This document shows, in pieces, positions 1 to 43,477 of a stretch of DNA of 43,477 bases. This stretch comes from Methanomassiliicoccaceae archaeon UBA537. Its GTDB lineage: Archaea; Thermoplasmatota; Thermoplasmata; Methanomassiliicoccales; Methanomethylophilaceae. Made by a program: the position numbers and the translations under genes. How positions within the stretch are numbered: position 1 is the stretch's first letter; every line of letters starts with the position of its first letter. The stretch spans positions 1 to 43,477 of the forward strand of contig DATC01000053.1 in assembly GCA_002504495.1 (NCBI GenBank). The letters are read 5' to 3'. Under the pieces are notes generated by a model. The model searched no databases and was not told the DNA's origin. It was given only the letters and a program-made list of their open reading frames with translations.

Positions 1-1
1 C

Positions 2-169
2 AAGAAGTCCGACAGGGAGGCCGACCTGGAGAAGGATGCCGCCGCTGGACTGGCGCAGATCCATGAGAAGAGATACTACATGGGCATGACGGGAACCGTA
101 ATGCTGTACTCCATCTCCTTCTGGGGGAAGGTCCCGTTCGTGAAGCACGAGAGGGTATATCGCGGGTGA
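2..169 (+). CDS. 3' end (partial) of AAA-ATPase-like / PD-(D/E)XK nuclease protein (PDDEXK_9/DUF1703-type C-terminus)
   Basis: Frame 2 reads KKSDREADLEKDAAAGLAQIHEKRYYMGMTGTVMLYSISFWGKVPFVKHERVYRG-TGA. This matches the xLxQIxEKxY...YxIxFxGK tail typical of this family. Confidence 0.7.
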   Translation, partial: KKSDREADLEKDAAAGLAQIHEKRYYMGMTGTVMLYSISFWGKVPFVKHERVYRG

Positions 170-538
170 ACATGGGCGTGCGGTTGGGTGCTTTCAGGCC
201 TCCCCCGTGGTGTGATGCCTTGCCACTCATGCCTGGGGATCCTTCCGACTCGCCATCGATGCTGACGGGCTCGAATAACTCGGTTCAGAAAAGGGCAAGG
301 GTGCGGGAAGTGCGTGGAGAGCGGTCTTTCGGTGTCGAACGGCGAGACGAAGGCGGAGATCCGGGTCGTAGGCGCGAGGATCCTCAGGGAGCGCGGCAAG
401 GCGGCATCCATGGCGCGCGAAGCCGCGACGGGCACCTTGGATCGTCTCGGATGACGCGCCGTAGAAGAGTATTTCAGGTCGACGATCGCGACGGGTCGCA
501 TTCCGGAACGCCTTGTGATTCCCAGTCCTCCTACGAAG

Positions 539-997
539 ATGTCGTACCTGTACTCGGAATACGTTGTCGGCGCGATCCGCTACCGGGCGGCGACGATCCT
601 CTACTCGAACGATGACAGGAGATCTGCGATCGAGGACATGAGCCGCTTGTCCACCACCGTGATCAACGGGGCGAACGACGACCCCCGTCTTCTGGCGCGT
701 GCATCCATGGCGGCCCTTCTGCTGCATCTGAACGGAAAGAGGTACAAGGGGAAGAACCTGGTCACATACTCCGTCAAATGGATATGCAGCGCCGTGGAAT
801 CCGGATTCGCGACGGAGAGCGACCTCGACAAGTACCTGTCCTCCATGATCCCTCTGGTCAGAGGCGATGAGGACGAGGCGCCGATCGCCAAGATGCTCAA
901 AAGGAACGGATTCGGGGGACATAGCCTACCAGCTTCATTGAATGAGGATGCATACCTAGCGGATTTCTTCGATATGGACTTCCAGTACTGCATCTGA
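539..997 (+). CDS. hypothetical protein
   Basis: 152-aa ORF from ATG 539 with host-like codon usage; no motif recognised with confidence. Confidence 0.6.
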   Translation: MSYLYSEYVVGAIRYRAATILYSNDDRRSAIEDMSRLSTTVINGANDDPRLLARASMAALLLHLNGKRYKGKNLVTYSVKWICSAVESGFATESDLDKYLSSMIPLVRGDEDEAPIAKMLKRNGFGGHSLPASLNEDAYLADFFDMDFQYCI

Positions 998-1128
998 GGA
1001 TCCGCGATGGATTGCACGGGTCTTTCAAGCGGCGGTCATGCTGATATGGATGGTATATTCCTTTCGCGATGGACCCTCCATCCAAAACAAGCATTATTAA
1101 CCAAGTTTCGTACACTAGAGGGCTAGAT

Positions 1129-2466
1129 ATGGGGCACGTATCGTATTCATCCTGCCGGAAGGCGGTCCTGGCGTTGGAGAACGACAGGTTCTATTTCGCA
1201 GCGCTAGCGATACTGCTCGCCGCCGTCGTGCTCCTGACGGTCAGATTCGCCATGTGGGGCGATCTCAACAACTACTACGTCCATGCAGGCGATGTCCTGG
1301 ACGGCCTCATGCCCTACAGCGAGGCTCCTTTCGAGTATCCCCCTCTGGCGCTGGTATTCATGCTCGTGCCCAGGATGCTGTCGTGGGATCTCGATTCCTT
1401 CTACTACATCTGCACGGCGCAGGCTTTGGTTTTCATCATCATAGGGGCGTTCCTGCTCGAACGCATCGCGGTGCCTCTGACAGGGTGCAGATGGAGGGTG
1501 CGCCTGGTCATGCTGGTGCTCGTGGCCGTGGGAAGCTATTTCCTCATCGCAAGGAACGACATCTATCCCACTGTGATCGCAGTGGCGGCCGTCTGGATGT
1601 TCCAGAACCGGAGGGTCGAGCTTGCGGCTCTTCTCCTTGCCTTGGCCGCGATGATCAAGCTGTATCCCGCGATCTTCCTGTTGCCGATGGTGGCCGTCCT
1701 TATGATTCGGAGGGATGTCAGAGGAGTGGTCGCGATGGTTCTCATCGCAGCGACGACCTGTCTGCTGGTGGAGCTCCCGTTCCTCCTGGCGGATCCTTCC
1801 ACCGCGTTCTCGTATCTCACGTACCATTCCGACAGGGGTCTGCAGGTGGAGTCCGTGGCGGGAGGCTTCTTCCTGCTGTACGGGAAGATCTTCCCGAGCG
1901 ACATATATGTCGCATATGGATTCGGATCGGACAACGTGGTCGGTGTCGCCCCGGATGCATTGGCGTCGTTCATGAACCCGGTGATGTACTGCATCCTCCT
2001 GGCCTTCATCGTCGCCATCGGATTCCGCATCGCTCGCTCTCAGGTGGGGCGCGACGATGCATTGGTCCTTGTCGGCGCGATCTGTGCTGCCATGGTGATG
2101 CTGTTCATAACATTCAGCAAGGTGTATTCGGCCCAGTATGTGATATGGATCCTTCTGCTGATCCCGTTCACTCAGGCATCGTGCTTCGACGAAGGTCGCA
2201 GGAACAGGATCCTCATGACGATGCTGCCCTTCGGGCTGTTCACCTTCCTCAGCTACTCCTCGTACCACGTGTTCGGGGTATTGGATATGAATTGGATAAG
2301 CACGGCTATGATTTTCGTGAAGAACATCTTCCATATCGTTCTCACGATGGAGATCGCGGACCTGTGTTGGAACGGATGCAGGGCATCATCGGCCTCGGTT
2401 CCGGCAATTCGATTTCGAGGGATAAGATGGACGGTGACTATACAGGTCATTGGCGCGACCAGCTAA
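1129..2466 (+). CDS. GT-C fold membrane glycosyltransferase (GT87/DUF2029, PimE-like mannosyltransferase)
   Basis: Polytopic membrane protein with GDLNNYY, PY...FEYPPLA, RND, IKLYP, RGLQVES and KVYSAQY motifs. An in-frame CGA at 2410-2412 would end it just before the next gene. Confidence 0.85.
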   Translation: MGHVSYSSCRKAVLALENDRFYFAALAILLAAVVLLTVRFAMWGDLNNYYVHAGDVLDGLMPYSEAPFEYPPLALVFMLVPRMLSWDLDSFYYICTAQALVFIIIGAFLLERIAVPLTGCRWRVRLVMLVLVAVGSYFLIARNDIYPTVIAVAAVWMFQNRRVELAALLLALAAMIKLYPAIFLLPMVAVLMIRRDVRGVVAMVLIAATTCLLVELPFLLADPSTAFSYLTYHSDRGLQVESVAGGFFLLYGKIFPSDIYVAYGFGSDNVVGVAPDALASFMNPVMYCILLAFIVAIGFRIARSQVGRDDALVLVGAICAAMVMLFITFSKVYSAQYVIWILLLIPFTQASCFDEGRRNRILMTMLPFGLFTFLSYSSYHVFGVLDMNWISTAMIFVKNIFHIVLTMEIADLCWNGCRASSASVPAIRFRGIRWTVTIQVIGATS

Positions 2467-3752
2467 ACAGCAGGACGGTGCTTATAGCTCTCGCAGTCGG
2501 GTTGGTTGTGCGCTTCGTGCTTATTCCGTTCACTTCGTCGCCGTTCGATGTGTCCGCGGGGTGGGTGGCGGTCATAGAGGAGATCTATGCCGGAGACACG
2601 CTCTACGATGGAGAGCTCTACAAGTATCCGCCTGTGTGGGGGTACATACTCGCGACAGTGTCTGCTGTCGCGGACATGTTGGGCATGTCGTCCTTCGGAG
2701 ACCCGTTCACCAACATCTATCTGGATCGGGAGCTGACCTTCGGATACTGCTTCATTACCAATCCCGAATTCAACATCCTGGTGAAGGCTCCGGCTCTGAT
2801 CTTCGATGTTCTGGCAGCATTCGCCGCCTACGATCTAGTTCTGGATGTGTCGAAAGACCGCAGGAAGGCCGAGATCGGGTTCGTGATGTGGTTCCTGTGC
2901 CCTATCGTCATAATGTCCAGCGCGGTGCTGTGCATGTTCGACAGTATCATGATTTTCTTCATGATTGAGACCATTCTGCTCTTCAGGAGACGGGCATATG
3001 CGTTGGCAGGCATCACGCTCGCCTTGTCCATCCTGACGAAGGCCTTCTCGGCGCTTCTTTTACCATTGATGGTCGCGTACATATTGTCGGATCGCGATTC
3101 GGCTCCCGCGACGAGAATCAAGAATCTGTCGTTGGCCTTGGCCGGATTCCTGGCGGTCACATTGGTGATGTATCTCCCTCTTCTGCTCAACGGAGAGTTT
3201 GCCGACAGCCTGTGGTTCCTGTCCAGTCGTAGCGGCTCGTACTCCGATAGCGGATTCAATCCTGCCGTCCTTTCCTTCAATAATATCTTCTTCTATCTGC
3301 CGTTGATAATCGCGGTTCTTTTGGGATCATGCGTATACATGGCCCTTTGCAAGCATCGTCGCGACGAGAGGTTTCTGACCCTTTCCATCGTCTCGCTGTG
3401 CATCATGTTCAGTTTCCCATTCGTTTCGTACACGCCGACGTATGGTATCGTCATGCTTCCGGCATTCCTGATATATTACGCGATGAAGGGTAACGCCGCT
3501 TGGATTCCATGGCTTTTGCTGCTCTTTTTCGTGTTCCACGGGGCGGCGCACTACTGGTCGACGGCTTTCTATCCGCTTGCTGCCTGGTCCGATTCCATCG
3601 ACATATCCTCATGGCCGGAGCATATCGGCAATACGACCGTCTACAATTTCATACTCTACTGCATGTCGTCCGCAGGATTCATCATGCTTCTGCTTGTCGC
3701 ATGTGATTACATCTTGCCCCGGATTCCTCAGAGGAGGTCGATGCATGGATAA
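2427..3752 (+). CDS. GT-C fold membrane glycosyltransferase (PIG-M/GT87-like)
   Basis: C-terminal part of the 1254..3752 ORF; ATG 2427 follows GAGGG. Motifs PFD, YKYPPVWGY, K-x-P-x-x-x-x-D, WFLCP and MFD; about 11 TM segments. Confidence 0.8.
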   Translation: MDGDYTGHWRDQLNSRTVLIALAVGLVVRFVLIPFTSSPFDVSAGWVAVIEEIYAGDTLYDGELYKYPPVWGYILATVSAVADMLGMSSFGDPFTNIYLDRELTFGYCFITNPEFNILVKAPALIFDVLAAFAAYDLVLDVSKDRRKAEIGFVMWFLCPIVIMSSAVLCMFDSIMIFFMIETILLFRRRAYALAGITLALSILTKAFSALLLPLMVAYILSDRDSAPATRIKNLSLALAGFLAVTLVMYLPLLLNGEFADSLWFLSSRSGSYSDSGFNPAVLSFNNIFFYLPLIIAVLLGSCVYMALCKHRRDERFLTLSIVSLCIMFSFPFVSYTPTYGIVMLPAFLIYYAMKGNAAWIPWLLLLFFVFHGAAHYWSTAFYPLAAWSDSIDISSWPEHIGNTTVYNFILYCMSSAGFIMLLLVACDYILPRIPQRRSMHG

Positions 3753-4761
3753 TCGGAATCGCAGAATCGTAGCAGTGATAGCACTGTTCTTTGTCGTGTG
3801 TATCGCAGGTCAGGCGATAGTCTACGGAGGGGATGCATATCGTTTCGATGCAGTTGCCGAATTCGGCGAGAACAATGTCATGGTGGATATCGATACGAAT
3901 TACGCTCTCGAATATTCGATTCTGTCGCTGAGATCCGATAGCACCTTTGGCGTCTCCTCCTATGCGATATGGTGCGATGAGGCGTATCCGGTGATAGGCG
4001 ATCTGGATGCCATTAGGGATTGCATCCATCGTCTTCAGCTGTATTTCACTAACAGCAACTCGTCTTTGGACATCATCACGACGGATGAGCTGACCCGTAT
4101 AGTCGCCAGCGGAGACACTTCCACAGCAGTCCTGTTCATAACGGGCACTTTGCCTTCATCGATTTATACAGGAAATCAGAGCGACCCCATATTCGATTGG
4201 CTTGCCGTCGGCGGAGTCATGTATTGGCTGAGCGAGAAGATCGGGCACAGCTATGCTGAGAAGGGCCTTCCTCACACGACGCAGGTGTACGGATCCGATA
4301 TCCTGTTTTTCGGAGCGACCGATGTGGTTCGCGCAGAGTCGAACGAGGTCTATACCCGCAATATAGAATCTGGAAGCGTGACATCGAAGTTGGGGATCTA
4401 CTATGGGGAGATCACGAACGGTATCGATTGCTCCAGATTGACGACACCGTATCTGGCATTGGATTGCAACGATGGAACCTACTCTGCTGCTACATTTATT
4501 CAATATCATGGAGGTACGGGTGCCGTATGCGTGTTCGGCGGACACATCAAGCATGAGGATGTTCCGACTTCCGTCATGGCATCGGTGACTCAGGCCGTAG
4601 TATCGGGAGTGTCATACGATACTATGATCTTGGATAATCGTACGGGATCTGGGGATGCTTCTTTCAATCTTCATTCTGACGACAGTTCGTACGTCTACGT
4701 CTATGTAGGCGAGATGAATACCATCTGGGCGAAATGTTTGAAGCGCGCATCGGCGATGTGA
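3745..4761 (+). CDS. N-terminally anchored extracellular protein, paralog of 14010..15056
   Basis: ATG 3745 after GAGGAGGT; one N-terminal TM. Shares GxxPSxxYTG..DP...W...GG..(Y/F)W and GxGxVCVxxG with 14010..15056. Confidence 0.75.
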   Translation: MDNRNRRIVAVIALFFVVCIAGQAIVYGGDAYRFDAVAEFGENNVMVDIDTNYALEYSILSLRSDSTFGVSSYAIWCDEAYPVIGDLDAIRDCIHRLQLYFTNSNSSLDIITTDELTRIVASGDTSTAVLFITGTLPSSIYTGNQSDPIFDWLAVGGVMYWLSEKIGHSYAEKGLPHTTQVYGSDILFFGATDVVRAESNEVYTRNIESGSVTSKLGIYYGEITNGIDCSRLTTPYLALDCNDGTYSAATFIQYHGGTGAVCVFGGHIKHEDVPTSVMASVTQAVVSGVSYDTMILDNRTGSGDASFNLHSDDSSYVYVYVGEMNTIWAKCLKRASAM

Positions 4762-4850
4762 TATTCGTTCGATTGGCGTTGTGCTCGAATTCGTTTCCTA
4801 TGAATCGTTATATACGGGAACGGTAATGCTCGGTGATAGGAATTCGAAGT

Positions 4851-4873
4851 ATAACTACGAATTTCGTAGTTAT
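4851..4873. promoter_or_regulatory. perfect 23-bp palindrome (putative operator) upstream of malic enzyme
   Basis: ATAACTACGAA-T-TTCGTAGTTAT, overlapping an AGTATAA TATA-like element, ending 20 nt before ATG 4893. Confidence 0.6.
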
Positions 4874-4892
4874 CCGAATGCAGAGGCATATC

Positions 4893-6248
4893 ATGGCAGA
4901 CAATGAGATGACAGTCGAGCAGCGCCTCGAGCTGGCCAAGAAGCCCGGCAAGGACGCTATGGTCCTTCACAAGTTCTACAAGGGAAAGATCGAGACCGTT
5001 CCGAAGGCCTGTGTCAGGTCCTTCGACGATTTCGCCATATGGTACTCTCCCGGAGTCGCTGAACCGTGCAAGGACATCGCCCAGAATCCCGACATGGTAT
5101 ACGAGCACACTTGGAAGTGGAACACCGTCGCCGTGGTCTCCGACGGAACTCGCGTCCTGGGGCTCGGGAACATCGGTCCCGAGGCCGCCATGCCCGTCAT
5201 GGAGGGCAAGGCCATGCTGTTCAAGTACCTGGGCGGAGTGGACTGCGTCCCCATCTGTCTGGATACGAAGGATCCCGACAAGATCATCGAGACCGTCAGG
5301 CTCCTCGCTCCCTCCTTCGGAGGAATCAACCTCGAGGACATCCAGAATCCCAAGTGCTTCGACATCCTCGATGAGCTCAGGAAGGACTGCAAGATCCCCG
5401 TGTGGCACGACGATCAGCAGGGAACCGCGACTGTCGAGGTCGCCGGAGCCATCAACGCCATGAAGCTCGTCGGCAAGAAGCTCGAGGACGCCAATATAAC
5501 CGTGGTCGGAGCGGGCGCGGCATCCATAGCCATCGCCAGGCTCATGCTCGCCACCGGATTCAAGCCGGAGCACCTGTGCATGGTCGACTCCAAGGGCATC
5601 CTCAACAACGAGAGGGACGACGTCAGGGGCTCCTTCCGCCAGAAGTGGGAGATCTGCGAGAAGACCAACGGAGCAGGGAAGCGCGGAGGCCTCAAGGAGG
5701 CCATGGAGGGCGCCGACATCGTCATCGCCGCATCCAAGCCCGGTCCCGGCACGATTCCCAAGGAGTATGTCAAGCTCATGGCGGACGACCCCATCATCTT
5801 CGCGACGGCCAACCCCGTTCCTGAGATCTGGCCCTGGGAGGCCAAGGAGATGGGATGCAAGGTCTTCGCCACCGGCAGGTCCGACTTCCCCAACCAGGTC
5901 AACAACAGCATGGGATTCCCCGCCATCTTCAGGGGAGTCCTGGATGTCCGCGCCAAGACGATCACCGACGAGATGTGCATCGCAGCCGCCACGGAGCTGG
6001 CCAAGTGCGCCGAGGAGAAGGGCCTCACCGAGGACTACATCATCCCGACAATGGCCGAGTCCGAGGTCTTCCCCAGGGAGGCCGCCGCGGTCGCCCTCAA
6101 GGCCCAGGAGCAGGGCGTCGCCAGGCTCAAGCTGAGCCGCCAGGAGCTCATCGAGCGTGCCGAGGCCATGATCAACAGGTCCAGGTCGCTCACCGCCCGC
6201 ATGATGCAGGAGGGCTACATCCCCGACTGCAGCCGCGTGCTGGAATGA
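4893..6248 (+). CDS. NAD(P)-dependent malic enzyme (malate oxidoreductase)
   Basis: YSPGVAEPC, SDGTRVLGLGNIG, PVMEGK, NLEDI, HDDQQGT, GAGAA, ANPVPEI and TGRSDFPNQVNN motifs. Confidence 0.95.
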   Translation: MADNEMTVEQRLELAKKPGKDAMVLHKFYKGKIETVPKACVRSFDDFAIWYSPGVAEPCKDIAQNPDMVYEHTWKWNTVAVVSDGTRVLGLGNIGPEAAMPVMEGKAMLFKYLGGVDCVPICLDTKDPDKIIETVRLLAPSFGGINLEDIQNPKCFDILDELRKDCKIPVWHDDQQGTATVEVAGAINAMKLVGKKLEDANITVVGAGAASIAIARLMLATGFKPEHLCMVDSKGILNNERDDVRGSFRQKWEICEKTNGAGKRGGLKEAMEGADIVIAASKPGPGTIPKEYVKLMADDPIIFATANPVPEIWPWEAKEMGCKVFATGRSDFPNQVNNSMGFPAIFRGVLDVRAKTITDEMCIAAATELAKCAEEKGLTEDYIIPTMAESEVFPREAAAVALKAQEQGVARLKLSRQELIERAEAMINRSRSLTARMMQEGYIPDCSRVLE

Positions 6249-6255
6249 GCCGAAC

Positions 6256-6280
6256 GGAGGGGTCCTCCCCTCCTATTTCC
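6256..6280 (+). terminator. hairpin plus pyrimidine tract after malic enzyme
   Basis: GGAGGGG-TCCT-CCCCTCC followed by TATTTCC. Confidence 0.5.
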
Positions 6281-6370
6281 CGTTCACTTCTCCTGCTTCC
6301 GTCCGGGTCCGCATCCGGACGGAAGCCTATGTCTATATGATAGTACCTCGTTGCCCCCTCAATTCGAGGG

Positions 6371-7312
6371 GTGCAAGGGATGTTCGTAGGGGATTCAACG
6401 GATTCCGCCGGATTCGATGAGGCGGAGAAGGCCGTCATGCGCTTTCCGGACAAGGCGGAGAACACCGCCCGCATGCTCAGGCTCATGATTCCCCGTGCTC
6501 CTCCGTCCCCCGTCTGCATATTCGCCGAAGGGAACTGCATCACGGCCGCCCGTGCGATATCCAATCTCGCGGACGAGATCGGTTCCCGTCCCGTAGTCAC
6601 GGTGACCGACGGAAGGATCCCCGGATGGGTCGGAGCAGGAACATGCGCCGTCTGCATGTCGGATTCCCCCGATGGTATCGATCGGAGCATGATCGAGGAG
6701 CTGAAGGCCCGCGGCTGCGATACGAGCATACTGAGGGCCGGCAAGGAGAAGGGCGGCTGGAACACGGTCCTGATGCCTCCCATGTGCGCTATGGATGTCG
6801 TCGCGTTCTCGTTGGGATACCTCTGCACGCTCCTCACGAACAGGGGGATCGCCGATGCCATGTCCGCCCTTTCGGAAGCGGCGTCCTTCGCACGTGCGTC
6901 GTTCGAACGCATACGCGTCGCCGCATCCGAAGCGGCCGGCTCCCTGAGGTCCTGTGTGGTCGCATCGTACAGCGCCTCGGCCATCAGCGCATGCTCCGCC
7001 CACATGTCCAGGAGCATCGTCCGCCGCACCGGCGGTCTGGCGTTCTGCGGAGAGCTTCCGGAGTACGACCACAACGAGCTCGTGGGATGGTCCGACCCCA
7101 ATTCCCACGCTCCCGATCTCAGGATGGTCGTGATAGAGGGCGGCCCCGATCGCGGCCTCGTCCCGGTCATCATATCGTGCATGGAGGAGGTCCTCCGCGA
7201 GAACGGCAGGGACGTGACAACCGTCTCGGCCGGGAGGGGCCCTTCCCTGACGGGCAACATGGCCGGCATAATGCTGGCCGAACTCATAGCCGCAGGCATG
7301 GAGGATCCATGA
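6371..7312 (+). CDS. degenerate SIS-domain PGI/PMI-like protein (retains PExxHNE motif)
   Basis: ELPEYDHNELVGW matches the C-terminal domain of bifunctional PGI/PMI; the GGS, SYSG and ENAK motifs are lost. Start is GTG 6371 or ATG 6380. Confidence 0.75.
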   Translation: MQGMFVGDSTDSAGFDEAEKAVMRFPDKAENTARMLRLMIPRAPPSPVCIFAEGNCITAARAISNLADEIGSRPVVTVTDGRIPGWVGAGTCAVCMSDSPDGIDRSMIEELKARGCDTSILRAGKEKGGWNTVLMPPMCAMDVVAFSLGYLCTLLTNRGIADAMSALSEAASFARASFERIRVAASEAAGSLRSCVVASYSASAISACSAHMSRSIVRRTGGLAFCGELPEYDHNELVGWSDPNSHAPDLRMVVIEGGPDRGLVPVIISCMEEVLRENGRDVTTVSAGRGPSLTGNMAGIMLAELIAAGMEDP

Positions 7313-8424
7313 CCGATATACCGCTCAACGAGCAGCTCCACGGCTTCATAGACGACCTGGAGCGCACCCTCGACCATCACGGGGAGCCGATCGACTGCGA
7401 TGCTGTGGTCCTCTGCGGCGTCGGCGGATCCGCGGTCAGCGGGGACGTCGCGGCCGATTGCTATCGCATGATCTCTCCCGTGCCCCTCTACACCGTCAAG
7501 AATCCCGACATCCCCAACTGGGCCGGATCGCGCACACTCGCCATAGTGTCCAGCTATTCCGGCAACACCGCGGAGACGCTCGAGATGTACAGGCAGGCCA
7601 AGGAGAAGGGCTGCACCGTCGTAGCTCTGACATCCGGAGGCAGGCTGAAGGATCTCGCCACCCTCAACGGGGACAGGGTCATGCTCCTGCCGCCCTCCAT
7701 GCAGCCGAGGCATGCGATCGGATACATGATCGGCTACACCCTGGCGATCATCCGCGATGCGGGAGCTTCCGATATATCGGAGGAGATACGCGCGTTCCTG
7801 CCGGACCTCCGCGAGTGGAGGGACAGGGAGGCCATTCCAGATGGATGCCTCGCCAGAAGGATCGCGGACTCGTTCAAGGGCAAGGTCCCCGTCGTGTGCT
7901 CCGGACCCAGCATGAGGTCCGTCGCGTTCAGATGGAAGACGCAGATAAACGAGAACTCCAAGCGCGTCGCATTCTTCGATGCCGTACCGGAGTTCGACTC
8001 CTGCGACCTGGCCGCATGGGCCTCCTCGCATCGCGACAACTACGTCCTCATCCTGCTGATGGGATGCGACGAAGGCAGGGATCTGATGGAGATGTTCGAC
8101 AAGGAGCTGGAATCGGCCGGATCGTCCCATCTGGCGGTGAGGCTCGGAGGTTCGTCGCCTCTCGAGGACCTCTTCCGTGCGATAATCCTGGGGGACTACG
8201 TCTCGATGTACATGGCCCTCTCCAGAGGAATAGATCCGGCGGAGGTCAGGCCGGTCATGCAGATGAAGGCCAAGCTCTCGCAGCGCTGGCCGATCGACGG
8301 TCCGACATCCCGGCGAGGGTCTCCTCGAACTCCTTCGCGAATCTCTTCGAGCGCTCCTCCGCCTTCTCAGGATCCGAGGATTCGGAGTATATCCTGTATT
8401 TCGGCTCCGTTCCGGAGGGCCTGA
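7309..8424 (+). CDS. bifunctional phosphoglucose/phosphomannose isomerase family protein (lacks catalytic His motif)
   Basis: ATG 7309 overlaps the upstream TGA (ATGA). Motifs GVGGSAVSG, SSYSGNTAET, TSGG, RWKTQINENSK and DPAEVRPV...K. Homology ends near 8290; first in-frame CGA is at 8314. Confidence 0.85.
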   Translation: MTDIPLNEQLHGFIDDLERTLDHHGEPIDCDAVVLCGVGGSAVSGDVAADCYRMISPVPLYTVKNPDIPNWAGSRTLAIVSSYSGNTAETLEMYRQAKEKGCTVVALTSGGRLKDLATLNGDRVMLLPPSMQPRHAIGYMIGYTLAIIRDAGASDISEEIRAFLPDLREWRDREAIPDGCLARRIADSFKGKVPVVCSGPSMRSVAFRWKTQINENSKRVAFFDAVPEFDSCDLAAWASSHRDNYVLILLMGCDEGRDLMEMFDKELESAGSSHLAVRLGGSSPLEDLFRAIILGDYVSMYMALSRGIDPAEVRPVMQMKAKLSQRWPIDGPTSRRGSPRTPSRISSSAPPPSQDPRIRSISCISAPFRRA

Positions 8425-9655
8425 GCAGCACCCATCCGTCGTCGTATATCATCTTCAGCCCGTCCGTCCTGTCGATGCGTGCACCGTCGCCCCTGGCGGC
8501 CATGGCATCGGTCATCGCATCCTTGAAGCGGTCGGGGCAGGCGATCCCGATCTTGACCGTGGTGAACGACGGCAGCGAATCGACGAGCTCGTCCAGCGGT
8601 CCGGAGGCCGCGACGCACTCGAGCATCCTGGCGATGCCCATGGCTCCGTCCCTGCAGAACTGATGGTCGGCGAATATCAGCCCGCCGTTCTCCTCTCCTC
8701 CGAAGACCGCTCCGTCGGCGGCCATCTCGCGCGCCACTATCGGCGATCCGACGGCGGTGTAGACGGTCTCTCCGCCGGATTCCGCGACGGCATCCTCCAC
8801 CACGCGGGACGTGGCGACGGTGACGACGACCTTTCCCCCCTTTCCTGCGAGCAGGTATCTCCCGAGGATCGCCAGCGCCTTGTCTCCGGGCACGTACCTT
8901 CCGGAGGACGTGACGAAGACGACCCTGTCGGCGTCCCCGTCGTGGGCTATGCCCATGTCGAAGTCTCCGTTCCGGACGGCCGCGATCAGTTCCTGGAGGT
9001 GATCCTCAGTGGGCTCGCTCAGATGGCCGGGGTCGCGCATATCGGGGGCGCCGTTCAGGACGACGGCCTCCACGCCCAGCCTTTCCAGGAGCATAGGGGA
9101 TGTGATGCACGAGCATCCGTTCGCGCAGTCCAGGACGACCCTGAATCCTCTCTTCCCGATCGAATCCGCATCGATCTTGGACACGACCGAATTCACGTAC
9201 TCCTCGGCGGCTCCTCCCACACGGATGCGGGTCCCGATATCGTGCCAGCCCACAGCATCCGGTTCTGCATGGTACGCCGCTTCGATCTCGTCCTCCTGCG
9301 CCTTGGTGCACTCGGTTCCGTCTCCGGCTATGCATTTGATTCCGTTGAATTCGGGCGGATTGTGCGAAGCGGTGATCATCACCCCTCCGTCCACGTCCTT
9401 CCTGACCTTGATCCAATGCTGGAGTGCGGGAGTCGGGATCATGCCGAGATCCAGGACGTCGCAGCCGACGGACATCAGGCCTGCGGACAGGGCGTCGATG
9501 AGCATCTCCGACGACGTACGAGGGTCGCGTGCGACGGCGATCCTCTTTCCAAGGACGGTTCCGGCGGCTCTTCCCATGACCAGGGCGAGCTCGCAGCTCA
9601 TGTCTTCGTCGGCGATTCCGCGGACCCCGTTGGTCCCGAACATCCTGCTTCCCAT
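8255..9655 (-). CDS. glmM: phosphoglucosamine mutase / phosphohexomutase
   Basis: FGTNGVRG, TASHNP, DGDADR, GEENGG and RPSGTEP motifs. In-frame CGA at 8296-8294 near the expected end. Confidence 0.9.
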   Translation of the reverse strand: MGSRMFGTNGVRGIADEDMSCELALVMGRAAGTVLGKRIAVARDPRTSSEMLIDALSAGLMSVGCDVLDLGMIPTPALQHWIKVRKDVDGGVMITASHNPPEFNGIKCIAGDGTECTKAQEDEIEAAYHAEPDAVGWHDIGTRIRVGGAAEEYVNSVVSKIDADSIGKRGFRVVLDCANGCSCITSPMLLERLGVEAVVLNGAPDMRDPGHLSEPTEDHLQELIAAVRNGDFDMGIAHDGDADRVVFVTSSGRYVPGDKALAILGRYLLAGKGGKVVVTVATSRVVEDAVAESGGETVYTAVGSPIVAREMAADGAVFGGEENGGLIFADHQFCRDGAMGIARMLECVAASGPLDELVDSLPSFTTVKIGIACPDRFKDAMTDAMAARGDGARIDRTDGLKMIYDDGWVLLRPSGTEPKYRIYSESSDPEKAEERSKRFAKEFEETLAGMSDRRSASAARAWPSSA

Positions 9656-9778
9656 GAGGCTCCCTATCGTCCGTACACTATCTTAACCTTGATTCGCGAC
9701 GGAGTCCCGCTCCGTTTTCCTCGGTTTTCCTCTTCCGGTTCATCTGAGGTTAAATACAAGGATGGTAATCGCGTGCGC

Positions 9779-9946
9779 ATGGCAGCCGACAAGATATGCT
9801 CTTCCTGCGGGAAGAGGCTGATTGGCCGCGGAAACACCACCTTCAAGTGCCCCAAGTGCGGGGAGTACGAGATCGGAAGGTGCGCGCAGTGCCGCGACCA
9901 GAGCGTTCCCTACGAGTGCAAGAAGTGCGGATTCATCGGACCGTGA
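9779..9946 (+). CDS. small zinc-finger protein (HVO_2753/DUF1610 family)
   Basis: MAADKICSSCG...FKCPKCG..EIGRCAQCR...YECKKCGFIGP with four CxxC motifs; lies directly before EF-1beta, its usual archaeal position. Confidence 0.9.
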   Translation: MAADKICSSCGKRLIGRGNTTFKCPKCGEYEIGRCAQCRDQSVPYECKKCGFIGP

Positions 9947-9955
9947 GGTGCTGGG

Positions 9956-10225
9956 ATGGGACAGATCGCTGCAGCCTACGACCTCATGCCCGAGAGCACC
10001 GAGATCGACCTCGAAGGTATCGTCGCCAAACTTCCCGGCGTCATCCCCGAAGGCGTCAAGATCACCGAGACCCAGATCAAGCCCGTCGCGTTCGGGCTCA
10101 TGAAGGTCTGGGTCGGACTCATCATCGACGATACCGACCAGGAGGTCGGCACCAAGCTGGAGGATGCGCTCCGCTCCATTCCTGGAATCGAGAATGTCGA
10201 GTGCGTCGCCAGCACCGTCGTCTGA
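9956..10225 (+). CDS. ef1b: translation elongation factor aEF-1beta
   Basis: 89 aa with MPES.EIDLE and PVAFGL motifs; GAGGTG SD upstream. Confidence 0.92.
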   Translation: MGQIAAAYDLMPESTEIDLEGIVAKLPGVIPEGVKITETQIKPVAFGLMKVWVGLIIDDTDQEVGTKLEDALRSIPGIENVECVASTVV

Positions 10226-10235
10226 TATCTGAAAC

Positions 10236-10266
10236 GCGGGCTCTGCCCGCCTTTTCCATTTTTTCC
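10236..10266 (+). terminator. hairpin plus T-tract after ef1b
   Basis: GCGGGC-TCT-GCCCGC followed by CTTTTCCATTTTTTCC. Confidence 0.55.
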
Positions 10267-10286
10267 GATCCTGCGGGGTCGTGTCC

Positions 10287-11174
10287 ATGAGATTCACAGC
10301 AGATTGCGGGCCCTGCCTCATGCGCAGAGTCCTTTTCCAATCGCGTCTCGCCGGAACCGGGCGCGAATTCGAGGCGGTGAAGGCCTCCGCGGAGGTCCTC
10401 GGCAGCAGCATGGATCCGGATGTCGAATCCGTCCGCATAGCGACCGAGGTGCACAGGGCGGCATATGCCGCCGTCGGATGCGAGGACCCGTACAGGGAGC
10501 TCAAGATCCGCGCCGATGCCGTGGCGGGTCCCATCGCCGAGCGTCTGGAAGGCATCGTCCGTGATTCGGACGACCCTCTTCGGGCCGCGGTCATGGGGGC
10601 TGTTGCGGGGAACGTGCTCGATTTCGGCAACGGGACCGCGATGGACTCTCCGGACGGATTCGAGGAGGCCTATTCGGAGCTGGTCGGCCAGGGTCTCGCC
10701 GTGGACGATACGGCCCTCCTATCCGAACTGATATCCTCCTCCCCGGGTGTCGTCTACATGTTCGACAACTGCGGGGAATCGTGTCTCGATCTGGTCCTCA
10801 TGAGGCTCATCAGAGGAATGGGCAAGCGCGTGGTCGCGGTCGTCCGCGGAGCTCCCATACTCAACGATGTCGCCATGGAGGACGCCCTTCGCATCCGCAC
10901 CGACGAGGTCGCGGACAGGATCGTCGACACGGGAGGATTCTTCATAGGAGTGGATTGGGACGATCTTCCCGAGGCGCTCTCGGAGGAGATCGGAAGATGC
11001 GGTCTGATCATCGCCAAGGGGATGGCCAATTTCGAGGCGTCCTCGGGTCGCGGGATCCCCGTCCCGATCGTCCATATCCTCAGGACCAAGTGCGCTCCGG
11101 TCGCTCAGGCCCTCGGGGCGCCCCAGAATGTTAATGTCGTCAAGGTCGTTGTCCCCTCGAGGAACAATCCATGA
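10287..11174 (+). CDS. DUF89/ARMT1-like damage-control metal-dependent phosphatase
   Basis: CxPC, DPY..K, GNVLDFG, DNCGE, PILND, KGMANFE and KC motifs. Confidence 0.9.
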   Translation: MRFTADCGPCLMRRVLFQSRLAGTGREFEAVKASAEVLGSSMDPDVESVRIATEVHRAAYAAVGCEDPYRELKIRADAVAGPIAERLEGIVRDSDDPLRAAVMGAVAGNVLDFGNGTAMDSPDGFEEAYSELVGQGLAVDDTALLSELISSSPGVVYMFDNCGESCLDLVLMRLIRGMGKRVVAVVRGAPILNDVAMEDALRIRTDEVADRIVDTGGFFIGVDWDDLPEALSEEIGRCGLIIAKGMANFEASSGRGIPVPIVHILRTKCAPVAQALGAPQNVNVVKVVVPSRNNP

Positions 11175-12193
11175 GCGTCAGGCAAGCAGTGGTCATGGTC
11201 GGAGGAAAGGGCACGAGGCTCCTCCCTCTGACGGAGACGAGACCCAAGATCATCCTTCCCGTCGCGGACCGTCCGTGCCTGTGGTACCTCCTGAGGTCCC
11301 TGGCCGCCGGAGGCATCAAGGAGGTCATACTCGCCTGCGGATACAAGTCCGAGCTCATGAGGACCGCCATAGGCGACGGCTCCGACCTGGGATTGGACAT
11401 AGAGTACTCCTACGAGGACGAGCCCCTGGGCACCGGAGGTGCCATGAAGCTCGTGGAGGACCGTCTGGACGACACCTTCGTGGCCGCCAACGGGGACGTG
11501 TTCGTATCCATGGACGTGTCGGGAGAGATCGATATCCACAGGAGCACCGGCGCCGCCGTGACGATCGCATTGACGCCCGTAGACAATCCATGCGAGTTCG
11601 GGATAGCCCGTGTCGACGACGAGCTCAGGATCACCGAGTTCAAGGAGAAGCCGAAGCCGGAAGAGGTCTTCTCCAATCTCATCAACGCGGGAGTGTACGT
11701 CCTGCAGAAGGATGTCCTGTCCGAGGTTCCCGAGGGAACGTTCTACGATTTCTCCAAGGACCTGGTGCCGAGGCTCATGTCCGAAGGCAGGAGGATCCAG
11801 GGATACGAGGTGGACGGCATCTGGATGGATGTCGGACGCCCGAGGGATCTCCTCAGGGCCAATCTGGCCATAGCCGACGCGGAATACGCCGGAAGGGACT
11901 GGAAGGCCCCGGGATGCGCACTGGACGGCTCGTTCTATCTGGGTCCCGGATCGTCCGTCAACGGATGCAGGCTCACCGACACCGCGATACTCAACCACTC
12001 ATCCGTCAAGGCCTCCGATCTGGACCGCGTCCTCGTGATGGAGGGATGCGAGATACACGGCGCGAGGATAGCCAACAGCATCCTCGGAGAAGGGTGTCGT
12101 GTCGGCAAGGGCGCCGTCGTCACCGATTCCGTCCTGGCCGACGGGACCGTGGTGAAGCCCGGGGAGGTCCTCGATCAGGGCCGCACCGTCTGA
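11171..12193 (+). CDS. sugar-1-phosphate guanylyltransferase-like NDP-sugar synthase with C-terminal hexapeptide repeats
   Basis: GGKGTRLLPLT..RPK, EPLGTGG, NGD, EKP, INAGVY and WMDVG motifs. Confidence 0.9.
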   Translation: MSVRQAVVMVGGKGTRLLPLTETRPKIILPVADRPCLWYLLRSLAAGGIKEVILACGYKSELMRTAIGDGSDLGLDIEYSYEDEPLGTGGAMKLVEDRLDDTFVAANGDVFVSMDVSGEIDIHRSTGAAVTIALTPVDNPCEFGIARVDDELRITEFKEKPKPEEVFSNLINAGVYVLQKDVLSEVPEGTFYDFSKDLVPRLMSEGRRIQGYEVDGIWMDVGRPRDLLRANLAIADAEYAGRDWKAPGCALDGSFYLGPGSSVNGCRLTDTAILNHSSVKASDLDRVLVMEGCEIHGARIANSILGEGCRVGKGAVVTDSVLADGTVVKPGEVLDQGRTV

Positions 12194-12273
12194 CCGCCGA
12201 CGGCCTGCGGACGTTCGAAGAAGCGTCCAATCGGGCTATATACACCCACGCTCATCCAGCCGGCGGTAGTCCA

Positions 12274-12636
12274 ATGTATGTCATATCCCTCATCGTGAAG
12301 AACGAATTCGGTGTGATGCAGAGGGTCATGGGGGAGTTCACCCGCAACAAGATCAACGTCGAGACCATCGTCGTGGGCAAATGCGAGATCCCCGGAAGAT
12401 CCCGCATGGTGCTGTCCGTCGTCGGTCAGGACGCCGCAAGGACCGCCATCGGCAGGCTGCAGAAGCTCCAGGACGTCTACTCGGCAGAGCTCGTTCCCGA
12501 GTCCGGACAGTCCGCATACGCGCTGATCTCCACTACCAAGGGCAATGTAGGTCTTGTCGGAGGATCCGACGAGGTGGAGGAGGTCATCGACGGGATGTCC
12601 CCTGAACGCTACGTGAAGGCCCTCAACGCGCTCTGA
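12274..12636 (+). CDS. ACT-domain protein resembling acetolactate synthase small subunit
   Basis: ISLIVKNEFGVMQRV...FTR.KINVETIVVG...SRM...RLQKLQDV; TATA element (CTATATAC) upstream. Confidence 0.75.
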   Translation: MYVISLIVKNEFGVMQRVMGEFTRNKINVETIVVGKCEIPGRSRMVLSVVGQDAARTAIGRLQKLQDVYSAELVPESGQSAYALISTTKGNVGLVGGSDEVEEVIDGMSPERYVKALNAL

Positions 12637-12667
12637 ACCACTTTCGACGGCCTCGGGAGGAAGCTGG

Positions 12668-14023
12668 ATGGGCGAAGGCATGACAGGTTCGGCGATCAGA
12701 TGGGCGCACGCCCACCCTTTGCTCCTGATGCTGGTCCTCGCCCTCGTGTTCAGGCTCGTCCTGATGCCGTTCCTCGTCTACGACTTCGACATCTATCATT
12801 GGGCTCTCATCATAGAGAACATCCAGGCCGGGAACGGTCTCTACGAGGTCGCCGGATACTACTACACGCCCGTATGGGGCTATATCCTGGGCGCGATGAC
12901 GGGCCTTCTGGATCTGTTCGGAGGCCTGGACGTCTTCGGAGTCAGGTACACCGAGCTCCTGCCGGTGGAGGACCTCGTCTGCAGGTTCCACATAGCCACC
13001 ATCACCACGTTGGACTTCAACATCGCGATGAAGGTCCTCCTTGTGGCCTGCGACTTCGCCGTGGCGGCCCTGATCCACAGATTCACCATCGATCTGACCT
13101 CGGATCCGAGGAAGGCTCTGTTCGCGACGGCGCTGTGGCTCTTCTGTCTTCCCGTCGTCTACATGTCGGCTATCCAGGCGCAGTTCGATACGATCTCCGC
13201 GCTGTTCACGCTGCTGACCGTGTACCTGCTGTACAGGGACCAGCCTCTTCTGGCGGGCATGATGTTCTCGTGCACCGTGCTCCTGAAGTTCTTCCCTGCC
13301 TTCATGATCCTGGTCCTCGTGGCGTACATATGGACGAAGCACAGGGACGACGGCAGGGCTGTCGGGATGATCGTGCAGGCCGTCCTCGGAGCAGTCGTAG
13401 TCTTCATCGTGTTCTATGCGCCGCAGATCGTCGACGGGAACTTCCTGGACAGCATATCCTTCGTCACGGGCAGGGTCGGCACATCCAATGCCCTCGGCAG
13501 CGTCGCGAAGGTCGCCATAATGCTGGTCGGAACCGTCGTCTCGGGGCTGGCCATGCTCCGTTCCGAGGGGGACCTCGACAGGAGGCTGATCCGGTGCTGC
13601 ATGGTGGCGCTGGTCTTCGTCGTGCTTCCGTCGACGACTCCGCAGTACCCTATCGTGTTCATCCCGCTGCTCGCGATGGTCATAGCCGACGGCTGCGGCG
13701 CCTACATGCGCCCGTACATCGTCATGACGGTGGGCGCCGTGCTCAATGCGCTGACCGTCAACAACTTCTCCCTTCTGCTCTCGATCTCGGAGGAATCGTC
13801 CCTGGTGTCCCCGTCGTGGGTCGTCTCGGCGATGCAGTCCCTCGAGTCCGTCACGTTATTCGGCGAGACGATCGTCACCGTGTCGTGCGCGGTCGCCGGA
13901 GTCGTCCAGGCGATCGGGACGCTCTTCATACTCATGGTGTTCTTCAGGGCCGGCATCGAGCGCGCGGTCCCGAGGTCCCGTCGTCTTCTCGATCTGATAG
14001 GTGGTCAACATGTCGAACGATAA
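12668..14023 (+). CDS. GT-C fold membrane glycosyltransferase (PIG-M/GT87-like)
   Basis: YDFD, GYYYTPVWGY, QAQFD, LKFFP and TPQY motifs; ends CGA-TAA. Confidence 0.82.
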   Translation: MGEGMTGSAIRWAHAHPLLLMLVLALVFRLVLMPFLVYDFDIYHWALIIENIQAGNGLYEVAGYYYTPVWGYILGAMTGLLDLFGGLDVFGVRYTELLPVEDLVCRFHIATITTLDFNIAMKVLLVACDFAVAALIHRFTIDLTSDPRKALFATALWLFCLPVVYMSAIQAQFDTISALFTLLTVYLLYRDQPLLAGMMFSCTVLLKFFPAFMILVLVAYIWTKHRDDGRAVGMIVQAVLGAVVVFIVFYAPQIVDGNFLDSISFVTGRVGTSNALGSVAKVAIMLVGTVVSGLAMLRSEGDLDRRLIRCCMVALVFVVLPSTTPQYPIVFIPLLAMVIADGCGAYMRPYIVMTVGAVLNALTVNNFSLLLSISEESSLVSPSWVVSAMQSLESVTLFGETIVTVSCAVAGVVQAIGTLFILMVFFRAGIERAVPRSRRLLDLIGGQHVER

Positions 14024-15056
14024 GCGCACCGATCTCCGTCTCGCAGTCATCGCGATAGCCATAATCGCCGTTCTGGTGGCGGGGGAGATCGTGGTCTACA
14101 CATCGGATTACACCGACTACTCCGCTTCGGCATCGATTGACGGGGATCTGGTCTCGTACGAGATCTCCGCGACGGGATCCAAGGAGTACTCCGTCGTGGT
14201 CTCGGACAACGGCTCCCACAGGCAGACGGAGCGCCTGTACATCTATCAGGACGATTCGTACAAGACCGACTATTCGGATGTCCTGGTGGCGGTAGGCGCG
14301 CGCGAACTCGACCAGGCCTACTACATAGAGCAGCTCGGTCCTACGCTCAGATATCGCGGGATCCACGACATCGAGATCCTGGACGCGGACGCTCTCAGGG
14401 AGCGCCTGATATCCGATGCGGAGTCCGGGCAGTCCTCGACCGCAGGGCTCGTCATGCTCTCGGGAGCATTCCCGTCGACCGTCTACACGGGGTCCGCGGA
14501 CGATCCTGTGATGAAATGGATATCGTCCGGAGGAAGCCTGTTCTGGATCGGCAATCTCATAGGCGCTTGCTATGCGACCCACGATGCTCTGGTTCCAGTG
14601 GAAGGCTATCAGGAGCTGTTCTTCGGGGCGGAGTGCCTCAACACGTCCGGGGGGAAGGCGTACTCCGAGGTGGATTCCAACGGCTACTGCTCCGCGCTGT
14701 CCCTCAAGAACAACCAGCTCGCCTACGCCGTGGACTGCAGCAGGGTCACCGGCCGCACGGCGCTTCCCGTGGGATTCGCATCCGACGGGTACTCCTCGGC
14801 TGCGCTCGTCTCGTACGGGTCGGGCATGGTGTGCGTGATCGCGGGGGACTACTCCAACATGCAGCGCGAGGATCTGGCGCAGATAATATCGTCCGGCATC
14901 GGGCCGGAGTCCATGATCATCGGCAGGGCCTTCGGAACTGCATCGGGGACGGCATCGGGCTCCTTCCACGTGGACGCCGCGGCAGGACATGCCTCCGCGT
15001 TCATCTACCTCGGAGGATACTACCCCGTGTACTGCAAGGCCATAGCCCTGTCCTGA
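14010..15056 (+). CDS. N-terminally anchored extracellular protein, paralog of 3745..4761
   Basis: One N-terminal TM followed by GAFPSTVYTG..DDP..W..GG.LFW and GSGMVCVIAG. Confidence 0.75.
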   Translation: MSNDKRTDLRLAVIAIAIIAVLVAGEIVVYTSDYTDYSASASIDGDLVSYEISATGSKEYSVVVSDNGSHRQTERLYIYQDDSYKTDYSDVLVAVGARELDQAYYIEQLGPTLRYRGIHDIEILDADALRERLISDAESGQSSTAGLVMLSGAFPSTVYTGSADDPVMKWISSGGSLFWIGNLIGACYATHDALVPVEGYQELFFGAECLNTSGGKAYSEVDSNGYCSALSLKNNQLAYAVDCSRVTGRTALPVGFASDGYSSAALVSYGSGMVCVIAGDYSNMQREDLAQIISSGIGPESMIIGRAFGTASGTASGSFHVDAAAGHASAFIYLGGYYPVYCKAIALS

Positions 15057-15063
15057 GGGAACC

Positions 15064-16386
15064 ATGCGCATGAGCAGGTTCCTTGCGACGGTCATCGTGA
15101 CGGGGATCGTCCTCAGGCTGGCGATCGCCGCTCTGTTCTCGTTCCCGTACGATTTCCACAGCTGGGCTCTCATAATCTCCAATTTCGAGGCCGGGAACGG
15201 CCTGTACGACGTGGCCGGCTTCAACTACGCGCCCCCTTGGGGGTATGTGCTGGGGCTCTTCTCCCAATTCGCGGAGCTCGCGGGAGTCGATGTGCTGGGC
15301 GTGTTCTCAACGGAGTTCCTCTTCATGGAGGAGTCGTCCTGGTCGCCCACCGCCTTCGTGACGTCCGAGGCGTTCAACGTAGCATTCGAGTTCGTTCTCC
15401 TGGCGTTCGATCTGGTCATGTCGAGCATGCTGTACGGCATCGTCATGGAGAGGAGATCCGACGAGCGCATGGCGGAGAAGACCTTCGCGCTGTGGTTCCT
15501 CTGCCCCTTTGTTCTCGCCGTGACCTGCATAGGCGGCATGTTCGATGGACTCTCGGCCATCACCGCCGTCCTGAGCATGGCCCTGGCGGTGCGCAGGAGG
15601 TTCTTCCTGTCGGGATCCATGATCGCCTGCGCGGCCCTTTTGAAGCTGTTCCCGGCATTCCTCGTGTTCGTTCTCGTGGGATACGTCGTCTGCTCGTATC
15701 CGGATCGCAGACAGGCCCGCGCCCATATCCTGAAGGCGGTGGCCGGAGCCGTTCTGACCGTGGTCGTTCTCCTGCTTCCTCAGATCATGGACGGTACCCT
15801 TCCGTACTGCTTCTCGTTCATCTCCTCCCGTGCCGACGGAGGCATGGGGAACGGGTTCGGGATGCTGATGAGCATGGCGGTGATCGCGGTCTATCTGGCG
15901 ATACTGGTCCTGTCTTTCCTGATCGGGCGCTATATGGCGCGTTATAAGGGGGAGGACCGCGAGAGGAAGTTCTTCATGATGATGTCGCTCAATGTGGCCG
16001 TCCTGTTCATCTGTCCCGCCAATCCTCAGTACATACTGCTCCTCGCGCCGTTCCTGATCCTACTCATGGTCTTCGACGGGAATCGCGGCTACTCCAAAGC
16101 GTATATTCTCTTGTGCATAGGGGCGACGATGTCGGTCTGTACATCGATAGTCCCTTCCTTGGAATCGTTCTCCTTGTTCACCGGGTTCATGGACCCTGAT
16201 TGGCTCGTGTCGGCTATAGGGGTGTGGACGGCTGAGTGGCATGGAATCAGCCTTGCTTCCATACTCTGGGTTGGCGGCGTGATACAGTATATCGCCACCA
16301 CCCTGGTTATTTACACGTTCTGGAAGGGTGAGTTCGGAGGTGCCGTTCCATCCGTCCGTCATCGTGTACGGGCTGGAACGTCGTGA
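15064..16386 (+). CDS. GT-C fold membrane glycosyltransferase (PIG-M/GT87-like)
   Basis: PYDF, GNGLYDVAGFNYAPPWGY, WFLCP, GMFD, LKLFP and NPQY motifs; clear paralog of 12668..14023. Confidence 0.82.
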   Translation: MRMSRFLATVIVTGIVLRLAIAALFSFPYDFHSWALIISNFEAGNGLYDVAGFNYAPPWGYVLGLFSQFAELAGVDVLGVFSTEFLFMEESSWSPTAFVTSEAFNVAFEFVLLAFDLVMSSMLYGIVMERRSDERMAEKTFALWFLCPFVLAVTCIGGMFDGLSAITAVLSMALAVRRRFFLSGSMIACAALLKLFPAFLVFVLVGYVVCSYPDRRQARAHILKAVAGAVLTVVVLLLPQIMDGTLPYCFSFISSRADGGMGNGFGMLMSMAVIAVYLAILVLSFLIGRYMARYKGEDRERKFFMMMSLNVAVLFICPANPQYILLLAPFLILLMVFDGNRGYSKAYILLCIGATMSVCTSIVPSLESFSLFTGFMDPDWLVSAIGVWTAEWHGISLASILWVGGVIQYIATTLVIYTFWKGEFGGAVPSVRHRVRAGTS

Positions 16387-16512
16387 TAATCGTATCCGTT
16401 TACCTTTCGGTCGGTTGTTTTCTTCGTCGCTAACACGGCGACCGATATCTCGTATAGTATAGACGGAAAGGGGAGTCCTGGAGAGACCGACATCTCTCCA
16501 GGGTGATTTCAG

Positions 16513-16605
16513 ATGCCTGACCCATCTGAGAACAGGAGGATAAAAATCCTCGAGGCCTTGCTGGATGCGATCCGCATCCTCGCGAAGGTCTTCGACCTGC
16601 TGTAA
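16513..16605 (+). CDS. unannotated 30-aa amphipathic peptide MPDPSENRRIKILEALLDAIRILAKVFDLL (TisB-like candidate toxin)
   Basis: GGGTGA SD at 16501-16506, ATG 16513, TAA 16603-16605; flanked by hairpins; below the ORF-track length cutoff. Confidence 0.6.
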   Translation: MPDPSENRRIKILEALLDAIRILAKVFDLL

Positions 16606-16728
16606 GGCAGATCGGAGCTTGGCCCGGCTTGGGGCCTGCCCGGGTTGTTGACGCGACCCGGGTATTCTCACCCTCCATCTCCCGTGATACTCTGTACAAC
16701 TCGAGCGTATATAACGGGTCCTGTGCGT

Positions 16729-17388
16729 TCATTCGAGATATCGATCTTCGTGACAGAGACTCGCCTCGATCGCATAGTAGTACCGCGGGTCGCAGGTGCT
16801 GAAGTAGGAGTACCATGCATCGAGCGTCTCTGGTGAGAAGACCGACAGACGTTCGAGAATCAGCTTCGACCACAGGAGCCCTCCCGGAGAGCCTGCCGTT
16901 ATGACGCCGCCGTCGCTCACGGCGGGGACATCCTTATACATCGGGCCTCCGCGATAGCTTGGAGAGAAATGCTCGAGGAAGCCGGGGCCGTTGCTCGTGT
17001 GCAGGCGGCGATCCAGGATGCCGCGGTCCGCCAGCGCCACCGTGGATCCGCATATCGCGCACACCGTCCCGCCCTTGGAGACGATATCCTCTGCGGCATC
17101 CATGATGCGCGCTTTCCTGAGCTCGGGCCATGCCGACGATCCAGGGAGGATCAGGACGGCATTCTCATCTGTCTCTATGTCGGGAACCGCGATGTCCGGA
17201 ACCATGTTCATCCCGCCCATCGAGCGCCTGGCTTCCTTCGTATCGCCGACGGTCGAGAAGCGCACCTCAGGCGCGTCATCGCGGAAGAACCTCTTCGAAC
17301 ACAATTCCGGGGTCACATGACCGATCTCCCAGTCCGCCATCCCGTTCTGGATGTAGACGTACACATCGTACGAACTTCTGTCGCTCAT
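16729..17388 (-). CDS. DJ-1/PfpI family (class I glutamine amidotransferase-like) protein
   Basis: ADWEIG, LILPG...W, AICG (nucleophile Cys) and HTSN motifs; CGA four codons before the TGA. Confidence 0.88.
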   Translation of the reverse strand: MSDRSSYDVYVYIQNGMADWEIGHVTPELCSKRFFRDDAPEVRFSTVGDTKEARRSMGGMNMVPDIAVPDIETDENAVLILPGSSAWPELRKARIMDAAEDIVSKGGTVCAICGSTVALADRGILDRRLHTSNGPGFLEHFSPSYRGGPMYKDVPAVSDGGVITAGSPGGLLWSKLILERLSVFSPETLDAWYSYFSTCDPRYYYAIEASLCHEDRYLE

Positions 17389-17548
17389 GGAGTCGTCCAC
17401 TCGGCCTACGTATATGGATGTGACAGGGGGAGGTCGCCGAAAACGGGTGCGAGGAAGCGTTACGATCGTACCGGGGCTTCAACGGGGAAGGAGGTCCGGC
17501 GCGTTTCCGAAGAACAGATTATAAACGAGTAAGGATACGCCCGCCCCG

Positions 17549-18115
17549 ATGGGTTCTATCGGAGGTCTGTACAGGGATCATCGCGAAGGCATCTCCTACG
17601 TGTTCTGGGGAGCGCTGACGACCGTAGTAAACCTCCTGGCGTACATGGCGTTCGTCCGCTGGTGCGGGATAGGGGACTTCCTGAGCAACATCCTTTCCTG
17701 GGTAGTCGGGGTGGTGTTCGCCTTCGCCGTCAACAAGTGGTTCGTCTTCAGGAGCCGCGGACTCGGGCTCAGGACCATCGTATGGGAGCTCGGTTCGTTC
17801 ACAGGGTCCAGGATTTTCACAGGTGTGATCGCATGGGTCCTGTTCCCGATCATCAATGCGACCGCGATAGGCACCTGGAGTCTTGATTTCTGGATCCTCG
17901 GCGCGATCCTCGGCACCAGCGGAATGGGAGCGAAGATCATCACCAGCCTGATCGAGATAGTTCTGAACTGGGTGCTCAGCAAGCACTTGGTGTTCAAGAA
18001 GGGCCAGTCCGAGAGCGAGCGACGTCCTCGAGTATCTCCTCGAGATGCCCGATGTGCCTGTTCCACGTGTAGGTCTCGGCCTGCCTTCTTGCCAGGATGC
18101 CCTTCTCCTGTCTGA
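17549..18115 (+). CDS. GtrA family membrane protein (lipid-linked sugar flippase-like)
   Basis: YxFWGxLTTVVN, FAFAVNKWFVF and LNWVLSKHLVFKK. Homology ends near 18000; the in-frame CGA at 18020 precedes a low-quality tail overlapping the convergent gene. Confidence 0.88.
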   Translation: MGSIGGLYRDHREGISYVFWGALTTVVNLLAYMAFVRWCGIGDFLSNILSWVVGVVFAFAVNKWFVFRSRGLGLRTIVWELGSFTGSRIFTGVIAWVLFPIINATAIGTWSLDFWILGAILGTSGMGAKIITSLIEIVLNWVLSKHLVFKKGQSESERRPRVSPRDARCACSTCRSRPAFLPGCPSPV

Positions 18116-19085
18116 GCCCCGGATCGTCCAGCATGGCGTTCATGGCATCGGCTAGACCCTTTGCGTCTCCGGGTTCGACGCCCAGGCCTCCGTTCCCGAC
18201 GACCTCCGGCAGGCCGTCGACCTTCGAGAACACGAGCGGCTTCCCGCGCCCCATGCTCTCCAGAGCGGCCAGTCCGAAGGACTCGAACAGGCTGGGCATG
18301 ACATGGAACATGCATCTGTCGATCAGGTCGGCCTTCTCCGTCTCGGAGACGTAGCCGCGGAATTCGATCCTGCTCTCCAGTCCGCGCTTGGCGCACAGAT
18401 GCTTCAGCCTGTCCTCTTCCGGACCCTTTCCGCATACGACGAGCCTGCAATCCACATTCTCCATGGCTTCTATGAGGACGTCTATCCCCTTGGTCTTCAC
18501 GAGCCTTCCGAAGGAGAGCACGAAGTCCTCCTCCGGGACGTCGGAGACCTCCGGGAGCTCCATGCACGGAGGAACGTAGTCCGTCCTCTCCTCGGGGATC
18601 CCCCTGCGGATGAGGTCGTTCTGCACGTACCTGCTCACGCATATGATGCGGTCGAATGTGTCCAGCACGGGACGGAAGAGGTCGTCGTTGATCTCCGATG
18701 CCATATGCTCTATGCCTATGCCCTCGCCCCACATGTTGTGATATGTGAACGTCTTCGGGCCGTCGTACCTCTTCAGGTCCTTGTTGTAGGATGGCGCCCA
18801 GCGGTAGTTGTAGTTCACTACGTCGGCATCCATCCCTTCGAGCGTTTCGAGGACTCCCTTGGATGATATGTACGGAGGATTGTAGCGTCCGATCAGCCTG
18901 GAGGGGAGCCTGACGATGCGGTACCCCCATTTCGTGATCTCCTCCTCCGGGGTGTCGGGAAGCCTGCCGGTGAGGACCGTGACATCGTGCCCCCTGGAAG
19001 ACAGCAGTCTGGCGATGTCGTGCATGCGGTTCTCGATGCCTCCCTTGTACGGGAGGAAGAACGGGTTGACGTCCACGTATCTCAT
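17994..19085 (-). CDS. glycosyltransferase family 4
   Basis: ATG 19085; GGIE, FGRLVKTKG and PSLFESFGLAALESM (E-x7-E) motifs. Confidence 0.9.
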   Translation of the reverse strand: MRYVDVNPFFLPYKGGIENRMHDIARLLSSRGHDVTVLTGRLPDTPEEEITKWGYRIVRLPSRLIGRYNPPYISSKGVLETLEGMDADVVNYNYRWAPSYNKDLKRYDGPKTFTYHNMWGEGIGIEHMASEINDDLFRPVLDTFDRIICVSRYVQNDLIRRGIPEERTDYVPPCMELPEVSDVPEEDFVLSFGRLVKTKGIDVLIEAMENVDCRLVVCGKGPEEDRLKHLCAKRGLESRIEFRGYVSETEKADLIDRCMFHVMPSLFESFGLAALESMGRGKPLVFSKVDGLPEVVGNGGLGVEPGDAKGLADAMNAMLDDPGLRQEKGILARRQAETYTWNRHIGHLEEILEDVARSRTGPS

Positions 19086-19660
19086 TGCAATCCCTCTCTG
19101 CGCTTTCTGAAGAACGATGCCGCGAAGCTGGCGGCTATGACCGCGATGATGAAGACCAGGGTGACGGTCTGCGCCTCGTCGGATCCGAGATAGTCTATGA
19201 AGAATCCGTTCGCAATGAGGATCGTCCCGTACTTGAGCAGGCATCCCAGGGCGTTGTACGCAAGACATTTCCTCACGTTCCATCCGTCCACCATCGCGAT
19301 GAACGCTCCGAGGAACGGGATCATGGGCGCCACCCTGTTGACCAGTATTATCCTCTCGTCGTTCACCAGGAGGAATCCGATGTATCTGTTGGCCACCTTG
19401 GATATCCTCTCCGGCACGCGGATCCTGGATACCAGCAGGTACAGCGAGAGGACTCCGATCATCTCGGCGGTCATGGCGGTCAGGAGCAGGACGGCTCCGA
19501 ACCACGGATCCGGGTGCGCGCTGAATCCGAGCACCATGAACAGCTCGGGAAGCGTGGGGAATGCGAAGGCGTCGATCAGGAACAGGAGGAATATGCAGAG
19601 GACGATCCCCGCATCGCCCATGTCGGAGAAAAGCCCGAACAGGATGCTGCTGACGCTCAT
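19082..19660 (-). CDS. DedA/VTT-like membrane protein
   Basis: IDAFAFPTLPE and NRVAPMIPF motifs with several TM segments; translationally coupled on both sides. Confidence 0.65.
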   Translation of the reverse strand: MSVSSILFGLFSDMGDAGIVLCIFLLFLIDAFAFPTLPELFMVLGFSAHPDPWFGAVLLLTAMTAEMIGVLSLYLLVSRIRVPERISKVANRYIGFLLVNDERIILVNRVAPMIPFLGAFIAMVDGWNVRKCLAYNALGCLLKYGTILIANGFFIDYLGSDEAQTVTLVFIIAVIAASFAASFFRKRREGLQ

Positions 19661-20793
19661 CTGCCTCTGGCCCTCTCGGTCTCGATCGCGAGCCCGTAGG
19701 CCTCGACGTACTTCTTCGCGGACTCCTCTCTGGAGGTCTCCAAGGCGGTCCGTCTGGCTCCCTCCTTGATGCCGTCCGGGGCGTCCAGAGCCTTGGCTAT
19801 GGCTTCGGTGCAGCTCTTCAGGTCGTCGAAGAGGAATCCGTTCTCGCCATCGTGCACGATCTCCGAGAAGGCCCTCGCGTTCATGCATGCGACGGGCTTG
19901 CCGCACGACATGGCTTCGAGGATCGAGAGCCCCTGCGTCTCGAATCCGGAGGCGGATACGGCGCAATCGGCCGCGTTGTAGTATGCAGGGAGCTCCTCGT
20001 CCGGCACGAATCCGGCGAAAACGACGCGCTTTCCGAGCCCCAGCCATTCCACCAGGTCCTCCATCTCCTTCTTGGCGGGGCCTCTTCCGCAGACCAGGAG
20101 GACGGCGTCCACGTTGATCATCGCGCGGATGACGAGGTCGAGGCTCTTCTCGTAGGATATGCGGCCCACATGGATGACCACGCGCCTATCGCCGAGTCCG
20201 TACCGTTCGCGGACGAAGCCGCATTCCAGGCCGGGACGGTACTTTCCGACGTCGATCCCAGTGGGGACCGTCATTAGATTGCGGAATTCCGTCTGATGCT
20301 TGCGGAGCTCCTCTCCTATGCAGGCGGTGGGAGTCACCAGCACGTCCACGTGCTTGATGATGTGCCTCAGATAGATCCAGATCCATCTCTGGAGGGCGTC
20401 GGGCCTCACGGGGACCGGGGAATAGAACCTGGCGGCGTCGTCCACCATCGTGTGGAACGTCATGACCGTGGGGATGCCCAGGATCCTGCCGTAGACGAGC
20501 CCGCGTATCGCCATGGTGGCGACGCCGTGTATGTGGATGATGTCGGGATCGATCTCGCGGATGGCGTCGATGTTCTTCGCCGGGACGATGGGGACGTAGT
20601 ATCCTTCATAGGTCCTGAACCGTATGGCGGGATAGTAGTATACCCCGTCCTGCTTGAACTGGTCCTCCGGCTCCGGAGCCACTATGAACACCTCGTGACC
20701 CAGAGCCTCCAGCGATTCCTTGATGATGGACACGGATGTCACCACGCCGTCCCTCGTAGGGAACCAGCTGTCCGTCATCATGGCTATCCTCAT
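19657..20793 (-). CDS. glycosyltransferase family 4 (lipid alpha-glucosyltransferase-like)
   Basis: MRIAMMTDSWFPTRDGV, TFHT, VGRISYEK and ETQGLSILEAM motifs. Confidence 0.9.
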   Translation of the reverse strand: MRIAMMTDSWFPTRDGVVTSVSIIKESLEALGHEVFIVAPEPEDQFKQDGVYYYPAIRFRTYEGYYVPIVPAKNIDAIREIDPDIIHIHGVATMAIRGLVYGRILGIPTVMTFHTMVDDAARFYSPVPVRPDALQRWIWIYLRHIIKHVDVLVTPTACIGEELRKHQTEFRNLMTVPTGIDVGKYRPGLECGFVRERYGLGDRRVVIHVGRISYEKSLDLVIRAMINVDAVLLVCGRGPAKKEMEDLVEWLGLGKRVVFAGFVPDEELPAYYNAADCAVSASGFETQGLSILEAMSCGKPVACMNARAFSEIVHDGENGFLFDDLKSCTEAIAKALDAPDGIKEGARRTALETSREESAKKYVEAYGLAIETERARGR

Positions 20794-20884
20794 GCGGAAG
20801 CGGTACGTCCAGGCAGTAGAAAAAGGAATACCGTCGGGCCGCGGCGCATATCGTATCATCCTGTCGGTATGCGATTGGATTCAT

Positions 20885-20915
20885 CGTCCCATTTTGAATT
20901 ATAATTATATAACCT
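20885..20915. promoter_or_regulatory. AT-rich divergent promoter between the GT4 operon and the hddA-gmhAB operon
   Basis: ATTTTGAATTATAATTATATAACC contains TATA boxes on both strands and the palindrome AATTATAATT. Confidence 0.5.
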
Positions 20916-20967
20916 GAAGGAAATGAGAACGCGAACGGGCCATGTGTCCGCGAAATTGGGTGTTGTG

Positions 20968-21987
20968 ATGGATGGGATACATTACAGGGCCAGGGCTCCG
21001 TTGAGGATCGGGCTGGCAGGAGGAGGTACGGACGTGGAGCCGTACGCCTCCAAGAAGGGCGGTGCTGTTTTCAACACGACTATCAACCGTTATGCGTACT
21101 GCACGATAACGCCCACCTGCGATCATTCCATGTCCGTCATCTCCACAGATTACGGAAAGTACAGCGCGGACCTTCAGGACGGCCCGCTCCCCCTCGACGG
21201 GAATATGGATCTGATCAAGGCGGTCACCAACCATTTCGGCGTCACCGACGGATTCAAGATGTTCCTGCAGTCGGAGGCTCCTCCGGGGTCGGGGCTCGGA
21301 GGCTCCTCCACCGTGATAGTGTCGATCATCGCCGCGATGTGCGAGTGGCTCGACATCAGGATGTCGGGGTACGAGATGGCCAAGCTCGCGTACAAGCTCG
21401 AGAGGGAGGATATAGGCCTCAAGGGCGGGAAGCAGGACCAGTACGCCGCGGTGTTCGGAGGGTTCAATCTGATGAAGTTCGGCGCCGACAGGGTGGATGT
21501 CAACCGTGTGAGGATAGACCAGGATGCCATAAACGAGCTCCAGTACTGCTCTCTCCTGTGCTACACCGGCACGGCGCGCGAATCCGCGAAGATAATCGAA
21601 TCCCAGGTCAAGAAATTCAACGAGGGGCAGAATGAGATCGCTCTGGACAGGACCAAGGCGCTCGCGGAATCGATGGCCGTCGCCATGGAGAAGGGCGAGA
21701 TCCACAGGGTCGGAGAGATCCTCGACGAGGCGTGGAGCTACAAGAAGCAGTTCTCCGACAAGGTAAGCAATCCCGGCATAGACGCGATGTACAACGCAGC
21801 CATCGAGGCCGGAGCCATCGGAGGCAAGGTCTCCGGAGCCGGAGGTGGCGGATTCATGTACTTCATATGCCGTTACGATCGCAAGTACAACGTCGCCAAG
21901 GTTCTGGGCCAGATGGGTGCCAAGGTCACCGACTTCATGTTCGAACCGCAGGGCGTCGTTTCATGGAGATATCCAAATGACCGATGA
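20968..21987 (+). CDS. hddA: D-glycero-alpha-D-manno-heptose-7-phosphate kinase (GHMP family)
   Basis: RAPLRIGLAGGGTD, PPGSGLGGSS, GGKQDQYAA.FGG and GGKVSGAGGGG motifs; ends CGA-TGA. Confidence 0.88.
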   Translation: MDGIHYRARAPLRIGLAGGGTDVEPYASKKGGAVFNTTINRYAYCTITPTCDHSMSVISTDYGKYSADLQDGPLPLDGNMDLIKAVTNHFGVTDGFKMFLQSEAPPGSGLGGSSTVIVSIIAAMCEWLDIRMSGYEMAKLAYKLEREDIGLKGGKQDQYAAVFGGFNLMKFGADRVDVNRVRIDQDAINELQYCSLLCYTGTARESAKIIESQVKKFNEGQNEIALDRTKALAESMAVAMEKGEIHRVGEILDEAWSYKKQFSDKVSNPGIDAMYNAAIEAGAIGGKVSGAGGGGFMYFICRYDRKYNVAKVLGQMGAKVTDFMFEPQGVVSWRYPNDR

Positions 21988-23020
21988 GATCAGAGCCGAG
22001 CTCGCCAAAGCCGTGGATGCCATCTCGAATATAGATCCGTCCCAGATCAGGGCGGCCGCCGACGTCATCCGCGACGCGTTCAGAAGAGGCAACCAGGTCA
22101 TGTTCTGCGGGAACGGAGGCTCTTCGGCCGATGCGCAGCATATCGCGGCCGAATTCTCCGGAAGATTCAAGATGGAGAGGCCCGCGCTTCCCGGCGTGTG
22201 CCTGTCCAACATCGCCCCTGTGACCGCCATAGGCAACGACTACTCCTACGACCTGGTCTTCAAGAGGCAGGTCGAGGGTCTATGCAGAGAGGGGGACGTC
22301 CTCGTCGGAATGTCCACATCCGGCAATTCCAAGAACGTCGTCCTCGCCATGGAGGAGGCCAAGTCCAAGGGCGGGCTGACCGTGAGCTTCACCGGCGACG
22401 GAGGCGTGATGAGGGACATGGCCGACTGCGCCGTGATCATCCCCTCCCACGACACCGCCCACATCCAGGAGGGCTACCTCTGCGCCTGCCACATCATCGC
22501 AGGCATCGTCGAGAGGGAGCTCTTCGGCAGCCGAGCCGTCTTCATAGACCGCGACGACACCATCGTCGAGGACGTTCCGTACTGCGACGATCCGGACAAG
22601 CTCAGAATGTTCCCGGACGTTCCGGCCGCCATAGGCAGGCTGAACGCCGCAGGGTATCTGGTCATACTGATCACGAACCAGTCGGGCATCCATCGCGGAT
22701 ACTTCGACGAGGAGACCCTCGCCAGGATACACGGGCGCCTGAAGGACATGGTATCGGCCGGAGGCGGCCGCATAGACGACATCTTCTACTGTCCCCACAC
22801 TCCCGATGAGCATTGCTCGTGCAGGAAGCCGGAGACCGGGATGGGACTGGCGGCGATCGAGAAGCATCACATCGATCCCTCGAGGTCCTGGATGGTCGGC
22901 GATAAGGACAAGGACGTGGAGTTCGGCAGAAGGCTCGGCTGCAGGACCGTCAAGGTCGGAGACGGGGTATCCTTCTCCGATGCGGTCGACGAGATCCTCT
23001 CCGCCGACGGCCGTCTCTGA
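21977..23020 (+). CDS. gmhA: fused sedoheptulose-7-P isomerase (GmhA) and heptose-1,7-bisphosphate phosphatase (GmhB)
   Basis: GmhA part: CGNGGSSADAQH, AIGNDY, STSGNS, IQE. GmhB part: FIDRDDT, TNQSGI, CPH...CSCRKP, GDKDKD. CGA at the domain junction (22532). Confidence 0.9.
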   Translation: MTDEIRAELAKAVDAISNIDPSQIRAAADVIRDAFRRGNQVMFCGNGGSSADAQHIAAEFSGRFKMERPALPGVCLSNIAPVTAIGNDYSYDLVFKRQVEGLCREGDVLVGMSTSGNSKNVVLAMEEAKSKGGLTVSFTGDGGVMRDMADCAVIIPSHDTAHIQEGYLCACHIIAGIVERELFGSRAVFIDRDDTIVEDVPYCDDPDKLRMFPDVPAAIGRLNAAGYLVILITNQSGIHRGYFDEETLARIHGRLKDMVSAGGGRIDDIFYCPHTPDEHCSCRKPETGMGLAAIEKHHIDPSRSWMVGDKDKDVEFGRRLGCRTVKVGDGVSFSDAVDEILSADGRL

Positions 23021-23126
23021 TCGTGTTTCAGGACAATCGCTTCATCCGGGGCATATCGGTAAATACCGCGCCTTCTGTCGCGTAATCGCAAAGCATATGC
23101 GCGCAAGCGCTCCGAAGGTGTAAACC

Positions 23127-24056
23127 ATGGATAAGACCGAGAAGATCTGGCTTAATGGAAAGCTCGTCGATTGGGAGGACGCGAAGGTCCACGTCCTCGC
23201 CCACGCACTCAACTACGGTACCGGAGTCTTCGAGGGCATCAGGGTCTACCACACTCCGAAAGGCCCTGCGGTCTTCAGGCTCAAGGAGCACGCCCAGAGG
23301 CTCATCGACGGCTGCAAGATAATGGGCATCGACATCGTCGTCGACGGCAAGATCTACGGCCTCGAGGACGTCATGACCGCCATCAAGGACGCGGTCAGAG
23401 CCAACGGCGATGCCGTGGACTACGTCAAGCCCTGCGTCTTCCTCAGCGGAGAGGAGGTCGGACTGAATCCCGTCGGAGTCGAGTCCGCGTTCGCCGTGAC
23501 GTGCATCCACATGGGCGACTACCTCGGAGAGGGCGCCAATGCCGGCGCCAAGCTCATCACGTCCTCCTGGCAGAGGCCCGACTACCTGTGCGGTCCCGCC
23601 GGCGCCAAGGTCAACGGATCCTATGTCGCCTCTACTCTGGCCAAGAGGGAGGCCGTCAGGCAGGGAGCCAACGAGGCCGTCATGCTCAACAAGGAGGGGC
23701 ACGTCGCCGAGTGCACCGGAGAGAACATCTTCATGTACTACCACGGCGAGATCATAACCCCCGCCGTCTCGGAGGGCATCCTCCAGGGAATCACCAGGGC
23801 GTCCATCCTCAAGGTCGCCGCGGATATGGGCTTCACCGTCAGGGAGATGCCCATCACCCGGTTCATGATGTACTCCTCGGACGAGGTCTGGATGACCGGA
23901 ACCGCCGCGGAGATCGCTCCCGTCACCATGATCGACGGCAAGCCTGTCGGAGACGGCAAGATCGGACCCGTGGCCCAGAAGATCCACGAGAAGTTCCGTG
24001 AGATCGCCACCGGCAAGGATCCAGCCTACGATTCCTGGCTCTACTACGTCAATTGA
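23127..24056 (+). CDS. ilvE: branched-chain amino acid aminotransferase
   Basis: HALNYGTGVFEGIR, AK...Y, EC.GENIF, LQGITR and GTAAEI motifs. Confidence 0.95.
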   Translation: MDKTEKIWLNGKLVDWEDAKVHVLAHALNYGTGVFEGIRVYHTPKGPAVFRLKEHAQRLIDGCKIMGIDIVVDGKIYGLEDVMTAIKDAVRANGDAVDYVKPCVFLSGEEVGLNPVGVESAFAVTCIHMGDYLGEGANAGAKLITSSWQRPDYLCGPAGAKVNGSYVASTLAKREAVRQGANEAVMLNKEGHVAECTGENIFMYYHGEIITPAVSEGILQGITRASILKVAADMGFTVREMPITRFMMYSSDEVWMTGTAAEIAPVTMIDGKPVGDGKIGPVAQKIHEKFREIATGKDPAYDSWLYYVN

Positions 24057-25590
24057 AACCCTGCGATCGGCATGGCGGCAGTGCGCCGCTGTGCCGTCGC
24101 ACCACTTCCGGAAGAGGCGGCAACGGCGGAACTTCCTGTTTCGCATACATCGCATCCATGAACGCCGCCGCGAAGATCGGATAGTGCTCCACTCCGTTCT
24201 CGTCCACACGGATGTTGCCGTTCTCCAGCTTGATGAACCTCTTCACGGGATACACAGTGTACCGAGGGTCCGTGCGCAGCTTCTTCATGGAGCCGGATCT
24301 GCGGTTCTTCCCTGATTTGACCTCTACGGTGGCCAGATCATCGCCGAGCACGACAAGGAAGTCGATCTCGATCCGATCCCTGAACTGCTTTCCATCGGCA
24401 TCGATTATCTTGTCGCGTTCGAAGTAATGGAGCTGGAATCCGCATTTCTCGAGCATATTGGCCACAGCGTTTTCGATGATCGCGCCGGCATTGATTCCTT
24501 CATTTCTGCTTAGAATCCCTAGCCGCAATCTGTCATTGGGCATGGACGATTGGAATGCGCTTATCAGGATCCCCGTATCGAAGCAGTACATCTTCATCGA
24601 GCCGTCGTGCCTGCTGTTCAGAGGCAGAACGGGTTCGGTCACGTTGCGGCACAAGGTGGCCATTCCTGCCCCTTCGATCCATCTGATCGCATCCTTGTAC
24701 TCTCTTGCTCCGGAATTATCGAGAGGTCTTGTCAAGCATCTTTCTGCTATAGAGTATGTGAATTTCCTATTGTCTCTTCCGAGTTGTTCCGGCATGGAAT
24801 CGATGCACGCGCGGATGCGAGGTGTGATGGAAGGCGGCGAATAGTCGGCGATATCGATGATGTAGTCCCGTCTGATTCTATCGCATTCGCGATCGATCAG
24901 ATCCCAATCGGGCTGTCCGTTCAACGAATCCGCAATTACTGCAGGCATTCCTCCGATCGCCAAGTATCTTAGGAAATACTGCTCCAAGCTTTTCAAAGAG
25001 GTCTCGTCGAACGGTACCTTGTCACGTATATGGGCCCTGATGTTGTTTGTCGTCGTTTCAGACATCCCCAATGCCCATAGGTACTCTTCGAAATCGAGTG
25101 CGTAGAGCCTGATGATATCTCTGTAACCCATCGGTGATACCCTTCTGCAATCCGACATGATCGAATCCAGCGGGTTCCATTCATTCCCACCATCTGCAGA
25201 CCTTTTGAATCCGTCCACGGTGAGTAGGGATCCGGATGCGATGATGTCGGCTCTTCCGTCTGCAACAAGAGGTTTTATTGCATACATCGCGCCCGGACAT
25301 AGCTGGATCTCGTCCAGGAAGAGCACGCTATTATCTTTCGACGGTTTGAAACCAGGATAATGTACGCTGAGTCTGTCGTAGATGCTGTCAGCGCTGATGT
25401 CTTCGGAGAATATCGATCTGAGCTCAGGTTGCAGACTGAAGTCCAAGTGCAGATACTGCCGGTAATGCGTCTTTGCAAATTCATCCAGAATATAGGTCTT
25501 GCCCACTTGCCTGCTCCCGGTGAGGATGAGACACTTCTTGTTGGGATCCGATTTCCATTTGAGCAGAGTCTCGGTGATCTTCCTTCTCAC
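24049..25590 (-). CDS. AAA_14 / DUF4143 ATP-binding protein with C-terminal PD-(D/E)XK-like domain
   Basis: GSRQVGKT, FLDEIQ, SGS, GGMP, KMY.FDTG and EIDF...EVKSG motifs; GTG start; appears lower in GC than flanks; CGA at 24099-24097. Confidence 0.88.
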   Translation of the reverse strand: MRRKITETLLKWKSDPNKKCLILTGSRQVGKTYILDEFAKTHYRQYLHLDFSLQPELRSIFSEDISADSIYDRLSVHYPGFKPSKDNSVLFLDEIQLCPGAMYAIKPLVADGRADIIASGSLLTVDGFKRSADGGNEWNPLDSIMSDCRRVSPMGYRDIIRLYALDFEEYLWALGMSETTTNNIRAHIRDKVPFDETSLKSLEQYFLRYLAIGGMPAVIADSLNGQPDWDLIDRECDRIRRDYIIDIADYSPPSITPRIRACIDSMPEQLGRDNRKFTYSIAERCLTRPLDNSGAREYKDAIRWIEGAGMATLCRNVTEPVLPLNSRHDGSMKMYCFDTGILISAFQSSMPNDRLRLGILSRNEGINAGAIIENAVANMLEKCGFQLHYFERDKIIDADGKQFRDRIEIDFLVVLGDDLATVEVKSGKNRRSGSMKKLRTDPRYTVYPVKRFIKLENGNIRVDENGVEHYPIFAAAFMDAMYAKQEVPPLPPLPEVVRRHSGALPPCRSQGFN

Positions 25591-25615
25591 ATCATCTTAT
25601 CCGTTCATTGATATT

Positions 25616-25696
25616 ACTAGTTTTTCCAATGTTATATCTAGTGTATTCACTAGTTTTTCCAATGTCATATCTAGTGTATTCACTAGTTTTTCCAAT
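25616..25696. repeat. 33-bp tandem repeat (about 2.5 copies) upstream of the AAA_14 gene
   Basis: ACTAGTTTTTCCAATGT(T/C)ATATCTAGTGTATTC at 25616 and 25649, plus a 15-nt partial copy at 25682. Confidence 0.9.
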
Positions 25697-25753
25697 ATGG
25701 ACAGTTCAATGGTTACGAAGAAATGAAAGGCCGCCCGATGGGCGTAACAGGTT

Positions 25754-26527
25754 TCAAACGGATCGCTTCTTCTCGGAAGGATACATCTCGTAGTAGTCGA
25801 CGCCGTACATCTTGGCGATGATCTTGGCGGTGAACTTGCCGAATCCCCATAGCTGGTGGAAGGTCATGATAGGCACCTTGGGATTCAGATGAGACTCCCC
25901 TTCCGCACGGGTTCCGAAATCGTACTTGCAGTAACGGATGTCCATCTTCCTATCGGAGTACTTCATGAGATCCATGAGGACCTTCCATCCTCTCAGCTCC
26001 ATGCTGCTCCAGTTGTTCTCTATGATCGGGCGGAAGACCGAGCATCTTATGGCGAACAGGCCGCTCATGAAGTCCTTCGTGGTCTGCTTCCCGTGGATAA
26101 GGAAGAAAAGCTTGCAGAAATCCTCCACGGCATAGGATCCGAGCGCCCTCTTGAGTCCCATTGCCATCCTGCTCGTCCTCCTTCCGACGCAGAGGTCCGC
26201 CCCCGCATCCATCTGGGCCACTATCTCGCCCAGTGCCGATATGGGGTGCTGGAAGTCGCAGTCCATGCACATGGCGTAGTCAGTCTCTGCAATGACGAAT
26301 CCCTGCAGGACGGATGCTCCGAGACCTCTCTCCTCGGGTTTTCTGACGAATATCCTCGTCAGAGGGTCGTTCAAGCCCTCGACCTCCTCCCTCGTCCTGT
26401 CGGTGGAGTTGTCGTCCATGAACAGGATGCGGTATTCGGGATACGCGGCGCGTATGGCCTTCGCCATGTTCGCGACGTTCTTCTCCTCGTTGTAGGTCGG
26501 GATGACGATGGTCACCGTACCAGACAT
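25754..26527 (-). CDS. GT2 polyprenol-phosphate (dolichol-P) sugar synthase, DPM1-like
   Basis: IPTYNE, DDNSTD.T, RGLG, MDCDFQH, D.MSG and R..GES motifs; CGA three codons before the TGA. Confidence 0.88.
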   Translation of the reverse strand: MSGTVTIVIPTYNEEKNVANMAKAIRAAYPEYRILFMDDNSTDRTREEVEGLNDPLTRIFVRKPEERGLGASVLQGFVIAETDYAMCMDCDFQHPISALGEIVAQMDAGADLCVGRRTSRMAMGLKRALGSYAVEDFCKLFFLIHGKQTTKDFMSGLFAIRCSVFRPIIENNWSSMELRGWKVLMDLMKYSDRKMDIRYCKYDFGTRAEGESHLNPKVPIMTFHQLWGFGKFTAKIIAKMYGVDYYEMYPSEKKRSV

Positions 26528-26645
26528 GGTGCGTTCGTAGGCCAGGGTTGTTCAAATAGATGATGGGGAGCGATACGGGCGGATGCCTGCAGCAGAGACC
26601 ATCGTGTAGAACATGGATCCGCCGGACCAGCCGGCGTAAATGGGT

Positions 26646-27185
26646 TCAGTCCTCGAAGAGGGTCTTGGAATCGATGATCAGCCAGCAGACGAGGAATCCG
26701 ACGATCATGCCGAAGATGGACCAGAAGCAGAGCATCGATGCGATGGCGCAGAGGATGACCGCGAAGATCCACTTCCTCTTCTTGTAGACCAGCGCTCCGC
26801 ATCCGATGGCGCACACGCCGCTGGCGAAGACCATCGCTGCGATGTACGTGATGTAGGATTCGATATCGTCATGGGTGTAGCTGAGATCATGGCTTCCGAG
26901 CCAGCTTTGGAACTCCCCGCTCTCCCAGATGGCGTCGGCGAGCGCGGATGCATCGGCGAGAGCCATGATGCCGGCTATGGTCACAGGAATCGCGTAGATG
27001 AACAACAGGAACGTCAGCCATGTGCGGCGCATCTCGCCGGCCGCCACAGCGGCCTCGGCGAGGTTCTCCTTCATCTCGGATTCCGCTTCGGAGCCGCTTA
27101 CGACGCTTCCGCATTGCGGGCAGAATTGCATTCCGGGCTCCAGGTTCTTTCCGCATTTGGTGCAGAAATGAGCTTCTTCTTCCAT
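26646..27185 (-). CDS. zinc-ribbon domain membrane protein
   Basis: FCTKCG...FCPQCG followed by 3-4 TM segments. Confidence 0.75.
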   Translation of the reverse strand: MEEEAHFCTKCGKNLEPGMQFCPQCGSVVSGSEAESEMKENLAEAAVAAGEMRRTWLTFLLFIYAIPVTIAGIMALADASALADAIWESGEFQSWLGSHDLSYTHDDIESYITYIAAMVFASGVCAIGCGALVYKKRKWIFAVILCAIASMLCFWSIFGMIVGFLVCWLIIDSKTLFED

Positions 27186-27299
27186 GTCACGTTCTATGAA
27201 TATCGAAGTTATAAATGATGCACAGCCCGTTCTGCATCATGTTTATAAGCAACTTCCGTATCGGACCAGTCACCGACAACATCGGTGGAGTCAGTAAAT

Positions 27300-27659
27300 A
27301 TGAGGAGCTGCAAGACTAACCCTCAGCTCATCGCCACTATCAGTGACCTGAAGGCGAAGACGAGGGAGACCGGCAGTGCCATCTGGCGAGATGTTGCGCT
27401 TCGGCTTGAGAAGCCTAGCAGGAACTGGGCCGAAGCGAACCTCAGCAAACTTGAGCTTTACGCGCAGGATGGAGAGACTATCCTCGTCCCCGGTAAGGTT
27501 CTCGCCGCAGGCACAATAAGCAAGAAGATCACCGTCGCCGCGTACGGATTCTCCGACGCAGCCGCCAAGGCCATCGTCGCCGCCGGCGGAAAGACCATGT
27601 CCCTCGAGGAGCTGGCCGAGGCCAACCCCAAGGGAACCGGTGTCAGGATCATGAGGTGA
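27300..27659 (+). CDS. rpl18e: 50S ribosomal protein L18e
   Basis: KTNP.L, IWRDVA..LEKP, VPGKVL and NPKG motifs; TTTATAA promoter at 27242; contains an internal CGA at 27387. Confidence 0.95.
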   Translation: MRSCKTNPQLIATISDLKAKTRETGSAIWRDVALRLEKPSRNWAEANLSKLELYAQDGETILVPGKVLAAGTISKKITVAAYGFSDAAAKAIVAAGGKTMSLEELAEANPKGTGVRIMR

Positions 27660-27665
27660 TGAGGA

Positions 27666-28091
27666 ATGGTTACCGTTATCGATGGAAGGAATCTCATCCA
27701 CGGAAGGCTGGCCAGCGTCGTCGCCGAGAGGATCATGGACGGCGAGGAGATCGTCGTTCTCAACGCCGAGGCCATCATCATCACCGGAGAGAGGGACAAG
27801 ATCTTCTCCGCGTTCAAGGCCAAGGTCGACCGCGGAGACACGACCAAGAGGAAGGGTCCCTTCTACCCCCGCAGAGCGGATCTGCTCTTCAAGAGATGCG
27901 TCCGCGGAATGATCCCCTGGATGTCCACTTCCGGAAGGGAGGCCTACAGGAGGCTCCACGTCTTCGTCGGAACCCCCAAGCAGTACCAGGACGTCGAGAA
28001 GGAGAGGCCCGCAGAGGCTGTCAGAAAGATCACCGGCAAGTACACCACTCTGGGAGCCGTTTCCAAATTCCTGGGGTCCAATGTGAGATGA
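27666..28091 (+). CDS. rplM: 50S ribosomal protein L13
   Basis: IDG...GRLAS, NAE..IITG, GPFYPR and VRGM.P motifs. Confidence 0.96.
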   Translation: MVTVIDGRNLIHGRLASVVAERIMDGEEIVVLNAEAIIITGERDKIFSAFKAKVDRGDTTKRKGPFYPRRADLLFKRCVRGMIPWMSTSGREAYRRLHVFVGTPKQYQDVEKERPAEAVRKITGKYTTLGAVSKFLGSNVR

Positions 28092-28095
28092 TACC

Positions 28096-28497
28096 ATGGT
28101 TGATGTCGTGAACACCAGCGGAAAGAGGAAGACCGCCATCGCCAGGGCTGTCGTCAAGGCCGGAACCGGAAGAGTGACCGTCAACAAGGTCCCTCTGGAC
28201 GTCTACAGTCCCGAGCTCGCCAGGCTCAAGATCGAGGAGCCCCTCGGTCTTGTTCCCGAGAGGGCCCAGGGCGTCGATATCGCCGTCACTGTTCAGGGCG
28301 GCGGAGTCATGGGACAGGCCGCGGCTGCCAGGACCGCCATCGCAAGAGGACTCGTCGACTTCTACAAGGATGAGGAGCTCGAGGCGATCTTCAGGCAGTA
28401 CGACAGGTCTCTGCTCATCAACGACGACAGGCGCAAGCTGCCCAAGAACCCCATGGGTCCCGGTGCGCGCGCCAAGAAGCAGAAGTCCTACCGTTGA
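28096..28497 (+). CDS. rpsI: 30S ribosomal protein S9
   Basis: GKRKTAIARA, GGG..GQA and GARAKKQKSYR motifs. Confidence 0.97.
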   Translation: MVDVVNTSGKRKTAIARAVVKAGTGRVTVNKVPLDVYSPELARLKIEEPLGLVPERAQGVDIAVTVQGGGVMGQAAAARTAIARGLVDFYKDEELEAIFRQYDRSLLINDDRRKLPKNPMGPGARAKKQKSYR

Positions 28498-28509
28498 GGA
28501 GATATTGGC

Positions 28510-28701
28510 ATGATAATTCCGGTCAGATGCTTTACATGCGGAAAGGTCGTGGGCTCTGCCTACCCCGAGTACGAGAAGCGCGTCAGCATGGGTGAGGACC
28601 CCAAGGAGGTCCTCGACAGTCTCGGATTCGAGAGATACTGCTGCCGCAGAATGATCGTCTCCCATGCCGACCTCATAAAGGACATCGCTCCTCTCGGATG
28701 A
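28510..28701 (+). CDS. rpoN: DNA-directed RNA polymerase subunit N (Rpo10)
   Basis: [12 protein letters not shown]...RYCCRRM. Confidence 0.96.
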
Positions 28702-28772
28702 TGTTCCAATCCCTCGGCGGTGCGTCCGTCGAGGGCAAACCTTTTTACGTAGAAACCAATTCGCCGAATTGT

Positions 28773-28845
28773 GGGCCCGTGGGGTAGCTTGGTATCCTTC
28801 GTGCTTGGGGTGTACGTAACTCCGGTTCAAATCCGGACGGGCCCA
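28773..28845 (+). tRNA. tRNA-Pro(GGG)
   Basis: Acceptor stem GGGCCCG/CGGGCCC-A; anticodon arm CGTGC-TT-GGG-GT-GTACG; T arm TCCGG-TTCAAAT-CCGGA; no encoded CCA. Confidence 0.95.
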
Positions 28846-28962
28846 CTCATCCCTTGTCTTTCCGTCTCCATTGTAGTCGATGGTTTGCTCCATCATTGTT
28901 CTACCGGGTTTTCACCGACCTCCCTTCTTCGCCTTTAAGAACGTCTGCGCGTAGATGCCGTC

Positions 28963-29505
28963 ATGTGCAATCCTCTAGCCGACATCTGCGACGGCGCCGT
29001 ACACGAGCTGGAGGCAATACTAGGTCGCGACAGATGCGGGGCGATCGTGTGCGGTCGTTCGATGCTACGCTTCAAGGATCCGATCGATGGAGAGTCTCCG
29101 TTGATCATGACCTTCCGCGTGATGGTGGTGCCTGTCATGGCGCGTCTCGGATATGTGCAGAGGGCATTCGATTCCACCGGTTTCGAAGAGTGCGTTGTAG
29201 CGGTCGTACCGATGAATCATCCGTTGAACGATGCGGAGGCGCAGGCGTGTTCGGCTCTCAAACGCTCGAATGTACGCAGAGGGGTCGCTACAGACGGATT
29301 CCTCTGGGTGCTGATGGATCGCGGGCCTTCCGGACCGAAAAGGCGCACTGTAGCCGATATCAGATCCTATTACATGGATGCCCTGATCCGCAGAAGATTC
29401 ATGCAGGCCGTAGAATCGGACGATCGGTACGCGGAGGAGTTCGTCAGGGCGTTCGGAAAGATCGATGGCACAGGAGATCGCGAAGGGACGCGACCTCCTC
29501 CGTGA
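28963..29505 (+). CDS. hypothetical protein, possibly a degenerate HsdR N-terminal (PD-(D/E)XK) fold
   Basis: L..A..Q....L......GVATDGFLW resembles the Q...Y...TNG..W pattern, but there is no E-x-K. Confidence 0.5.
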   Translation: MCNPLADICDGAVHELEAILGRDRCGAIVCGRSMLRFKDPIDGESPLIMTFRVMVVPVMARLGYVQRAFDSTGFEECVVAVVPMNHPLNDAEAQACSALKRSNVRRGVATDGFLWVLMDRGPSGPKRRTVADIRSYYMDALIRRRFMQAVESDDRYAEEFVRAFGKIDGTGDREGTRPPP

Positions 29506-29773
29506 ATTTCTCCACGGAGACGGCCATATCGGCCATGAAGTCGTCGTATTGATCGGAGACCGTGGCCCCGTCCGGAGTAGGGATGATGATGCCCTGCTGC
29601 TCCATGATCTTCAGGGAGTATCTTACGCGGTGCTTCGGGATGCCGGTCATCTCGGAAAGGCGTATGAGGCCTATCGGCTGATTGGTCTTCACCGTGCGGA
29701 GTATCGAGACATGGCGCTCCAAGAGCTCCAAGGCTTCAGCCAGATTGTGGACGGGATCGTTCTTGACGCTCAT
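29444..29773 (-). CDS. winged-helix transcriptional regulator (archaeal COG3388-like)
   Basis: LLERH..IL..V...PIG.IRLS...G.P.H.VRYSL..M...G.I.P...GA; CGA at 29464-29462. Confidence 0.8.
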   Translation of the reverse strand: MSVKNDPVHNLAEALELLERHVSILRTVKTNQPIGLIRLSEMTGIPKHRVRYSLKIMEQQGIIIPTPDGATVSDQYDDFMADMAVSVEKFTEEVASLRDLLCHRSFRTP

Positions 29774-29826
29774 TCGGCACTCTCGTAGAATCGTAATGGA
29801 TTTGGTAAATGGTTTCGAATAGCCGC

Positions 29827-29997
29827 TCAGCGGCCGTACCACTTCTGCTTGCCCCACTTGTTGTAGTTGGCCCACCATCCCTGGGTGACCGATCCGCAAC
29901 AATCGAGAGCTTTCTGCTCTCCGTCCGGGCCAGAGAAACACTTGTGGCAGTTCATGCACTGCCAAACGAGATAGGGCTCGTTGCTCTTGGCTTTCAT
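29827..29997 (-). CDS. unannotated 56-aa Cys/Trp-rich microprotein (CxxC...CC, zinc-finger-like)
   Basis: MKAKSNEPYLVWQCMNCHKCFSGPDGEQKALDCCGSVTQGWWANYNKWGKQKWYGR-TGA; minus-strand TTTATAG about 25 nt upstream, implying a leaderless mRNA. Confidence 0.65.
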   Translation of the reverse strand: MKAKSNEPYLVWQCMNCHKCFSGPDGEQKALDCCGSVTQGWWANYNKWGKQKWYGR

Positions 29998-30260
29998 GGG
30001 CGATGGATTGGTAGGACTGGCTATAAACCTTTGCGATGAAATCTTCCTGCGGTCGATGCCGATCGGGAAAGGCCGTCCGACGGCGATGGATGCATGAGCA
30101 ACCGTTCATGGGTCCGCGATGCTGGCACACCCGTCGTTCCAGATGCATGGATGCATCATGTCGTCGATGATGGTTCTTTGCGCCTTTATTATACTATTTC
30201 AATATTTTGTCCATCGACACACTTCACCATTATATACGCTCTAAGTCATGCATACGGTTC

Positions 30261-30761
30261 ATGACAAGAATCAAGGTCATCAACGAACCGTCGGAGCTGG
30301 TTCCGATGCTGAGGTCCGTTGATACATCCGTGAAAAGGGATGTCCTGAAAGAGGTGACCTTGGAATGGAGGACCGCCGACGAGATCGAACAGAAGTTCGG
30401 TCCCGAAGGAAGGGATGCGATCACCTTCTTCGAGAAGATGAAGCTCGTCGAGACCCGCTGGCTTTCCAAGGACGGCGGCTATCCCGAGAAGTCCTACCAT
30501 ACCTATTACACGTCTTTCAGCATCAACGCCCAGTGGCCCGTGTACGAGATCAGCGATGTCCTGACCGCGGCCATGATGAGCGACGAGGAGTACGCGGAGA
30601 TCGAGAACAAGATCCTGGAGCAGGTCGGAAAGGACGGCCGGTTCTCCGGCGACATCGCCGAGGCTCTGGGATTGTCCTCCACCATGCTCAAGAGCCTCGT
30701 CCGCAGGTCCGTCAAGATGGACTACCGCGGCCACAGGATCGAACTCATCAAAGATGAGTGA
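30261..30761 (+). CDS. archaeal ArsR-like winged-helix transcriptional regulator
   Basis: KVINEPSELVP, W.T..EI, LVETRW...PEK.YHTYY and a C-terminal HTH. Confidence 0.75.
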   Translation: MTRIKVINEPSELVPMLRSVDTSVKRDVLKEVTLEWRTADEIEQKFGPEGRDAITFFEKMKLVETRWLSKDGGYPEKSYHTYYTSFSINAQWPVYEISDVLTAAMMSDEEYAEIENKILEQVGKDGRFSGDIAEALGLSSTMLKSLVRRSVKMDYRGHRIELIKDE

Positions 30762-30763
30762 AG

Positions 30764-31282
30764 ATGGCCGGAATATGGATAATGAGAATCGGTCACCGTC
30801 CCGAGAGGGACAAGAGGGTGACCACGCACGTGGCTCTGGCGTCGCGTGCGCTCGGAGCCAAGGGCATATTCGTCGATACGGAGGATCCCGTTCTCGAGGA
30901 GAGCATTCGCAGCGTCGTGGGCCGCTTCGGAGGGGACTTCACCATAGAGACCGGCGTGCCCTGGAAATCCAAGATCAAGAACTGGCCCGGCAAAGTGGTC
31001 CATCTCACGATGTACGGCCAGAGGTTCGACGAGGCGGTGCCCAAGATCCCGCTCGACGAGGACCTGCTCATAGTGGTCGGAGCCGAGAAGGTTCCTGCAG
31101 AGGTCTATCAGAGGGCGGATTTCAACGTCTCCGTCGGCAACCAGCCTCATTCGGAGATCGCCGCCATGTCGATATTCCTCTACCAGCTGACAGGCGGGAA
31201 GGCGCTCTACGAGGATCGCGGAGGCCATCTCGAAGTCGTGCCCAACGAGAGGGGGAAGACCGTTGTCGAACACGATCCCTGA
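30764..31282 (+). CDS. trm56: tRNA (cytidine56-2'-O)-methyltransferase aTrm56
   Basis: RIGHRPERDKRVTTHV, HLTMYG, VGAEKVP and NQPHSE motifs. Confidence 0.95.
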   Translation: MAGIWIMRIGHRPERDKRVTTHVALASRALGAKGIFVDTEDPVLEESIRSVVGRFGGDFTIETGVPWKSKIKNWPGKVVHLTMYGQRFDEAVPKIPLDEDLLIVVGAEKVPAEVYQRADFNVSVGNQPHSEIAAMSIFLYQLTGGKALYEDRGGHLEVVPNERGKTVVEHDP

Positions 31283-31925
31283 CGAGGCCGAATGCATCGG
31301 CTATCTTGAGGACGCCGGATGCAAGCGCAGGGTCGTCATCCACTGCTGCACGGTCGAGGCCGTCGCCAAGGAGATGATCTCCCGCATAGACGGCGTGGAC
31401 CGCGATCTGGTCTTGGCGGGAGCGCTGCTCCACGACATAGGCAGGTCGAAGGACCATTCCATCATGCACGCGTACGTGGGGTCGCAGATCGCCGCGTCGT
31501 ACGGGCTCCCGGTCGCTCTCCAGGATATAATCCGCAAGCATACCGGCGCAGGGCTCGATGCGGAGGATGTGGAGGAGATGGGCCTGCCTCCGGCAGACTA
31601 CATGCCGAGCACACTGGAGGAGAAGATCGTGGCCCATGCGGACAACATGGTCAGCGACAACCGCGTCGTGGATCACATGCATTCCGTGGAGAAGCTCTTC
31701 AACAAGGGGGCCGTCCGCGGAGCCGAACGCGTGGAGGATCTGCATCGCGAGCTCTCCCTCCTCTACGGAGAGGATCTGGACTGCATCCCCGGGAAGATCG
31801 GGGAGTATCCCGAGCTGGAGCTCGCCAAACGCATGGGGATCCTGCGATCCCCGATTTCTTCACAGGACCGTCGGGCTTTTCGTCCGCGGGCCTGTTCGTC
31901 ATTTTTCTCCGAATCCTGCCTTTGA
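31263..31925 (+). CDS. HD/HDIG metal-dependent phosphohydrolase (TIGR00295-like)
   Basis: TTG start after GAGGGGG; H...V, LLHDIGR, H, HTGAG and EEKIVAHADN motifs; likely true end at CGA 31845. Confidence 0.85.
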   Translation: MSNTIPDEAECIGYLEDAGCKRRVVIHCCTVEAVAKEMISRIDGVDRDLVLAGALLHDIGRSKDHSIMHAYVGSQIAASYGLPVALQDIIRKHTGAGLDAEDVEEMGLPPADYMPSTLEEKIVAHADNMVSDNRVVDHMHSVEKLFNKGAVRGAERVEDLHRELSLLYGEDLDCIPGKIGEYPELELAKRMGILRSPISSQDRRAFRPRACSSFFSESCL

Positions 31926-31964
31926 AATACTACGGCCTAGATATGCTCCGAGGAGTGTTCCGCA

Positions 31965-32276
31965 ATGGTAGCAGAACTCGATGGTAACACATTCGAATCA
32001 TTCGTGAAGTCGAACGGAATCGCGGTCGTCGACTGCTGGGCCCCTTGGTGCGGCCCCTGCAGGCGCATGGGACCCATCGTCGACGAGGCGGCCGCCGATC
32101 TCGAAGGCAGGGCCGCGGTCGCCAAGCTCAATACCGATGAGAACGGCGCCATAGCCGAGAAGTACCGCATCGATGCGATTCCGACCCTGCTCTTCTTCAA
32201 GAACGGGGAGCTCGCGGAGACGCTCGTCGGACTGAGACCCAAGGAAGACATAATCGCCATCGTGGACAGGCTCTGA
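31965..32276 (+). CDS. trxA: thioredoxin
   Basis: WAPWCGPC and IPT motifs. Confidence 0.95.
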   Translation: MVAELDGNTFESFVKSNGIAVVDCWAPWCGPCRRMGPIVDEAAADLEGRAAVAKLNTDENGAIAEKYRIDAIPTLLFFKNGELAETLVGLRPKEDIIAIVDRL

Positions 32277-33160
32277 TGGATTTCGACGTCGTCGTTATAG
32301 GAGCCGGTCCCGCCGGACTGCAGGCCGCGATCCAGATCGCCAGGAAGAAGGCCTCCGTGGCCGTCGTCGGAAAGGCGTCCGGAAGCGCTCTGCACGGAGC
32401 GAGCATATCCAACTATCTCGGGACCGGGACGGTTCCGGGAGAGGACCTGCTGTCGGAGGGACGCGTCCAGGCCGTCGATGCCGGGGCCGTCCTGATGGAA
32501 TCGGACGTCATAGGCGCATCCGGATCCGACGGGGTCTTCCGCACGGAGCTCGACAACGGCGACGTCCTCGTCTCCCGCGCGATCGTTCTGGCCACAGGGG
32601 TATCCCGCGAGAAGCTCGGCGTGCCCGGGGAGAAGGAGTTCTTCGGCAAGGGCGTCAGCTACTGCGCGGTATGCGACTGCAACTTCTACAAGGGTCGCAG
32701 GGTCGCCGTGATAGGAAACGGCTCCGAGGCCGCGGTGGCCGCCGAGCTGATGACGGGATACGCCTCCGAGACGCATTGGATCCGCTGGGCATCCGAGGCG
32801 TCCGAGCATCTCGTCTCCAAGGCCGTCGCCGCCGGAGCGGTCGTCCATGATTCCCGCCCCGTATCCATCGACGGCGAGGCCAGAGTGGGATCCGTGACAT
32901 TGGAGGACGGCGCCGTCATCCCGGTCGACGGCATCTTCATAGAGCTGGGCGCGAGGTCGTCCGTCGATCTCGCCATGGATCTCGGCGCAATGCCGGAGTT
33001 CGACGATTCCCTGAAGGTCGATCGCGCCTGCGCCACCGGCGTTCCCGGCCTCTTCGCCTGCGGAGACATCACCGGGAGGCCGTATCAGGTCGCCAAGGCC
33101 GTGGGGGAGGGTTGCGTCGCCGGTATGTCCGCCGCCGATCATGCGAGGGGCACCAGATGA
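32276..33160 (+). CDS. trxB: thioredoxin reductase-like FAD oxidoreductase
   Basis: IGAGPAG, ATG, GKGVSYCAVCD, GD and A.GEG motifs. Confidence 0.88.
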   Translation: MDFDVVVIGAGPAGLQAAIQIARKKASVAVVGKASGSALHGASISNYLGTGTVPGEDLLSEGRVQAVDAGAVLMESDVIGASGSDGVFRTELDNGDVLVSRAIVLATGVSREKLGVPGEKEFFGKGVSYCAVCDCNFYKGRRVAVIGNGSEAAVAAELMTGYASETHWIRWASEASEHLVSKAVAAGAVVHDSRPVSIDGEARVGSVTLEDGAVIPVDGIFIELGARSSVDLAMDLGAMPEFDDSLKVDRACATGVPGLFACGDITGRPYQVAKAVGEGCVAGMSAADHARGTR

Positions 33161-33669
33161 CAGTATCCGATCTGATATCGGGGATGCTGAGGGAAGAGGG
33201 GGGTTTCCAGAAGGCCCTCCGCAGCATACTGGAGGACGAGCTGAAGATGTCCCTCAACGAGTTCTGCCAGGCCTCCGGCATATCGCAGAGCACCATGTAC
33301 AAGATCCTGGAGGACAAGCGCGAGCCCAATCTGCGCACCGTCCGTCAGGTGATCAAATCCCTCAAGATCCTCGTCGAACCCGATGATTCGCACTTCATAG
33401 CAGTCATCGCCAGCACGATGGTCGTGGAGAATCTTCCGAAGACCATCGATCTCGACGGATTGAAGGTGGCCATACGCGAGTATCCCGTCTCCACGGTGGA
33501 GGACGCCATCATAGTGGCGGTGAGGGCGGAACGCGACGGAGCTCTCGGAGTGGTCTGCGCGCCCATCGTCGCCCCCACCATAGAGAAGATCCTGGCGATC
33601 CCGGTCTCCAGGGCGATACCCTACAACAGTGTTCTCAAGGCCATAGATCGGCTCAAGGACCTGATCTGA
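33157..33669 (+). CDS. XRE-type HTH transcriptional regulator (archaeal)
   Basis: SLNEF...SGISQST.YKI...REPNLRT and AER.GA...VCAPI; ATGA overlap with trxB. Confidence 0.8.
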   Translation: MTVSDLISGMLREEGGFQKALRSILEDELKMSLNEFCQASGISQSTMYKILEDKREPNLRTVRQVIKSLKILVEPDDSHFIAVIASTMVVENLPKTIDLDGLKVAIREYPVSTVEDAIIVAVRAERDGALGVVCAPIVAPTIEKILAIPVSRAIPYNSVLKAIDRLKDLI

Positions 33670-33786
33670 TGCTTCGTCCGCGATATCCGCCGACGCCATT
33701 CGTTCCGCCTTCAGTAACACGTTTTTTATTTTTTTATACGTTCTATTAAATACGCACTCCGCATCGGCCGTACGAAAGGTGCTACC

Positions 33787-35229
33787 ATGGAAAGCAGAAA
33801 GCTTGTAGCGGTCGTCGCGGTAGTCATAGTGCTCGCGGCTTCATTGTTCATCGTCTTCGCAGATCGGGACGATGGATCCGGCTTCTCGCCGAGCGGATAT
33901 CCGGCGCATCTCGCCGTGCTGGGGAATGCGGATCTCGATGATGCCATCACGGCATCGGATGCGGAGGTGATCAGGAAGGTCGTCGAGACGGGATACGACA
34001 ACTATTCCGAGGTCTACATGTGCGACGCCAATAACGACGGCGTCGTGGATCGCGAGGACGCGATCATGGTGGACAGGATGGTAGCGGCCCAGGCATCGGG
34101 CGACTGGAGCAAGGTCGGGATGATCCACTATATCGACGTGGACAAGCGCATCGCGTCCTATGATATGACCGGGAGCGACAAGGTGATAACGATCATCGCC
34201 CCGGTTCTCGATACCGTCCTCGCCATGGGCGGGAAGGATCTCGTGGTCGGATTCGACAACAGGATAACGACCGGAAAGTACCATGAGGAGTATGCATCCC
34301 TCTTCGATTTCTCGAAGATGATCGATGTCGGCAGCTGCAACGAGCCCGACACGGAATCCATCACCCGCGCTTCCGATATGTACGGGGGCGTGACCGTGGT
34401 ATGCGGAACCCGGGACTCGTACGGTCCGACCATGGAGTCCGTCTTCGCCGGAACCGATGTGCAGATCGTCCGCGTGGCGTCATGGGAGTACGGGGAGACC
34501 ATGTACGGCTTCATCACCCTCGCGTATCTTCTGAAATGCGTCGAAGGCGCGGAGATGTACGTCTCCTGGTACGATGGATGCATGGACGTCGTAGCCGACA
34601 TCGTCGCATCCACGCCCGATTCCGACCGTTCCGTCGGTGCGGCCGCGGCTTACGGCTATCTCGACGAGCTGTCCCTCCTGGGAACGTACACCGGAGAGCA
34701 TGCGGCGCTGATGTCCCTCCGCGTATTCGATTCCGCGGGATCGTATCTCGGGGGCGGCAGCGGAGGCCACGGCAACTCGATAGCCGACGAGGCCGTATCG
34801 GCGATGTACGCAGACCATTCCCTCAGGAATCTGGTCCTGATGGTGGGGACCCCGTTCCAGATCTCCGAGCAGGCCAAGGCGTCGTACATGGAGGGCGTCT
34901 ATGAAAAGTGGTGCGACAGGCTCGGGGCCGATGCGATGCCGGGATTGAACATATGCGTGTCCGGATACTCCTTCAGCAGCGGCGTCTCCGAGGTGCTCAA
35001 CCAGCTCATACTGTGCTATTGGATGTACAACGACGAGTTCCTGGCTCATTTCGGCTGCTCGACGCAGAAGGAGGCCCAGGACGTCCTCGCCGGCTACGTC
35101 GACGCGTACTGCGGTTGGATCGGGATATCCGACGCCTGGAGCTTCTACGGGGCCGACGGCACGCGCGGCATGAACCTCCTGTACTGCGGGGACGGGGATC
35201 CGCGCAACATCATGTACGGCGGCAGGTGA
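33787..35229 (+). CDS. Fe/cobalamin-type ABC transporter substrate-binding protein with N-terminal dockerin-like EF-hand pair
   Basis: Signal/TM, then GNADLDDAITASD...CDANNDGVVDRED and a TroA-like domain (EP..E); AT-rich promoter at 33722-33752. Confidence 0.8.
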   Translation: MESRKLVAVVAVVIVLAASLFIVFADRDDGSGFSPSGYPAHLAVLGNADLDDAITASDAEVIRKVVETGYDNYSEVYMCDANNDGVVDREDAIMVDRMVAAQASGDWSKVGMIHYIDVDKRIASYDMTGSDKVITIIAPVLDTVLAMGGKDLVVGFDNRITTGKYHEEYASLFDFSKMIDVGSCNEPDTESITRASDMYGGVTVVCGTRDSYGPTMESVFAGTDVQIVRVASWEYGETMYGFITLAYLLKCVEGAEMYVSWYDGCMDVVADIVASTPDSDRSVGAAAAYGYLDELSLLGTYTGEHAALMSLRVFDSAGSYLGGGSGGHGNSIADEAVSAMYADHSLRNLVLMVGTPFQISEQAKASYMEGVYEKWCDRLGADAMPGLNICVSGYSFSSGVSEVLNQLILCYWMYNDEFLAHFGCSTQKEAQDVLAGYVDAYCGWIGISDAWSFYGADGTRGMNLLYCGDGDPRNIMYGGR

Positions 35230-35232
35230 ACG

Positions 35233-36309
35233 ATGTACGAGTCGTGGGCGGAGAACGAGGATGATGCGGAGGGCGCCGTCGTACGCATCGGCGAGACCGC
35301 TTCGAGAAAGGCGGCCGTCGTTCTGGCGCTTCTCGTCGGAGGGGTGCTCCTCCTGTTCGGAGCGAGGCTCGCGATCGGAGACTACAGTGTCGGCGCGGCA
35401 GATGCCCTTGCCGCGCTGTGGAGGCATTTGACGGAGGGGCCCGACGGATCCATGCTGGACAACGTGGTGTGGAAACAGCGCCTTCCGAGGGCCTTCACGG
35501 CCGTGATCGCCGGCACGGGCCTCGCGGCGGCGGGTGCGGCGATGCAGAGCCTCATGAAGAATCCTCTAGCGGACCCGTACACCGCCGGCATCTCCTCCGG
35601 AGCGCTCTTCGGGGCGACCTTGTCAATGACCCTGGGGATCGGTCTGGCGGAGGGATATTTCGGGCGCGTCGCGAACGCCTTCGTATTCGCCATGGTGCCC
35701 GCCCTCGTCATCGCCGTCATATCGCGTTGGCGCAAGCCGTCTCCTGCGATGATGATCCTCGCCGGCATCGCGATCATGTACATCTTCAACGCGTTCCAGT
35801 CCTACATGATGCTGAAGGCCGATCCGAACTCGGCCTCCAGCGTGTACACCTGGAGCGTCGGCAGCATAGGGATGACGACATGGAGCACCATCCCCGTGAT
35901 GGCGGGCACCACTATCGCAGGATGCGCGATGCTCATGCTGATGTCCCGCGCCCTCAATGCGATGAACGCGGGGGACGACTACGCCAGGTCCCTGGGAATC
36001 CCGATAGACGGGGTCCGCATACTGTGCCTGGGACTCGTTTCGTTCGTCGCCGCGGGGATAGTCAGCTTCACCGGCGTTATAGGATTCGTGGGGCTGGTGT
36101 CGCCTCATATCGCGAGGATGCTCATCGGTCCGGACAACCGCCTGCTGATCCCCGCATCCGCGCTCATGGGTGCGCTCATGATGCTGCTGTGCGACATCGT
36201 CGGATTCCTCATCATGGGCTCCACCCTTCAGATAGGCGTGGTCACTGCCATGATAGGCGGTCCGCTGTTCATGGCCATCCTGCTCACCAGGAGGGGCGAG
36301 GTATGGTGA
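35233..36309 (+). CDS. FecCD/BtuC family ABC permease
   Basis: RLPR, NPLADPY..GISSGA, GD..A.SLG, GVIGFVGLV.PH and G.P.F motifs. Confidence 0.93.
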   Translation: MYESWAENEDDAEGAVVRIGETASRKAAVVLALLVGGVLLLFGARLAIGDYSVGAADALAALWRHLTEGPDGSMLDNVVWKQRLPRAFTAVIAGTGLAAAGAAMQSLMKNPLADPYTAGISSGALFGATLSMTLGIGLAEGYFGRVANAFVFAMVPALVIAVISRWRKPSPAMMILAGIAIMYIFNAFQSYMMLKADPNSASSVYTWSVGSIGMTTWSTIPVMAGTTIAGCAMLMLMSRALNAMNAGDDYARSLGIPIDGVRILCLGLVSFVAAGIVSFTGVIGFVGLVSPHIARMLIGPDNRLLIPASALMGALMMLLCDIVGFLIMGSTLQIGVVTAMIGGPLFMAILLTRRGEVW

Positions 36310-37076
36310 CGGGCATCTCGGCCGAAGGCCTCGGCATGGGATACGGAGACATCCTCGTATGCAGCGGGCTCGACCTGAGTCTGAGGGATCCGGGCCTCGT
36401 GTGCATCATAGGCCCCAACGGCGCCGGAAAGACCACGCTGATGCATGCCCTCAACAGGCTGGAGAAGCCTGCGGAGGGAAGGGTCGTGCTGGACGGGACG
36501 GACCTCTCGGACATGCGCAGGTCGGAGATAGCGCGCAGGGTCGCCTACGTCCCGAACGCTTCGGAGGAGGCGTTCTCGATGACAGTGCTGGACACGGTGC
36601 TGATGGGGCGCCATCCGCTGTCCTCGGAGTCATCGCGCCGGAAGGATCTCCGCATGGCCGCCCGGTGCCTGAGGATGCTCGGCATCCAGGATCTGGCGGG
36701 CAGGCGCTTCGATGCCCTCTCCTCCGGGCAGCGCCAGAGGGTCATGATAGCCCGCGGTCTGGCGCAGGAGGCCGAGATCATCCTTCTGGACGAGCCCACG
36801 TCGAATCTCGATCTGCGCCATCAGATGGAGGTCATGCGCCTCCTCCGCGACATCTCCAAGGCCGAAGGGCTGATCGCCGTCGTCGTCTGCCACGACATCA
36901 ACCTCGCCGCACGGTACGCCGACCGCATGGTCCTGCTGGCGGACGGCGCTGTGAAGGCCGACGGGACGCCGTGGGAGGTCGTGACGCCCGGGACGATCAT
37001 GGAGGCGTACGGCCTGGACTGCGACGTCACGGACGCCGGAGGGAGGCCGTATATAGTATACCGCGGGGAGCCGCGA
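36303..37076 (+). CDS. Fe-siderophore/cobalamin ABC transporter ATP-binding subunit
   Basis: GPNGAGKT, LSSGQRQR, LLDEPT and HD motifs. No standard stop: the frame continues into the 37146..37601 gene. End placed at the in-frame CGA 37074-37076. Confidence 0.88.
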
Positions 37077-37145
37077 TCGATCTCGCGAAGCGCACCTACC
37101 AAGTTTAAATGCGAGCTTAACTTACACGGTCGAGAGGCATGGATC

Positions 37146-37601
37146 TTGTTCGAGCTGCAGGTCGTTAGCAACACACCGATGACCGGGGAGGACGACATAT
37201 ACGTCGTCGCGGAGACATTTCTGATGCAGATCGGGTATCTCCCGAAAGGCTACGATCCGAAGACCGGCGTCATCAAGGTGAGGGACAGCGTGCCGTACAG
37301 GCTCTTCATGGACTACCTCGTCGCCCACCCCGCCAAGGCATGGACCGTGGAGGACCTGGCCTCCCTGCTGGGGACCACGAAGCCGACGATCTACCGCCAC
37401 ATAAACAAGCTGAAGTCCATGGACCTCCTGGAGGCCGTGGACGTGGATTCAGACGGGCAGACCCGCAAGGGGTACCGCATAAGGTACGGGGACCTCGTGA
37501 AGGCGTGGAGCTTCACCGAATCCAACGTGCAGATGGCCATGGAGAACTACCGCAAGTCCGTAGCGCATCTGCAGGAACTCATGAAAGAGAGGCGTGAATG
37601 A
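37146..37601 (+). CDS. winged-helix transcriptional regulator
   Basis: TTG 37146 after a TTTAAAT box (37104) and GAGG; WTVEDLASLLGTTKPTIYRHINKL HTH. Confidence 0.75.
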   Translation: MFELQVVSNTPMTGEDDIYVVAETFLMQIGYLPKGYDPKTGVIKVRDSVPYRLFMDYLVAHPAKAWTVEDLASLLGTTKPTIYRHINKLKSMDLLEAVDVDSDGQTRKGYRIRYGDLVKAWSFTESNVQMAMENYRKSVAHLQELMKERRE

Positions 37602-37852
37602 TGGCAGAGGACTATTCCATAAAGAAGGACGCGAGGTTCGTCGTCGTGTACAGGATCACGGATTCCAGGGACGGTTCCGTGGAGGGGACGTACAAGGGCA
37701 TGGCCGCCATGGGCGCCGAGACGGCGTTCGTCTTCGAGACGTCCGACGGCATCGTGTTCCTCAACGCGTCGTCGATCGTCTCGATGAAGCAGACCGCGGC
37801 CGCTCCGGAAGAGCCGAAGAAGCCCAAGGACGAGAGCGCTCTGTATGGCTGA
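37598..37852 (+). CDS. small beta-rich hypothetical protein (Sm/LSm-like) ending in LYG
   Basis: 84 aa, coupled to both neighbours; G-x-x-x-G and F-L-N-x-S-S-I pattern; flexible tail ending L-Y-G. Confidence 0.65.
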   Translation: MMAEDYSIKKDARFVVVYRITDSRDGSVEGTYKGMAAMGAETAFVFETSDGIVFLNASSIVSMKQTAAAPEEPKKPKDESALYG

Positions 37853-39380
37853 GCCTCTGGACCTGCTCTCCGATGAGCTCATCGAAGCGGTCAGGACCGG
37901 GAAGGTCGACGACCGCGATTCCTTCCAGAACCTCAAGCTCAAGCTCTGCAAGAAGCACGGTCTGTCCGGCGTCCCGCCGAACTCCGATGTTCTGGCCCGC
38001 ACCCCGGAGGACCTGAGGCCTCTCCTCCTTCCGTTCCTCATCAAGAAGCCCTCGCGCACCGTCAGCGGAGTGGCCGCGGTGGCGGTAATGACGTCGCCCC
38101 ACGACTGCCCCCACGGAAGATGCGCGTACTGTCCCGGCGGAGTCTCCAACGGATCGGCGCAGTCGTACACGGGCAAGGAGCCGGCGGCGAGGAGGGCCGC
38201 GCGCGACGCCTTCGATCCATGGCTGCAGGTGACCGACCGCGTCCGCCAGCTGGAGGAGATCGGCCACAGCGCAGGGAAGGTGGATCTCATAATCATGGGC
38301 GGGACCTTCACAAGCAGGGATCCGGAGTATCAGGAGTGGTTCGTCAAGCGCTGCTTCGACGCCCTCAACGGCCGCGACTCCGATACGCTGGAGGAGGCGC
38401 AGAGGATCAACGAGACGGCATCCCGCAGATGCGTCGGGATGACCGTGGAGACCCGTCCGGACGTGTTCACGGACGAGCAGATCGAGCGGGCCATGCGCCT
38501 GGGGGCCACCCGCGTGGAGCTCGGAGTGCAGATCCTCGACGACGATATCCTGGCCGGCATGGAGCGGGGGCACGGCACCGCGGAGGTCCGCGACTGCACC
38601 GCGAGATGCAGGAGCCACGGTCTGAAGGTCTGCTACCACATCATGCCCGGGCTGCCCGGGTCCGATCCGGACCATGACCTCGAGTGCTTCAGGAAGGTGT
38701 TCGACGATCCCGCGTACCGTCCGGATATGCTGAAGTTCTACACCCTGCTGGTCGTCGCAGGGACCCGCGTCCACGAGATGTGGGAGCGCGGAGAGTATGT
38801 TCCGTACGACGAGGCGACGGCGACGGAGCTCCTGGCGAGGATGAAGGCCATCGTCCCCGACTACGTCCGCATACAGAGGGTCCAGAGGGACATCCCCGCC
38901 ACGGAGATCGTCGCAGGGATAACCAAGAGCAACATCCGCCAACCGGTCCTTGAGCTGATGAGGATGCGCGGGACTCCGTGCAGATGCATCCGCTGCAGGG
39001 AGGTGGGGCGTTCGGAGGACATCGTGGACCTCGATGCGGCCGAGCTCTGCGACGAGGTCTACGAGGCCAGCGGGGGGACGGAGTACTTCATATCGTTCAC
39101 GAGCGGGGACCGCATAGTCGGATACGTCCGCCTCAGGCTGGATTCAGGCGACGCCGCCACCATACGCGAGCTGAAGGTGTTCGGGCATCCGGCTGCGATA
39201 GGGGAGGACGGCGACATACAGCACCGCGGATTCGGTCGGAGGCTCGTCTCCGAGGCCGAGCGCATAGCACGCGAGTCGGGCAGGAGGCGCATAAGGGTCA
39301 CCAGCGGCGTAGGTGTCCGCGGATACTACCGCTCCCTAGGATTCTCCGAGGATCTCCCGTACATGGCCAAGGATCTGCGA
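37845..39380 (+). CDS. elp3: tRNA uridine(34) acetyltransferase Elp3 (radical SAM + GNAT)
   Basis: CPHGRCAYCPGG, QSYTG.EP, MGGTF, ETRPD, QRDIP, CIRCREV, RELKV, QHRGFG, SGVGVR.YY and PYMAKDL. End placed at CGA 39378-39380; the standard-code ORF runs on to TAG 40085. Confidence 0.95.
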
Positions 39381-41609
39381 TCGCCCGTAGAACGGGTTGT
39401 CGTTCCAAGGGGTCCTTCTTCTTCTGAGCGAGCGCCCCATGGCCTCGTAGGCCTCGGCGGATTCCCTGGAGACCGACGGGGCTATCTCCTCCAGCGCGGA
39501 ATCGAAGTGCTTCTGGAGCACCCCGTTCGCGCCCCTGTCCTCGCGATAGGCGCAGAGCGCCGCCTCCCTGCAGAGCGCCGCGAGGTCCGCTCCGGTGTAC
39601 CCGTCGGTAGAGGCGGCAACGGAATCCAGGTCCACGCCGTTCAGCGGCATCCTCGACGTGTGTATCCTGAGGATCGAGCGTCTGGATTCCAGGTCGGGCA
39701 TGCCGACGAGGACCAGGCCGTCGAACCTTCCGGGTCTCAGAAGGGCCGGATCCACGGCGTCGGGACGGTTGGTCGCGCCTATGACGGTCACGCGGCGCGG
39801 ATCGCCCACGCCGTCCATCTCCGTGAGCAACTGGGCCACGATCCTCTCCGACCCCTCGGAGCCGCCGGATCCTCTGGCGGGGGCGATGGAGTCCAGCTCG
39901 TCGAAGAACACGATGCACGGGGACATCTGCTTGGCCTTGCGGAATATCCTCCGGACCGTCTTCTCGGATTCGCCGAACCATTTGCTGGCGATCTCCGGTC
40001 CGCTGACCGATATGAAGTTGCATCCCGATTCGTTGGCCACGGCCTTGGCGATCAGCGTCTTCCCGGTGCCCGGGGGGCCGTATAGGAGGATCCCCCTCCC
40101 CGGCTCGATGCCCAGCCTCTCGCAGGCGTCTTCTCCGTCGACGGACATCACGCATTCGTCTATGCGGCGTCTGACGTCGTCCAATCCGCCGATGTCGCTC
40201 CATGACACCTTGGGGATCTCGACCAGCACCTCCCTCATGCCGCTGGGCTCGACCTCCGAGAGCGCGGCGGAGAAGTCGTCCATGGACACGCGCAGGGATT
40301 CGAGCATCTCCGATGGGATGGCCTTGTCCAGGTCCATCTCCTCGATGCGCGTGCTGACGCAGTGCAGAGCGGCCTCCCTGCATAGAGCGGCCAGGTCCGC
40401 GCCCGCGAAGCCGTTGGTGACGGCCGCGAGCCTCTCCGCTGTGACATCGGCAGTCAGCGGCATGTCCCTCATGTGCACGGACAGGATCTGCGCCCTGCCG
40501 TCGATCCCGGGGATGCCGATCTCCATCTCCCTGTCGAATCTCCCGGGGCGTCTGAGGGCGGGATCTATCGACCCCTCGCGGTTGGTGGCTCCTATGACCA
40601 CGACGCCTCCTCTTCCTCCGAGGCCGTCCATCAGGGCAAGGAGCTGGGCGACCACGCGCCTCTCCACTTCTCCCGAAGCGTCCTCCCTGTCGGGGGCTAT
40701 CGAATCGATCTCGTCGAGGAATATGATGCTCGGGGCCTTATCCTCGGCCTTCCTGAAGATCTCCCTGAGGCGCTCCTCGCTCTGTCCGTAGTACTTGCCC
40801 ATTATCTCGGGGCCGCGGACGGAGAAGAGGGTCGCGCCCGATTCGTTGGCTATCGCCTCTGCAAGGAGCGTCTTCCCGGTGCCGGGGGGACCGTAGAGCA
40901 GGACACCCTTGGGTGCCTCGATGCCCAGTCTCTCGAACAGCTCGGGGTGCTTCAGAGGCAGTTCGATCATCTCGCGCATGCGTCCGAGCTCCTCGTCCAG
41001 TCCGCCGACGTCGTCGTATGTGATGCGGCGCCCTCCCTTCTTCTCGCCGCAGGCCTCCTGCTCTTCCGACGGTTGGACATCGGCGACGTCCTTCACTGAT
41101 ACGACGGTGTCCGGACGCACGATGACCGGTCCTTCGGGGACTGTGGAGGAGACGTAGAACGTGGAGCGGTTGCCTGTAAGGGCGATATTGGGTACTATGA
41201 TGTCTGTGCCGGCCACCAGCGGGCGGTTGAGCAGTCCTTTGAGGAACAGGCGTTCGATGTCGTCCTCGAATCTGATCCTCTTGCCGTCGGGTATGTTCGG
41301 TGCCAGGACGATCTTCTCGGCGGGAGGGGGCTCGCATCTGCTAACCTCCACGTTCTCGTCGACGCTGACGCCCGCGCCGGTGCGGGTGAGGCCGTCGATG
41401 AAGATAAGTCCGCGCCCCTCGTCCTCCGGGTCGCACTTGAAGACCTTGGCTACGACGGAGCGCTTCCCGGTTATCGATACGGTGTCGCCGAGCTCCGCAC
41501 CGAGTGCCCTGCGGGACGCGGAGTCCATTCTGGCGCGCCCGTATCCAGCTTCGTTCTGCGATTTCGCTCTCGCGACCTTGAGGGTGATCGAATCCGGCAT
41601 ATCGTGCAT
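39336..41609 (-). CDS. cdc48: CDC48/VAT family AAA+ ATPase
   Basis: N domain plus two AAA modules (GPPGTGKT twice, DEID/DELD, RPGRFD twice); start ATG 41609 or 41600; natural end PFYG followed by CGA at 39383-39381. Confidence 0.95.
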   Translation of the reverse strand: MHDMPDSITLKVARAKSQNEAGYGRARMDSASRRALGAELGDTVSITGKRSVVAKVFKCDPEDEGRGLIFIDGLTRTGAGVSVDENVEVSRCEPPPAEKIVLAPNIPDGKRIRFEDDIERLFLKGLLNRPLVAGTDIIVPNIALTGNRSTFYVSSTVPEGPVIVRPDTVVSVKDVADVQPSEEQEACGEKKGGRRITYDDVGGLDEELGRMREMIELPLKHPELFERLGIEAPKGVLLYGPPGTGKTLLAEAIANESGATLFSVRGPEIMGKYYGQSEERLREIFRKAEDKAPSIIFLDEIDSIAPDREDASGEVERRVVAQLLALMDGLGGRGGVVVIGATNREGSIDPALRRPGRFDREMEIGIPGIDGRAQILSVHMRDMPLTADVTAERLAAVTNGFAGADLAALCREAALHCVSTRIEEMDLDKAIPSEMLESLRVSMDDFSAALSEVEPSGMREVLVEIPKVSWSDIGGLDDVRRRIDECVMSVDGEDACERLGIEPGRGILLYGPPGTGKTLIAKAVANESGCNFISVSGPEIASKWFGESEKTVRRIFRKAKQMSPCIVFFDELDSIAPARGSGGSEGSERIVAQLLTEMDGVGDPRRVTVIGATNRPDAVDPALLRPGRFDGLVLVGMPDLESRRSILRIHTSRMPLNGVDLDSVAASTDGYTGADLAALCREAALCAYREDRGANGVLQKHFDSALEEIAPSVSRESAEAYEAMGRSLRRRRTPWNDNPFYGRSQILGHVREILGES

Positions 41610-41722
41610 GAATCGTCCGGGCGACGTAAAATGTTCGGAAAAAGAGGGTCGCGCGTCAGTCCCCCGTCTTATTCGGCACCCGCATCCGGATCTGGAGACG
41701 ATGCTCTGGTCGTCTTCTGCGG

Positions 41723-42091
41723 TCATTCGCCATCCTGGTCGGATTCCGATTCGAGAATAGCCACTATCCTCTGACAATACTGTTTCAGGAACGGGAGATC
41801 ATCTTTCATGGTGGACCATTGAAACTCCAGATCGACCTCTTCGTACTGGTGCGCCATGAAATCACGCATTTTGCATATCTCATGCCAGTCGATCTCCTTG
41901 AAGCGGGATGTGACATCATCAGAGAGTCTTTTGACCCTCTCGCCTATGAGTTCGATGGACTTCGCTGTGGATCTCTGATATGATTCGTCGCTCATCAGGT
42001 CCTCGATGTCATCACCGAAGCGCATGATATCGGATGCTACATCGTCGCAGTATCCGATGATGAGGTTCAGGCTTTTGATATCACGCCTCAT
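41723..42091 (-). CDS. HEPN/DUF86 RNase toxin (HepT-like)
   Basis: IGE...L, I.W..I..MRDFMAHQY (R-x4-H-x-Y). Confidence 0.88.
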   Translation of the reverse strand: MRRDIKSLNLIIGYCDDVASDIMRFGDDIEDLMSDESYQRSTAKSIELIGERVKRLSDDVTSRFKEIDWHEICKMRDFMAHQYEEVDLEFQWSTMKDDLPFLKQYCQRIVAILESESDQDGE

Positions 42092-42386
42092 AGAGCAGTC
42101 TCCTGTCTCTGAGGACCTCTCTGCTGAAGTCGTCCTTCATGGCCCTTTCGCTGACGATATCGATCTCCGTGCCGAGAGCTTCCTCCAGTCTGCCATAGAA
42201 TCCCCCCATCTTGAACAGGCCCATGCCTTCGGGTGCAACGATGCAGAAGTCATAATCGCTATCGGGGCGGTTATCTCCACGGGCCCTGGAGCCGAAGAGG
42301 TACACCTTGAGTATCCCGTACTCGGAGGCGATGGCTCCGACGATCTGACGGAGCTCTTCGAACGTGTACTCCTTCACCTCGTCCAT
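42081..42386 (-). CDS. minimal nucleotidyltransferase antitoxin (MntA-like)
   Basis: YLFGSRARGD.RPDSDYD and IDIV motifs; overlaps the HEPN gene; TTATATA promoter near 42410. Confidence 0.9.
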   Translation of the reverse strand: MDEVKEYTFEELRQIVGAIASEYGILKVYLFGSRARGDNRPDSDYDFCIVAPEGMGLFKMGGFYGRLEEALGTEIDIVSERAMKDDFSREVLRDRRLLYEA

Positions 42387-42454
42387 GAGTGAATGATGGC
42401 ATCTGCGTTATATAAGCAAGGTCGGAGCGGGTCCGGTGCCCGTCGAACCGCTGT

Positions 42455-42485
42455 CCTGGAAGAGGGAGGGGCCTTCCGCCCCTCC
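42455..42485 (-). terminator. hairpin plus pyrimidine tract after the TerB-like gene
   Basis: Minus strand GGAGGGGC-GGAAG-GCCCCTCC followed by CTCTTCC. Confidence 0.5.
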
Positions 42486-42492
42486 GTTGGGA

Positions 42493-43356
42493 TCAGAAGA
42501 GTACCTTCTTCTCGTTGGTGACGGAGACAATCTCCGCAGAGCCGTTCTCCAGGGTGAAGAAGGCGAGGGTGGCTCCCATCTGCCTGTACATCTCCACGAC
42601 CTGGGGCATGGCCTTCGCGGCCTCCTCCATGAACCTCGGGTCCTTCTTGAAGACGGCGACGCCGTCCCAGCGGAGGAAGGTGGCGCCGTTGGCGGCGAGG
42701 ATCTCGCACTTGGGATCGTCGAGGAGCTGCTCGTAGACCTCCTTGAAGGTGCCGACGGCGAACCACAGCTTCCCGTCGACCTTGCACTTGAAGCCGAGGA
42801 CTCTCATCCTGGGTTGGAGTCCGTCCTCCGTGGCGAGCACGAACGTCTTCGCCTCGTCGAGGTAGGCCTCGATCTGCTCCATGGGGGTGAGTCCGAAGTT
42901 GTCGTCGGCGAGCTGGCCGATCCACTCCTTCTCCTTCTCGGTGACCTCGCCGTCGATGGCGCAGACCAGGAGGCAGAGGGTGACGATGTCGTATTTCAGC
43001 TCCTCGGAGACCTCTCCGATGATGTCGACCATGAGGTCGACGGCCTTCTTGTAGTTCTCCGGGTCCTCGAGTCCGGCCGCCTTGAAGACGTCGAGAGCGT
43101 CCTCGTAGGTGGCGTCTCCGCCGGCGATGTCGTTGAAGAGGGGCTTGAGCAGCAGGTACTCCTCTTCCGCGAGCTTCCCGTCGGATGCGACGGCGCAGAG
43201 GATGAAGTTCACGTACGCCTCGACGGCTCCGGCGCCGTCCTCGGTGACCTCCTCCAGCGCAGGAAGGATGTCGGCTGTGAGCTGGTCAATCATGGACGCC
43301 TTGTCCTCGGCGGGGAGGGCGGCGATCCTGTCGCAGTACTCGTCGAACAGAGTCAT
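42493..43356 (-). CDS. TerB-like domain fused to a pyridoxamine 5'-phosphate oxidase-like FMN-binding domain
   Basis: A.SDGKL.EEE and AIDGEVTEKE (TerB repeats), then FVLAT..G.QPRMR, K.V..QL...PKCEI. Confidence 0.75.
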   Translation of the reverse strand: MTLFDEYCDRIAALPAEDKASMIDQLTADILPALEEVTEDGAGAVEAYVNFILCAVASDGKLAEEEYLLLKPLFNDIAGGDATYEDALDVFKAAGLEDPENYKKAVDLMVDIIGEVSEELKYDIVTLCLLVCAIDGEVTEKEKEWIGQLADDNFGLTPMEQIEAYLDEAKTFVLATEDGLQPRMRVLGFKCKVDGKLWFAVGTFKEVYEQLLDDPKCEILAANGATFLRWDGVAVFKKDPRFMEEAAKAMPQVVEMYRQMGATLAFFTLENGSAEIVSVTNEKKVLF

Positions 43357-43477
43357 GAGGGACCGATTGCTCCGGGCGTTTATACCTGATGGCACGGATG
43401 CTTCGGGGATTCCGCGACATCGGAGCCGTCGTGCGACGTCCAATCGATGCGTTTATCCTCAGATGAACGAAGATCTA

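Follow-up and report, generated by a model that had tools for sequence, protein, structure and literature searches.

Sense codons that have become stops are known from mitochondria, where AGA/AGG, TCA and TTA terminate translation (NCBI tables 2, 22 and 23). Codons with two meanings are found as UGA (stop or selenocysteine), UAG (stop or pyrrolysine) and in those ciliate or trypanosomatid codes where termination depends on context, with Blastocrithidia employing a tRNA with a short anticodon stem. In bacteria, the gene for release factor 2 (prfB) is autoregulated through an in-frame UGA, which needs a +1 frameshift. For CGA, the available part of Wada and Ito 2018 (PMC7379694) describes peptide release by yeast eRF1/eRF3 at this codon, including a single terminal CGA, and its enhancement by the UGA-biased eRF1 substitutions L123R/F/Y (x of YxCxxxF); release at CGA is presented there as a weak side reaction in reporters, competing with an inefficient tRNA-Arg. 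The accessible text of Melnykov 2026 (10.64898/2026.04.02.715157) reports two hydrothermal-vent archaeal assemblies in which CGG is read as Trp and CGA is missing from conserved domains; a stop function of CGA is raised as a possibility, without a test of stop usage, and tRNA-UCG was not found. An example of an unassigned codon, as cited in the available part of PMC8629427, is CGG in Mycoplasma capricolum. In the literature, we found no report of CGA stop usage for the lineage described here.

We analysed a stretch of DNA of 43,477 nt (the window; contig DATC01000053.1 of assembly GCA_002504495.1, Methanomassiliicoccaceae archaeon UBA537) and the whole genome to which it belongs (G000, 1.61 Mb). 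A sequence-only reading of the window had listed 15 CGA codons at gene ends and suggested that CGA terminates translation there. All 15 exist in frame with the genes named, a pyrimidine follows 14 of them as described (T 11, C 3, G 1), and Pfam agreed with the gene names given (GT87, PGI C-terminal SIS, GtrA, GHMP kinase, HD, ABC_tran, Elp3, PGM/PMM, DJ-1, AAA_14, GT2 and Cdc48). The sites are listed with the distance from the CGA to the next standard stop (read-on):

2410..2412, plus strand: end of a GT87 glycosyltransferase gene, candidate terminator CGA, next base T; TAA 17 codons on; the coding score stops 15 codons upstream of the CGA.
8294..8296, minus strand: CGA at the end of a glmM-like gene (Pfam PGM_PMM I-IV); read-on 12 codons; the coding score stops 1 codon before the CGA.
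8314..8316, plus strand: CGA at the end of a PGI/PMI-like (bact-PGI_C) gene, Pfam profile ending at residue 326 of 338; read-on 35 codons, which would enter the convergent glmM.
14018..14020, plus strand: end of a GT87-like gene, CGA followed directly by TAA (read-on 0); G010 has TGA one codon earlier.
16741..16743, minus strand: DJ-1/PfpI gene (Pfam), CGA 3 codons before TGA.
18020..18022, plus strand: CGA at the end of a GtrA-like gene, Pfam GtrA profile ending at residue 149 of 157; read-on 30 codons; the coding score stops exactly at the CGA.
21982..21984, plus strand: end of a GHMP (hddA-like) kinase gene, CGA-TGA (read-on 0); the aligned codon is TGA in G013 and CGA in G010.
24097..24099, minus strand: near-end CGA of an AAA_14/DUF4143 gene, candidate terminator by Pfam and coding score; read-on 15 codons.
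25763..25765, minus strand: CGA at the end of a GT2 (DPM1-like) gene; TGA 2 codons on; the aligned codon is TGA in G013 and CGA in G010.
29462..29464, minus strand: small winged-helix (CggR_N-like) gene with CGA at its end; read-on 5 codons; the aligned codon is TGA in G013 and CGA in G010, and TGA lies 1 to 2 codons earlier in seven other relatives.
29491..29493, plus strand: hypothetical gene with no Pfam match, in-frame CGA 3 codons before TGA.
31845..31847, plus strand: CGA at the end of an HD-domain gene, aligned exactly with TGA in G010, G013, G007, G008 and G015, TAA in G011 and CGA in G004; read-on 25 codons.
37074..37076, plus strand: CGA at the end of an ABC ATPase gene, ABC_tran upstream and an in-frame HTH_20 gene downstream; read-on 174 codons.
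39378..39380, plus strand: CGA at the end of the Elp3 gene, GNAT domain ending at residue 498 of 507; read-on 234 codons.
39381..39383, minus strand: CGA at the end of the Cdc48 gene after ...PFYG, placed by orthologue comparison; read-on 14 codons.

Sites 14018, 21982, 16743 and 29491 say little alone, since a standard stop lies 0 to 3 codons downstream, and no orthologues of the genes ending at 2410, 16743, 24099 and 29491 were found in the relatives' loci compared. As the proposal of a terminating CGA leads one to expect, six of the sites fall exactly on TGA or TAA of relatives (21982, 25765, 29464, 31845, 39378 and 39383). Three more lie a few codons off a relative's stop: at 8296, G010 has CGA in the same position and G015 has TGA 3 codons upstream; at 8314, G015 has TAA 6 codons upstream and the first terminator of G010 and G013 is CGA, at -6 and -8; at 18020, TGA of G010 comes 4 codons later. 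At 37074, CGA comes one codon later in G010 and TGA 9 codons later in G004. The Elp3 codon is TGA in G013, G006, G004, G007, G011, G008 and G015 and CGA in G010, G002 and G014, and the codon after ...PFYG in the Cdc48 genes of 14 genus genomes is TGA in ten and CGA in four (G000, G010, G002 and G018).

Genome-wide, CGA is about 35-fold depleted in the reading frames of G000, with 450 occurrences among 453,444 codons counted with CGA masked in the coding model (0.99 per 1000 vs 34.75 per 1000 out of frame) and 37 in the 266,168 columns aligned to G015, a complete, single-contig relative used as reference. An abundance of CGA at conserved internal Arg positions, named beforehand among the findings that would speak against termination, is not what the genome shows, the codon being nearly gone from its frames; CGG aligns with Arg like the other Arg codons. 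In 481 of the 1450 genes predicted by a home-made gene finder without a start-codon model, about a third, the first terminator-like codon is CGA. At the 414 strict ends, where the alignment reaches the stop of G015, the codon of G000 is TGA in 237, CGA in 66, TAA in 10 and TAG in 5 cases, while the seven other one-step neighbours of TGA amount to 8 in total, none above 4. Among 428 pairs of terminators at the same offset, (CGA,TGA) was counted 96 times and (CGA,TAA) 5 times. When ungapped extension by up to 12 codons was allowed, CGA stood at the relative's stop in 103 of 725 alignable ends; control triplets equally common in non-coding frames did so in 7 (CGG), 7 (TCG) and 10 (GGA). The excess of CGA at orthologue stops is far beyond chance.

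The sequence past CGA scores as non-coding just like the sequence past TGA: the mean codon score is +0.280 upstream of the first CGA and -0.322 downstream (n=249), and it falls from +0.395 to -0.321 around TGA (n=858). Reading CGA as a stop shrinks the gene overlaps, as had been claimed for the window, the adjacent pairs overlapping by more than 60 nt going from 157 under table 11 to 10 in G000; in the control genome G015 there are 24 under table 11 vs 8 with CGA as stop. The Elp3 read-on runs antisense to Cdc48, and the CGA at 37074 separates the ABC_tran gene from the in-frame HTH_20 gene across a spacer with two further in-frame CGAs and an A/T-rich promoter-like TTTAAA. These observations bear on the alternative that CGA is plain Arg everywhere and that TGA-to-CGA stop losses were tolerated, with extended proteins being made. 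The existence of a tRNA-Arg(UCG) fits this alternative, as does a standard stop within 4 codons at 27 of the 103 CGA ends, but we regard it as highly unlikely: of the eight one-step neighbours of TGA only CGA is enriched (66 vs at most 4), the codon is depleted in frame otherwise, the tails are non-coding by score and extend over at least 100 codons in 21 of the 103 ends, their lengths are not conserved among species (the open frames of Cdc48 with read-on measure 820, 1377, 1316 and 1013 aa), and read-on creates the 157 long overlaps and fuses genes over the promoter-like spacer. T follows 63/103 (61%) of the CGA ends, compared with 110/314 of the TGA ends (chi-square p = 5e-6), and G or C follows 35/103 of the CGA ends.

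CGA at orthologous stops was also found in ten or more further species-level assemblies (G010, G002, G018, G014, G006, G004, G008, G015, G044 and G070), genomes counted across the genus being relatives and not independent samples. A given orthologous stop can be CGA in one sister species and TGA in another, and between G000 and G010 the swaps run in both directions; since the two codons interchange in this way, the CGA ends are not an assembly artefact. Systematic T-to-C miscalls at stops, for example through GATC methylation, would fit the CGATC seen at 7 of the 15 window sites. The suggestion of a GATC-linked basecalling error lacks support because TGATC is common in the genome, with 5300 copies, and is not depleted. 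A sequencing or assembly artefact is extremely improbable, since stop usage of CGA recurs in assemblies that include the single-contig G008 and G015, sister genomes have CGA at different genes, and miscalls would yield neither the tRNA and aRF1 features described below nor the in-frame depletion. The central claim, that CGA is the functional end of many genes, is supported by orthologue alignment, the drop in coding score, the overlaps and the recurrence across the genus.

Two CGA codons had been noted inside genes of the window, and both are real:

22532..22534, plus strand: CGA at the junction of a SIS (GmhA-like) and a HAD (GmhB-like) domain (Pfam), candidate read-through.
27387..27389, plus strand: sense CGA of ribosomal protein L18e (Pfam Ribosomal_L18), the conserved Arg in IWRD.

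In L18e, 28 of the 29 genomes compared, from 7 families, retain ATC TGG CGA GAC nucleotide for nucleotide, and 90 further codons come after the CGA. At 22532, SIS_2 covers residues 9-140, the CGA is residue 186 and HAD covers residues 200-336; from the CGA up to the DRDD motif no start codon (ATG, GTG or TTG) was found. This CGA is followed by G and recurs at the corresponding position of G010 and G013. RNase P subunit p29 likewise has a conserved CGA as Arg. The four sense sites (L18e, RNase P p29, the GmhA-GmhB junction and aRF1, see below) all have G or C as the next base. By comparative inference, one and the same genome uses CGA as a gene end and as a translated codon, 103 aligned ends standing against L18e, with 90 essential codons past its CGA, and aRF1. 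The proposal of CGA as a terminator is supported for functional gene ends but not for a pure stop: translation of the codon persists at a few conserved sites, which gives it a dual meaning. Terminal CGAs are likely to be read through to some extent as well, since the tRNA is retained and the CGA of L18e must be translated.

Loss of tRNA-Arg(UCG) had been put forward as one possible cause; the gene is, however, present in G000 and 34 other genus genomes (a strict tRNA pattern recovered it in 35/61 genus genomes), and it was identified in G015. Its anticodon arm is non-canonical in all 35 of the genus genomes where it was found, with a 31-39 mismatch in 27 genes (five covarying stem types) and C33 in 8, whereas in all 13 genes from five sister genera 31 pairs with 39 and position 33 is U. 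CGA as an unassigned codon in the strict sense, with no reading tRNA, was also considered and rejected, a tRNA with anticodon UCG being present. tRNA-Pyl is present in one relative.

Altered aRF1 specificity, another of the earlier suggestions, found no backing in NIKS and YxCxxxF: the motifs GT-ELIS, NIKS and YRCDSxF do not differ from those of sister genera and families in which CGA encodes Arg, and against these no change that would explain a new specificity was seen in the known decoding motifs. The sole genus-specific difference in the aRF1 N-domain is E-to-N before the PP motif. In 34 of 36 genus genomes the aRF1 gene itself has a genus-specific in-frame CGA at SIA[AS]-R-LK, preceded by about 77 codons and followed by about 330; no other CGA occurs in this gene, which thereby carries early on a conserved in-frame copy of the putative target codon, the arrangement sought for release-factor autoregulation. 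Other genera have CGT, CGC, CGG, AGG or AGA at this position. The codons flanking the CGA vary synonymously (the Arg codon at +21 is CGC in 16, AGG in 14 and AGA in 3), and in 35 sequences we saw neither a drop in synonymous variation nor a shared fold around it, and no SECIS- or PYLIS-like or conserved downstream element near it. Indirect support for the reading of CGA by aRF1 comes from this codon, from the +4 T preference and from the yeast precedent.

The unchanged decoding motifs, the non-canonical tRNA arm and the great rarity of CGA across much of the family (f1) would also fit a "hungry" codon, at which a weak tRNA-Arg(UCG) stalls the ribosome and a rescue route (aPelota/ABCE1 or similar), not aRF1, frees the peptide. 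We consider this unlikely: stalling at one gene in three would be expensive for the cell, the conserved genus-specific CGA in the aRF1 gene and the T preference after terminal CGA, a typical release-factor context effect, are left unexplained, and to our knowledge Pelota-type rescue factors do not hydrolyse peptidyl-tRNA. C-to-U editing of mRNA, which would turn CGA into UGA under a standard code, would explain why CGA sits at TGA positions and why it is avoided inside genes; it gives no reason for the altered tRNA-Arg(UCG) or for the CGA conserved in aRF1 and L18e, we know of no mRNA C-to-U editing in archaea, and we hold it to be very unlikely.

From the comparative sequence data we think it probable that in this genus (g1) CGA has a dual meaning and mostly terminates, aRF1 competing with a weakened tRNA-Arg(UCG), possibly an undescribed code variant. 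In the proposed mechanism, the single aRF1 would compete at an A-site CGA with the tRNA weakened by the 31-39 mismatch or C33; termination would prevail in most contexts, CGA-T above all, and the tRNA at the few conserved sense sites with G or C as the next base, that is, at the four named above. The in-frame CGA of the aRF1 gene could provide negative feedback, as its conservation suggests, more aRF1 causing more premature termination of its own synthesis. Historically, CGA may have become very rare in the family, tRNA-Arg(UCG) may then have been weakened, and TGA-to-CGA changes at stops may have become tolerable and built up in GC-richer species like G000. With somewhat less assurance, we lean towards CGA as a fourth, context-dependent stop throughout a genus of Pyl-tRNA-bearing archaea, read by an unmodified-looking aRF1 against a purposely weakened tRNA-Arg(UCG), with aRF1 sensing its own activity via its in-frame CGA. 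If true, a sense-to-stop reassignment would be on record for the first time from a cellular, non-organellar genome, and so would autoregulation of a release factor in this way from archaea.

As in the sense-to-stop changes of organelles, a former sense codon is found at ends where relatives have standard stops and is nearly absent inside genes; the differences are that the genome is that of a free-living archaeon of 1.6 Mb, that the codon is CGA, that the cognate tRNA is kept in an altered form and that a few conserved CGAs continue to be translated. As with the dual-meaning stops, CGA appears both to terminate and to be decoded, context deciding, and the anticodon stem of the competing tRNA is unusual; the direction is, however, the reverse, a sense codon gaining a stop meaning, and the amino acid stays Arg. 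The resemblance to prfB lies in the conserved early in-frame copy of the codon that the factor would read as stop; for the aRF1 gene, plain read-through by tRNA-Arg(UCG) would be enough, with no +1 frameshift, and the feedback on aRF1 is suggested by conservation alone. The same a/eRF1 family that, in the available account of yeast (PMC7379694), releases at CGA against an inefficient tRNA-Arg is proposed to do so here, but in place of a weak side reaction CGA apparently serves as the usual terminus of about one gene in three. The aRF1 here carries R at the motif position of yeast L123; this R in YxCxxxF is not what sets the genus apart, because it is common to the whole order. Unlike for CGG in Mycoplasma capricolum, as that case is cited, a tRNA able to read the codon is present. 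The vent assemblies described in the accessible text of Melnykov 2026 share with this archaeon a CGA that is missing, or nearly so, from conserved positions; here, unlike there, CGG is Arg, tRNA-UCG is present and stop usage of CGA is seen by orthologue alignment.

The sequence-only reading had placed 15 CGA codons at gene ends in the window. All 15 were found at their positions in frame with the named genes, whose names are borne out by Pfam, and the base 3' of the codon is a pyrimidine in 14 cases as claimed (T 11, C 3, G 1). Using a home-made, self-trained codon-usage gene finder, which scores CGA as neutral and leaves start codons outside its model, we obtained 49 coding segments in the window, and coding potential ends at or near these CGAs. 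The extension from CGA to the next standard stop ranges from 0 to 234 codons; the sites at 14018, 21982, 16743 and 29491 are weakly informative alone because a standard stop lies 0 to 3 codons on. In the spacer past the CGA of the ABC ATPase gene (window 37095-37146), a TTG in the HTH_20 gene frame is preceded at about 35 to 40 nt by an A/T-rich TTTAAA, which resembles an archaeal promoter giving a short-leader transcript.

In the window's own genome (G000; 1.61 Mb, 150 contigs, 59% G+C, 81% complete), in-frame CGA accounts for 450 of the 453,444 codons of coding segments (0.99 per 1000), compared with 34.75 per 1000 when the five remaining frames are counted. CGG, CGT and CAA show a far weaker depletion. 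For each of 1450 genes we recorded the first terminator, counting CGA as one.

First terminator in G000 genes (first of TAA, TAG, TGA or CGA, scanning from the 60% point of each coding segment)
TGA: 864/1450
CGA: 481/1450
TAA: 67/1450
TAG: 38/1450

The mean codon score is +0.280 ahead of the first CGA and -0.322 past it (n=249, cases with at least 20 codons after), the corresponding values at TGA ends being +0.395 and -0.321 (n=858); for either codon the downstream stretches have a negative score in 88% of cases. The relief of gene overlaps noticed in the window extends to the whole genome: overlaps of more than 60 nt between adjacent genes decrease from 157 under the standard code (table 11) to 10 with CGA as a stop, and the summed overlap from 67.9 kb to 6.4 kb. 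The 75th and 95th percentiles of tail length are 12.75 and 125 codons in G000 versus 4 and 19 in G015, a complete relative of the same genus (1,593,503 bases) analysed with the same gene finder; since G015 gives normal short tails, the gene finder itself is not their source. Among 473 G000 genes with a coding score reaching the stop, 370 end in TGA and 5 in TAG, and the scarcity of terminal TAG would fit Pyl-related TAG avoidance.

Comparison of G000 and G015 yielded 920 reciprocal best hits, from which a strict set of 414 ends was taken, the protein alignment reaching the stop of G015.

G000 codon at the position of the G015 stop (strict set)
TGA: 237/414
CGA: 66/414
TAA: 10/414
TAG: 5/414
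other codons: 96/414

Among those 96, seven other codons one base away from TGA add up to 8. With an ungapped extension of up to 12 codons (n=725), TGA was found at 314 ends, CGA at 103 and each other codon at 23 or fewer. For the 103 CGA ends, the distance to the next standard stop was recorded.

Distance from the aligned CGA end to the next standard stop
1 codon: 12/103
2-4 codons: 15/103
5-19 codons: 27/103
20-99 codons: 25/103
100 codons or more: 21/103
contig or N end reached first: 3/103

Within the G000-G015 alignments CGA occurs 37 times in 266,168 columns, mostly at the extreme start or end of an alignment, and CGG of G000 pairs with Arg much like the remaining Arg codons.

The exchange of the two codons is visible in single genes. 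Archaeal Cdc48 docks to the proteasome via a hydrophobic-Tyr-X motif that has to lie at the very C-terminus. The codon after its ...PFYG end is TGA in 10 genomes of the genus and CGA in 4 (G000, its closest relative G010, G002 and G018), and the convergent Elp3/Cdc48 stops read CGATCG in these four, TGATCG in G014 and TGATCA in relatives. Past the CGA of Cdc48 the frames run on for 820, 1377, 1316 and 1013 residues; as these lengths differ, the tails are no conserved products. In syntenic DNA of G000 and G010, stop positions switch between TGA and CGA in both directions.

Stop codons at orthologous window positions
32274: TGA in G000, CGA in G010
36307: TGA in G000, CGA in G010
31845: CGA in G000, TGA in G010

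Several more CGA-TGA differences between the two genomes are offset by 1 to 4 codons. Orthologous stops with CGA were also found in G014, G006, G004, G008 and G015, and the release factor (aRF1) gene itself stops at CGA in G044 and G070. This recurrence in several other genomes excludes an artefact of a single assembly, and a GATC/methylation artefact was rejected as TGATC is common in the genome. Tolerated stop loss, in which the extensions past CGA would be translated, is implausible, the stop switches and unconserved tails in the multi-species data counting against it.

The use of CGA differs within the genus. In sampled genes of G007, none of 34 compared ends was CGA and 28 were TGA, and no CGA was seen at G015-based ends sampled in G013 and G104. 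Of 1493 G015 genes, 58 have CGA as their first terminator, so that the share of gene ends at CGA is roughly 4% in G015 versus 33% in G000. In-frame CGA is absent from Cdc48 in 18 genomes of the genus and adds up to 32 occurrences over 12 genomes drawn from six other families, all compared genomes being relatives and hence not independent samples. In samples of four sister genera, in-frame CGA amounts to 0.2 to 0.55 per 1000, and in two others to 1.3 to 2.6. In the orthologue of one G015 gene (G015_724), three genomes of the sister genus g10 (L190/G089, L198/G073, L204/G074) have CGA GCG opposite the TGA of G015, and CGA is also found in G000; CGA ends may arise sporadically beyond the genus. 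Arg codon usage shifts sharply inside g10: in one genome (L197/G082) CGG is the top Arg codon (145 versus 7 AGG in 4059 orthologue-aligned codons), and six other g10 genomes have 3 to 11 CGG and 55 to 121 AGG.

Loss of tRNA-Arg(UCG), put forward as a possible mechanism, was not borne out. The Arg tRNAs found in G000 are UCG, GCG and CCU, and the complete G015 carries all five Arg tRNAs together with tRNA-Pyl(CUA); no synteny was seen between the two genomes around the tRNA-Arg(UCG) gene. BLAST with the G015 tRNA returned mostly tRNA-Arg(GCG) matches and missed orthologues in the genus, and a structural pattern constraining the D-arm, anticodon and T-arm only was used instead. In the window, Rfam at the gathering threshold gave zero matches, tRNA included; ARAGORN called a tRNA-Pro(GGG) at 28773-28846, likewise without an Rfam match. 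The G000 tRNA-Arg(UCG) has an A31-A39 mismatch closing the anticodon loop, and that of G015 has C33 in place of U33, a base near-universal in tRNAs; the 31-39 pair and U33 tune decoding efficiency. The pattern recovered tRNA-Arg(UCG) in 35 of 61 genus genomes: 27 of the 35 carry a 31-39 mismatch (A-A or C-A) within five different stem sequences covarying at the other four pairs, and the loop CCUCGAC with C33 is present in 8. In five sister genera, all 13 recovered tRNAs have a paired 31-39 and U33. Stem covariation indicates that the tRNA is kept functional, and the persistence of the anticodon-arm defect, arrived at along two or more mutational routes, is suggestive of selection favouring weak decoding.

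Altered aRF1 decoding motifs, another mechanism considered, were not found, NIKS and YRCDSxF being identical in 49 sequences from seven families. Together with GT-ELIS they are common to the genus, sister genera and six other families; in G000 an N run (contig C30, about 6170-6260) masks about 27 codons of the N-domain, and GT-ELIS of its own aRF1 was inferred from relatives. The only genus-specific residue of the N-domain is an N replacing E ahead of a PP motif. Each genome has one aRF1 gene; no second paralogue was found in the genus genomes searched that had a match, and each extra hit is an incomplete piece lying at the end of a contig, as expected if one gene is split over contigs. The gene contains a single CGA, 17 residues past NIKS, in 28 of 30 genus loci and in G000, G007, G008, G013, G104 and G015 (in total 34 of 36 genomes of the genus), with CGC and AGA in the remaining two. 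Its flanking codons show synonymous variation, as does an Arg codon 21 codons downstream (CGC, AGG or AGA). Genera other than this one encode the Arg by CGT, CGC, CGG, AGG or AGA, with CGA in one of four genomes of genus g15 and in one genome of family f7. No read-through signal was seen near this codon. Such a rare codon, fixed in the release factor gene of only the clade with CGA ends, has the look expected of a prfB-type feedback loop, through which aRF1 might regulate itself.

Further CGAs lie within coding regions. Both codons of the window proposed as internal are real.

In-frame CGAs within window genes
27387: sense CGA in the gene of ribosomal protein L18e, encoding the Arg of IWRD
22532: between the SIS (GmhA-like) and HAD (GmhB-like) domains, no start codon ahead of the HAD catalytic DRDD motif

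In L18e, ATC TGG CGA GAC is kept order-wide, in 28 of 29 genomes from seven families, and ATC TGG CGA GAC AT (window 27378-27395) is conserved in 28 of 29 even at synonymous sites, which points to a putative nucleotide-level element inside the CDS, an older constraint; Rfam gave nothing around this CGA at E up to 1. Sense CGAs are likewise conserved in RNase P subunit p29 (G000/G015 or other relatives) and at the SIS-HAD junction. At the latter the two domains share one frame across CGA (window 21977-23020), the codon being kept in G010 and G013, and partial read-through could give two products, one short and one fused. All four sense CGAs (aRF1, L18e, p29, SIS-HAD junction) are followed by G or C. 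After the 103 aligned CGA ends the next base is T in 63, G in 22, C in 13 and A in 5, and after TGA ends T in 110, G in 99, A in 70 and C in 35, a T excess at CGA versus TGA ends (p = 5e-6).

At the level of sequence, these comparisons show that CGA marks the ends of predicted coding regions and swaps with TGA in the course of evolution, that a tRNA reading it persists in altered form, and that it is translated at a few sites. The phenomenon is real and clade-wide, and its best reading is a new code variant with CGA mainly a stop. We propose that aRF1 and a weak tRNA-Arg(UCG) would compete kinetically at CGA, with the +4 base tilting the outcome. In yeast, Wada and Ito report that eRF1/eRF3 can release peptide at CGA by competing with tRNA-Arg, a single terminal CGA included, and that UGA-biased variants at x of YxCxxxF (L123R/F/Y) boost release at CGA (PMC7379694). 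As the R at this position of aRF1 is order-wide, it can be a predisposition at most. Rescue of ribosomes at CGA as a hungry codon and editing of the mRNA are the rival mechanisms to such competition.

If true, the termination machinery can capture a sense codon in a free-living organism, and the capture is visible at different stages inside one genus (roughly 4% of ends in G015, 33% in G000), which makes 'codon capture versus ambiguous intermediate' directly testable. Widely used PylRS/tRNA-Pyl pairs come from relatives in this family, so that the way these relatives decode is relevant to synthetic biology. Annotation of these genomes with table 11 would then give about one third of genes spurious C-terminal extensions, fusions and overlaps.

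Sense-to-stop changes are known from mitochondria (tables 2, 22 and 23), and stops with a dual meaning from Sec, Pyl and some protists. Full-text literature searches turned up no account of CGA serving as a stop in this lineage; supplementary tables of code screens may list CGA as 'uninferred' for these genomes. The large 2021 code screen, as described, covers amino-acid meanings only, and screens of this kind declare direct inference of stop codons beyond them. The nearest precedent for a CGA stop in archaea appears to be a speculation in a 2026 preprint (10.64898/2026.04.02.715157), which raises a possible CGA stop in two unrelated vent archaea without CGA in conserved domains; those archaea differ in that they are reported to have CGG-to-Trp and no tRNA-UCG, and the stop idea is offered there without a test.

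Follow-up and report, generated by a model that had tools for sequence, protein, structure and literature searches.

One described system to which the locus considered here can be likened is TisB/IstR-1 of Escherichia coli (PF13939), whose peptide of about 30 amino acids forms one helix with a narrow charged stripe. The tisB mRNA is folded and not active in translation, and in the E. coli record IstR lies upstream and is divergent. Another layout is found in par/Fst RNA I-RNA II (pAD1), TxpA/RatA and BsrG/SR4 (Bacillus subtilis), where the promoters are convergent and the RNAs overlap at their 3' parts. These convergent type I modules of the Firmicutes are small, self-contained and often multi-copy, their toxins have a plain hydrophobic transmembrane helix and their promoters and terminators are bacterial.

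Among archaea, small ORFs accompanied by antisense RNAs have likewise been described in Methanosarcina mazei, and the authors raise an analogy to Hok/Sok (bioRxiv 10.1101/2025.10.28.685009). However, M. mazei belongs to a different archaeal order from the host of the present locus, and the accessible part of that preprint does not report its pairs as multi-copy, covarying or toxic. The accessible part of a 2025 account of type I systems (PMC12390103) names Proteobacteria, Firmicutes and Tenericutes. A search of the full-text literature, this account included, revealed no archaeal type I toxin-antitoxin case that has been validated, in agreement with the initial annotation of this DNA, to which none was known.

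The locus at 16434..16716 (+ strand) of the window, the whole 43,477-nucleotide stretch of DNA that was analysed, is one copy of a self-contained repeated module of approximately 285–290 nt, its limits being drawn from nhmmer, blastn and the extent of alignment conservation. The module profile matches 16434-16714 with 319 bits (nhmmer) and, with 16387-16728 as the blastn query, sister copies align to query positions 46-331. The MAG contains five full copies and one partial copy at a contig end, two of its copies being arranged in tandem; the copies are 84–87% identical, differing by 13–16%. A metagenome assembly carries module copies with model scores equal to those of the MAG, together with two extra ones. 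The neighbours of every examined copy are unrelated housekeeping genes, and hence the module is independent of its neighbours. The same genomic sites carry the module in different species (G033/G036 and G033/G080), and synteny around the window copy is not preserved in the genus. Four copies have decayed, through a 5-nt deletion, an 8-nt duplication, a change of ATG to AAG and a 5' truncation; decay of some copies is usual for such families.

The small ORF of the module (16513..16605, + strand) encodes a peptide of 30 amino acids, MPDPSENRRIKILEALLDAIRILAKVFDLL, in which the polar N-terminus spans about 10 residues and the amphipathic helix after it about 20. A short ORF (under 60 aa) for an amphipathic, putatively membrane-directed peptide, as expected of a type I system, is therefore present. 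Over the last 21 residues the hydrophobic moment is 0.55, as against 0.23 ± 0.11 for shuffles, and in 19 of the 21 distinct module peptides, including three of the four most divergent, a moment of 0.5–0.6 beats at least 98.5% of shuffles, although this measure cannot discriminate between frames because the complementary frame mirrors it. The amphipathic pattern is maintained with different residues in the divergent copies. With six charged residues among 21 and a Kyte-Doolittle mean of 1.45, the helix falls below classical type I toxins in hydrophobicity.

The charged residues K11, E14, D18, R21, K25 and D28, which the initial annotation had placed on one helix face, do fall within a 100-degree arc of the helical wheel, and the LLDA that it had noted for TisB is present in the E. 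coli K-12 protein. Its description of the peptide as TisB-like holds for the physical chemistry but not for homology: PF13939 matches 0 of 14 peptides at E ≤ 10, BLASTP returns no alignment and hhalign gives a probability of 3.8%. The mean hydrophobicity and moment of the last 21 residues are 0.44 and 0.48 in TisB and 0.38 and 0.55 in the module peptide, and the nearest clusters in a protein-language-model atlas are those of TisB (0.81, two clusters) and DinQ (0.77), which is to be taken as a lead only. The module peptide differs from TisB in its polar head of about 10 residues, in its larger number of charges and in being archaeal. It has no match in Pfam or NCBIfam, no Hok-family match was found for it, and it has no signal peptide; near the module copies there is no linked transporter or partner gene.

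The ORF is conserved and multi-copy, the outcome of a search for further copies that the initial annotation had proposed, and 23 of the 27 distinct module copies have it intact. Its length varies between 30, 31, 32, 33 and 34 aa, with 90, 93, 96, 99 and 102 nt from ATG to stop, every one in frame. The ATG is invariant even though the bases next to it in the stem covary, and in all divergent copies the loop of helix 7 holds a stop codon (TAA or TGA). Every subfamily has a purine-rich Shine-Dalgarno-like tract 5–10 nt 5' of the ATG, the sequence of which varies; in the window copy this is GGGTGA (16501..16506, + strand), which lies 6 nt 5' of the ATG and is partly paired. Within subfamilies the core dN/dS is 0.22–0.46 and the second codon position shows the fewest steps (49/25/51), whereas between subfamilies dN/dS is 1.2–1.8. 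The outcome is mixed since the ORF is under the constraint of RNA structure as well, and the between-subfamily values, together with stem compensation that alters residues, indicate that the RNA structure is selected and not the peptide alone. An open frame is in itself weak evidence here, since in this GC-rich DNA all six frames carry only 1–2 stops per 74 codons. The ORFs of the minus strand were rejected, as they are not conserved and the AUG near the predicted antisense start reads AAG in sister copies.

A fold of the RNA is strongly supported by covariation, which the initial annotation had also put forward as a check. The + strand of a 224-nt stretch folds with -114.5 kcal/mol (z = -6.75), a value equalled by 0 of 200 shuffles, and RNAalifold with eight sequences gives 69 pairs, 16 of them compensated. 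When 16 sequences are considered, 93.2% of pair cells are paired, compared with 38–47% with slid partners, 0 of 500 shuffles match this, and changes on both sides are seen in 54 of the 69 pairs. The minus strand folds with -109.5 kcal/mol (z = -6.28), and RNAalifold gives -143.7 and -147.2 for the two strands, which thus fold equally well. There is an excess of G-U on the + strand (74 cells, versus 26 A-C cells), although this represents few independent events and the alignment was fitted to the + strand.

The fold is closed by helix 1, whose 5' strand, GGGAG (16471..16475, + strand), pairs with CTCCC at 16679-16683 in the RNAalifold structure. Both sides change in four of its five pairs and, by eye, one copy (G033a) has AGUC/GACU where another (G033b) has AGCC/GGCU. 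Hairpin P1 (16477..16502, + strand), seen both in the sequence and in the MFE fold, is a perfect 10-bp stem, CCTGGAGAGA/TCTCTCCAGG, with the loop CCGACA; it overlaps GGGTGA, as had been claimed, by 2 nt. In helix 2, 96.3% of cells are paired and four of five pairs change on both sides. The GGGTGA tract has a possible alternative partner in TCACCC (16668-16673), the equivalents in sister copies being GGACGA and TCGTCC. The start codon lies in the stem of a further hairpin (16507..16531, + strand), the core of which pairs CAGATG (16510-16515) with CATCTG (16523-16528); its closing pair changes from C-G to U-A in sister copies.

Within the ORF, hairpin P3 (GAGGAT-AAAA-ATCCTC, 16536..16551, + strand), which encodes RRIKIL, corresponds to helix 4, in which 100% of cells are paired and a U-A pair becomes C-G in the G063 copies. 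Its A5 tract (16542-16546) is a T5 tract on the minus strand, where it may act as a terminator for an antisense RNA. The same tract was ruled out as a minus-strand promoter, as it is absent from the G063 and G017 copies. Helices 5 and 6 (16552..16593, + strand), also within the ORF, include the inner pairing of GGATGCG (16563-16569) with CGCATCC (16573-16579). In G033-type copies GCG/CGC is replaced by GUA/UAC, such that pairing is kept and the residues become A19V and R21Y. The stop-codon hairpin, helix 7 (16594..16613, + strand), holds the TAA (16603-16605) in its loop, has 98.3% of cells paired and shows changes on both sides in six of eight pairs. The 3' untranslated part (16614..16683, + strand) contains hairpins at 16621-16636 and 16639-16662, which with the hairpin around the stop are the three that the initial annotation had described, and ends in a pyrimidine-rich tail, TATTCTCACCCTCCATCTCCC. 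Its GGAG (16614-16617) pairs with CTCC (16673-16676), and in helices 8–10 between 94 and 100% of cells are paired. In this model the mRNA would hide its translation start, the AUG being placed in a covarying stem and the Shine-Dalgarno-like tract at a helix junction. The fold resembles hok/sok in its long-range 5'-3' closing pairing and its buried translation start.

TATA-like boxes are found towards both ends of the module and, like the ORF and the hairpins, they occupy the positions originally given for them when checked in the sequence. The left box (GTATAGTAT, 16453..16461, + strand) reads TTATAGTA in sister copies and may be the promoter from which the peptide mRNA is transcribed. As TATAGTATA (16454-16462) it starts 23 nt and ends 15 nt 5' of the P1 stem, and it occurs at an unchanged position in 22 of 25 copies with a readable flank, being absent in the L033/L110 type. 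The spacing rule was taken from 38 tRNA genes of the same genome, where TTAWATA(C/G) lies 23–24 nt before the 5' end of the mature tRNA in the promoters counted by hand. With this calibration the + start would fall at ~16481-16484, inside P1 and 3' of the 5' strand of helix 1, which, unlike the situation in hok/sok, may leave that strand of the closing helix outside the transcript. Such a start would omit the 5' side of helix 1 and half of P1, which leaves two options: a different start site for the mRNA, or a long antisense RNA of which helix 1 is a part. No clear oligo-T terminator for the + RNA was found in the sequence or by a bacterial-type promoter/terminator scan; the one sigma-70-like match of that scan over the left box is irrelevant, the host being an archaeon.

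The right box, TTATATAC (16707..16714, - strand), noticed in the initial annotation as a minus-strand box at 16714-16707, faces into the module. In its A/T-rich form nTTAWATA(C/G), it is conserved in position in all 26 copies examined, the most divergent included, and it shares this form with tRNA promoters of the same genome, for example TTATATAC and TTAAATAC. A box-to-start spacing of 21–24 nt would place the start of the predicted antisense RNA (16541..16686, - strand) at 16683-16686, which matches the point at which the conserved fold stops (16683), and the 3' end of this RNA is predicted either at the T5 tract near 16541 or past 16466. The gene downstream of the module is convergent at three of four loci in the MAG, where an outward-facing promoter would make no sense. 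Whereas IstR is upstream and divergent, the candidate antisense promoter of the module is convergent and lies over the 3' end, a layout shared with the convergent type I systems of the Firmicutes, to which the module shows no sequence similarity (Pfam, no match).

Our preferred reading, held tentatively and at a little less than an even chance, is that the module is a sense/antisense unit built like a type I toxin-antitoxin locus. Transcription of the + strand would yield an mRNA of about 190–220 nt encoding a peptide of 30–34 aa, in which a polar head precedes an amphipathic helix, about 20 residues long, with its charges in one narrow stripe, and which would be of the same physical type as membrane-depolarising peptides such as TisB. 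In the proposed mRNA nearly all bases would be paired, with the AUG in a stem, the Shine-Dalgarno-like tract at a helix junction and the CU-rich, anti-Shine-Dalgarno-like 3' tail bound to GGAG tracts, and because of this pairing translation should be intrinsically poor. From the 3' edge of the module, the tRNA-promoter-like TATA box on the opposite strand could drive an antisense RNA whose complementarity to the ORF and the 3' UTR is complete; once the two RNAs had paired, the mRNA would either go untranslated or be degraded. We infer both transcripts and their ends, and likewise translation, toxicity and rescue. The type I architecture proposed in the initial annotation therefore stands as regards the conserved multi-copy ORF, the structured mRNA strand and the conserved minus-strand box, and the likeness to TisB is confined to physical chemistry. 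The larger proposal, that this is the first archaeal type I toxin-antitoxin family, with a TisB-like depolarising peptide of 30 aa restrained by an antisense RNA of complete overlap that is transcribed from a promoter resembling those of tRNA genes, is possible and is advanced with somewhat less assurance; it includes the suggestion, just as guarded, that the module has multiplied to 6–8 copies per genome in some gut Methanomassiliicoccales.

The distribution of the module is patchy and narrow. A covariance model matches 11 of the 62 genomes of the genus at E ≤ 0.01, 7 of them at E below 1e-10, the genus searched taking in Ca. Methanoprimaticola hominis (Methanomassiliicoccales), which bears out the archaeal origin of this DNA. 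Outside the genus it was found in none of the 132 other genomes of the order searched with covariance model R1, which was made from eight close copies and run with strict filters; since only close copies went into R1, divergent relatives outside the genus could escape this search. In the pattern scans, 35 of 45 matches in genome contigs and 6 of 20 in metagenomes failed the covariance model, and none of five viral matches fitted it. Two pattern matches that were read proved to be chance, one being an AT-rich terminator and the other a coding region in Methanolobus. A blastn match in G002 was weak and discarded on inspection, as were model matches in G081, G003 and G077, which have neither the ORF nor the P3 motif, and a further weak match, in G085, is 20 nt long.

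The ORF and the amphipathic helix would serve equally well for a gene whose product is a small non-toxic amphipathic protein, such as a regulator of a membrane protein or an exported PSM/delta-lysin-like antimicrobial or surfactant peptide, and the hydrophobicity and moment of the helix are indeed those of surface-active peptides. The tightly structured mRNA of such a gene might be tuned by antisense RNA in the manner of the spRNA/asRNA pairs of M. mazei, the accessible part of that preprint describing sense/antisense pairs at small protein genes (bioRxiv 10.1101/2025.10.28.685009). We regard a gene of this kind as somewhat unlikely: the presence of at least six diverged copies per genome, the tandems, the decay and the patchiness are a better fit to a selfish or addiction module, and both a signal peptide and a linked transporter or partner gene are absent. 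A little less likely again is that the product is a structured non-coding RNA from either strand, the short ORF being tolerated and not selected; one similarly doubtful candidate is a long RNA of the minus strand, made from the strong promoter on the right. The covariation is extensive and extends to stems within the ORF whose compensation alters amino acids, the two strands are equal in folding, the one box that no copy lacks would drive the minus strand, with a predicted start at the edge of the closing helix, and dN/dS of at least 1 between subfamilies and the commonness of open frames in GC-rich DNA point the same way. A tolerated ORF would nonetheless not be expected to keep its ATG and in-frame stop at fixed structural places across five lengths, to be preceded in every subfamily by a Shine-Dalgarno-like tract, to retain an amphipathic pattern through residue changes in divergent copies or to show dN/dS of 0.2–0.5 within subfamilies. 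Rfam 15 also has no matching family, none reaching its gathering score; the sole match is His_leader with 19.1 bits, as against 49 (E = 3).

It is very unlikely that the module is a MITE-like or IS200/IS605-derived non-autonomous element whose hairpins and inverted GGGAG/CTCCC ends serve DNA transposition. A multi-copy unit of about 285 bp with sharp borders, set in intergenic sites among unrelated neighbours and having short inverted ends and subterminal hairpins, does have the appearance of such an element. Its copies, however, differ by 13–16% and yet keep their stems by compensation, which argues for selection on the folded strand and not for a recent burst. Orthologous sites are occupied across species (G033/G036 and G033/G080), the flanks show no target-site duplication and no clean empty site was found, the G080 site that matches the G033a locus being 451 nt of unrelated sequence. 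Moreover, both TATA-like boxes lie outside the inverted ends and yet within the conserved region, and beside a transposase-like gene the nhmmer profile gave no additional partial matches.

With its covarying structure, kept ORF and paired promoters, the module would make the question of archaeal type I systems directly testable, as it offers a defined unit of 290 bp to express, probe and delete. Were the type I toxin-antitoxin reading true, a dormancy or addiction module of a supposedly bacteria-only kind would be present in host-associated methanogens. It would show how promoters and translation signals of archaea are used to construct such modules, whether the ether-lipid membranes of archaea are a target of small depolarising peptides and whether persistence-type modules occur in gut methanogens. 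Even with a non-toxic peptide, the module is a family, new and unnamed, that combines a structured RNA with a small protein and occurs in methanogens associated with humans and animals. In public data, a profile search of 1.84 billion representatives gave two matches of 850–858 aa with several short stretches, which were taken as spurious, and nine unnamed clusters of such peptides.

The module, a repeated unit of about 285 nt (16434–16716), lies between two convergent genes, encoding a GT87-like membrane protein upstream (15064–16386, plus strand) and a DJ-1/PfpI protein downstream (16729–17400, minus strand). All of the elements listed in the initial annotation were recovered at their positions by inspection of the sequence and its ORFs. 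On the plus strand these comprise a TATA-like element, TATAGTATA (16454–16462), to the left of the hairpin P1, a perfect 10-bp stem (16477–16502) that overlaps GGGTGA (16501–16506). They are followed by an ORF for a 30-residue peptide (16513–16605), a hairpin with the TAA stop codon in its loop (16594–16613) and two further hairpins (16621–16636 and 16639–16662). The right-hand box, TTATATAC (16714–16707), is found on the minus strand.

The RNA structure of the module is real. The 224-nt core has a plus-strand folding energy of -114.5 kcal/mol (z = -6.75), and the covariation analysis proposed as a check gave a positive answer, with RNAalifold returning 69 pairs in 10 helices, 16 of them compensated, from a MAFFT alignment of 8 copies. 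Across 16 copies, standard pairs occupy 93.2% of 1055 pair cells, compared with 38–47% when the partners are slid by 1–3 columns; 54 of the 69 pairs vary on both sides, and none of 500 column shuffles reached the observed values, although this alignment was fitted to a covariance model, which favours the pairing figures. Compensation is also apparent in unfitted alignments, as in CAGAUG/CAUCUG versus UAGAUG/CAUCUA, GAUGCG/CGCAUC versus GAUGUA/UACAUC, GACCUGC/GCAGGUC versus GAGCUGC/GCAGCUC and GAGGAU/AUCCUC versus GAGGAC/GUCCUC, and two copies of one genome differ in the closing helix by AGUC/GACU versus AGCC/GGCU. No Rfam family matched; the sole hit, to the bacterial histidine operon leader (His_leader, 16378–16514; 19.1 bits against a gathering score of 49, E = 3), was dismissed as noise driven by P1. 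Outside the consensus fold, the SD-like sequence at 16501–16506 may pair with the 3' tail at 16668–16673, as GGGTGA/TCACCC in three copies and, doubly compensated, as GGACGA/TCGTCC in sister copies. This pairing does not hold in copies of the G033 type and could represent an alternative conformer.

The two strands fold almost equally well. The minus strand in the window reaches -109.5 kcal/mol (z = -6.28) and the RNAalifold energies are equal for both strands, which is exactly what a fully overlapping sense/antisense pair would give. The plus strand has 74 G-U cells against 26 A-C cells, but these are concentrated in few pairs, reflect few independent events and were counted on the alignment fitted to the plus-strand model. 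In the minus strand of 16466–16689, a 13-bp helix is predicted between GGAGGGUGAGAAU, the complement of the CU-rich tail, and AUUUUUAUCCUCC, which is complementary to the arm and loop of P3, a hairpin within the ORF; this helix includes three G-U pairs whose plus-strand equivalents are A-C mismatches.

Transcript starts were predicted by a rule calibrated on the 38 tRNA genes of the genome that carries the window (G000), tRNA-Pro of the window (28773–28846) among them. Most of these genes are preceded by an A/T-rich box, in many cases TTAWATA(C/G); in hand-counted promoters, 23–24 nt separate the end of the box from the mature 5' end. Such spacing points to almost leaderless tRNA transcripts and provides a promoter rule that can be used for this uncultured lineage. 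The minus-strand box noted in the initial annotation proved to have this same tRNA-promoter form (GTTATATAC, CTTAAATAC, TTTAAATAC and similar) and is present in 26 of 26 copies, the most divergent included. It predicts a minus-strand start at 16683–16686, exactly at the end of the conserved fold (16683). Since the gene beyond this box is convergent at three of four G000 loci, reading it outwards makes no sense. Its left-hand counterpart (TTATAGTA, TTATTATAC or CTTATACCA) is the weaker of the two boxes and is absent in 3 of the 25 copies with a readable flank. It predicts a plus-strand start near 16481–16484, where the 5' arm of P1 reads GGAGAG. The leader would then be 30 nt long and carry a 6-bp hairpin at its 5' end, and the 5' strand of the covarying helix 1 (16471–16475) would fall outside the mRNA. 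Either the plus-strand RNA begins further upstream, or helix 1 is the closing helix of a long antisense RNA that extends to about 16466. An antisense RNA could also stop earlier, after about 145 nt, at a T5 tract, the complement of an A5 tract in the P3 loop; the G063 copies have only T4 here, and G017 lacks the tract. A promoter and terminator scan and inspection of the plus-strand sequence revealed no clear oligo-T terminator.

An intact ORF is present in 23 of the 27 distinct copies; the remaining four have visibly decayed, through a 5-nt deletion, an 8-nt duplication, an ATG to AAG change and a 5' truncation. The ATG is retained in the 5' strand of helix 3 though the adjoining stem bases vary among subfamilies, the loop of helix 7 always contains the stop codon (TAA or TGA), and a purine tract of variable sequence resembling an SD lies 5–10 nt upstream of the ATG in each subfamily. 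Five lengths occur (30, 31, 32, 33 and 34 residues), all in frame. Among the five G000 copies the core carries four substitutions, all at synonymous third positions, core dN/dS within subfamilies is 0.22–0.46, and codon position 2 is the least variable (49/25/51 parsimony steps). Three of the four most divergent copies retain the amphipathic pattern with different residues. Against the ORF as a gene stand a between-subfamily dN/dS of 1.2–1.8, compensatory stem changes within the ORF that alter residues, the scarcity of stops in all six frames of this GC-rich DNA and a hydrophobic moment mirrored by the complementary frame. On balance, the ORF is probably translated. Public data hold nine gene-caller clusters of module peptides, none of them named.

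About 10 residues form the polar head of the peptide, in which P, S, E, R and K are frequent, and a C-terminal helix of 20–21 residues follows. A helical wheel agrees with the claim that its charges share one face, as six charged residues, K11 to D28, fall within a narrow arc of 100 degrees. Its description as TisB-like stands for the physical properties: its last 21 residues have a mean Eisenberg hydrophobicity of 0.38, a moment of 0.55 and a Kyte-Doolittle mean of 1.45, compared with 0.44, 0.48 and 1.58 for E. coli TisB. It does not extend to homology, as the peptide has no match in Pfam or NCBIfam, no BLASTP alignment to TisB and an hhalign probability of 3.8%, and by sequence the two appear unrelated. 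In a protein-language-model atlas the top-ranked clusters are of TisB (0.81), and DinQ is represented by a cluster at rank 13 (0.77); by the atlas's own figures, scores of this order serve only as leads.

The initial annotation proposed a search for further copies, and these exist. G000, an 81% complete MAG (1.61 Mb, 150 contigs), contains four more full or near-full copies with 84–87% identity by blastn of the intergenic region, together with a sixth interrupted by a contig end; an nhmmer profile search returned the identical list. Two copies form a head-to-tail tandem about 520 nt apart on one contig (C25, 4475–4760 and 4997–5265; locus L040). In another head-to-tail tandem, L110, the copies (401–623 and 736–959) are 335 nt apart, and one no longer has its start codon (AAG in place of ATG). 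Copies that score exactly as those of the MAG under the covariance model also occur in a metagenome assembly, together with the full form of the contig-end copy and two further copies, which are counted for the assembly and not assigned to the MAG's organism. In alignments, conservation runs from about 16434 to 16716, just outside the two TATA-like boxes. The flanking genes are unrelated housekeeping genes (thioredoxin-reductase-like, ThiE, radical SAM, choloylglycine-hydrolase-like, SSB-like, AzlC, rubrerythrin, FecCD, CobN, ABC transporter, Topo VI B and others), and the module is therefore autonomous.

A covariance model of eight close copies, R1, has hits at E ≤ 0.01 in 11 of the 62 genomes searched in the genus; in seven of these (G000, G061, G063, G017, G080, G036 and G033) E falls below 1e-10, and carrier genomes have one to six copies. 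Three of the four weak matches were rejected on inspection, having neither ORF nor hairpins, and the fourth is a 20-nt stretch. With strict filters, this close-copy model had no hit among 132 genomes from the rest of the order, 45 of them in other genera of the same family and 87 in six further families. When one genome per prokaryote species was scanned with a degenerate pattern, 45 places were picked out, of which only 10 match R1, all in this genus; none of five pattern hits in viral contigs matches the covariance model.

The best-supported assignment of the module is as a type I toxin-antitoxin-like system. The comparative steps are demonstrated, whereas the two transcripts, translation, toxicity and rescue are inferred: the mRNA would be translationally closed and encode a small membrane-active peptide, and an antisense RNA from the stronger, universally conserved promoter would overlap its 3' UTR and ORF. 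This class suits a module that is repeated, in places duplicated in tandem or decayed, patchily distributed and independent of its neighbours. The less probable readings, a housekeeping small protein, a purely non-coding RNA or a MITE, agree less well with these features. Full-text literature searches returned no validated archaeal type I system, in line with the initial annotation. Type I systems are described as so far found only in three bacterial phyla (PMC12390103, 2025). For Methanosarcina mazei, a preprint of 2025 describes small-protein RNAs that are accompanied by antisense RNAs, and it suggests Hok/Sok as a possible parallel. The module is unnamed in every library searched.

The archaeal host was correctly assumed. 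Records with the module from the pattern scan include Ca. Methanoprimaticola hominis Mx06, whose genus belongs to the Methanomethylophilaceae (Methanomassiliicoccales) in the NCBI taxonomy, and Methanomassiliicoccaceae archaeon UBA113; the carrier records and this placement therefore identify the host as a gut-associated methanogenic archaeon. One occupied site is common to G033 and G036 and another to G033 and G080, and the copies have thus been vertically inherited for some time. Between conserved AzlC-like and rubrerythrin genes, G033 (L031, contig C27) and G036 have the module within about 540 nt. At the same site G080 (L134, contig C77) has an unrelated sequence of 451 nt, which means that the intergenic segment as a whole has been replaced. 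The module is also carried by four contigs (L086, L073, L100 and L094; all '...cleanbin...' isolates) whose records name Bacteroides ovatus, Ruminococcus sp. CAG:579 and Bifidobacteriaceae bacterium. Their model scores equal those of the archaeal G036, G033 and G080, and the record titles look mislabelled.

Follow-up and report, generated by a model that had tools for sequence, protein, structure and literature searches.

The genome analysed here, G000, carries at positions 36303 to 37601 of the window (the whole stretch of 43,477 nt under analysis) a frame that runs from an ATG at 36303 to a TGA at 37599-37601 with no standard stop codon between them. The ORF list extends this open frame further upstream than had been noted, to 35418. 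Read as a single protein of 432 aa, the frame matches Pfam ABC_tran (residues 22-167) and HTH_20 (residues 337-377), which raises the question of whether it encodes a fused transporter ATPase and regulator or two genes, and, if two, what ends the first. The initial annotation had favoured two genes separated by a CGA stop, with three in-frame CGAs, a TTTAAAT, a GAGG and a TTG start in a 24-codon linker between CGA-free flanks, and the sequence and a script check bore out all of these coordinates. Our analysis suggests that the locus very probably holds two genes and that CGA acts as a competitive or context-dependent fourth termination signal in this Methanomassiliicoccales lineage (Methanomethylophilaceae).

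Two probable genes in one open frame

The three linker CGAs lie at 37074, 37086 and 37131. No CGA was found among the 255 codons of the ATPase part (36303-37067), whose arginines are encoded by CGC (13), AGG (9) and CGG (3), or among the 151 codons of the HTH part (37146-37598). The probability of at least three CGAs in 24 codons is 3e-6 at the in-frame rate of gene cores in G000 (1.19 per 1000) and 0.046 at the off-frame rate (33.9 per 1000). Since this count is nearly impossible at the former rate and less so at the latter, the composition of the linker is like that of non-coding DNA. The codon-usage score per codon was 0.093 for the linker, 0.546 for the ATPase (up to 37073) and 0.721 for the HTH part.

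Among 41 genomes, a match across residues 1-432 was found in G000 only, and a search of the 40 relatives for an ATPase-HTH fusion returned no match spanning both halves (0/40). At the DNA level, the HTH gene stands alone in 22/22 relatives, and in 80/80 related loci the match begins at residue 1 or 2 of the protein starting at TTG 37146. The N-terminus of this protein, MFELQVVSNTPM, is conserved with third-position variation, and its start column in relatives is ATG, TTG or CTG. In G010, the same two genes adjoin but are out of phase, and G010 also shares the gene order with the downstream 84-aa ORF. A 2-nt indel between G000 and G010 brings the two genes into one frame in G000 only, and the linker upstream of the TATA block is neither alignable nor conserved between these genomes. 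Thus, neither a fusion kept in relatives nor a linker with coding-like composition and evolution was found. The earlier proposal of two genes is supported by the separate orthologues, and its view of the linker as intergenic DNA agrees with the low codon score, the three CGAs and the conserved TATA block, GAGG and start column.

Several lines of evidence bear on the 3' end of the ATPase gene. NCBIfam profiles on the ATPase stop at residues 245-253, and in the G010 orthologue the first in-frame CGA likewise lies 11 codons past the shared GRPY motif. It should be noted that ATPase homologues have variable C-terminal tails of 10-40 aa, so that an end at 37074 rather than 37086 is not fixed by homology alone. 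Upstream of the HTH gene, the TATA block is conserved in a 10-genome alignment and also visible across 23 upstream regions, and GAGG or GGAG-like strings occupy the same place in relatives; TTTAAAT at 37104-37110 probably acts as the promoter of this gene. An Rfam search of 36900-37350 gave no match up to E = 1, and no family match was found for the 84-aa ORF.

We propose that the ATPase gene (36303-37073) would terminate at the CGA at 37074, in the context CGA-UCG, and that the following 69-nt spacer would carry a separate TATA box and a ribosome-binding site for the HTH gene, which would start at TTG 37146 (Table 1). The frame would stay open only because the spacer lacks a standard stop and the 2-nt indel set the genes in phase in this species.

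Table 1 Features of the locus and of other CGA sites in the window.
Feature	Position	Strand	Evidence
CGA in frame and precisely at the GmhA|GmhB junction, candidate programmed read-through site	22532..22534	+	
Sense CGA in ribosomal protein L18e (Arg of IW-R-D; context CGA-G)	27387..27389	+	
FecCD-type ABC permease gene	35233..36309	+	Pfam FecCD, E 7.8e-83; ORF list
Permease TGA overlapping the ATPase start (ATGGTGA)	36307-36309	+	Sequence
FepC/FecE-type ABC ATPase gene, 257 sense codons, putatively CGA-ended	36303..37076	+	Pfam ABC_tran; codon score
Proposed ATPase terminator CGA, context CGATCG	37074..37076	+	Commonest hexamer at terminator-like CGAs
Intergenic spacer, in frame, free of standard stops, with CGAs at 37086 and 37131	37077..37145	+	Codon score 0.093
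TTTAAAT, candidate TATA box (archaeal type) for the HTH gene, with conserved block AGCTTAACTT after it	37104..37110	+	10-genome alignment
GAGG, Shine-Dalgarno-like, 8 nt 5' of TTG 37146	37134..37137	+	Sequence
Winged-helix regulator gene (HTH_20 / ArsR-MarR-like), 151 aa, TTG to TGA	37146..37601	+	Pfam HTH_20
Conserved 84-aa ORF 3' of the HTH gene (ATGA overlap)	37598..37852	+	
Elp3 gene, putatively ended by CGA 39378-39380	37845..39380	+	First in-frame CGA is codon 512 of a 746-codon ORF
Cdc48/VAT AAA ATPase gene, putatively ended by CGA (complement of 39381-39383)	39381..41777	-	

Coding signal and proposed gene ends at CGA

The Elp3 and Cdc48 genes downstream of the locus also appear to end at CGA. 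Under the standard code, Elp3 would continue for 234 further codons antisense through Cdc48, and the TIGR01211 match (2-522 of 522) stops at Elp3 residue 511, the codon before the CGA. With CGA as its end, Cdc48 has the C-terminus ...NPFYG; the orthologue end projects exactly onto the CGA, and the TIGR01243 match stops at residue 786 of 798. The real start of Cdc48 may lie downstream of 41777. The two CGAs together form the palindrome CGATCG at 39378-39383.

Genome-wide, we analysed all ORFs free of N and 150 aa or longer (n = 898) from G000, a metagenome-assembled genome that is 81% complete and in 150 contigs. This gene set was crude and self-trained rather than gene-finder output, and some of its ORFs are junk. 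An in-frame CGA was found within the second half of 273 of these ORFs, and across the first late CGA the mean codon score fell from 0.484 (preceding 40 codons) to -0.126 (following 40 codons). The median tail past the late CGA was 17 codons, and the longest tails reached 303 codons. When the same before/after measure was taken over all 61 sense codons, CGA gave -0.627 and the other 60 a mean of -0.022 (sd 0.023; z = -26), showing that the coding signal ends at this codon alone; the result was repeated in G010, G009 and G058. By ORF decile, CGA counts were 303, 143, 63, 52, 22, 25, 40, 66, 85 and 360. In gene cores, CGA occurred at 1.19 per 1000 codons in frame, whereas the two out-of-frame rates were 21 and 65 per 1000; the depletion is confined to the coding frame and the effect is therefore frame-specific. 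G000 contained 17 in-frame pseudo-fusions. Among six cases of abutting segments, two (C65 and C111) are genuine gene pairs and the other four resemble junk frames; C111, in which a NifD-like segment follows a NifH-like one, may be another read-through junction.

Gene ends were compared with those of orthologues in three relatives whose genes end at standard stops. Of 36 orthologue C-termini, 26 fell at most five codons from the first late CGA, 11 of them exactly on it; among control ORFs lacking CGA, the orthologue end coincided exactly with the ORF end in 80 of 115. Seven apparent exceptions were traced to ORFs extended at the 5' end, gene pairs sharing one frame or ORFs in junk frames, "junk" being judged by composition. 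Together with the Elp3 profile and Cdc48, these ends place CGA where orthologues have stops. The base after terminator-like CGAs was T in 59% (n = 123) versus 28% for all CGA trinucleotides; CGATC accounted for 40 of the 123 and CGATCG for 23. TGA stops behaved likewise, with TGATC as their commonest context (72 cases). We propose that CGA would have been purged from ordinary sense positions and would replace the TGA, TAA or TAG of relatives in about a quarter of genes, with U preferred as the next base. If so, standard-code gene callers would misplace C-termini and add long false tails and fusions in about a quarter of the genes of these host-associated (gut) methanogens.

The pattern differs among relatives, as judged from samples of 60-200 kb per genome. 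The same collapse of coding signal after CGA was found in 27 of 90 ORFs of G010, 13 of 55 of G009 and 18 of 69 of G058, whereas it was rare (2-4 ORFs each) in G008, G015, G013, G046 and G070. CGA was nearly missing inside genes throughout the genus: its core rate was 0-1.2 per 1000 in all genus genomes sampled, against off-frame rates of 31-36 per 1000 (six genomes). In G030, a genome of an outgroup family, CGA is an ordinary codon. This distribution would, if our reading is true, offer a rare view of codon capture under way, with family-wide avoidance, genus-wide rare use and a subclade in which 20-30% of genes end at CGA.

CGA codons still read as arginine

In 660 kb from five relatives, the only sense CGAs in real genes were those of L18e (2), aRF1 (1) and the GmhA|GmhB junction (1). 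A tRNA-Arg(UCG) gene is present in G000 and in 30/30 genus loci examined, so the cognate tRNA has not been lost. It is a single-copy gene whose 31:39 pair is always mismatched, and its anticodon stem shows compensatory changes, which indicates a working tRNA. The L18e site is CGA in 30/30 genomes of the genus, 20/20 of other genera and 10/10 of other families (60/60 of the order). A role for this codon as a lineage-specific regulatory site was ruled out, since the 60 genomes include families with normal CGA use.

The second conserved site lies in the gene for aRF1, where CGA encodes a conserved Arg at NIKS+20 in 51/53 genus genomes. No other Arg column of the aRF1 N-domain contains CGA (31 sequences compared), and in other genera CGA occurs elsewhere in this domain in 15/20 genomes. 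Because CGA encodes a conserved Arg in both L18e and aRF1, a role purely as a stop is ruled out for it. Bacterial RF2 (prfB), which is autoregulated by a UGA within its reading frame, offers a parallel, since here too a release-factor gene holds, at a conserved place, a codon whose termination its product would catalyse. Unlike in prfB, no frameshift would be needed, and the proposed feedback would consist of competition with tRNA-Arg(UCG). A conserved CGA in a release-factor gene makes testable the old question of how a cell survives the ambiguous stage of codon reassignment.

The GT-, NIKS and YxCxxxF motifs of aRF1 are ordinary, and no substitution separating heavy from light users of CGA was seen by eye in a comparison from which G000 was left out at the GT- loop, where its sequence reads N. 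A duplicated or specialised release factor was ruled out, as the 11 genomes searched each gave a single aRF1-class match plus a weaker, Pelota-like one (in G009, partial hits only). We infer that the single aRF1 reads CGA in competition with tRNA-Arg(UCG), which would still decode it at a few conserved sites.

In G000, no start codon follows the CGA at the GmhA|GmhB junction. Of 28 genus loci, 23 have CGA at this position and 5 have TAG. The next base at the three conserved sense or read-through sites is C (aRF1) or G (L18e, GmhA|GmhB), a sample too small to set firmly against the T that predominates after terminator-like CGAs. Judged from sequence, the codon is terminator and sense codon alike, with its tRNA present. 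The initial proposal of a CGA stop holds with one qualification: CGA marks coding ends genome-wide, including those of Elp3 and Cdc48, but it is not dedicated to this function, being still Arg at a few sites with the tRNA kept. As the sequences stand, a "CGA stop" would have to be understood as a context-dependent or competitive stop.

Taken jointly, the observations would fit a sense-to-stop capture caught midway, a tentative scenario to which we give slightly less than an even chance. The whole of Methanomethylophilaceae would have purged CGA, and one genus, mainly one of its subclades, would use CGA-U as a fourth stop through aRF1. The tRNA-Arg(UCG), with a 4-bp anticodon stem, would read CGA-C/G at a handful of fixed sites, including the mRNA of aRF1 itself (a prfB-like feedback) and a GmhA|GmhB read-through junction at which CGA and TAG are interchangeable.

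Alternative explanations and comparison with known codes

CGA could instead be a starved, nearly unassigned codon, at which ribosomes stall and are rescued or slowly read through, short tails being tolerated; the locus would still hold two genes, with no true termination at 37074. The single-copy tRNA with its mismatched 31:39 pair, the unchanged aRF1 motifs and the median tail of merely 17 codons are consistent with this explanation, and the unassigned CGG of Mycoplasma capricolum provides a precedent (cited in PMC8629427). Tails of up to 303 codons and 17 in-frame pseudo-fusions speak against it, however, and about a quarter of genes, among them Cdc48, Elp3 and the aRF1 gene of G048, would give stalled or extended products. 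The preference for U after CGA parallels that of TGA stops, and CGA and TAG swap at one conserved site. Furthermore, decoding of CGA is not generally blocked, because the abundant ribosomal protein L18e is made through it. We therefore regard starvation without termination as unlikely.

A genuine 432-aa ABC ATPase-regulator fusion with CGA as Arg throughout is less likely still: the frame is open, a tRNA for CGA exists and the codon is readable as Arg elsewhere, but none of the 40 relatives has the fusion, the genes are out of phase in G010, and the linker, with its non-coding score and three CGAs, holds a conserved candidate promoter and the start of a gene that is separate in all other loci. 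Least probable of all is an artefact, either an error of assembly or base calling (e.g., CGATC called in place of TGATC) or editing that turns CGA into UGA in the mRNA, which the incomplete metagenome assembly and CGATC as the commonest context might suggest, since the pattern recurs in at least three other, separate genomes, the effect tracks reading frame on both strands, and CGA is abundant out of frame inside genes (3593 in frame 2 and 11034 in frame 3), as is CGAT, so that a motif-driven process would damage coding sequence. A systematic TGATC to CGATC error was ruled out, as TGATC occurs 2683 times in G000 besides being the commonest TGA-stop context.

If CGA is a competitive stop, as we propose, it can be compared with several known systems. 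Sense codons have become stops in small genomes, as with AGA/AGG in vertebrate mitochondria and TCA in Scenedesmus mitochondria. As in these cases and in Mycoplasma, a sense codon, here an Arg codon of the CGN box, vanishes from coding positions and turns up at gene ends. Unlike them, the genomes studied here are cellular and archaeal, with 1.6-2.4 Mb and 54-64% G+C, and both the cognate tRNA and the Arg meaning at a few conserved sites are kept. Our literature search, which did not extend to the Codetta per-genome supplements, found no report of a CGA stop in Methanomassiliicoccales or of an in-frame CGA in aRF1. If CGA ends genes, these methanogens would provide the first well-supported case of a sense codon turned stop in a cellular (non-organellar) genome, and a type of genetic-code change new to free-living cells.

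The closest precedent is that of Melnykov (bioRxiv 10.64898/2026.04.02.715157), who raised a stop meaning for CGA in two hydrothermal-vent archaeal assemblies in which, as here, CGA is missing from recognisable domains. However, tRNA(UCG) is absent from those assemblies and CGG is assigned to Trp, whereas here tRNA(UCG) is present and CGG is a sense codon. The available text of that preprint contains no gene-end test and no mention of Methanomassiliicoccales, while gene ends were tested here. Code inference from conserved domains is blind to new stops, as authors of such methods themselves state.

Release at CGA by factors of the eRF1/aRF1 family, in competition with tRNA-Arg, appears feasible from work in yeast, in which Wada and Ito (PMC7379694) describe misdecoding of CGA by eRF1/eRF3 and, in a section heading, detectable decoding of a single CGA at a gene end as a stop. 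In yeast, release at CGA happens at a low level, by error or in rescue, whereas here CGA would regularly end about a quarter of genes. Codons that are both stop and sense with the cognate tRNA present, as proposed here, are also described in ciliate codes without a dedicated stop (PMC4967479) and for amber/pyrrolysine in methanogens (PMC12626013). In both systems a standard stop gained a sense meaning, whereas here a sense codon would have gained a stop meaning. As a separate observation, G000 encodes PylS.

Two genes within one open frame

The frame beginning at ATG 36303 met no stop before TGA 37599-37601, joining a FepC-type ABC ATPase to a winged-helix (HTH) regulator through a linker of 24 codons (37074-37145) that contains three in-frame CGA codons (37074, 37086, and 37131). 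The initial annotation had read this apparent fusion as two genes split by a CGA stop. Sequence and codon counts confirmed every position on which it relied (open frame, CGAs, TTTAAAT, GAGG, and TTG), and the flanking parts lacked CGA as claimed (0 of 255 codons in the ATPase part and 0 of 151 in the HTH part). Given the in-frame rate in gene cores, the probability of three CGAs in 24 codons was 3e-6; given the off-frame rate, it was an unremarkable 0.046. The codon score per codon was 0.093 in the linker versus 0.546 (ATPase) and 0.721 (HTH) in its flanks. The CGA at 37074 proposed to end the ATPase lies in the context CGATCG, and the spacer matched no Rfam family.

The 5' neighbours of the ATPase gene were genes for a FecCD permease and a binding protein. 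The binding protein of this operon (33787-37076) showed a weak dockerin-like N-terminal match under the Pfam cut-off. This FepC-type ATPase had 43 matches in the 1.6-Mb genome, indicating very many importers of the iron/corrinoid type.

Features of the window that bear on CGA use
Feature	Position	Strand	Basis or remark
Eight further CGA-ended segments	8294-8316, 16743, 18020, 25765, 29464-29491, 31845		in-frame CGA, no standard stop
GmhA/GmhB junction, sugar isomerase and heptose phosphatase in one frame	22532-22534		single CGA between
L18e, Arg of IW-R-D as CGA	27387-27389		next base G
ABC_tran	residues 22-167		Pfam
TTTAAAT, TATA-like	37104-37110	+	sequence
GAGG	37134-37137	+	sequence
In-frame TTG, HTH start	37146	+	sequence
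HTH_20	residues 337-377		Pfam
CGATCG palindrome, joint end of convergent Elp3 (+) and Cdc48 (-)	39378-39383		CGA on each strand

A fusion conserved among relatives was rejected. When the 432-residue reading was searched against 40 relatives, a match over residues 1-432 was found in none of them but only in the window's own genome (G000), while the HTH half was a highly conserved stand-alone gene in 22 relatives (67-86% identity), so that the orthologues named in the initial annotation as a check are indeed separate genes. The regions upstream of the HTH gene shared a TATA-like block, GTTTAAAT...AGCTTAACTT in closer relatives, and a purine-rich site. The start column was ATG, TTG, or CTG in relatives, with the window's TTG falling in the same column, and was directly followed by MFELQVVSNTPM, whose third codon positions vary. 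The match to the HTH protein read from the TTG began at its first or second residue in 80 further loci. The stand-alone gene, the conserved TATA-like block, and the start column thus bear out the proposal of two genes with a candidate promoter in the linker. The same ATPase-HTH adjacency occurred in only one relative (G010), where a 2-nt indel between TATA box and start puts the genes in different phases, and where the ATPase frame crosses the promoter before meeting a TGA at the start of the HTH gene. The "fusion" in the window is therefore an accident of phase.

End of coding at in-frame CGA

The gene set of G000 was crude and self-trained, comprising 1004 ORFs of 150 aa or more, 898 of them N-free. 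The distribution of in-frame CGA along ORFs was U-shaped (decile counts 303, 143, 63, 52, 22, 25, 40, 66, 85, and 360). For the 273 ORFs with CGA in their second half, the mean codon score fell from 0.484 over the 40 codons preceding the first of these CGAs to -0.126 over the 40 following it, and the tail beyond it had a median length of 17 codons. The same comparison for seven control codons gave no comparable drop. Among all 61 sense codons, CGA was the sole outlier (-0.627 vs -0.022, sd 0.023, for the other 60; z = -26), and the next codon was TGT (-0.090). When ORF ends were called by the position of maximal cumulative codon score, 153 ORFs ended at the first late CGA, 549 reached a standard stop (TGA 499, TAA 26, TAG 24), and 55 with CGA continued past it; the end was ambiguous in 85 ORFs with CGA and 56 without. 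Gene cores contained 1.19 CGA per 1000 in frame versus 21 and 65 in the other two frames, and the effect is therefore frame-specific. This genome-wide collapse of coding signal bears out the role of CGA as separator, and both the observation and the interpretation in the initial annotation are supported.

Coding signal on both sides of CGA was found at only 57 of 1159 in-frame CGAs, mostly gene pairs or junk frames. By a stricter count, 17 stop-to-stop ORFs of G000 consisted of two good coding segments split only by CGA, the ATPase-HTH pair among them. Other pseudo-fused pairs include, on contig C28, an ATPase behind a FecCD permease and, on contig C65, a hydrogenase maturation protease behind a kinase-like gene. 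On contig C111, a NifD-like gene with no evident start lies directly behind one CGA (CGA-C) after a NifH-like gene.

Sequence context was compared for 123 terminator-like CGAs whose tails reached 8 codons or more. T followed 59% of these versus 28% of all CGA in the genome, with CGATC in 40 cases, CGATG in 26, and CGATCG in 23. TGA stops favour the same neighbour, TGATC being their commonest context (72 cases). A systematic TGATC-to-CGATC error was ruled out, since TGATC occurs 2683 times in G000.

Within the window, CGA ends 11 of about 47 coding segments. The first in-frame CGA of the 746-codon Elp3 ORF is codon 512, directly after ...YMAKDL, and the match to the Elp3 profile (522 positions) stops at residue 511. 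On the opposite strand, Cdc48 ends ...NPFYG-CGA; under the standard code, Elp3 extends 234 codons more, antisense through Cdc48. Two other convergent pairs are CGA-ended (8314+ with 8296-, and 29491+ with 29464-).

A homology test set ORFs of G000 against six-frame ORFs sampled from G008, G015, and G013, three relatives in which the pattern is rare. There were 160 queries with a match of at least 45% identity, alignments stopping more than 15 residues short of the subject's end were dropped, and 151 were kept. Among 36 ORFs with a late CGA, the orthologue's C-terminus fell no more than 5 codons from the first such CGA in 26 and exactly on it in 11, and for ORFs without CGA it coincided exactly with the ORF end in 80 of 115. 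The outliers inspected, seven far (+27 to +417) and two negative (-18 and -9), proved to be ORFs extended at the 5' end, pairs of genes sharing a frame, or, in our judgement, junk-like frames conserved by way of the real gene on another frame. Across several genomes and on both strands, coding was thus shown to stop at in-frame CGA, at positions where orthologues have their stops.

Phylogenetic spread and the decoding machinery

Samples of 60-200 kb from relatives were passed through the same pipeline. Names attached to relatives are Methanomassiliicoccales, Candidatus Methanomethylophilaceae, and, in some cases, Candidatus Methanoprimaticola. Sorted by the CGA-end feature itself, and as descriptive counts from related genomes rather than independent tests, heavy users were G010 (27/90 ORFs; score 0.341 before and -0.189 after CGA), G009 (13/55; 0.497 and -0.518), and G058 (18/69; 0.483 and -0.271), and light users were G008 (4/132), G015 (4/152), G013 (3/39), G046 (2/60), and G070 (2/76). 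CGA was nearly absent from gene cores in all sampled genus members (0-1.2 per 1000), with about 31-36 per 1000 off frame in six genus samples. CGA was likewise avoided in four further genera of the family (0.22-0.75 per 1000), with no clear terminator use. In G030, from another family, CGA was an ordinary rare codon (1.6 per 1000), evenly spread along ORFs and with no drop in score.

The ATPase-HTH locus is a local symptom of this lineage-wide change in CGA use, which is apparently undescribed. Our literature search found no report of CGA gene ends in the Methanomassiliicoccales group, and the terms "sense to stop", "Thermoplasmat", and "Methanomassilii" are all absent from the main text of the Codetta screen (PMC8629427). 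Passages of a 2026 preprint (bioRxiv 10.64898/2026.04.02.715157) describe two vent archaeal assemblies without CGA in known domains and without tRNA(UCG), and state that CGA might be a stop but that the method used cannot infer stops.

A tRNA-Arg(UCG) gene was present in G000 (ARAGORN) and in 30/30 genus loci. In the genus, the 31:39 pair of its anticodon stem was always mismatched (A.A, C.A, or U.C), leaving four stem pairs; the remaining pairs co-varied through compensatory changes. Each genome searched had one gene for the archaeal release factor aRF1 and one Pelota-like gene. Alignment to solved aRF1 and eRF1 showed the GT-, NIKS, and YxCxxxF motifs of aRF1 to be ordinary. NIRS replaced NIKS in two genus genomes, G001 and G012, and an 81-base N run over the GT- loop region (contig C30, near 2590-2670 of the aRF1 locus) made that part of the gene unreadable in G000.

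In 51/53 genus genomes, the aRF1 gene itself encoded the universally conserved Arg 20 residues past NIKS (NIKS+20) with an in-frame CGA, the exceptions being G071 (CGA at NIKS-47 instead) and G074. Other N-domain Arg columns had no CGA in 31 sequences compared, and in conserved four- or six-fold degenerate aRF1 columns the majority codon took a median share of only 0.61. Among 20 genomes from 18 other genera, the NIKS+20 Arg was encoded by CGA once and otherwise by other Arg codons; CGA occurred elsewhere in the N-domain in 15 of the 20, against about 0.03-0.1 expected per 150 codons, with position -33 the CGA site in seven. The aRF1 of G048 ends ...LLRYRPN-CGA, where the standard-code ORF extends to 655 codons; the release-factor gene can therefore itself be CGA-terminated.

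From sequence and this crude gene model, we infer that the single aRF1 may read CGA, best with U next, in competition with tRNA-Arg(UCG). For a yeast release factor of the same family, PMC7379694 describes low-level release at CGA, even at a single gene-end CGA. Three successive in-frame CGAs at 37074-37131 would make read-through into the HTH rare even if each leaks. The conserved CGA in the aRF1 gene might exert negative feedback on aRF1, like the in-frame UGA that gives feedback in bacterial prfB.

CGA retained as a readable codon

CGA is not a pure stop. The CGA codon in L18e was conserved in 60 genomes of the order (30/30 of the genus, 20/20 of other genera, and 10/10 of other families), even in families with ordinary CGA use, while the neighbouring Asp codon varied between GAC and GAT. 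Because it is present in other genera and families, this CGA predates the loss of CGA inside genes, and at the sequence level the site indicates that a CGA with G next is still translated.

The codon at the GmhA/GmhB junction was CGA in 23/28 genus loci and TAG in 5/28, with no start codon after it in G000; in five further genomes, GmhA and GmhB were separate genes with TAA. The junction looks like programmed read-through that would yield one or two products. G000 encodes PylS, and TAG is therefore also a stop that can be read there, as is established for the order. The base after the conserved sense or read-through CGAs was C (aRF1) or G (L18e and GmhA/GmhB). Across 660 kb sampled from five light users, sense CGA in real genes was confined to L18e (2), aRF1 (1), and GmhA/GmhB (1).

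Follow-up and report, generated by a model that had tools for sequence, protein, structure and literature searches.

CGA at gene ends in a Methanomethylophilaceae archaeon: a probable termination codon and a candidate sense-to-stop code change

The elp3-cdc48 junction

Two convergent genes of a Methanomethylophilaceae archaeon, elp3 and cdc48, run into directly adjacent CGA codons, and the question raised by this locus is whether CGA is read there as arginine, as in the standard code, or ends both proteins. The locus lies in a stretch of 43,477 nucleotides, referred to as the window. At 39363-39395, the letters are ATG GCC AAG GAT CTG CGA followed directly by TCG CCC GTA GAA CGG, and the minus strand accordingly reads CCG TTC TAC GGG CGA. 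The preliminary description, in which Elp3 ended with M A K D L and Cdc48 with P F Y G, each before a CGA, and in which the two CGAs abutted as CGATCG, is borne out by these letters. Coordinates of all features are collected in Table 1.

Elp3 matches TIGR01211 from residues 12-511 to profile positions 2-522 of 522 (E 2.3e-195); the match runs to residue 511, and thus the end of the profile is the codon before CGA. Under translation table 11, the Elp3 frame would cover 37845-40085 (746 aa), and a profile search of this frame found no family match past residue 511. The corresponding Cdc48 frame would cover 41777-39336 (813 aa counted from the first TTG), with residues 64-786 matching positions 2-731 of 733 in TIGR01243 (879 bits); the Cdc48 start in Table 1 is taken as the first ATG after the upstream CGA. 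In-frame CGA occurs at codons 512, 529, 544, 604, 611, 669, 722 and 728 of the Elp3 table 11 frame and is absent from codons 1-511. In the long Cdc48 frame it occurs at codons 9, 13, 17, 35, 43, 55 and 799, and is absent from codons 56-798. Within these two intervals, the claim that neither gene contains another CGA holds. Frame and translation likewise agree with the description that Elp3 would gain about 235 aa antisense to cdc48 in the standard code (511 against 746 aa), that the Cdc48 tail would be buried under 15 aa and that both read-through frames would end at TAG.

The HbYX motif for docking on the proteasome consists of a hydrophobic residue, a tyrosine and any residue, at a free C-terminus. 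If CGA terminates, the F-Y-G end of Cdc48 fits this motif in having a hydrophobic residue and a penultimate tyrosine, and docking on the 20S particle is putative. Frameshifting by +1 or -1 onto a hidden stop, in the style of human mitochondria, is ruled out by the sequence: at CGA the -1 codon is always xCG and the +1 codon GAx, and neither is ever a stop.

Table 1. Positions in the window of the CGA codons and coding sequences discussed
Feature	Position	Strand	Remarks
Elp3 coding sequence	37845..39377	+	511 codons, end ...LPYMAKDL
CGA at Elp3 stop position	39378..39380	+	Same position is a standard stop or CGA in 18/21 same-genus loci
CGA at Cdc48 stop position	39381..39383	-	Abuts the Elp3 CGA, making CGATCG at 39378-39383
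Cdc48/VAT-type AAA ATPase coding sequence	39384..41609	-	742 codons, end ...NDNPFYG (HbYX-like tail)
Putatively spurious Elp3 read-through, 235 codons	39381..40085	+	Antisense to cdc48, ends at TAG, 7 further in-frame CGA
Putatively spurious Cdc48 read-through, 15 codons + TAG	39336..39380	-	Antisense to Elp3 end; adds RSQILGHVREILGES
Second convergent CGA/CGA pair	8294..8316	both	Overlap 23 nt
Phosphoglucose/mannose isomerase end CGA	8314-8316	+	Part of second convergent pair
GlmM end CGA	8294-8296	-	Part of second convergent pair
Heptose-7-phosphate kinase (HddA) end CGA	21982..21984	+	TGA directly after
In-frame CGA at GmhA/GmhB domain junction	22532..22534	+	Candidate read-through site
CGA at gene end	31845..31847	+	Orthologues: standard stop <=4 codons away in 10/12 relatives

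The same arrangement recurs elsewhere in the window. For 6/6 CGA-ended window genes with full-length models, namely Elp3, Cdc48, PGI/PMI, GlmM, HddA and GmhA, the family profile runs out at the CGA or shortly ahead of it. For the isomerase and GlmM, which form a second convergent pair, the profiles stop 11-13 residues before each CGA. The position orthologous to the HddA end is TGA in two relatives (G018 and G013) and CGA in another (G010). For the gene end at 31845..31847, a standard stop occupies the exact site in 7 of the 12 relatives and CGA occupies it in 2.

Orthologous gene ends in related genomes

The alignment of the junction across relatives that the preliminary description had proposed was carried out, and TGA or TAA and CGA were found to swap at both the Elp3 and the Cdc48 stop positions. 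Among 21 same-genus genomes, the Elp3 position is TGA in 10, TAA in 2 and CGA in 6, with a stop 1-3 codons later in the other 3. Cdc48 tails from 17 same-genus relatives end with PFYG (16) or PLYR (1), and the next codon is TGA in 15 and CGA in 2, a standard stop or CGA in 17/17. The two outgroup tails with GAYR are each followed by a stop or CGA. The junction itself appears among relatives as TGATCA, CGATCA or CGATCG. The body of Elp3 contains 0 CGA in 22/22 genus genomes, and the 15-codon Cdc48 tail is absent from every relative with TGA at the stop position. In database Elp3 homologues with an extension of more than 10 aa (532-823 aa in length), the extension starts with R directly after PYMAKxx in 9/9. 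Judged by this orthologous stop-or-CGA match, the Elp3/Cdc48 pattern is in excess of chance.

CGA use across the genome and the genus

Gene ends were compared over 40 genomes; the closest database homologues bear the source label Candidatus Methanomethylophilaceae. In the present genome (G000; 1.6 Mb, 81% complete), 1190 genes were predicted with CGA as a stop, a setting under which an internal sense CGA is detectable only by the downstream-coding test; 697 of them end with TGA, 416 with CGA, 44 with TAA and 33 with TAG. Downstream of CGA the coding score averages -0.48, close to the -0.49 found downstream of TGA, against +0.30 after TAG, and TAG-ended frames often continue as coding sequence. 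Downstream segments that look coding make up 5.5% after CGA and 9.8% after TGA. The next standard stop follows CGA at a median of 21 and a mean of 78 codons, a spacing indistinguishable from the one seen with TGA (median 28; p = 0.21), which indicates that the extensions are not kept short. Within the genus, the orthologous ends of CGA-ended genes of this genome are TGA in 100 cases, CGA in 24, TAA in 5 and TAG in 1, and in the outgroups a standard stop lies no more than 3 codons away in 29/29 orthologues. Of the aligned codons, in-frame CGA makes up 39 of 139,984 (0.03%) within the genus and 126 of 27,025 (0.47%) in outgroups. The earlier claim that CGA is a termination codon was supported by every check run, for both junction genes and for about a third of genes.

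The share of CGA stops among checked ends varies between species from about 0 to 44%. One species nested among CGA-rich ones (G013) has 0/28 CGA ends, which counts against the reading of CGA as a stop. GC content alone as the driver is rejected, as G013, G006 and G004 are at 59-61% GC yet have few CGA stops.

tRNA-Arg(UCG) and release factor aRF1

The gene for tRNA-Arg(UCG), the cognate reader of CGA, is present in this genome and in 23/24 relatives, and its loss is therefore rejected. It is aberrant in all 24 genus genomes that have the gene, with either a 31-39 mismatch or a C33/A37 loop, while the outgroup tRNA is canonical in 5/5. Among the 38 tRNAs of this genome, it is the only one with a 31-39 mismatch. 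The CGA-stop share differs by tRNA state: 25/72 with A.A, 11/153 with C.A, 0/28 with U.C and 3/76 with the C33 type. Compensatory changes preserve 4/5 anticodon-stem pairs, and a tRNA that is present with these pairs kept looks functional and should read CGA, which argues against CGA as a stop. Counted on the same side is a report, in the parts of it available, that 4-bp anticodon stems broaden near-cognate reading and do not abolish function (PMC13092985). For the neighbouring codon CGG, which is rare in this lineage yet has a canonical tRNA-Arg(CCG), loss of that tRNA is rejected for G008, G015, G004 and G013; a pattern search did not find it in the 81% complete present genome.

Each genome yielded one aRF1 hit above the family cut-off, which in G012, G023 and G040 is divided between two contigs. 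A second aRF1 paralogue was sought and not found; the other hits are weak and Pelota-like and occur in every genome. The NIKS and YxCxxxF motifs of aRF1 are intact, which counts against the reading of CGA as a stop, and Arg occupies the Y-x-C position. Two further residues are specific to the genus: a Q follows E55, where outgroups have Y, F or L, and an M replaces an Arg four residues after NIKS that 15 outgroups and the PDB chains 4af1, 3agk and 1dt9 all share. Among the database homologues in which the aRF1 motif was found (n=116), Q is present in 113 and M in 115. The same variant also occurs in species with 0 CGA stops among 16-28 checked ends, a further point against, and the first 200 columns of the aRF1 alignment show no residue by which CGA-rich and CGA-poor species differ. 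An N-terminal stretch of aRF1 in this genome is masked as N.

The gmhA-gmhB frame

One gene in the window may be read through its CGA. In a single frame, matches to GmhA models extend as far as residues 223-230 and matches to GmhB models begin at residues 230-231, with CGA at the junction. The gmhB part past this codon is intact, and in this genome no ATG, GTG or TTG is met until 24 codons further on. At the junction, 11 genus genomes (this one among them) carry CGA; AGA is found in 2, AAG in 1 and TAG in 2, and the outgroup codon is AAA or CCA. In all, AGA, AAG, AAA or CCA occurs in 7 genomes, and 4 have a separate gmhB with its own start. The locus is the sole such case among 413 CGA-ended genes examined, and with two conserved parts, one frame, no restart and recurrence across species it is a candidate for programmed read-through. 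In two species (G011 and G020), CGA encodes the conserved Arg of the gmhB DRD motif, and by eye these are the only in-frame CGAs that lie in a conserved internal block. Both the junction CGA and the DRD Arg codons are counted against the reading of CGA as a stop. An in-frame CGA with no later start codon suggests that some Arg reading of CGA persists, and together with the Arg codons of two species the conserved junction makes it improbable that CGA acts purely as a stop throughout the genus.

Proposed explanation

From the comparisons of gene ends, it is quite likely that CGA is a functional end of translation in this genome and, variably, in its genus. CGA would work as a stop beside TGA and TAA and would no longer be an ordinary Arg codon; Elp3 would end with ...PYMAKDL after 511 aa and Cdc48 with a free ...PFYG tail. 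CGATCG would then correspond to the TGATCA stop pair of sister species after T-to-C changes on both strands. A mechanism based on aRF1 is somewhat favoured. The single aRF1 would read CGA as a near-cognate of UGA, so that CGA would be read mainly as a stop, in competition with the altered tRNA; aRF1 would win because the competing tRNA-Arg(UCG), presumably weakened, has an abnormal anticodon arm. On the side of aRF1, the proposal draws on the Arg at the Y-x-C position, which corresponds to L123 of yeast eRF1, and on the genus-specific Q after E55 and M after NIKS. This tRNA would be kept and would still insert Arg at a low or context-dependent frequency, and such residual insertion would explain the conserved in-frame CGA joining GmhA to GmhB.

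Overall, the pattern points to a natural sense-to-stop code change in a free-living organism. A fuller account is advanced only tentatively: in a genus of gut-type relatives of methanogens, a genuine CGA stop may be read by a variant aRF1, atop TAG as pyrrolysine, as the first sense-to-stop change in a cellular, non-organellar genome, with the retained tRNA-Arg(UCG) lacking the 31-39 pair permitting a programmed GmhA-GmhB fusion and the state of that pair setting the freedom of each species to use CGA stops.

Alternative explanations

CGA could instead be effectively unassigned, with poor decoding by the tRNA leading to a stall that is relieved by Pelota/ABCE1 and peptidyl-tRNA hydrolase rather than by aRF1. 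The genus-wide tRNA anomaly, the unchanged NIKS and YxCxxxF motifs and the Pelota-like second hit in every genome are consistent with such rescue. An inefficient process would also fit the underuse of CGA ends where codon bias is strongest (15% of genes in the top quintile vs 42-46% in the lower three) and the enrichment of tandem standard stops, found after CGA in 45/416 cases vs 31/697 after TGA (p = 7e-5). However, rescue would be needed in every round of synthesis for about 35-44% of the genes of G000 and G010, and the genus-specific changes at conserved aRF1 positions would be left unexplained. An eRF1-type factor can, moreover, itself release at CGA in yeast, according to the available sections of that study (PMC7379694). 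Rescue in place of release by aRF1 is thus considered unlikely.

Editing of mRNA from C to U would convert CGA to UGA and leave the standard code in place. It would leave the same mark on the genome, an avoidance of in-frame CGA and an exchange of CGA with TGA, and the strong preference for T at +4 (56-59% after CGA vs 33-34% after TGA) could be the recognition context of an editing enzyme. However, editing is blind to reading frame, and CGA is the commonest CGN trinucleotide (91,030, both strands), at 34.7 per 1000 in off-frames vs 0 in frame of genes predicted with CGA as a stop. Many codons would therefore be damaged unless an editor recognized more than 400 sites with high specificity. Editing of mRNA from C to U is not known in archaea, and the tRNA and aRF1 changes would be coincidence, so that editing is very improbable.

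Still slightly less probable is that CGA is an ordinary, rare Arg codon, the stops having been lost and the proteins truly extended. The presence of tRNA-Arg(UCG) and the need for a sense CGA at gmhA-gmhB and at the DRD Arg of G011 and G020 fit such a view. It would, however, extend 416/1190 proteins with no sign of selection for short tails, add 235 aa to Elp3 antisense to cdc48 and bury the penultimate-Tyr motif of Cdc48. Coding signal ends at CGA and the outgroup orthologues stop there (29/29), and CGA as ordinary Arg cannot account for a codon missing from gene bodies yet common at native ends.

An artefact of sequencing or assembly, in which TGATCA-like contexts had T miscalled as C, could draw on the favoured following T and the palindromic CGATCG, yet it is hardly conceivable and a motif-driven miscall is rejected, since TGATC-context stops coexist in the window, CGA stands at orthologous stops in the genomes of many species that were assembled independently and in 9 independent database proteins, and miscalls cannot produce CGA avoidance inside genes.

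If termination at CGA by aRF1 is true, a release factor can capture a sense codon in a free-living prokaryote, and the stages found within one genus (about 0 to 44% of checked ends) would make the ambiguous-intermediate and codon-capture models testable. Some living relatives are cultured. Gene callers using table 11 would over-extend about a third of proteins in such genomes. The aRF1 residues and the anticodon-stem pair of the tRNA would offer handles for engineering termination; the Pyl system of this lineage is already widely used for genetic code expansion.

Comparison with known systems

A full-text search of the literature (main texts) returned no report of CGA termination for Methanomassiliicoccales or Methanomethylophilaceae. 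Sense-to-stop codes are known from organelles (NCBI tables 2, 22 and 23): AGA/AGG in vertebrate mitochondria, TCA in Scenedesmus mitochondria and TTA in Thraustochytrium mitochondria. As in these codes, a sense codon of the standard code stands at gene ends here and is purged from gene bodies. Unlike the tiny organelle genomes, this is a cellular genome of 1.6 Mb with 416 genes concerned and the cognate tRNA gene retained. The AGA/AGG ends of human mitochondria are explained by a -1 shift onto UAG, whereas a shift at CGA cannot create a stop.

In Blastocrithidia and ciliates, a tRNA with a short (4-bp) anticodon stem is combined with a mutated eRF1. The likeness lies in a code change, here a proposed one, tied to loss of the 31-39 pair and to release-factor substitutions near the codon-reading motifs. 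In those organisms the short stem lets the tRNA read a stop as sense, whereas the short-stem tRNA here would be the cognate reader of a codon turned stop. 4-bp-stem tRNAs also occur in bacteria, as described in the accessible part of one report (PMC13092985).

Two Njordarchaeales assemblies read CGG as Trp, with CGA perhaps a stop according to the author, in the available passages of that report (bioRxiv 10.64898/2026.04.02.715157). They resemble the present genome as archaea without CGA in recognizable domains. In the same passages, tRNA(UCG) is not found, CGG is reassigned and evidence from gene ends is absent; here, in a different lineage, an altered tRNA(UCG) has been retained and the comparison took in gene ends.

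In yeast, eRF1/eRF3 compete with tRNA-Arg at CGA and bring about peptide release there, as far as the accessible sections of that work describe (Wada and Ito, 2018; PMC7379694). The same sections report that the L123R/F/Y variants of eRF1 (UGA-biased Y-x-C variants) enhance release at CGA, and that stop reading of a single CGA placed at the end of a gene can be detected. Like yeast eRF1 L123R, aRF1 here has Arg at the Y-x-C position. In the yeast sections available, CGA release is a weak side reaction on reporters, whereas here it would normally end about a third of genes.

Within the archaeal group itself, TAG as pyrrolysine, or 'code 34', was reported for Methanomethylophilus and others in the parts of the preprint available (bioRxiv 10.1101/2024.09.30.615893), and CGA is absent from its main text. 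As presented there, code 34 shares with this genome the archaeal group and an already remodelled termination. Code 34 is a stop-to-sense change at TAG, whereas the change proposed here would be sense-to-stop at CGA.

The Elp3-Cdc48 junction

The genes for Elp3 and Cdc48 meet tail to tail at CGATCG, within ATG GCC AAG GAT CTG CGA TCG CCC GTA GAA CGG. Elp3 ends in M-A-K-D-L directly before CGA, and Cdc48, on the opposite strand, ends in P-F-Y-G before the abutting CGA. Read with translation table 11, Elp3 would be 235 residues longer, antisense to cdc48, and Cdc48 15 residues longer; TAG terminates both read-through frames. No in-frame CGA occurs in the gene bodies (Elp3 codons 1-511 and Cdc48 codons 56-798). 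These features had been claimed in a preliminary description, every checkable detail of which proved correct. Seven further in-frame CGAs were found in the 235-codon Elp3 tail, and six in the 55 codons that precede the likely Cdc48 start. Positions 2-522 of the 522 in profile TIGR01211 aligned with Elp3 residues 12-511, and positions 2-731 of the 733 in TIGR01243 with Cdc48 residues 64-786. Proteasome docking requires a free hydrophobic-Tyr-X C-terminus. Even one added Arg would put the Cdc48 Tyr out of register, which argues that CGA is untranslated here, if this requirement holds.

Features in the window
Feature	Position	Strand	Remark
Elp3 open frame (table 11)	37845 to 40085	+	746 aa
Cdc48 open frame (table 11)	41777 to 39336	-	
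Junction sequence quoted above, with the abutting CGA ends	39363-39395		
CGA at Elp3 end	39378-39380	+	
CGA at Cdc48 end	39383-39381	-	
In-frame CGA exactly between GmhA and GmhB domains	22532-22534		from profile matches
Heptose pathway cluster	20923-23020		heptose-7-phosphate kinase (HddA), then gmhA-gmhB
Example of a TAG-ended frame	39550-40791	+	

Forty related genomes were searched, 24 of the same genus (g1) and 16 outgroups that belong to other families within the order, and Elp3 was found in 39 of them as well as in the source genome (G000). In these relatives, the codon after the Elp3 end was TGA in 10, CGA in 6 and TAA in 2 of 21 same-genus loci; in the remaining 3 a standard stop follows 1-3 extra residues. 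Among eight outgroup ends, four have TAG and four stop after 1-6 extra residues. The hexamer of abutting junctions is TGATCA, TAATCA, CGATCA (G014, G023) or CGATCG (G000, G010, G002). Of 17 same-genus relatives, 16 have the Cdc48 tail PFYG and one has PLYR; the next codon is TGA in 15 and CGA in 2. The two outgroup tails are GAYR, then TAA or TGA. The C-terminal motif was also found in 113 of the 120 closest metagenome homologues of Elp3: 70 end at the motif, 34 carry 1-10 more residues and 9 more than 10, the first residue of the long extension being R in all nine. These independent proteins show the same CGA pattern as the genomes.

Gene ends across the genome and the genus

The gene set of the source genome comprised frames that run from stop to stop for 120 codons or more under a four-stop code, kept at a codon log-odds score above 0.3. 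The 1190 predicted genes end in TGA (697), CGA (416), TAA (44) or TAG (33). The mean in-frame coding score downstream was -0.48 after CGA, -0.49 after TGA and +0.30 after TAG, and 5.5%, 9.8% and 42%, respectively, of the downstream segments of 15 codons or more looked coding. Sequence 3' of CGA is thus as non-coding in look as that 3' of TGA. The coding signal that often persists after TAG fits the reading of TAG as pyrrolysine, a code reported, in the part of the source available, for the group of archaea to which this organism belongs (10.1101/2024.09.30.615893), which makes it an internal control. The next standard stop lies a median of 21 codons (mean 78) past CGA and a median of 28 past TGA; these distances do not differ (p = 0.21), so there is no selection for short 'extensions'. 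With a gene set built with CGA as a stop, an internal sense CGA is detectable only by coding signal on both sides, and only 6 of 413 CGA-ended genes are followed in frame by a stretch of 40 or more codons that looks coding. Five of the six have a start codon 8-23 codons past CGA and, judged from start positions, are compatible with adjacent genes in a shared frame.

Proteins of the source genome were aligned to non-redundant sequence sampled from each relative, about 5-80 kb apiece. Among the aligned codons, CGA accounted for 39 of 139,984 in the genus versus 126 of 27,025 in the outgroups. The outgroup codons mostly stood opposite R or K; inspection placed nearly all of those in the genus either ahead of the start in stop-to-stop frames or within the final few residues. 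With ends scored within 3 codons, orthologues of the source genome's CGA-ended genes end in TGA (100), CGA (24), TAA (5) or TAG (1) in the genus, and in TGA (13), TAG (11), TAA (5) or CGA (0) in the outgroups. CGA is also present at 16 of 221 same-genus orthologues of TGA-ended genes, and the interchange therefore runs both ways. The CGA share of checked ends varies from species to species: G010 (11/25), G018 (4/15), G001 (4/12), G003 (3/5) and G023 (3/7); G002 and G014 (3/16 each); G004 (2/28) and G006 (2/31); and G013 (0/28), G015 (0/24), G020 and G022 (0/19 each), and G024 and G007 (0/16 each). In a FastTree phylogeny of Elp3 and aRF1, the archaeal class-1 release factor, the CGA-rich species form basal branches and a G018/G010/G000 clade, with G013 nested among them.

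Context and strength of CGA as a probable stop

In the source genome, T occupies position +4 at 59% of CGA ends versus 34% of TGA ends (56% versus 33% without abutting pairs), and the fourth position of 28% of all genomic CGAN. CGA ends also favour G or C at +5 and avoid A at -1, preferences that TGA ends lack. Its source could be the context of termination, a mutational bias or overlap with start codons. Tail-to-tail stops with no gap are the commonest convergent arrangement (14 pairs; other spacings at most 5 each). Seven of these pairs are CGA/CGA and seven mixed; none is TGA/TGA, with about 5.5 expected (binomial p = 0.0014).

The CGA share of ends is 42-46% across the lower three quintiles of codon bias and 15% in the top one, and a standard stop directly follows 45 of 416 CGA ends versus 31 of 697 TGA ends (p = 7e-5). 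The low use in the top quintile, the tandem stops and the +4 T are signs that CGA is weaker as a stop than TGA.

At the GmhA/GmhB domain junction, the next possible start lies 24 codons past the CGA, beyond the DxD motif. The gmhB part is intact, with a score of 0.63 that marks it as coding, and must therefore be translated. The junction codon in the genus is CGA in 11 genomes including the source, AGA in 2, AAG in 1 and TAG in 2; in the outgroups it is AAA in 3 and CCA in 1. Four genus genomes have a separate gmhB with its own ATG, GTG or TTG start. The conserved Arg of the gmhB DRD motif is encoded by CGA in G011 and G020. CGA is thus probably not a pure stop, and certain sites or species can still have it read as Arg; the use of two stop-like codons, CGA and TAG, at one domain boundary suggests regulated read-through. 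The neighbouring HddA gene ends in CGA TGA.

Release factor and tRNA-Arg(UCG)

A single aRF1 per genome scored above the family cut-off, and its NIKS and Y-R-C-x-x-x-F motifs are intact. All 14 aligned genus aRF1s read E-Q-S-Q-A-S-NIKS-K-T-T-M, and the 15 outgroup proteins E-[Y/F/L]-S-[Q/E]-S-[S/T/Q]-NIKS-x-x-T-R; the Arg four residues past NIKS is also found in PDB chains 4af1, 3agk and 1dt9. Of the 116 database homologues where this motif was located, 113 carry the Q directly after E and 115 the M in place of that Arg. The N-terminal stretch of the source aRF1 with the GT(S/E) loop (contig C30) is masked as N and its residues are unreadable; N runs total 7885 bases in this genome and break up several genes. 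In the loop beside the codon-reading surface, the G018 protein (locus L063) has RGRSTELIS versus RGRGTELIS in all other aligned aRF1s.

The cognate tRNA-Arg(UCG) is retained in the source genome and 23 of 24 same-genus relatives; the search pattern used did not detect it in G006 (93% complete). Wherever this tRNA was found in the genus, its anticodon arm is abnormal. Eight genomes have A.A at 31-39, ten have C.A and one has U.C, the other four pairs being preserved by compensatory changes; the remaining five have a CC-UCG-AC loop (C33, A37) and a 27-43 mismatch. In 5 of 5 outgroups the stem is a regular one of 5 bp and the loop is CU-UCG-RA. The Rfam tRNA model flags the same non-standard pairs. 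Among the 38 predicted tRNAs of the source genome, the 31-39 mismatch is confined to tRNA-Arg(UCG); the only other non-standard anticodon-stem pair is an outer 27-43 U.U in tRNA-Arg(GCG) (contig 38). A canonical tRNA-Arg(CCG) is present in G008, G015, G004 and G013. The CGA-stop share is 25/72 with A.A, 11/153 with C.A, 0/28 with U.C and 3/76 with the C33 type, a match that, the species being related, is a correlation and not a test.

Mechanism and alternative explanations

The available part of Wada and Ito (PMC7379694) reports that yeast eRF1/eRF3 releases peptide at CGA in competition with tRNA-Arg, that efficient tRNA(UCG) lowers this release, and that a single gene-end CGA is detectably read as stop. 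UGA-biased replacement of L123 (x in Y-x-C) by R, F or Y raises CGA release, and Aeropyrum pernix aRF1 carries Arg at the equivalent position (PMC7379694). Y-R-C is present in all aRF1s aligned here. It is therefore proposed that the genus aRF1 would read CGA as a near-cognate of UGA and would usually outcompete the altered tRNA-Arg(UCG), with residual CGA decoding serving gmhA-gmhB. The 31-39 mismatch may or may not weaken this tRNA, since 4-bp anticodon stems have been reported, in the part of the source available, to read more broadly, not more weakly (PMC13092985).

Editing of C to U in mRNA, turning CGA to UGA, would mimic termination at CGA and give the same genomic pattern, but such editing takes no account of reading frame, and off-frame CGA is abundant in the source genome (34.7 per 1000 versus 0 in frame). 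Ribosome stalling at CGA with rescue that bypasses aRF1 is possible. Real protein extensions past CGA are excluded for practical purposes by the relatives, the genome-wide ends and the orthologues, and a sequencing or assembly artefact is excluded by CGA ends in many independent genomes.

Change of a codon from sense to stop is known from organelles. A full-text literature search covering main articles found no report of CGA termination for this lineage. The nearest case to termination at CGA as proposed here is a 2026 preprint, the available part of which considers that CGA may be a stop in two Njordarchaeales assemblies.
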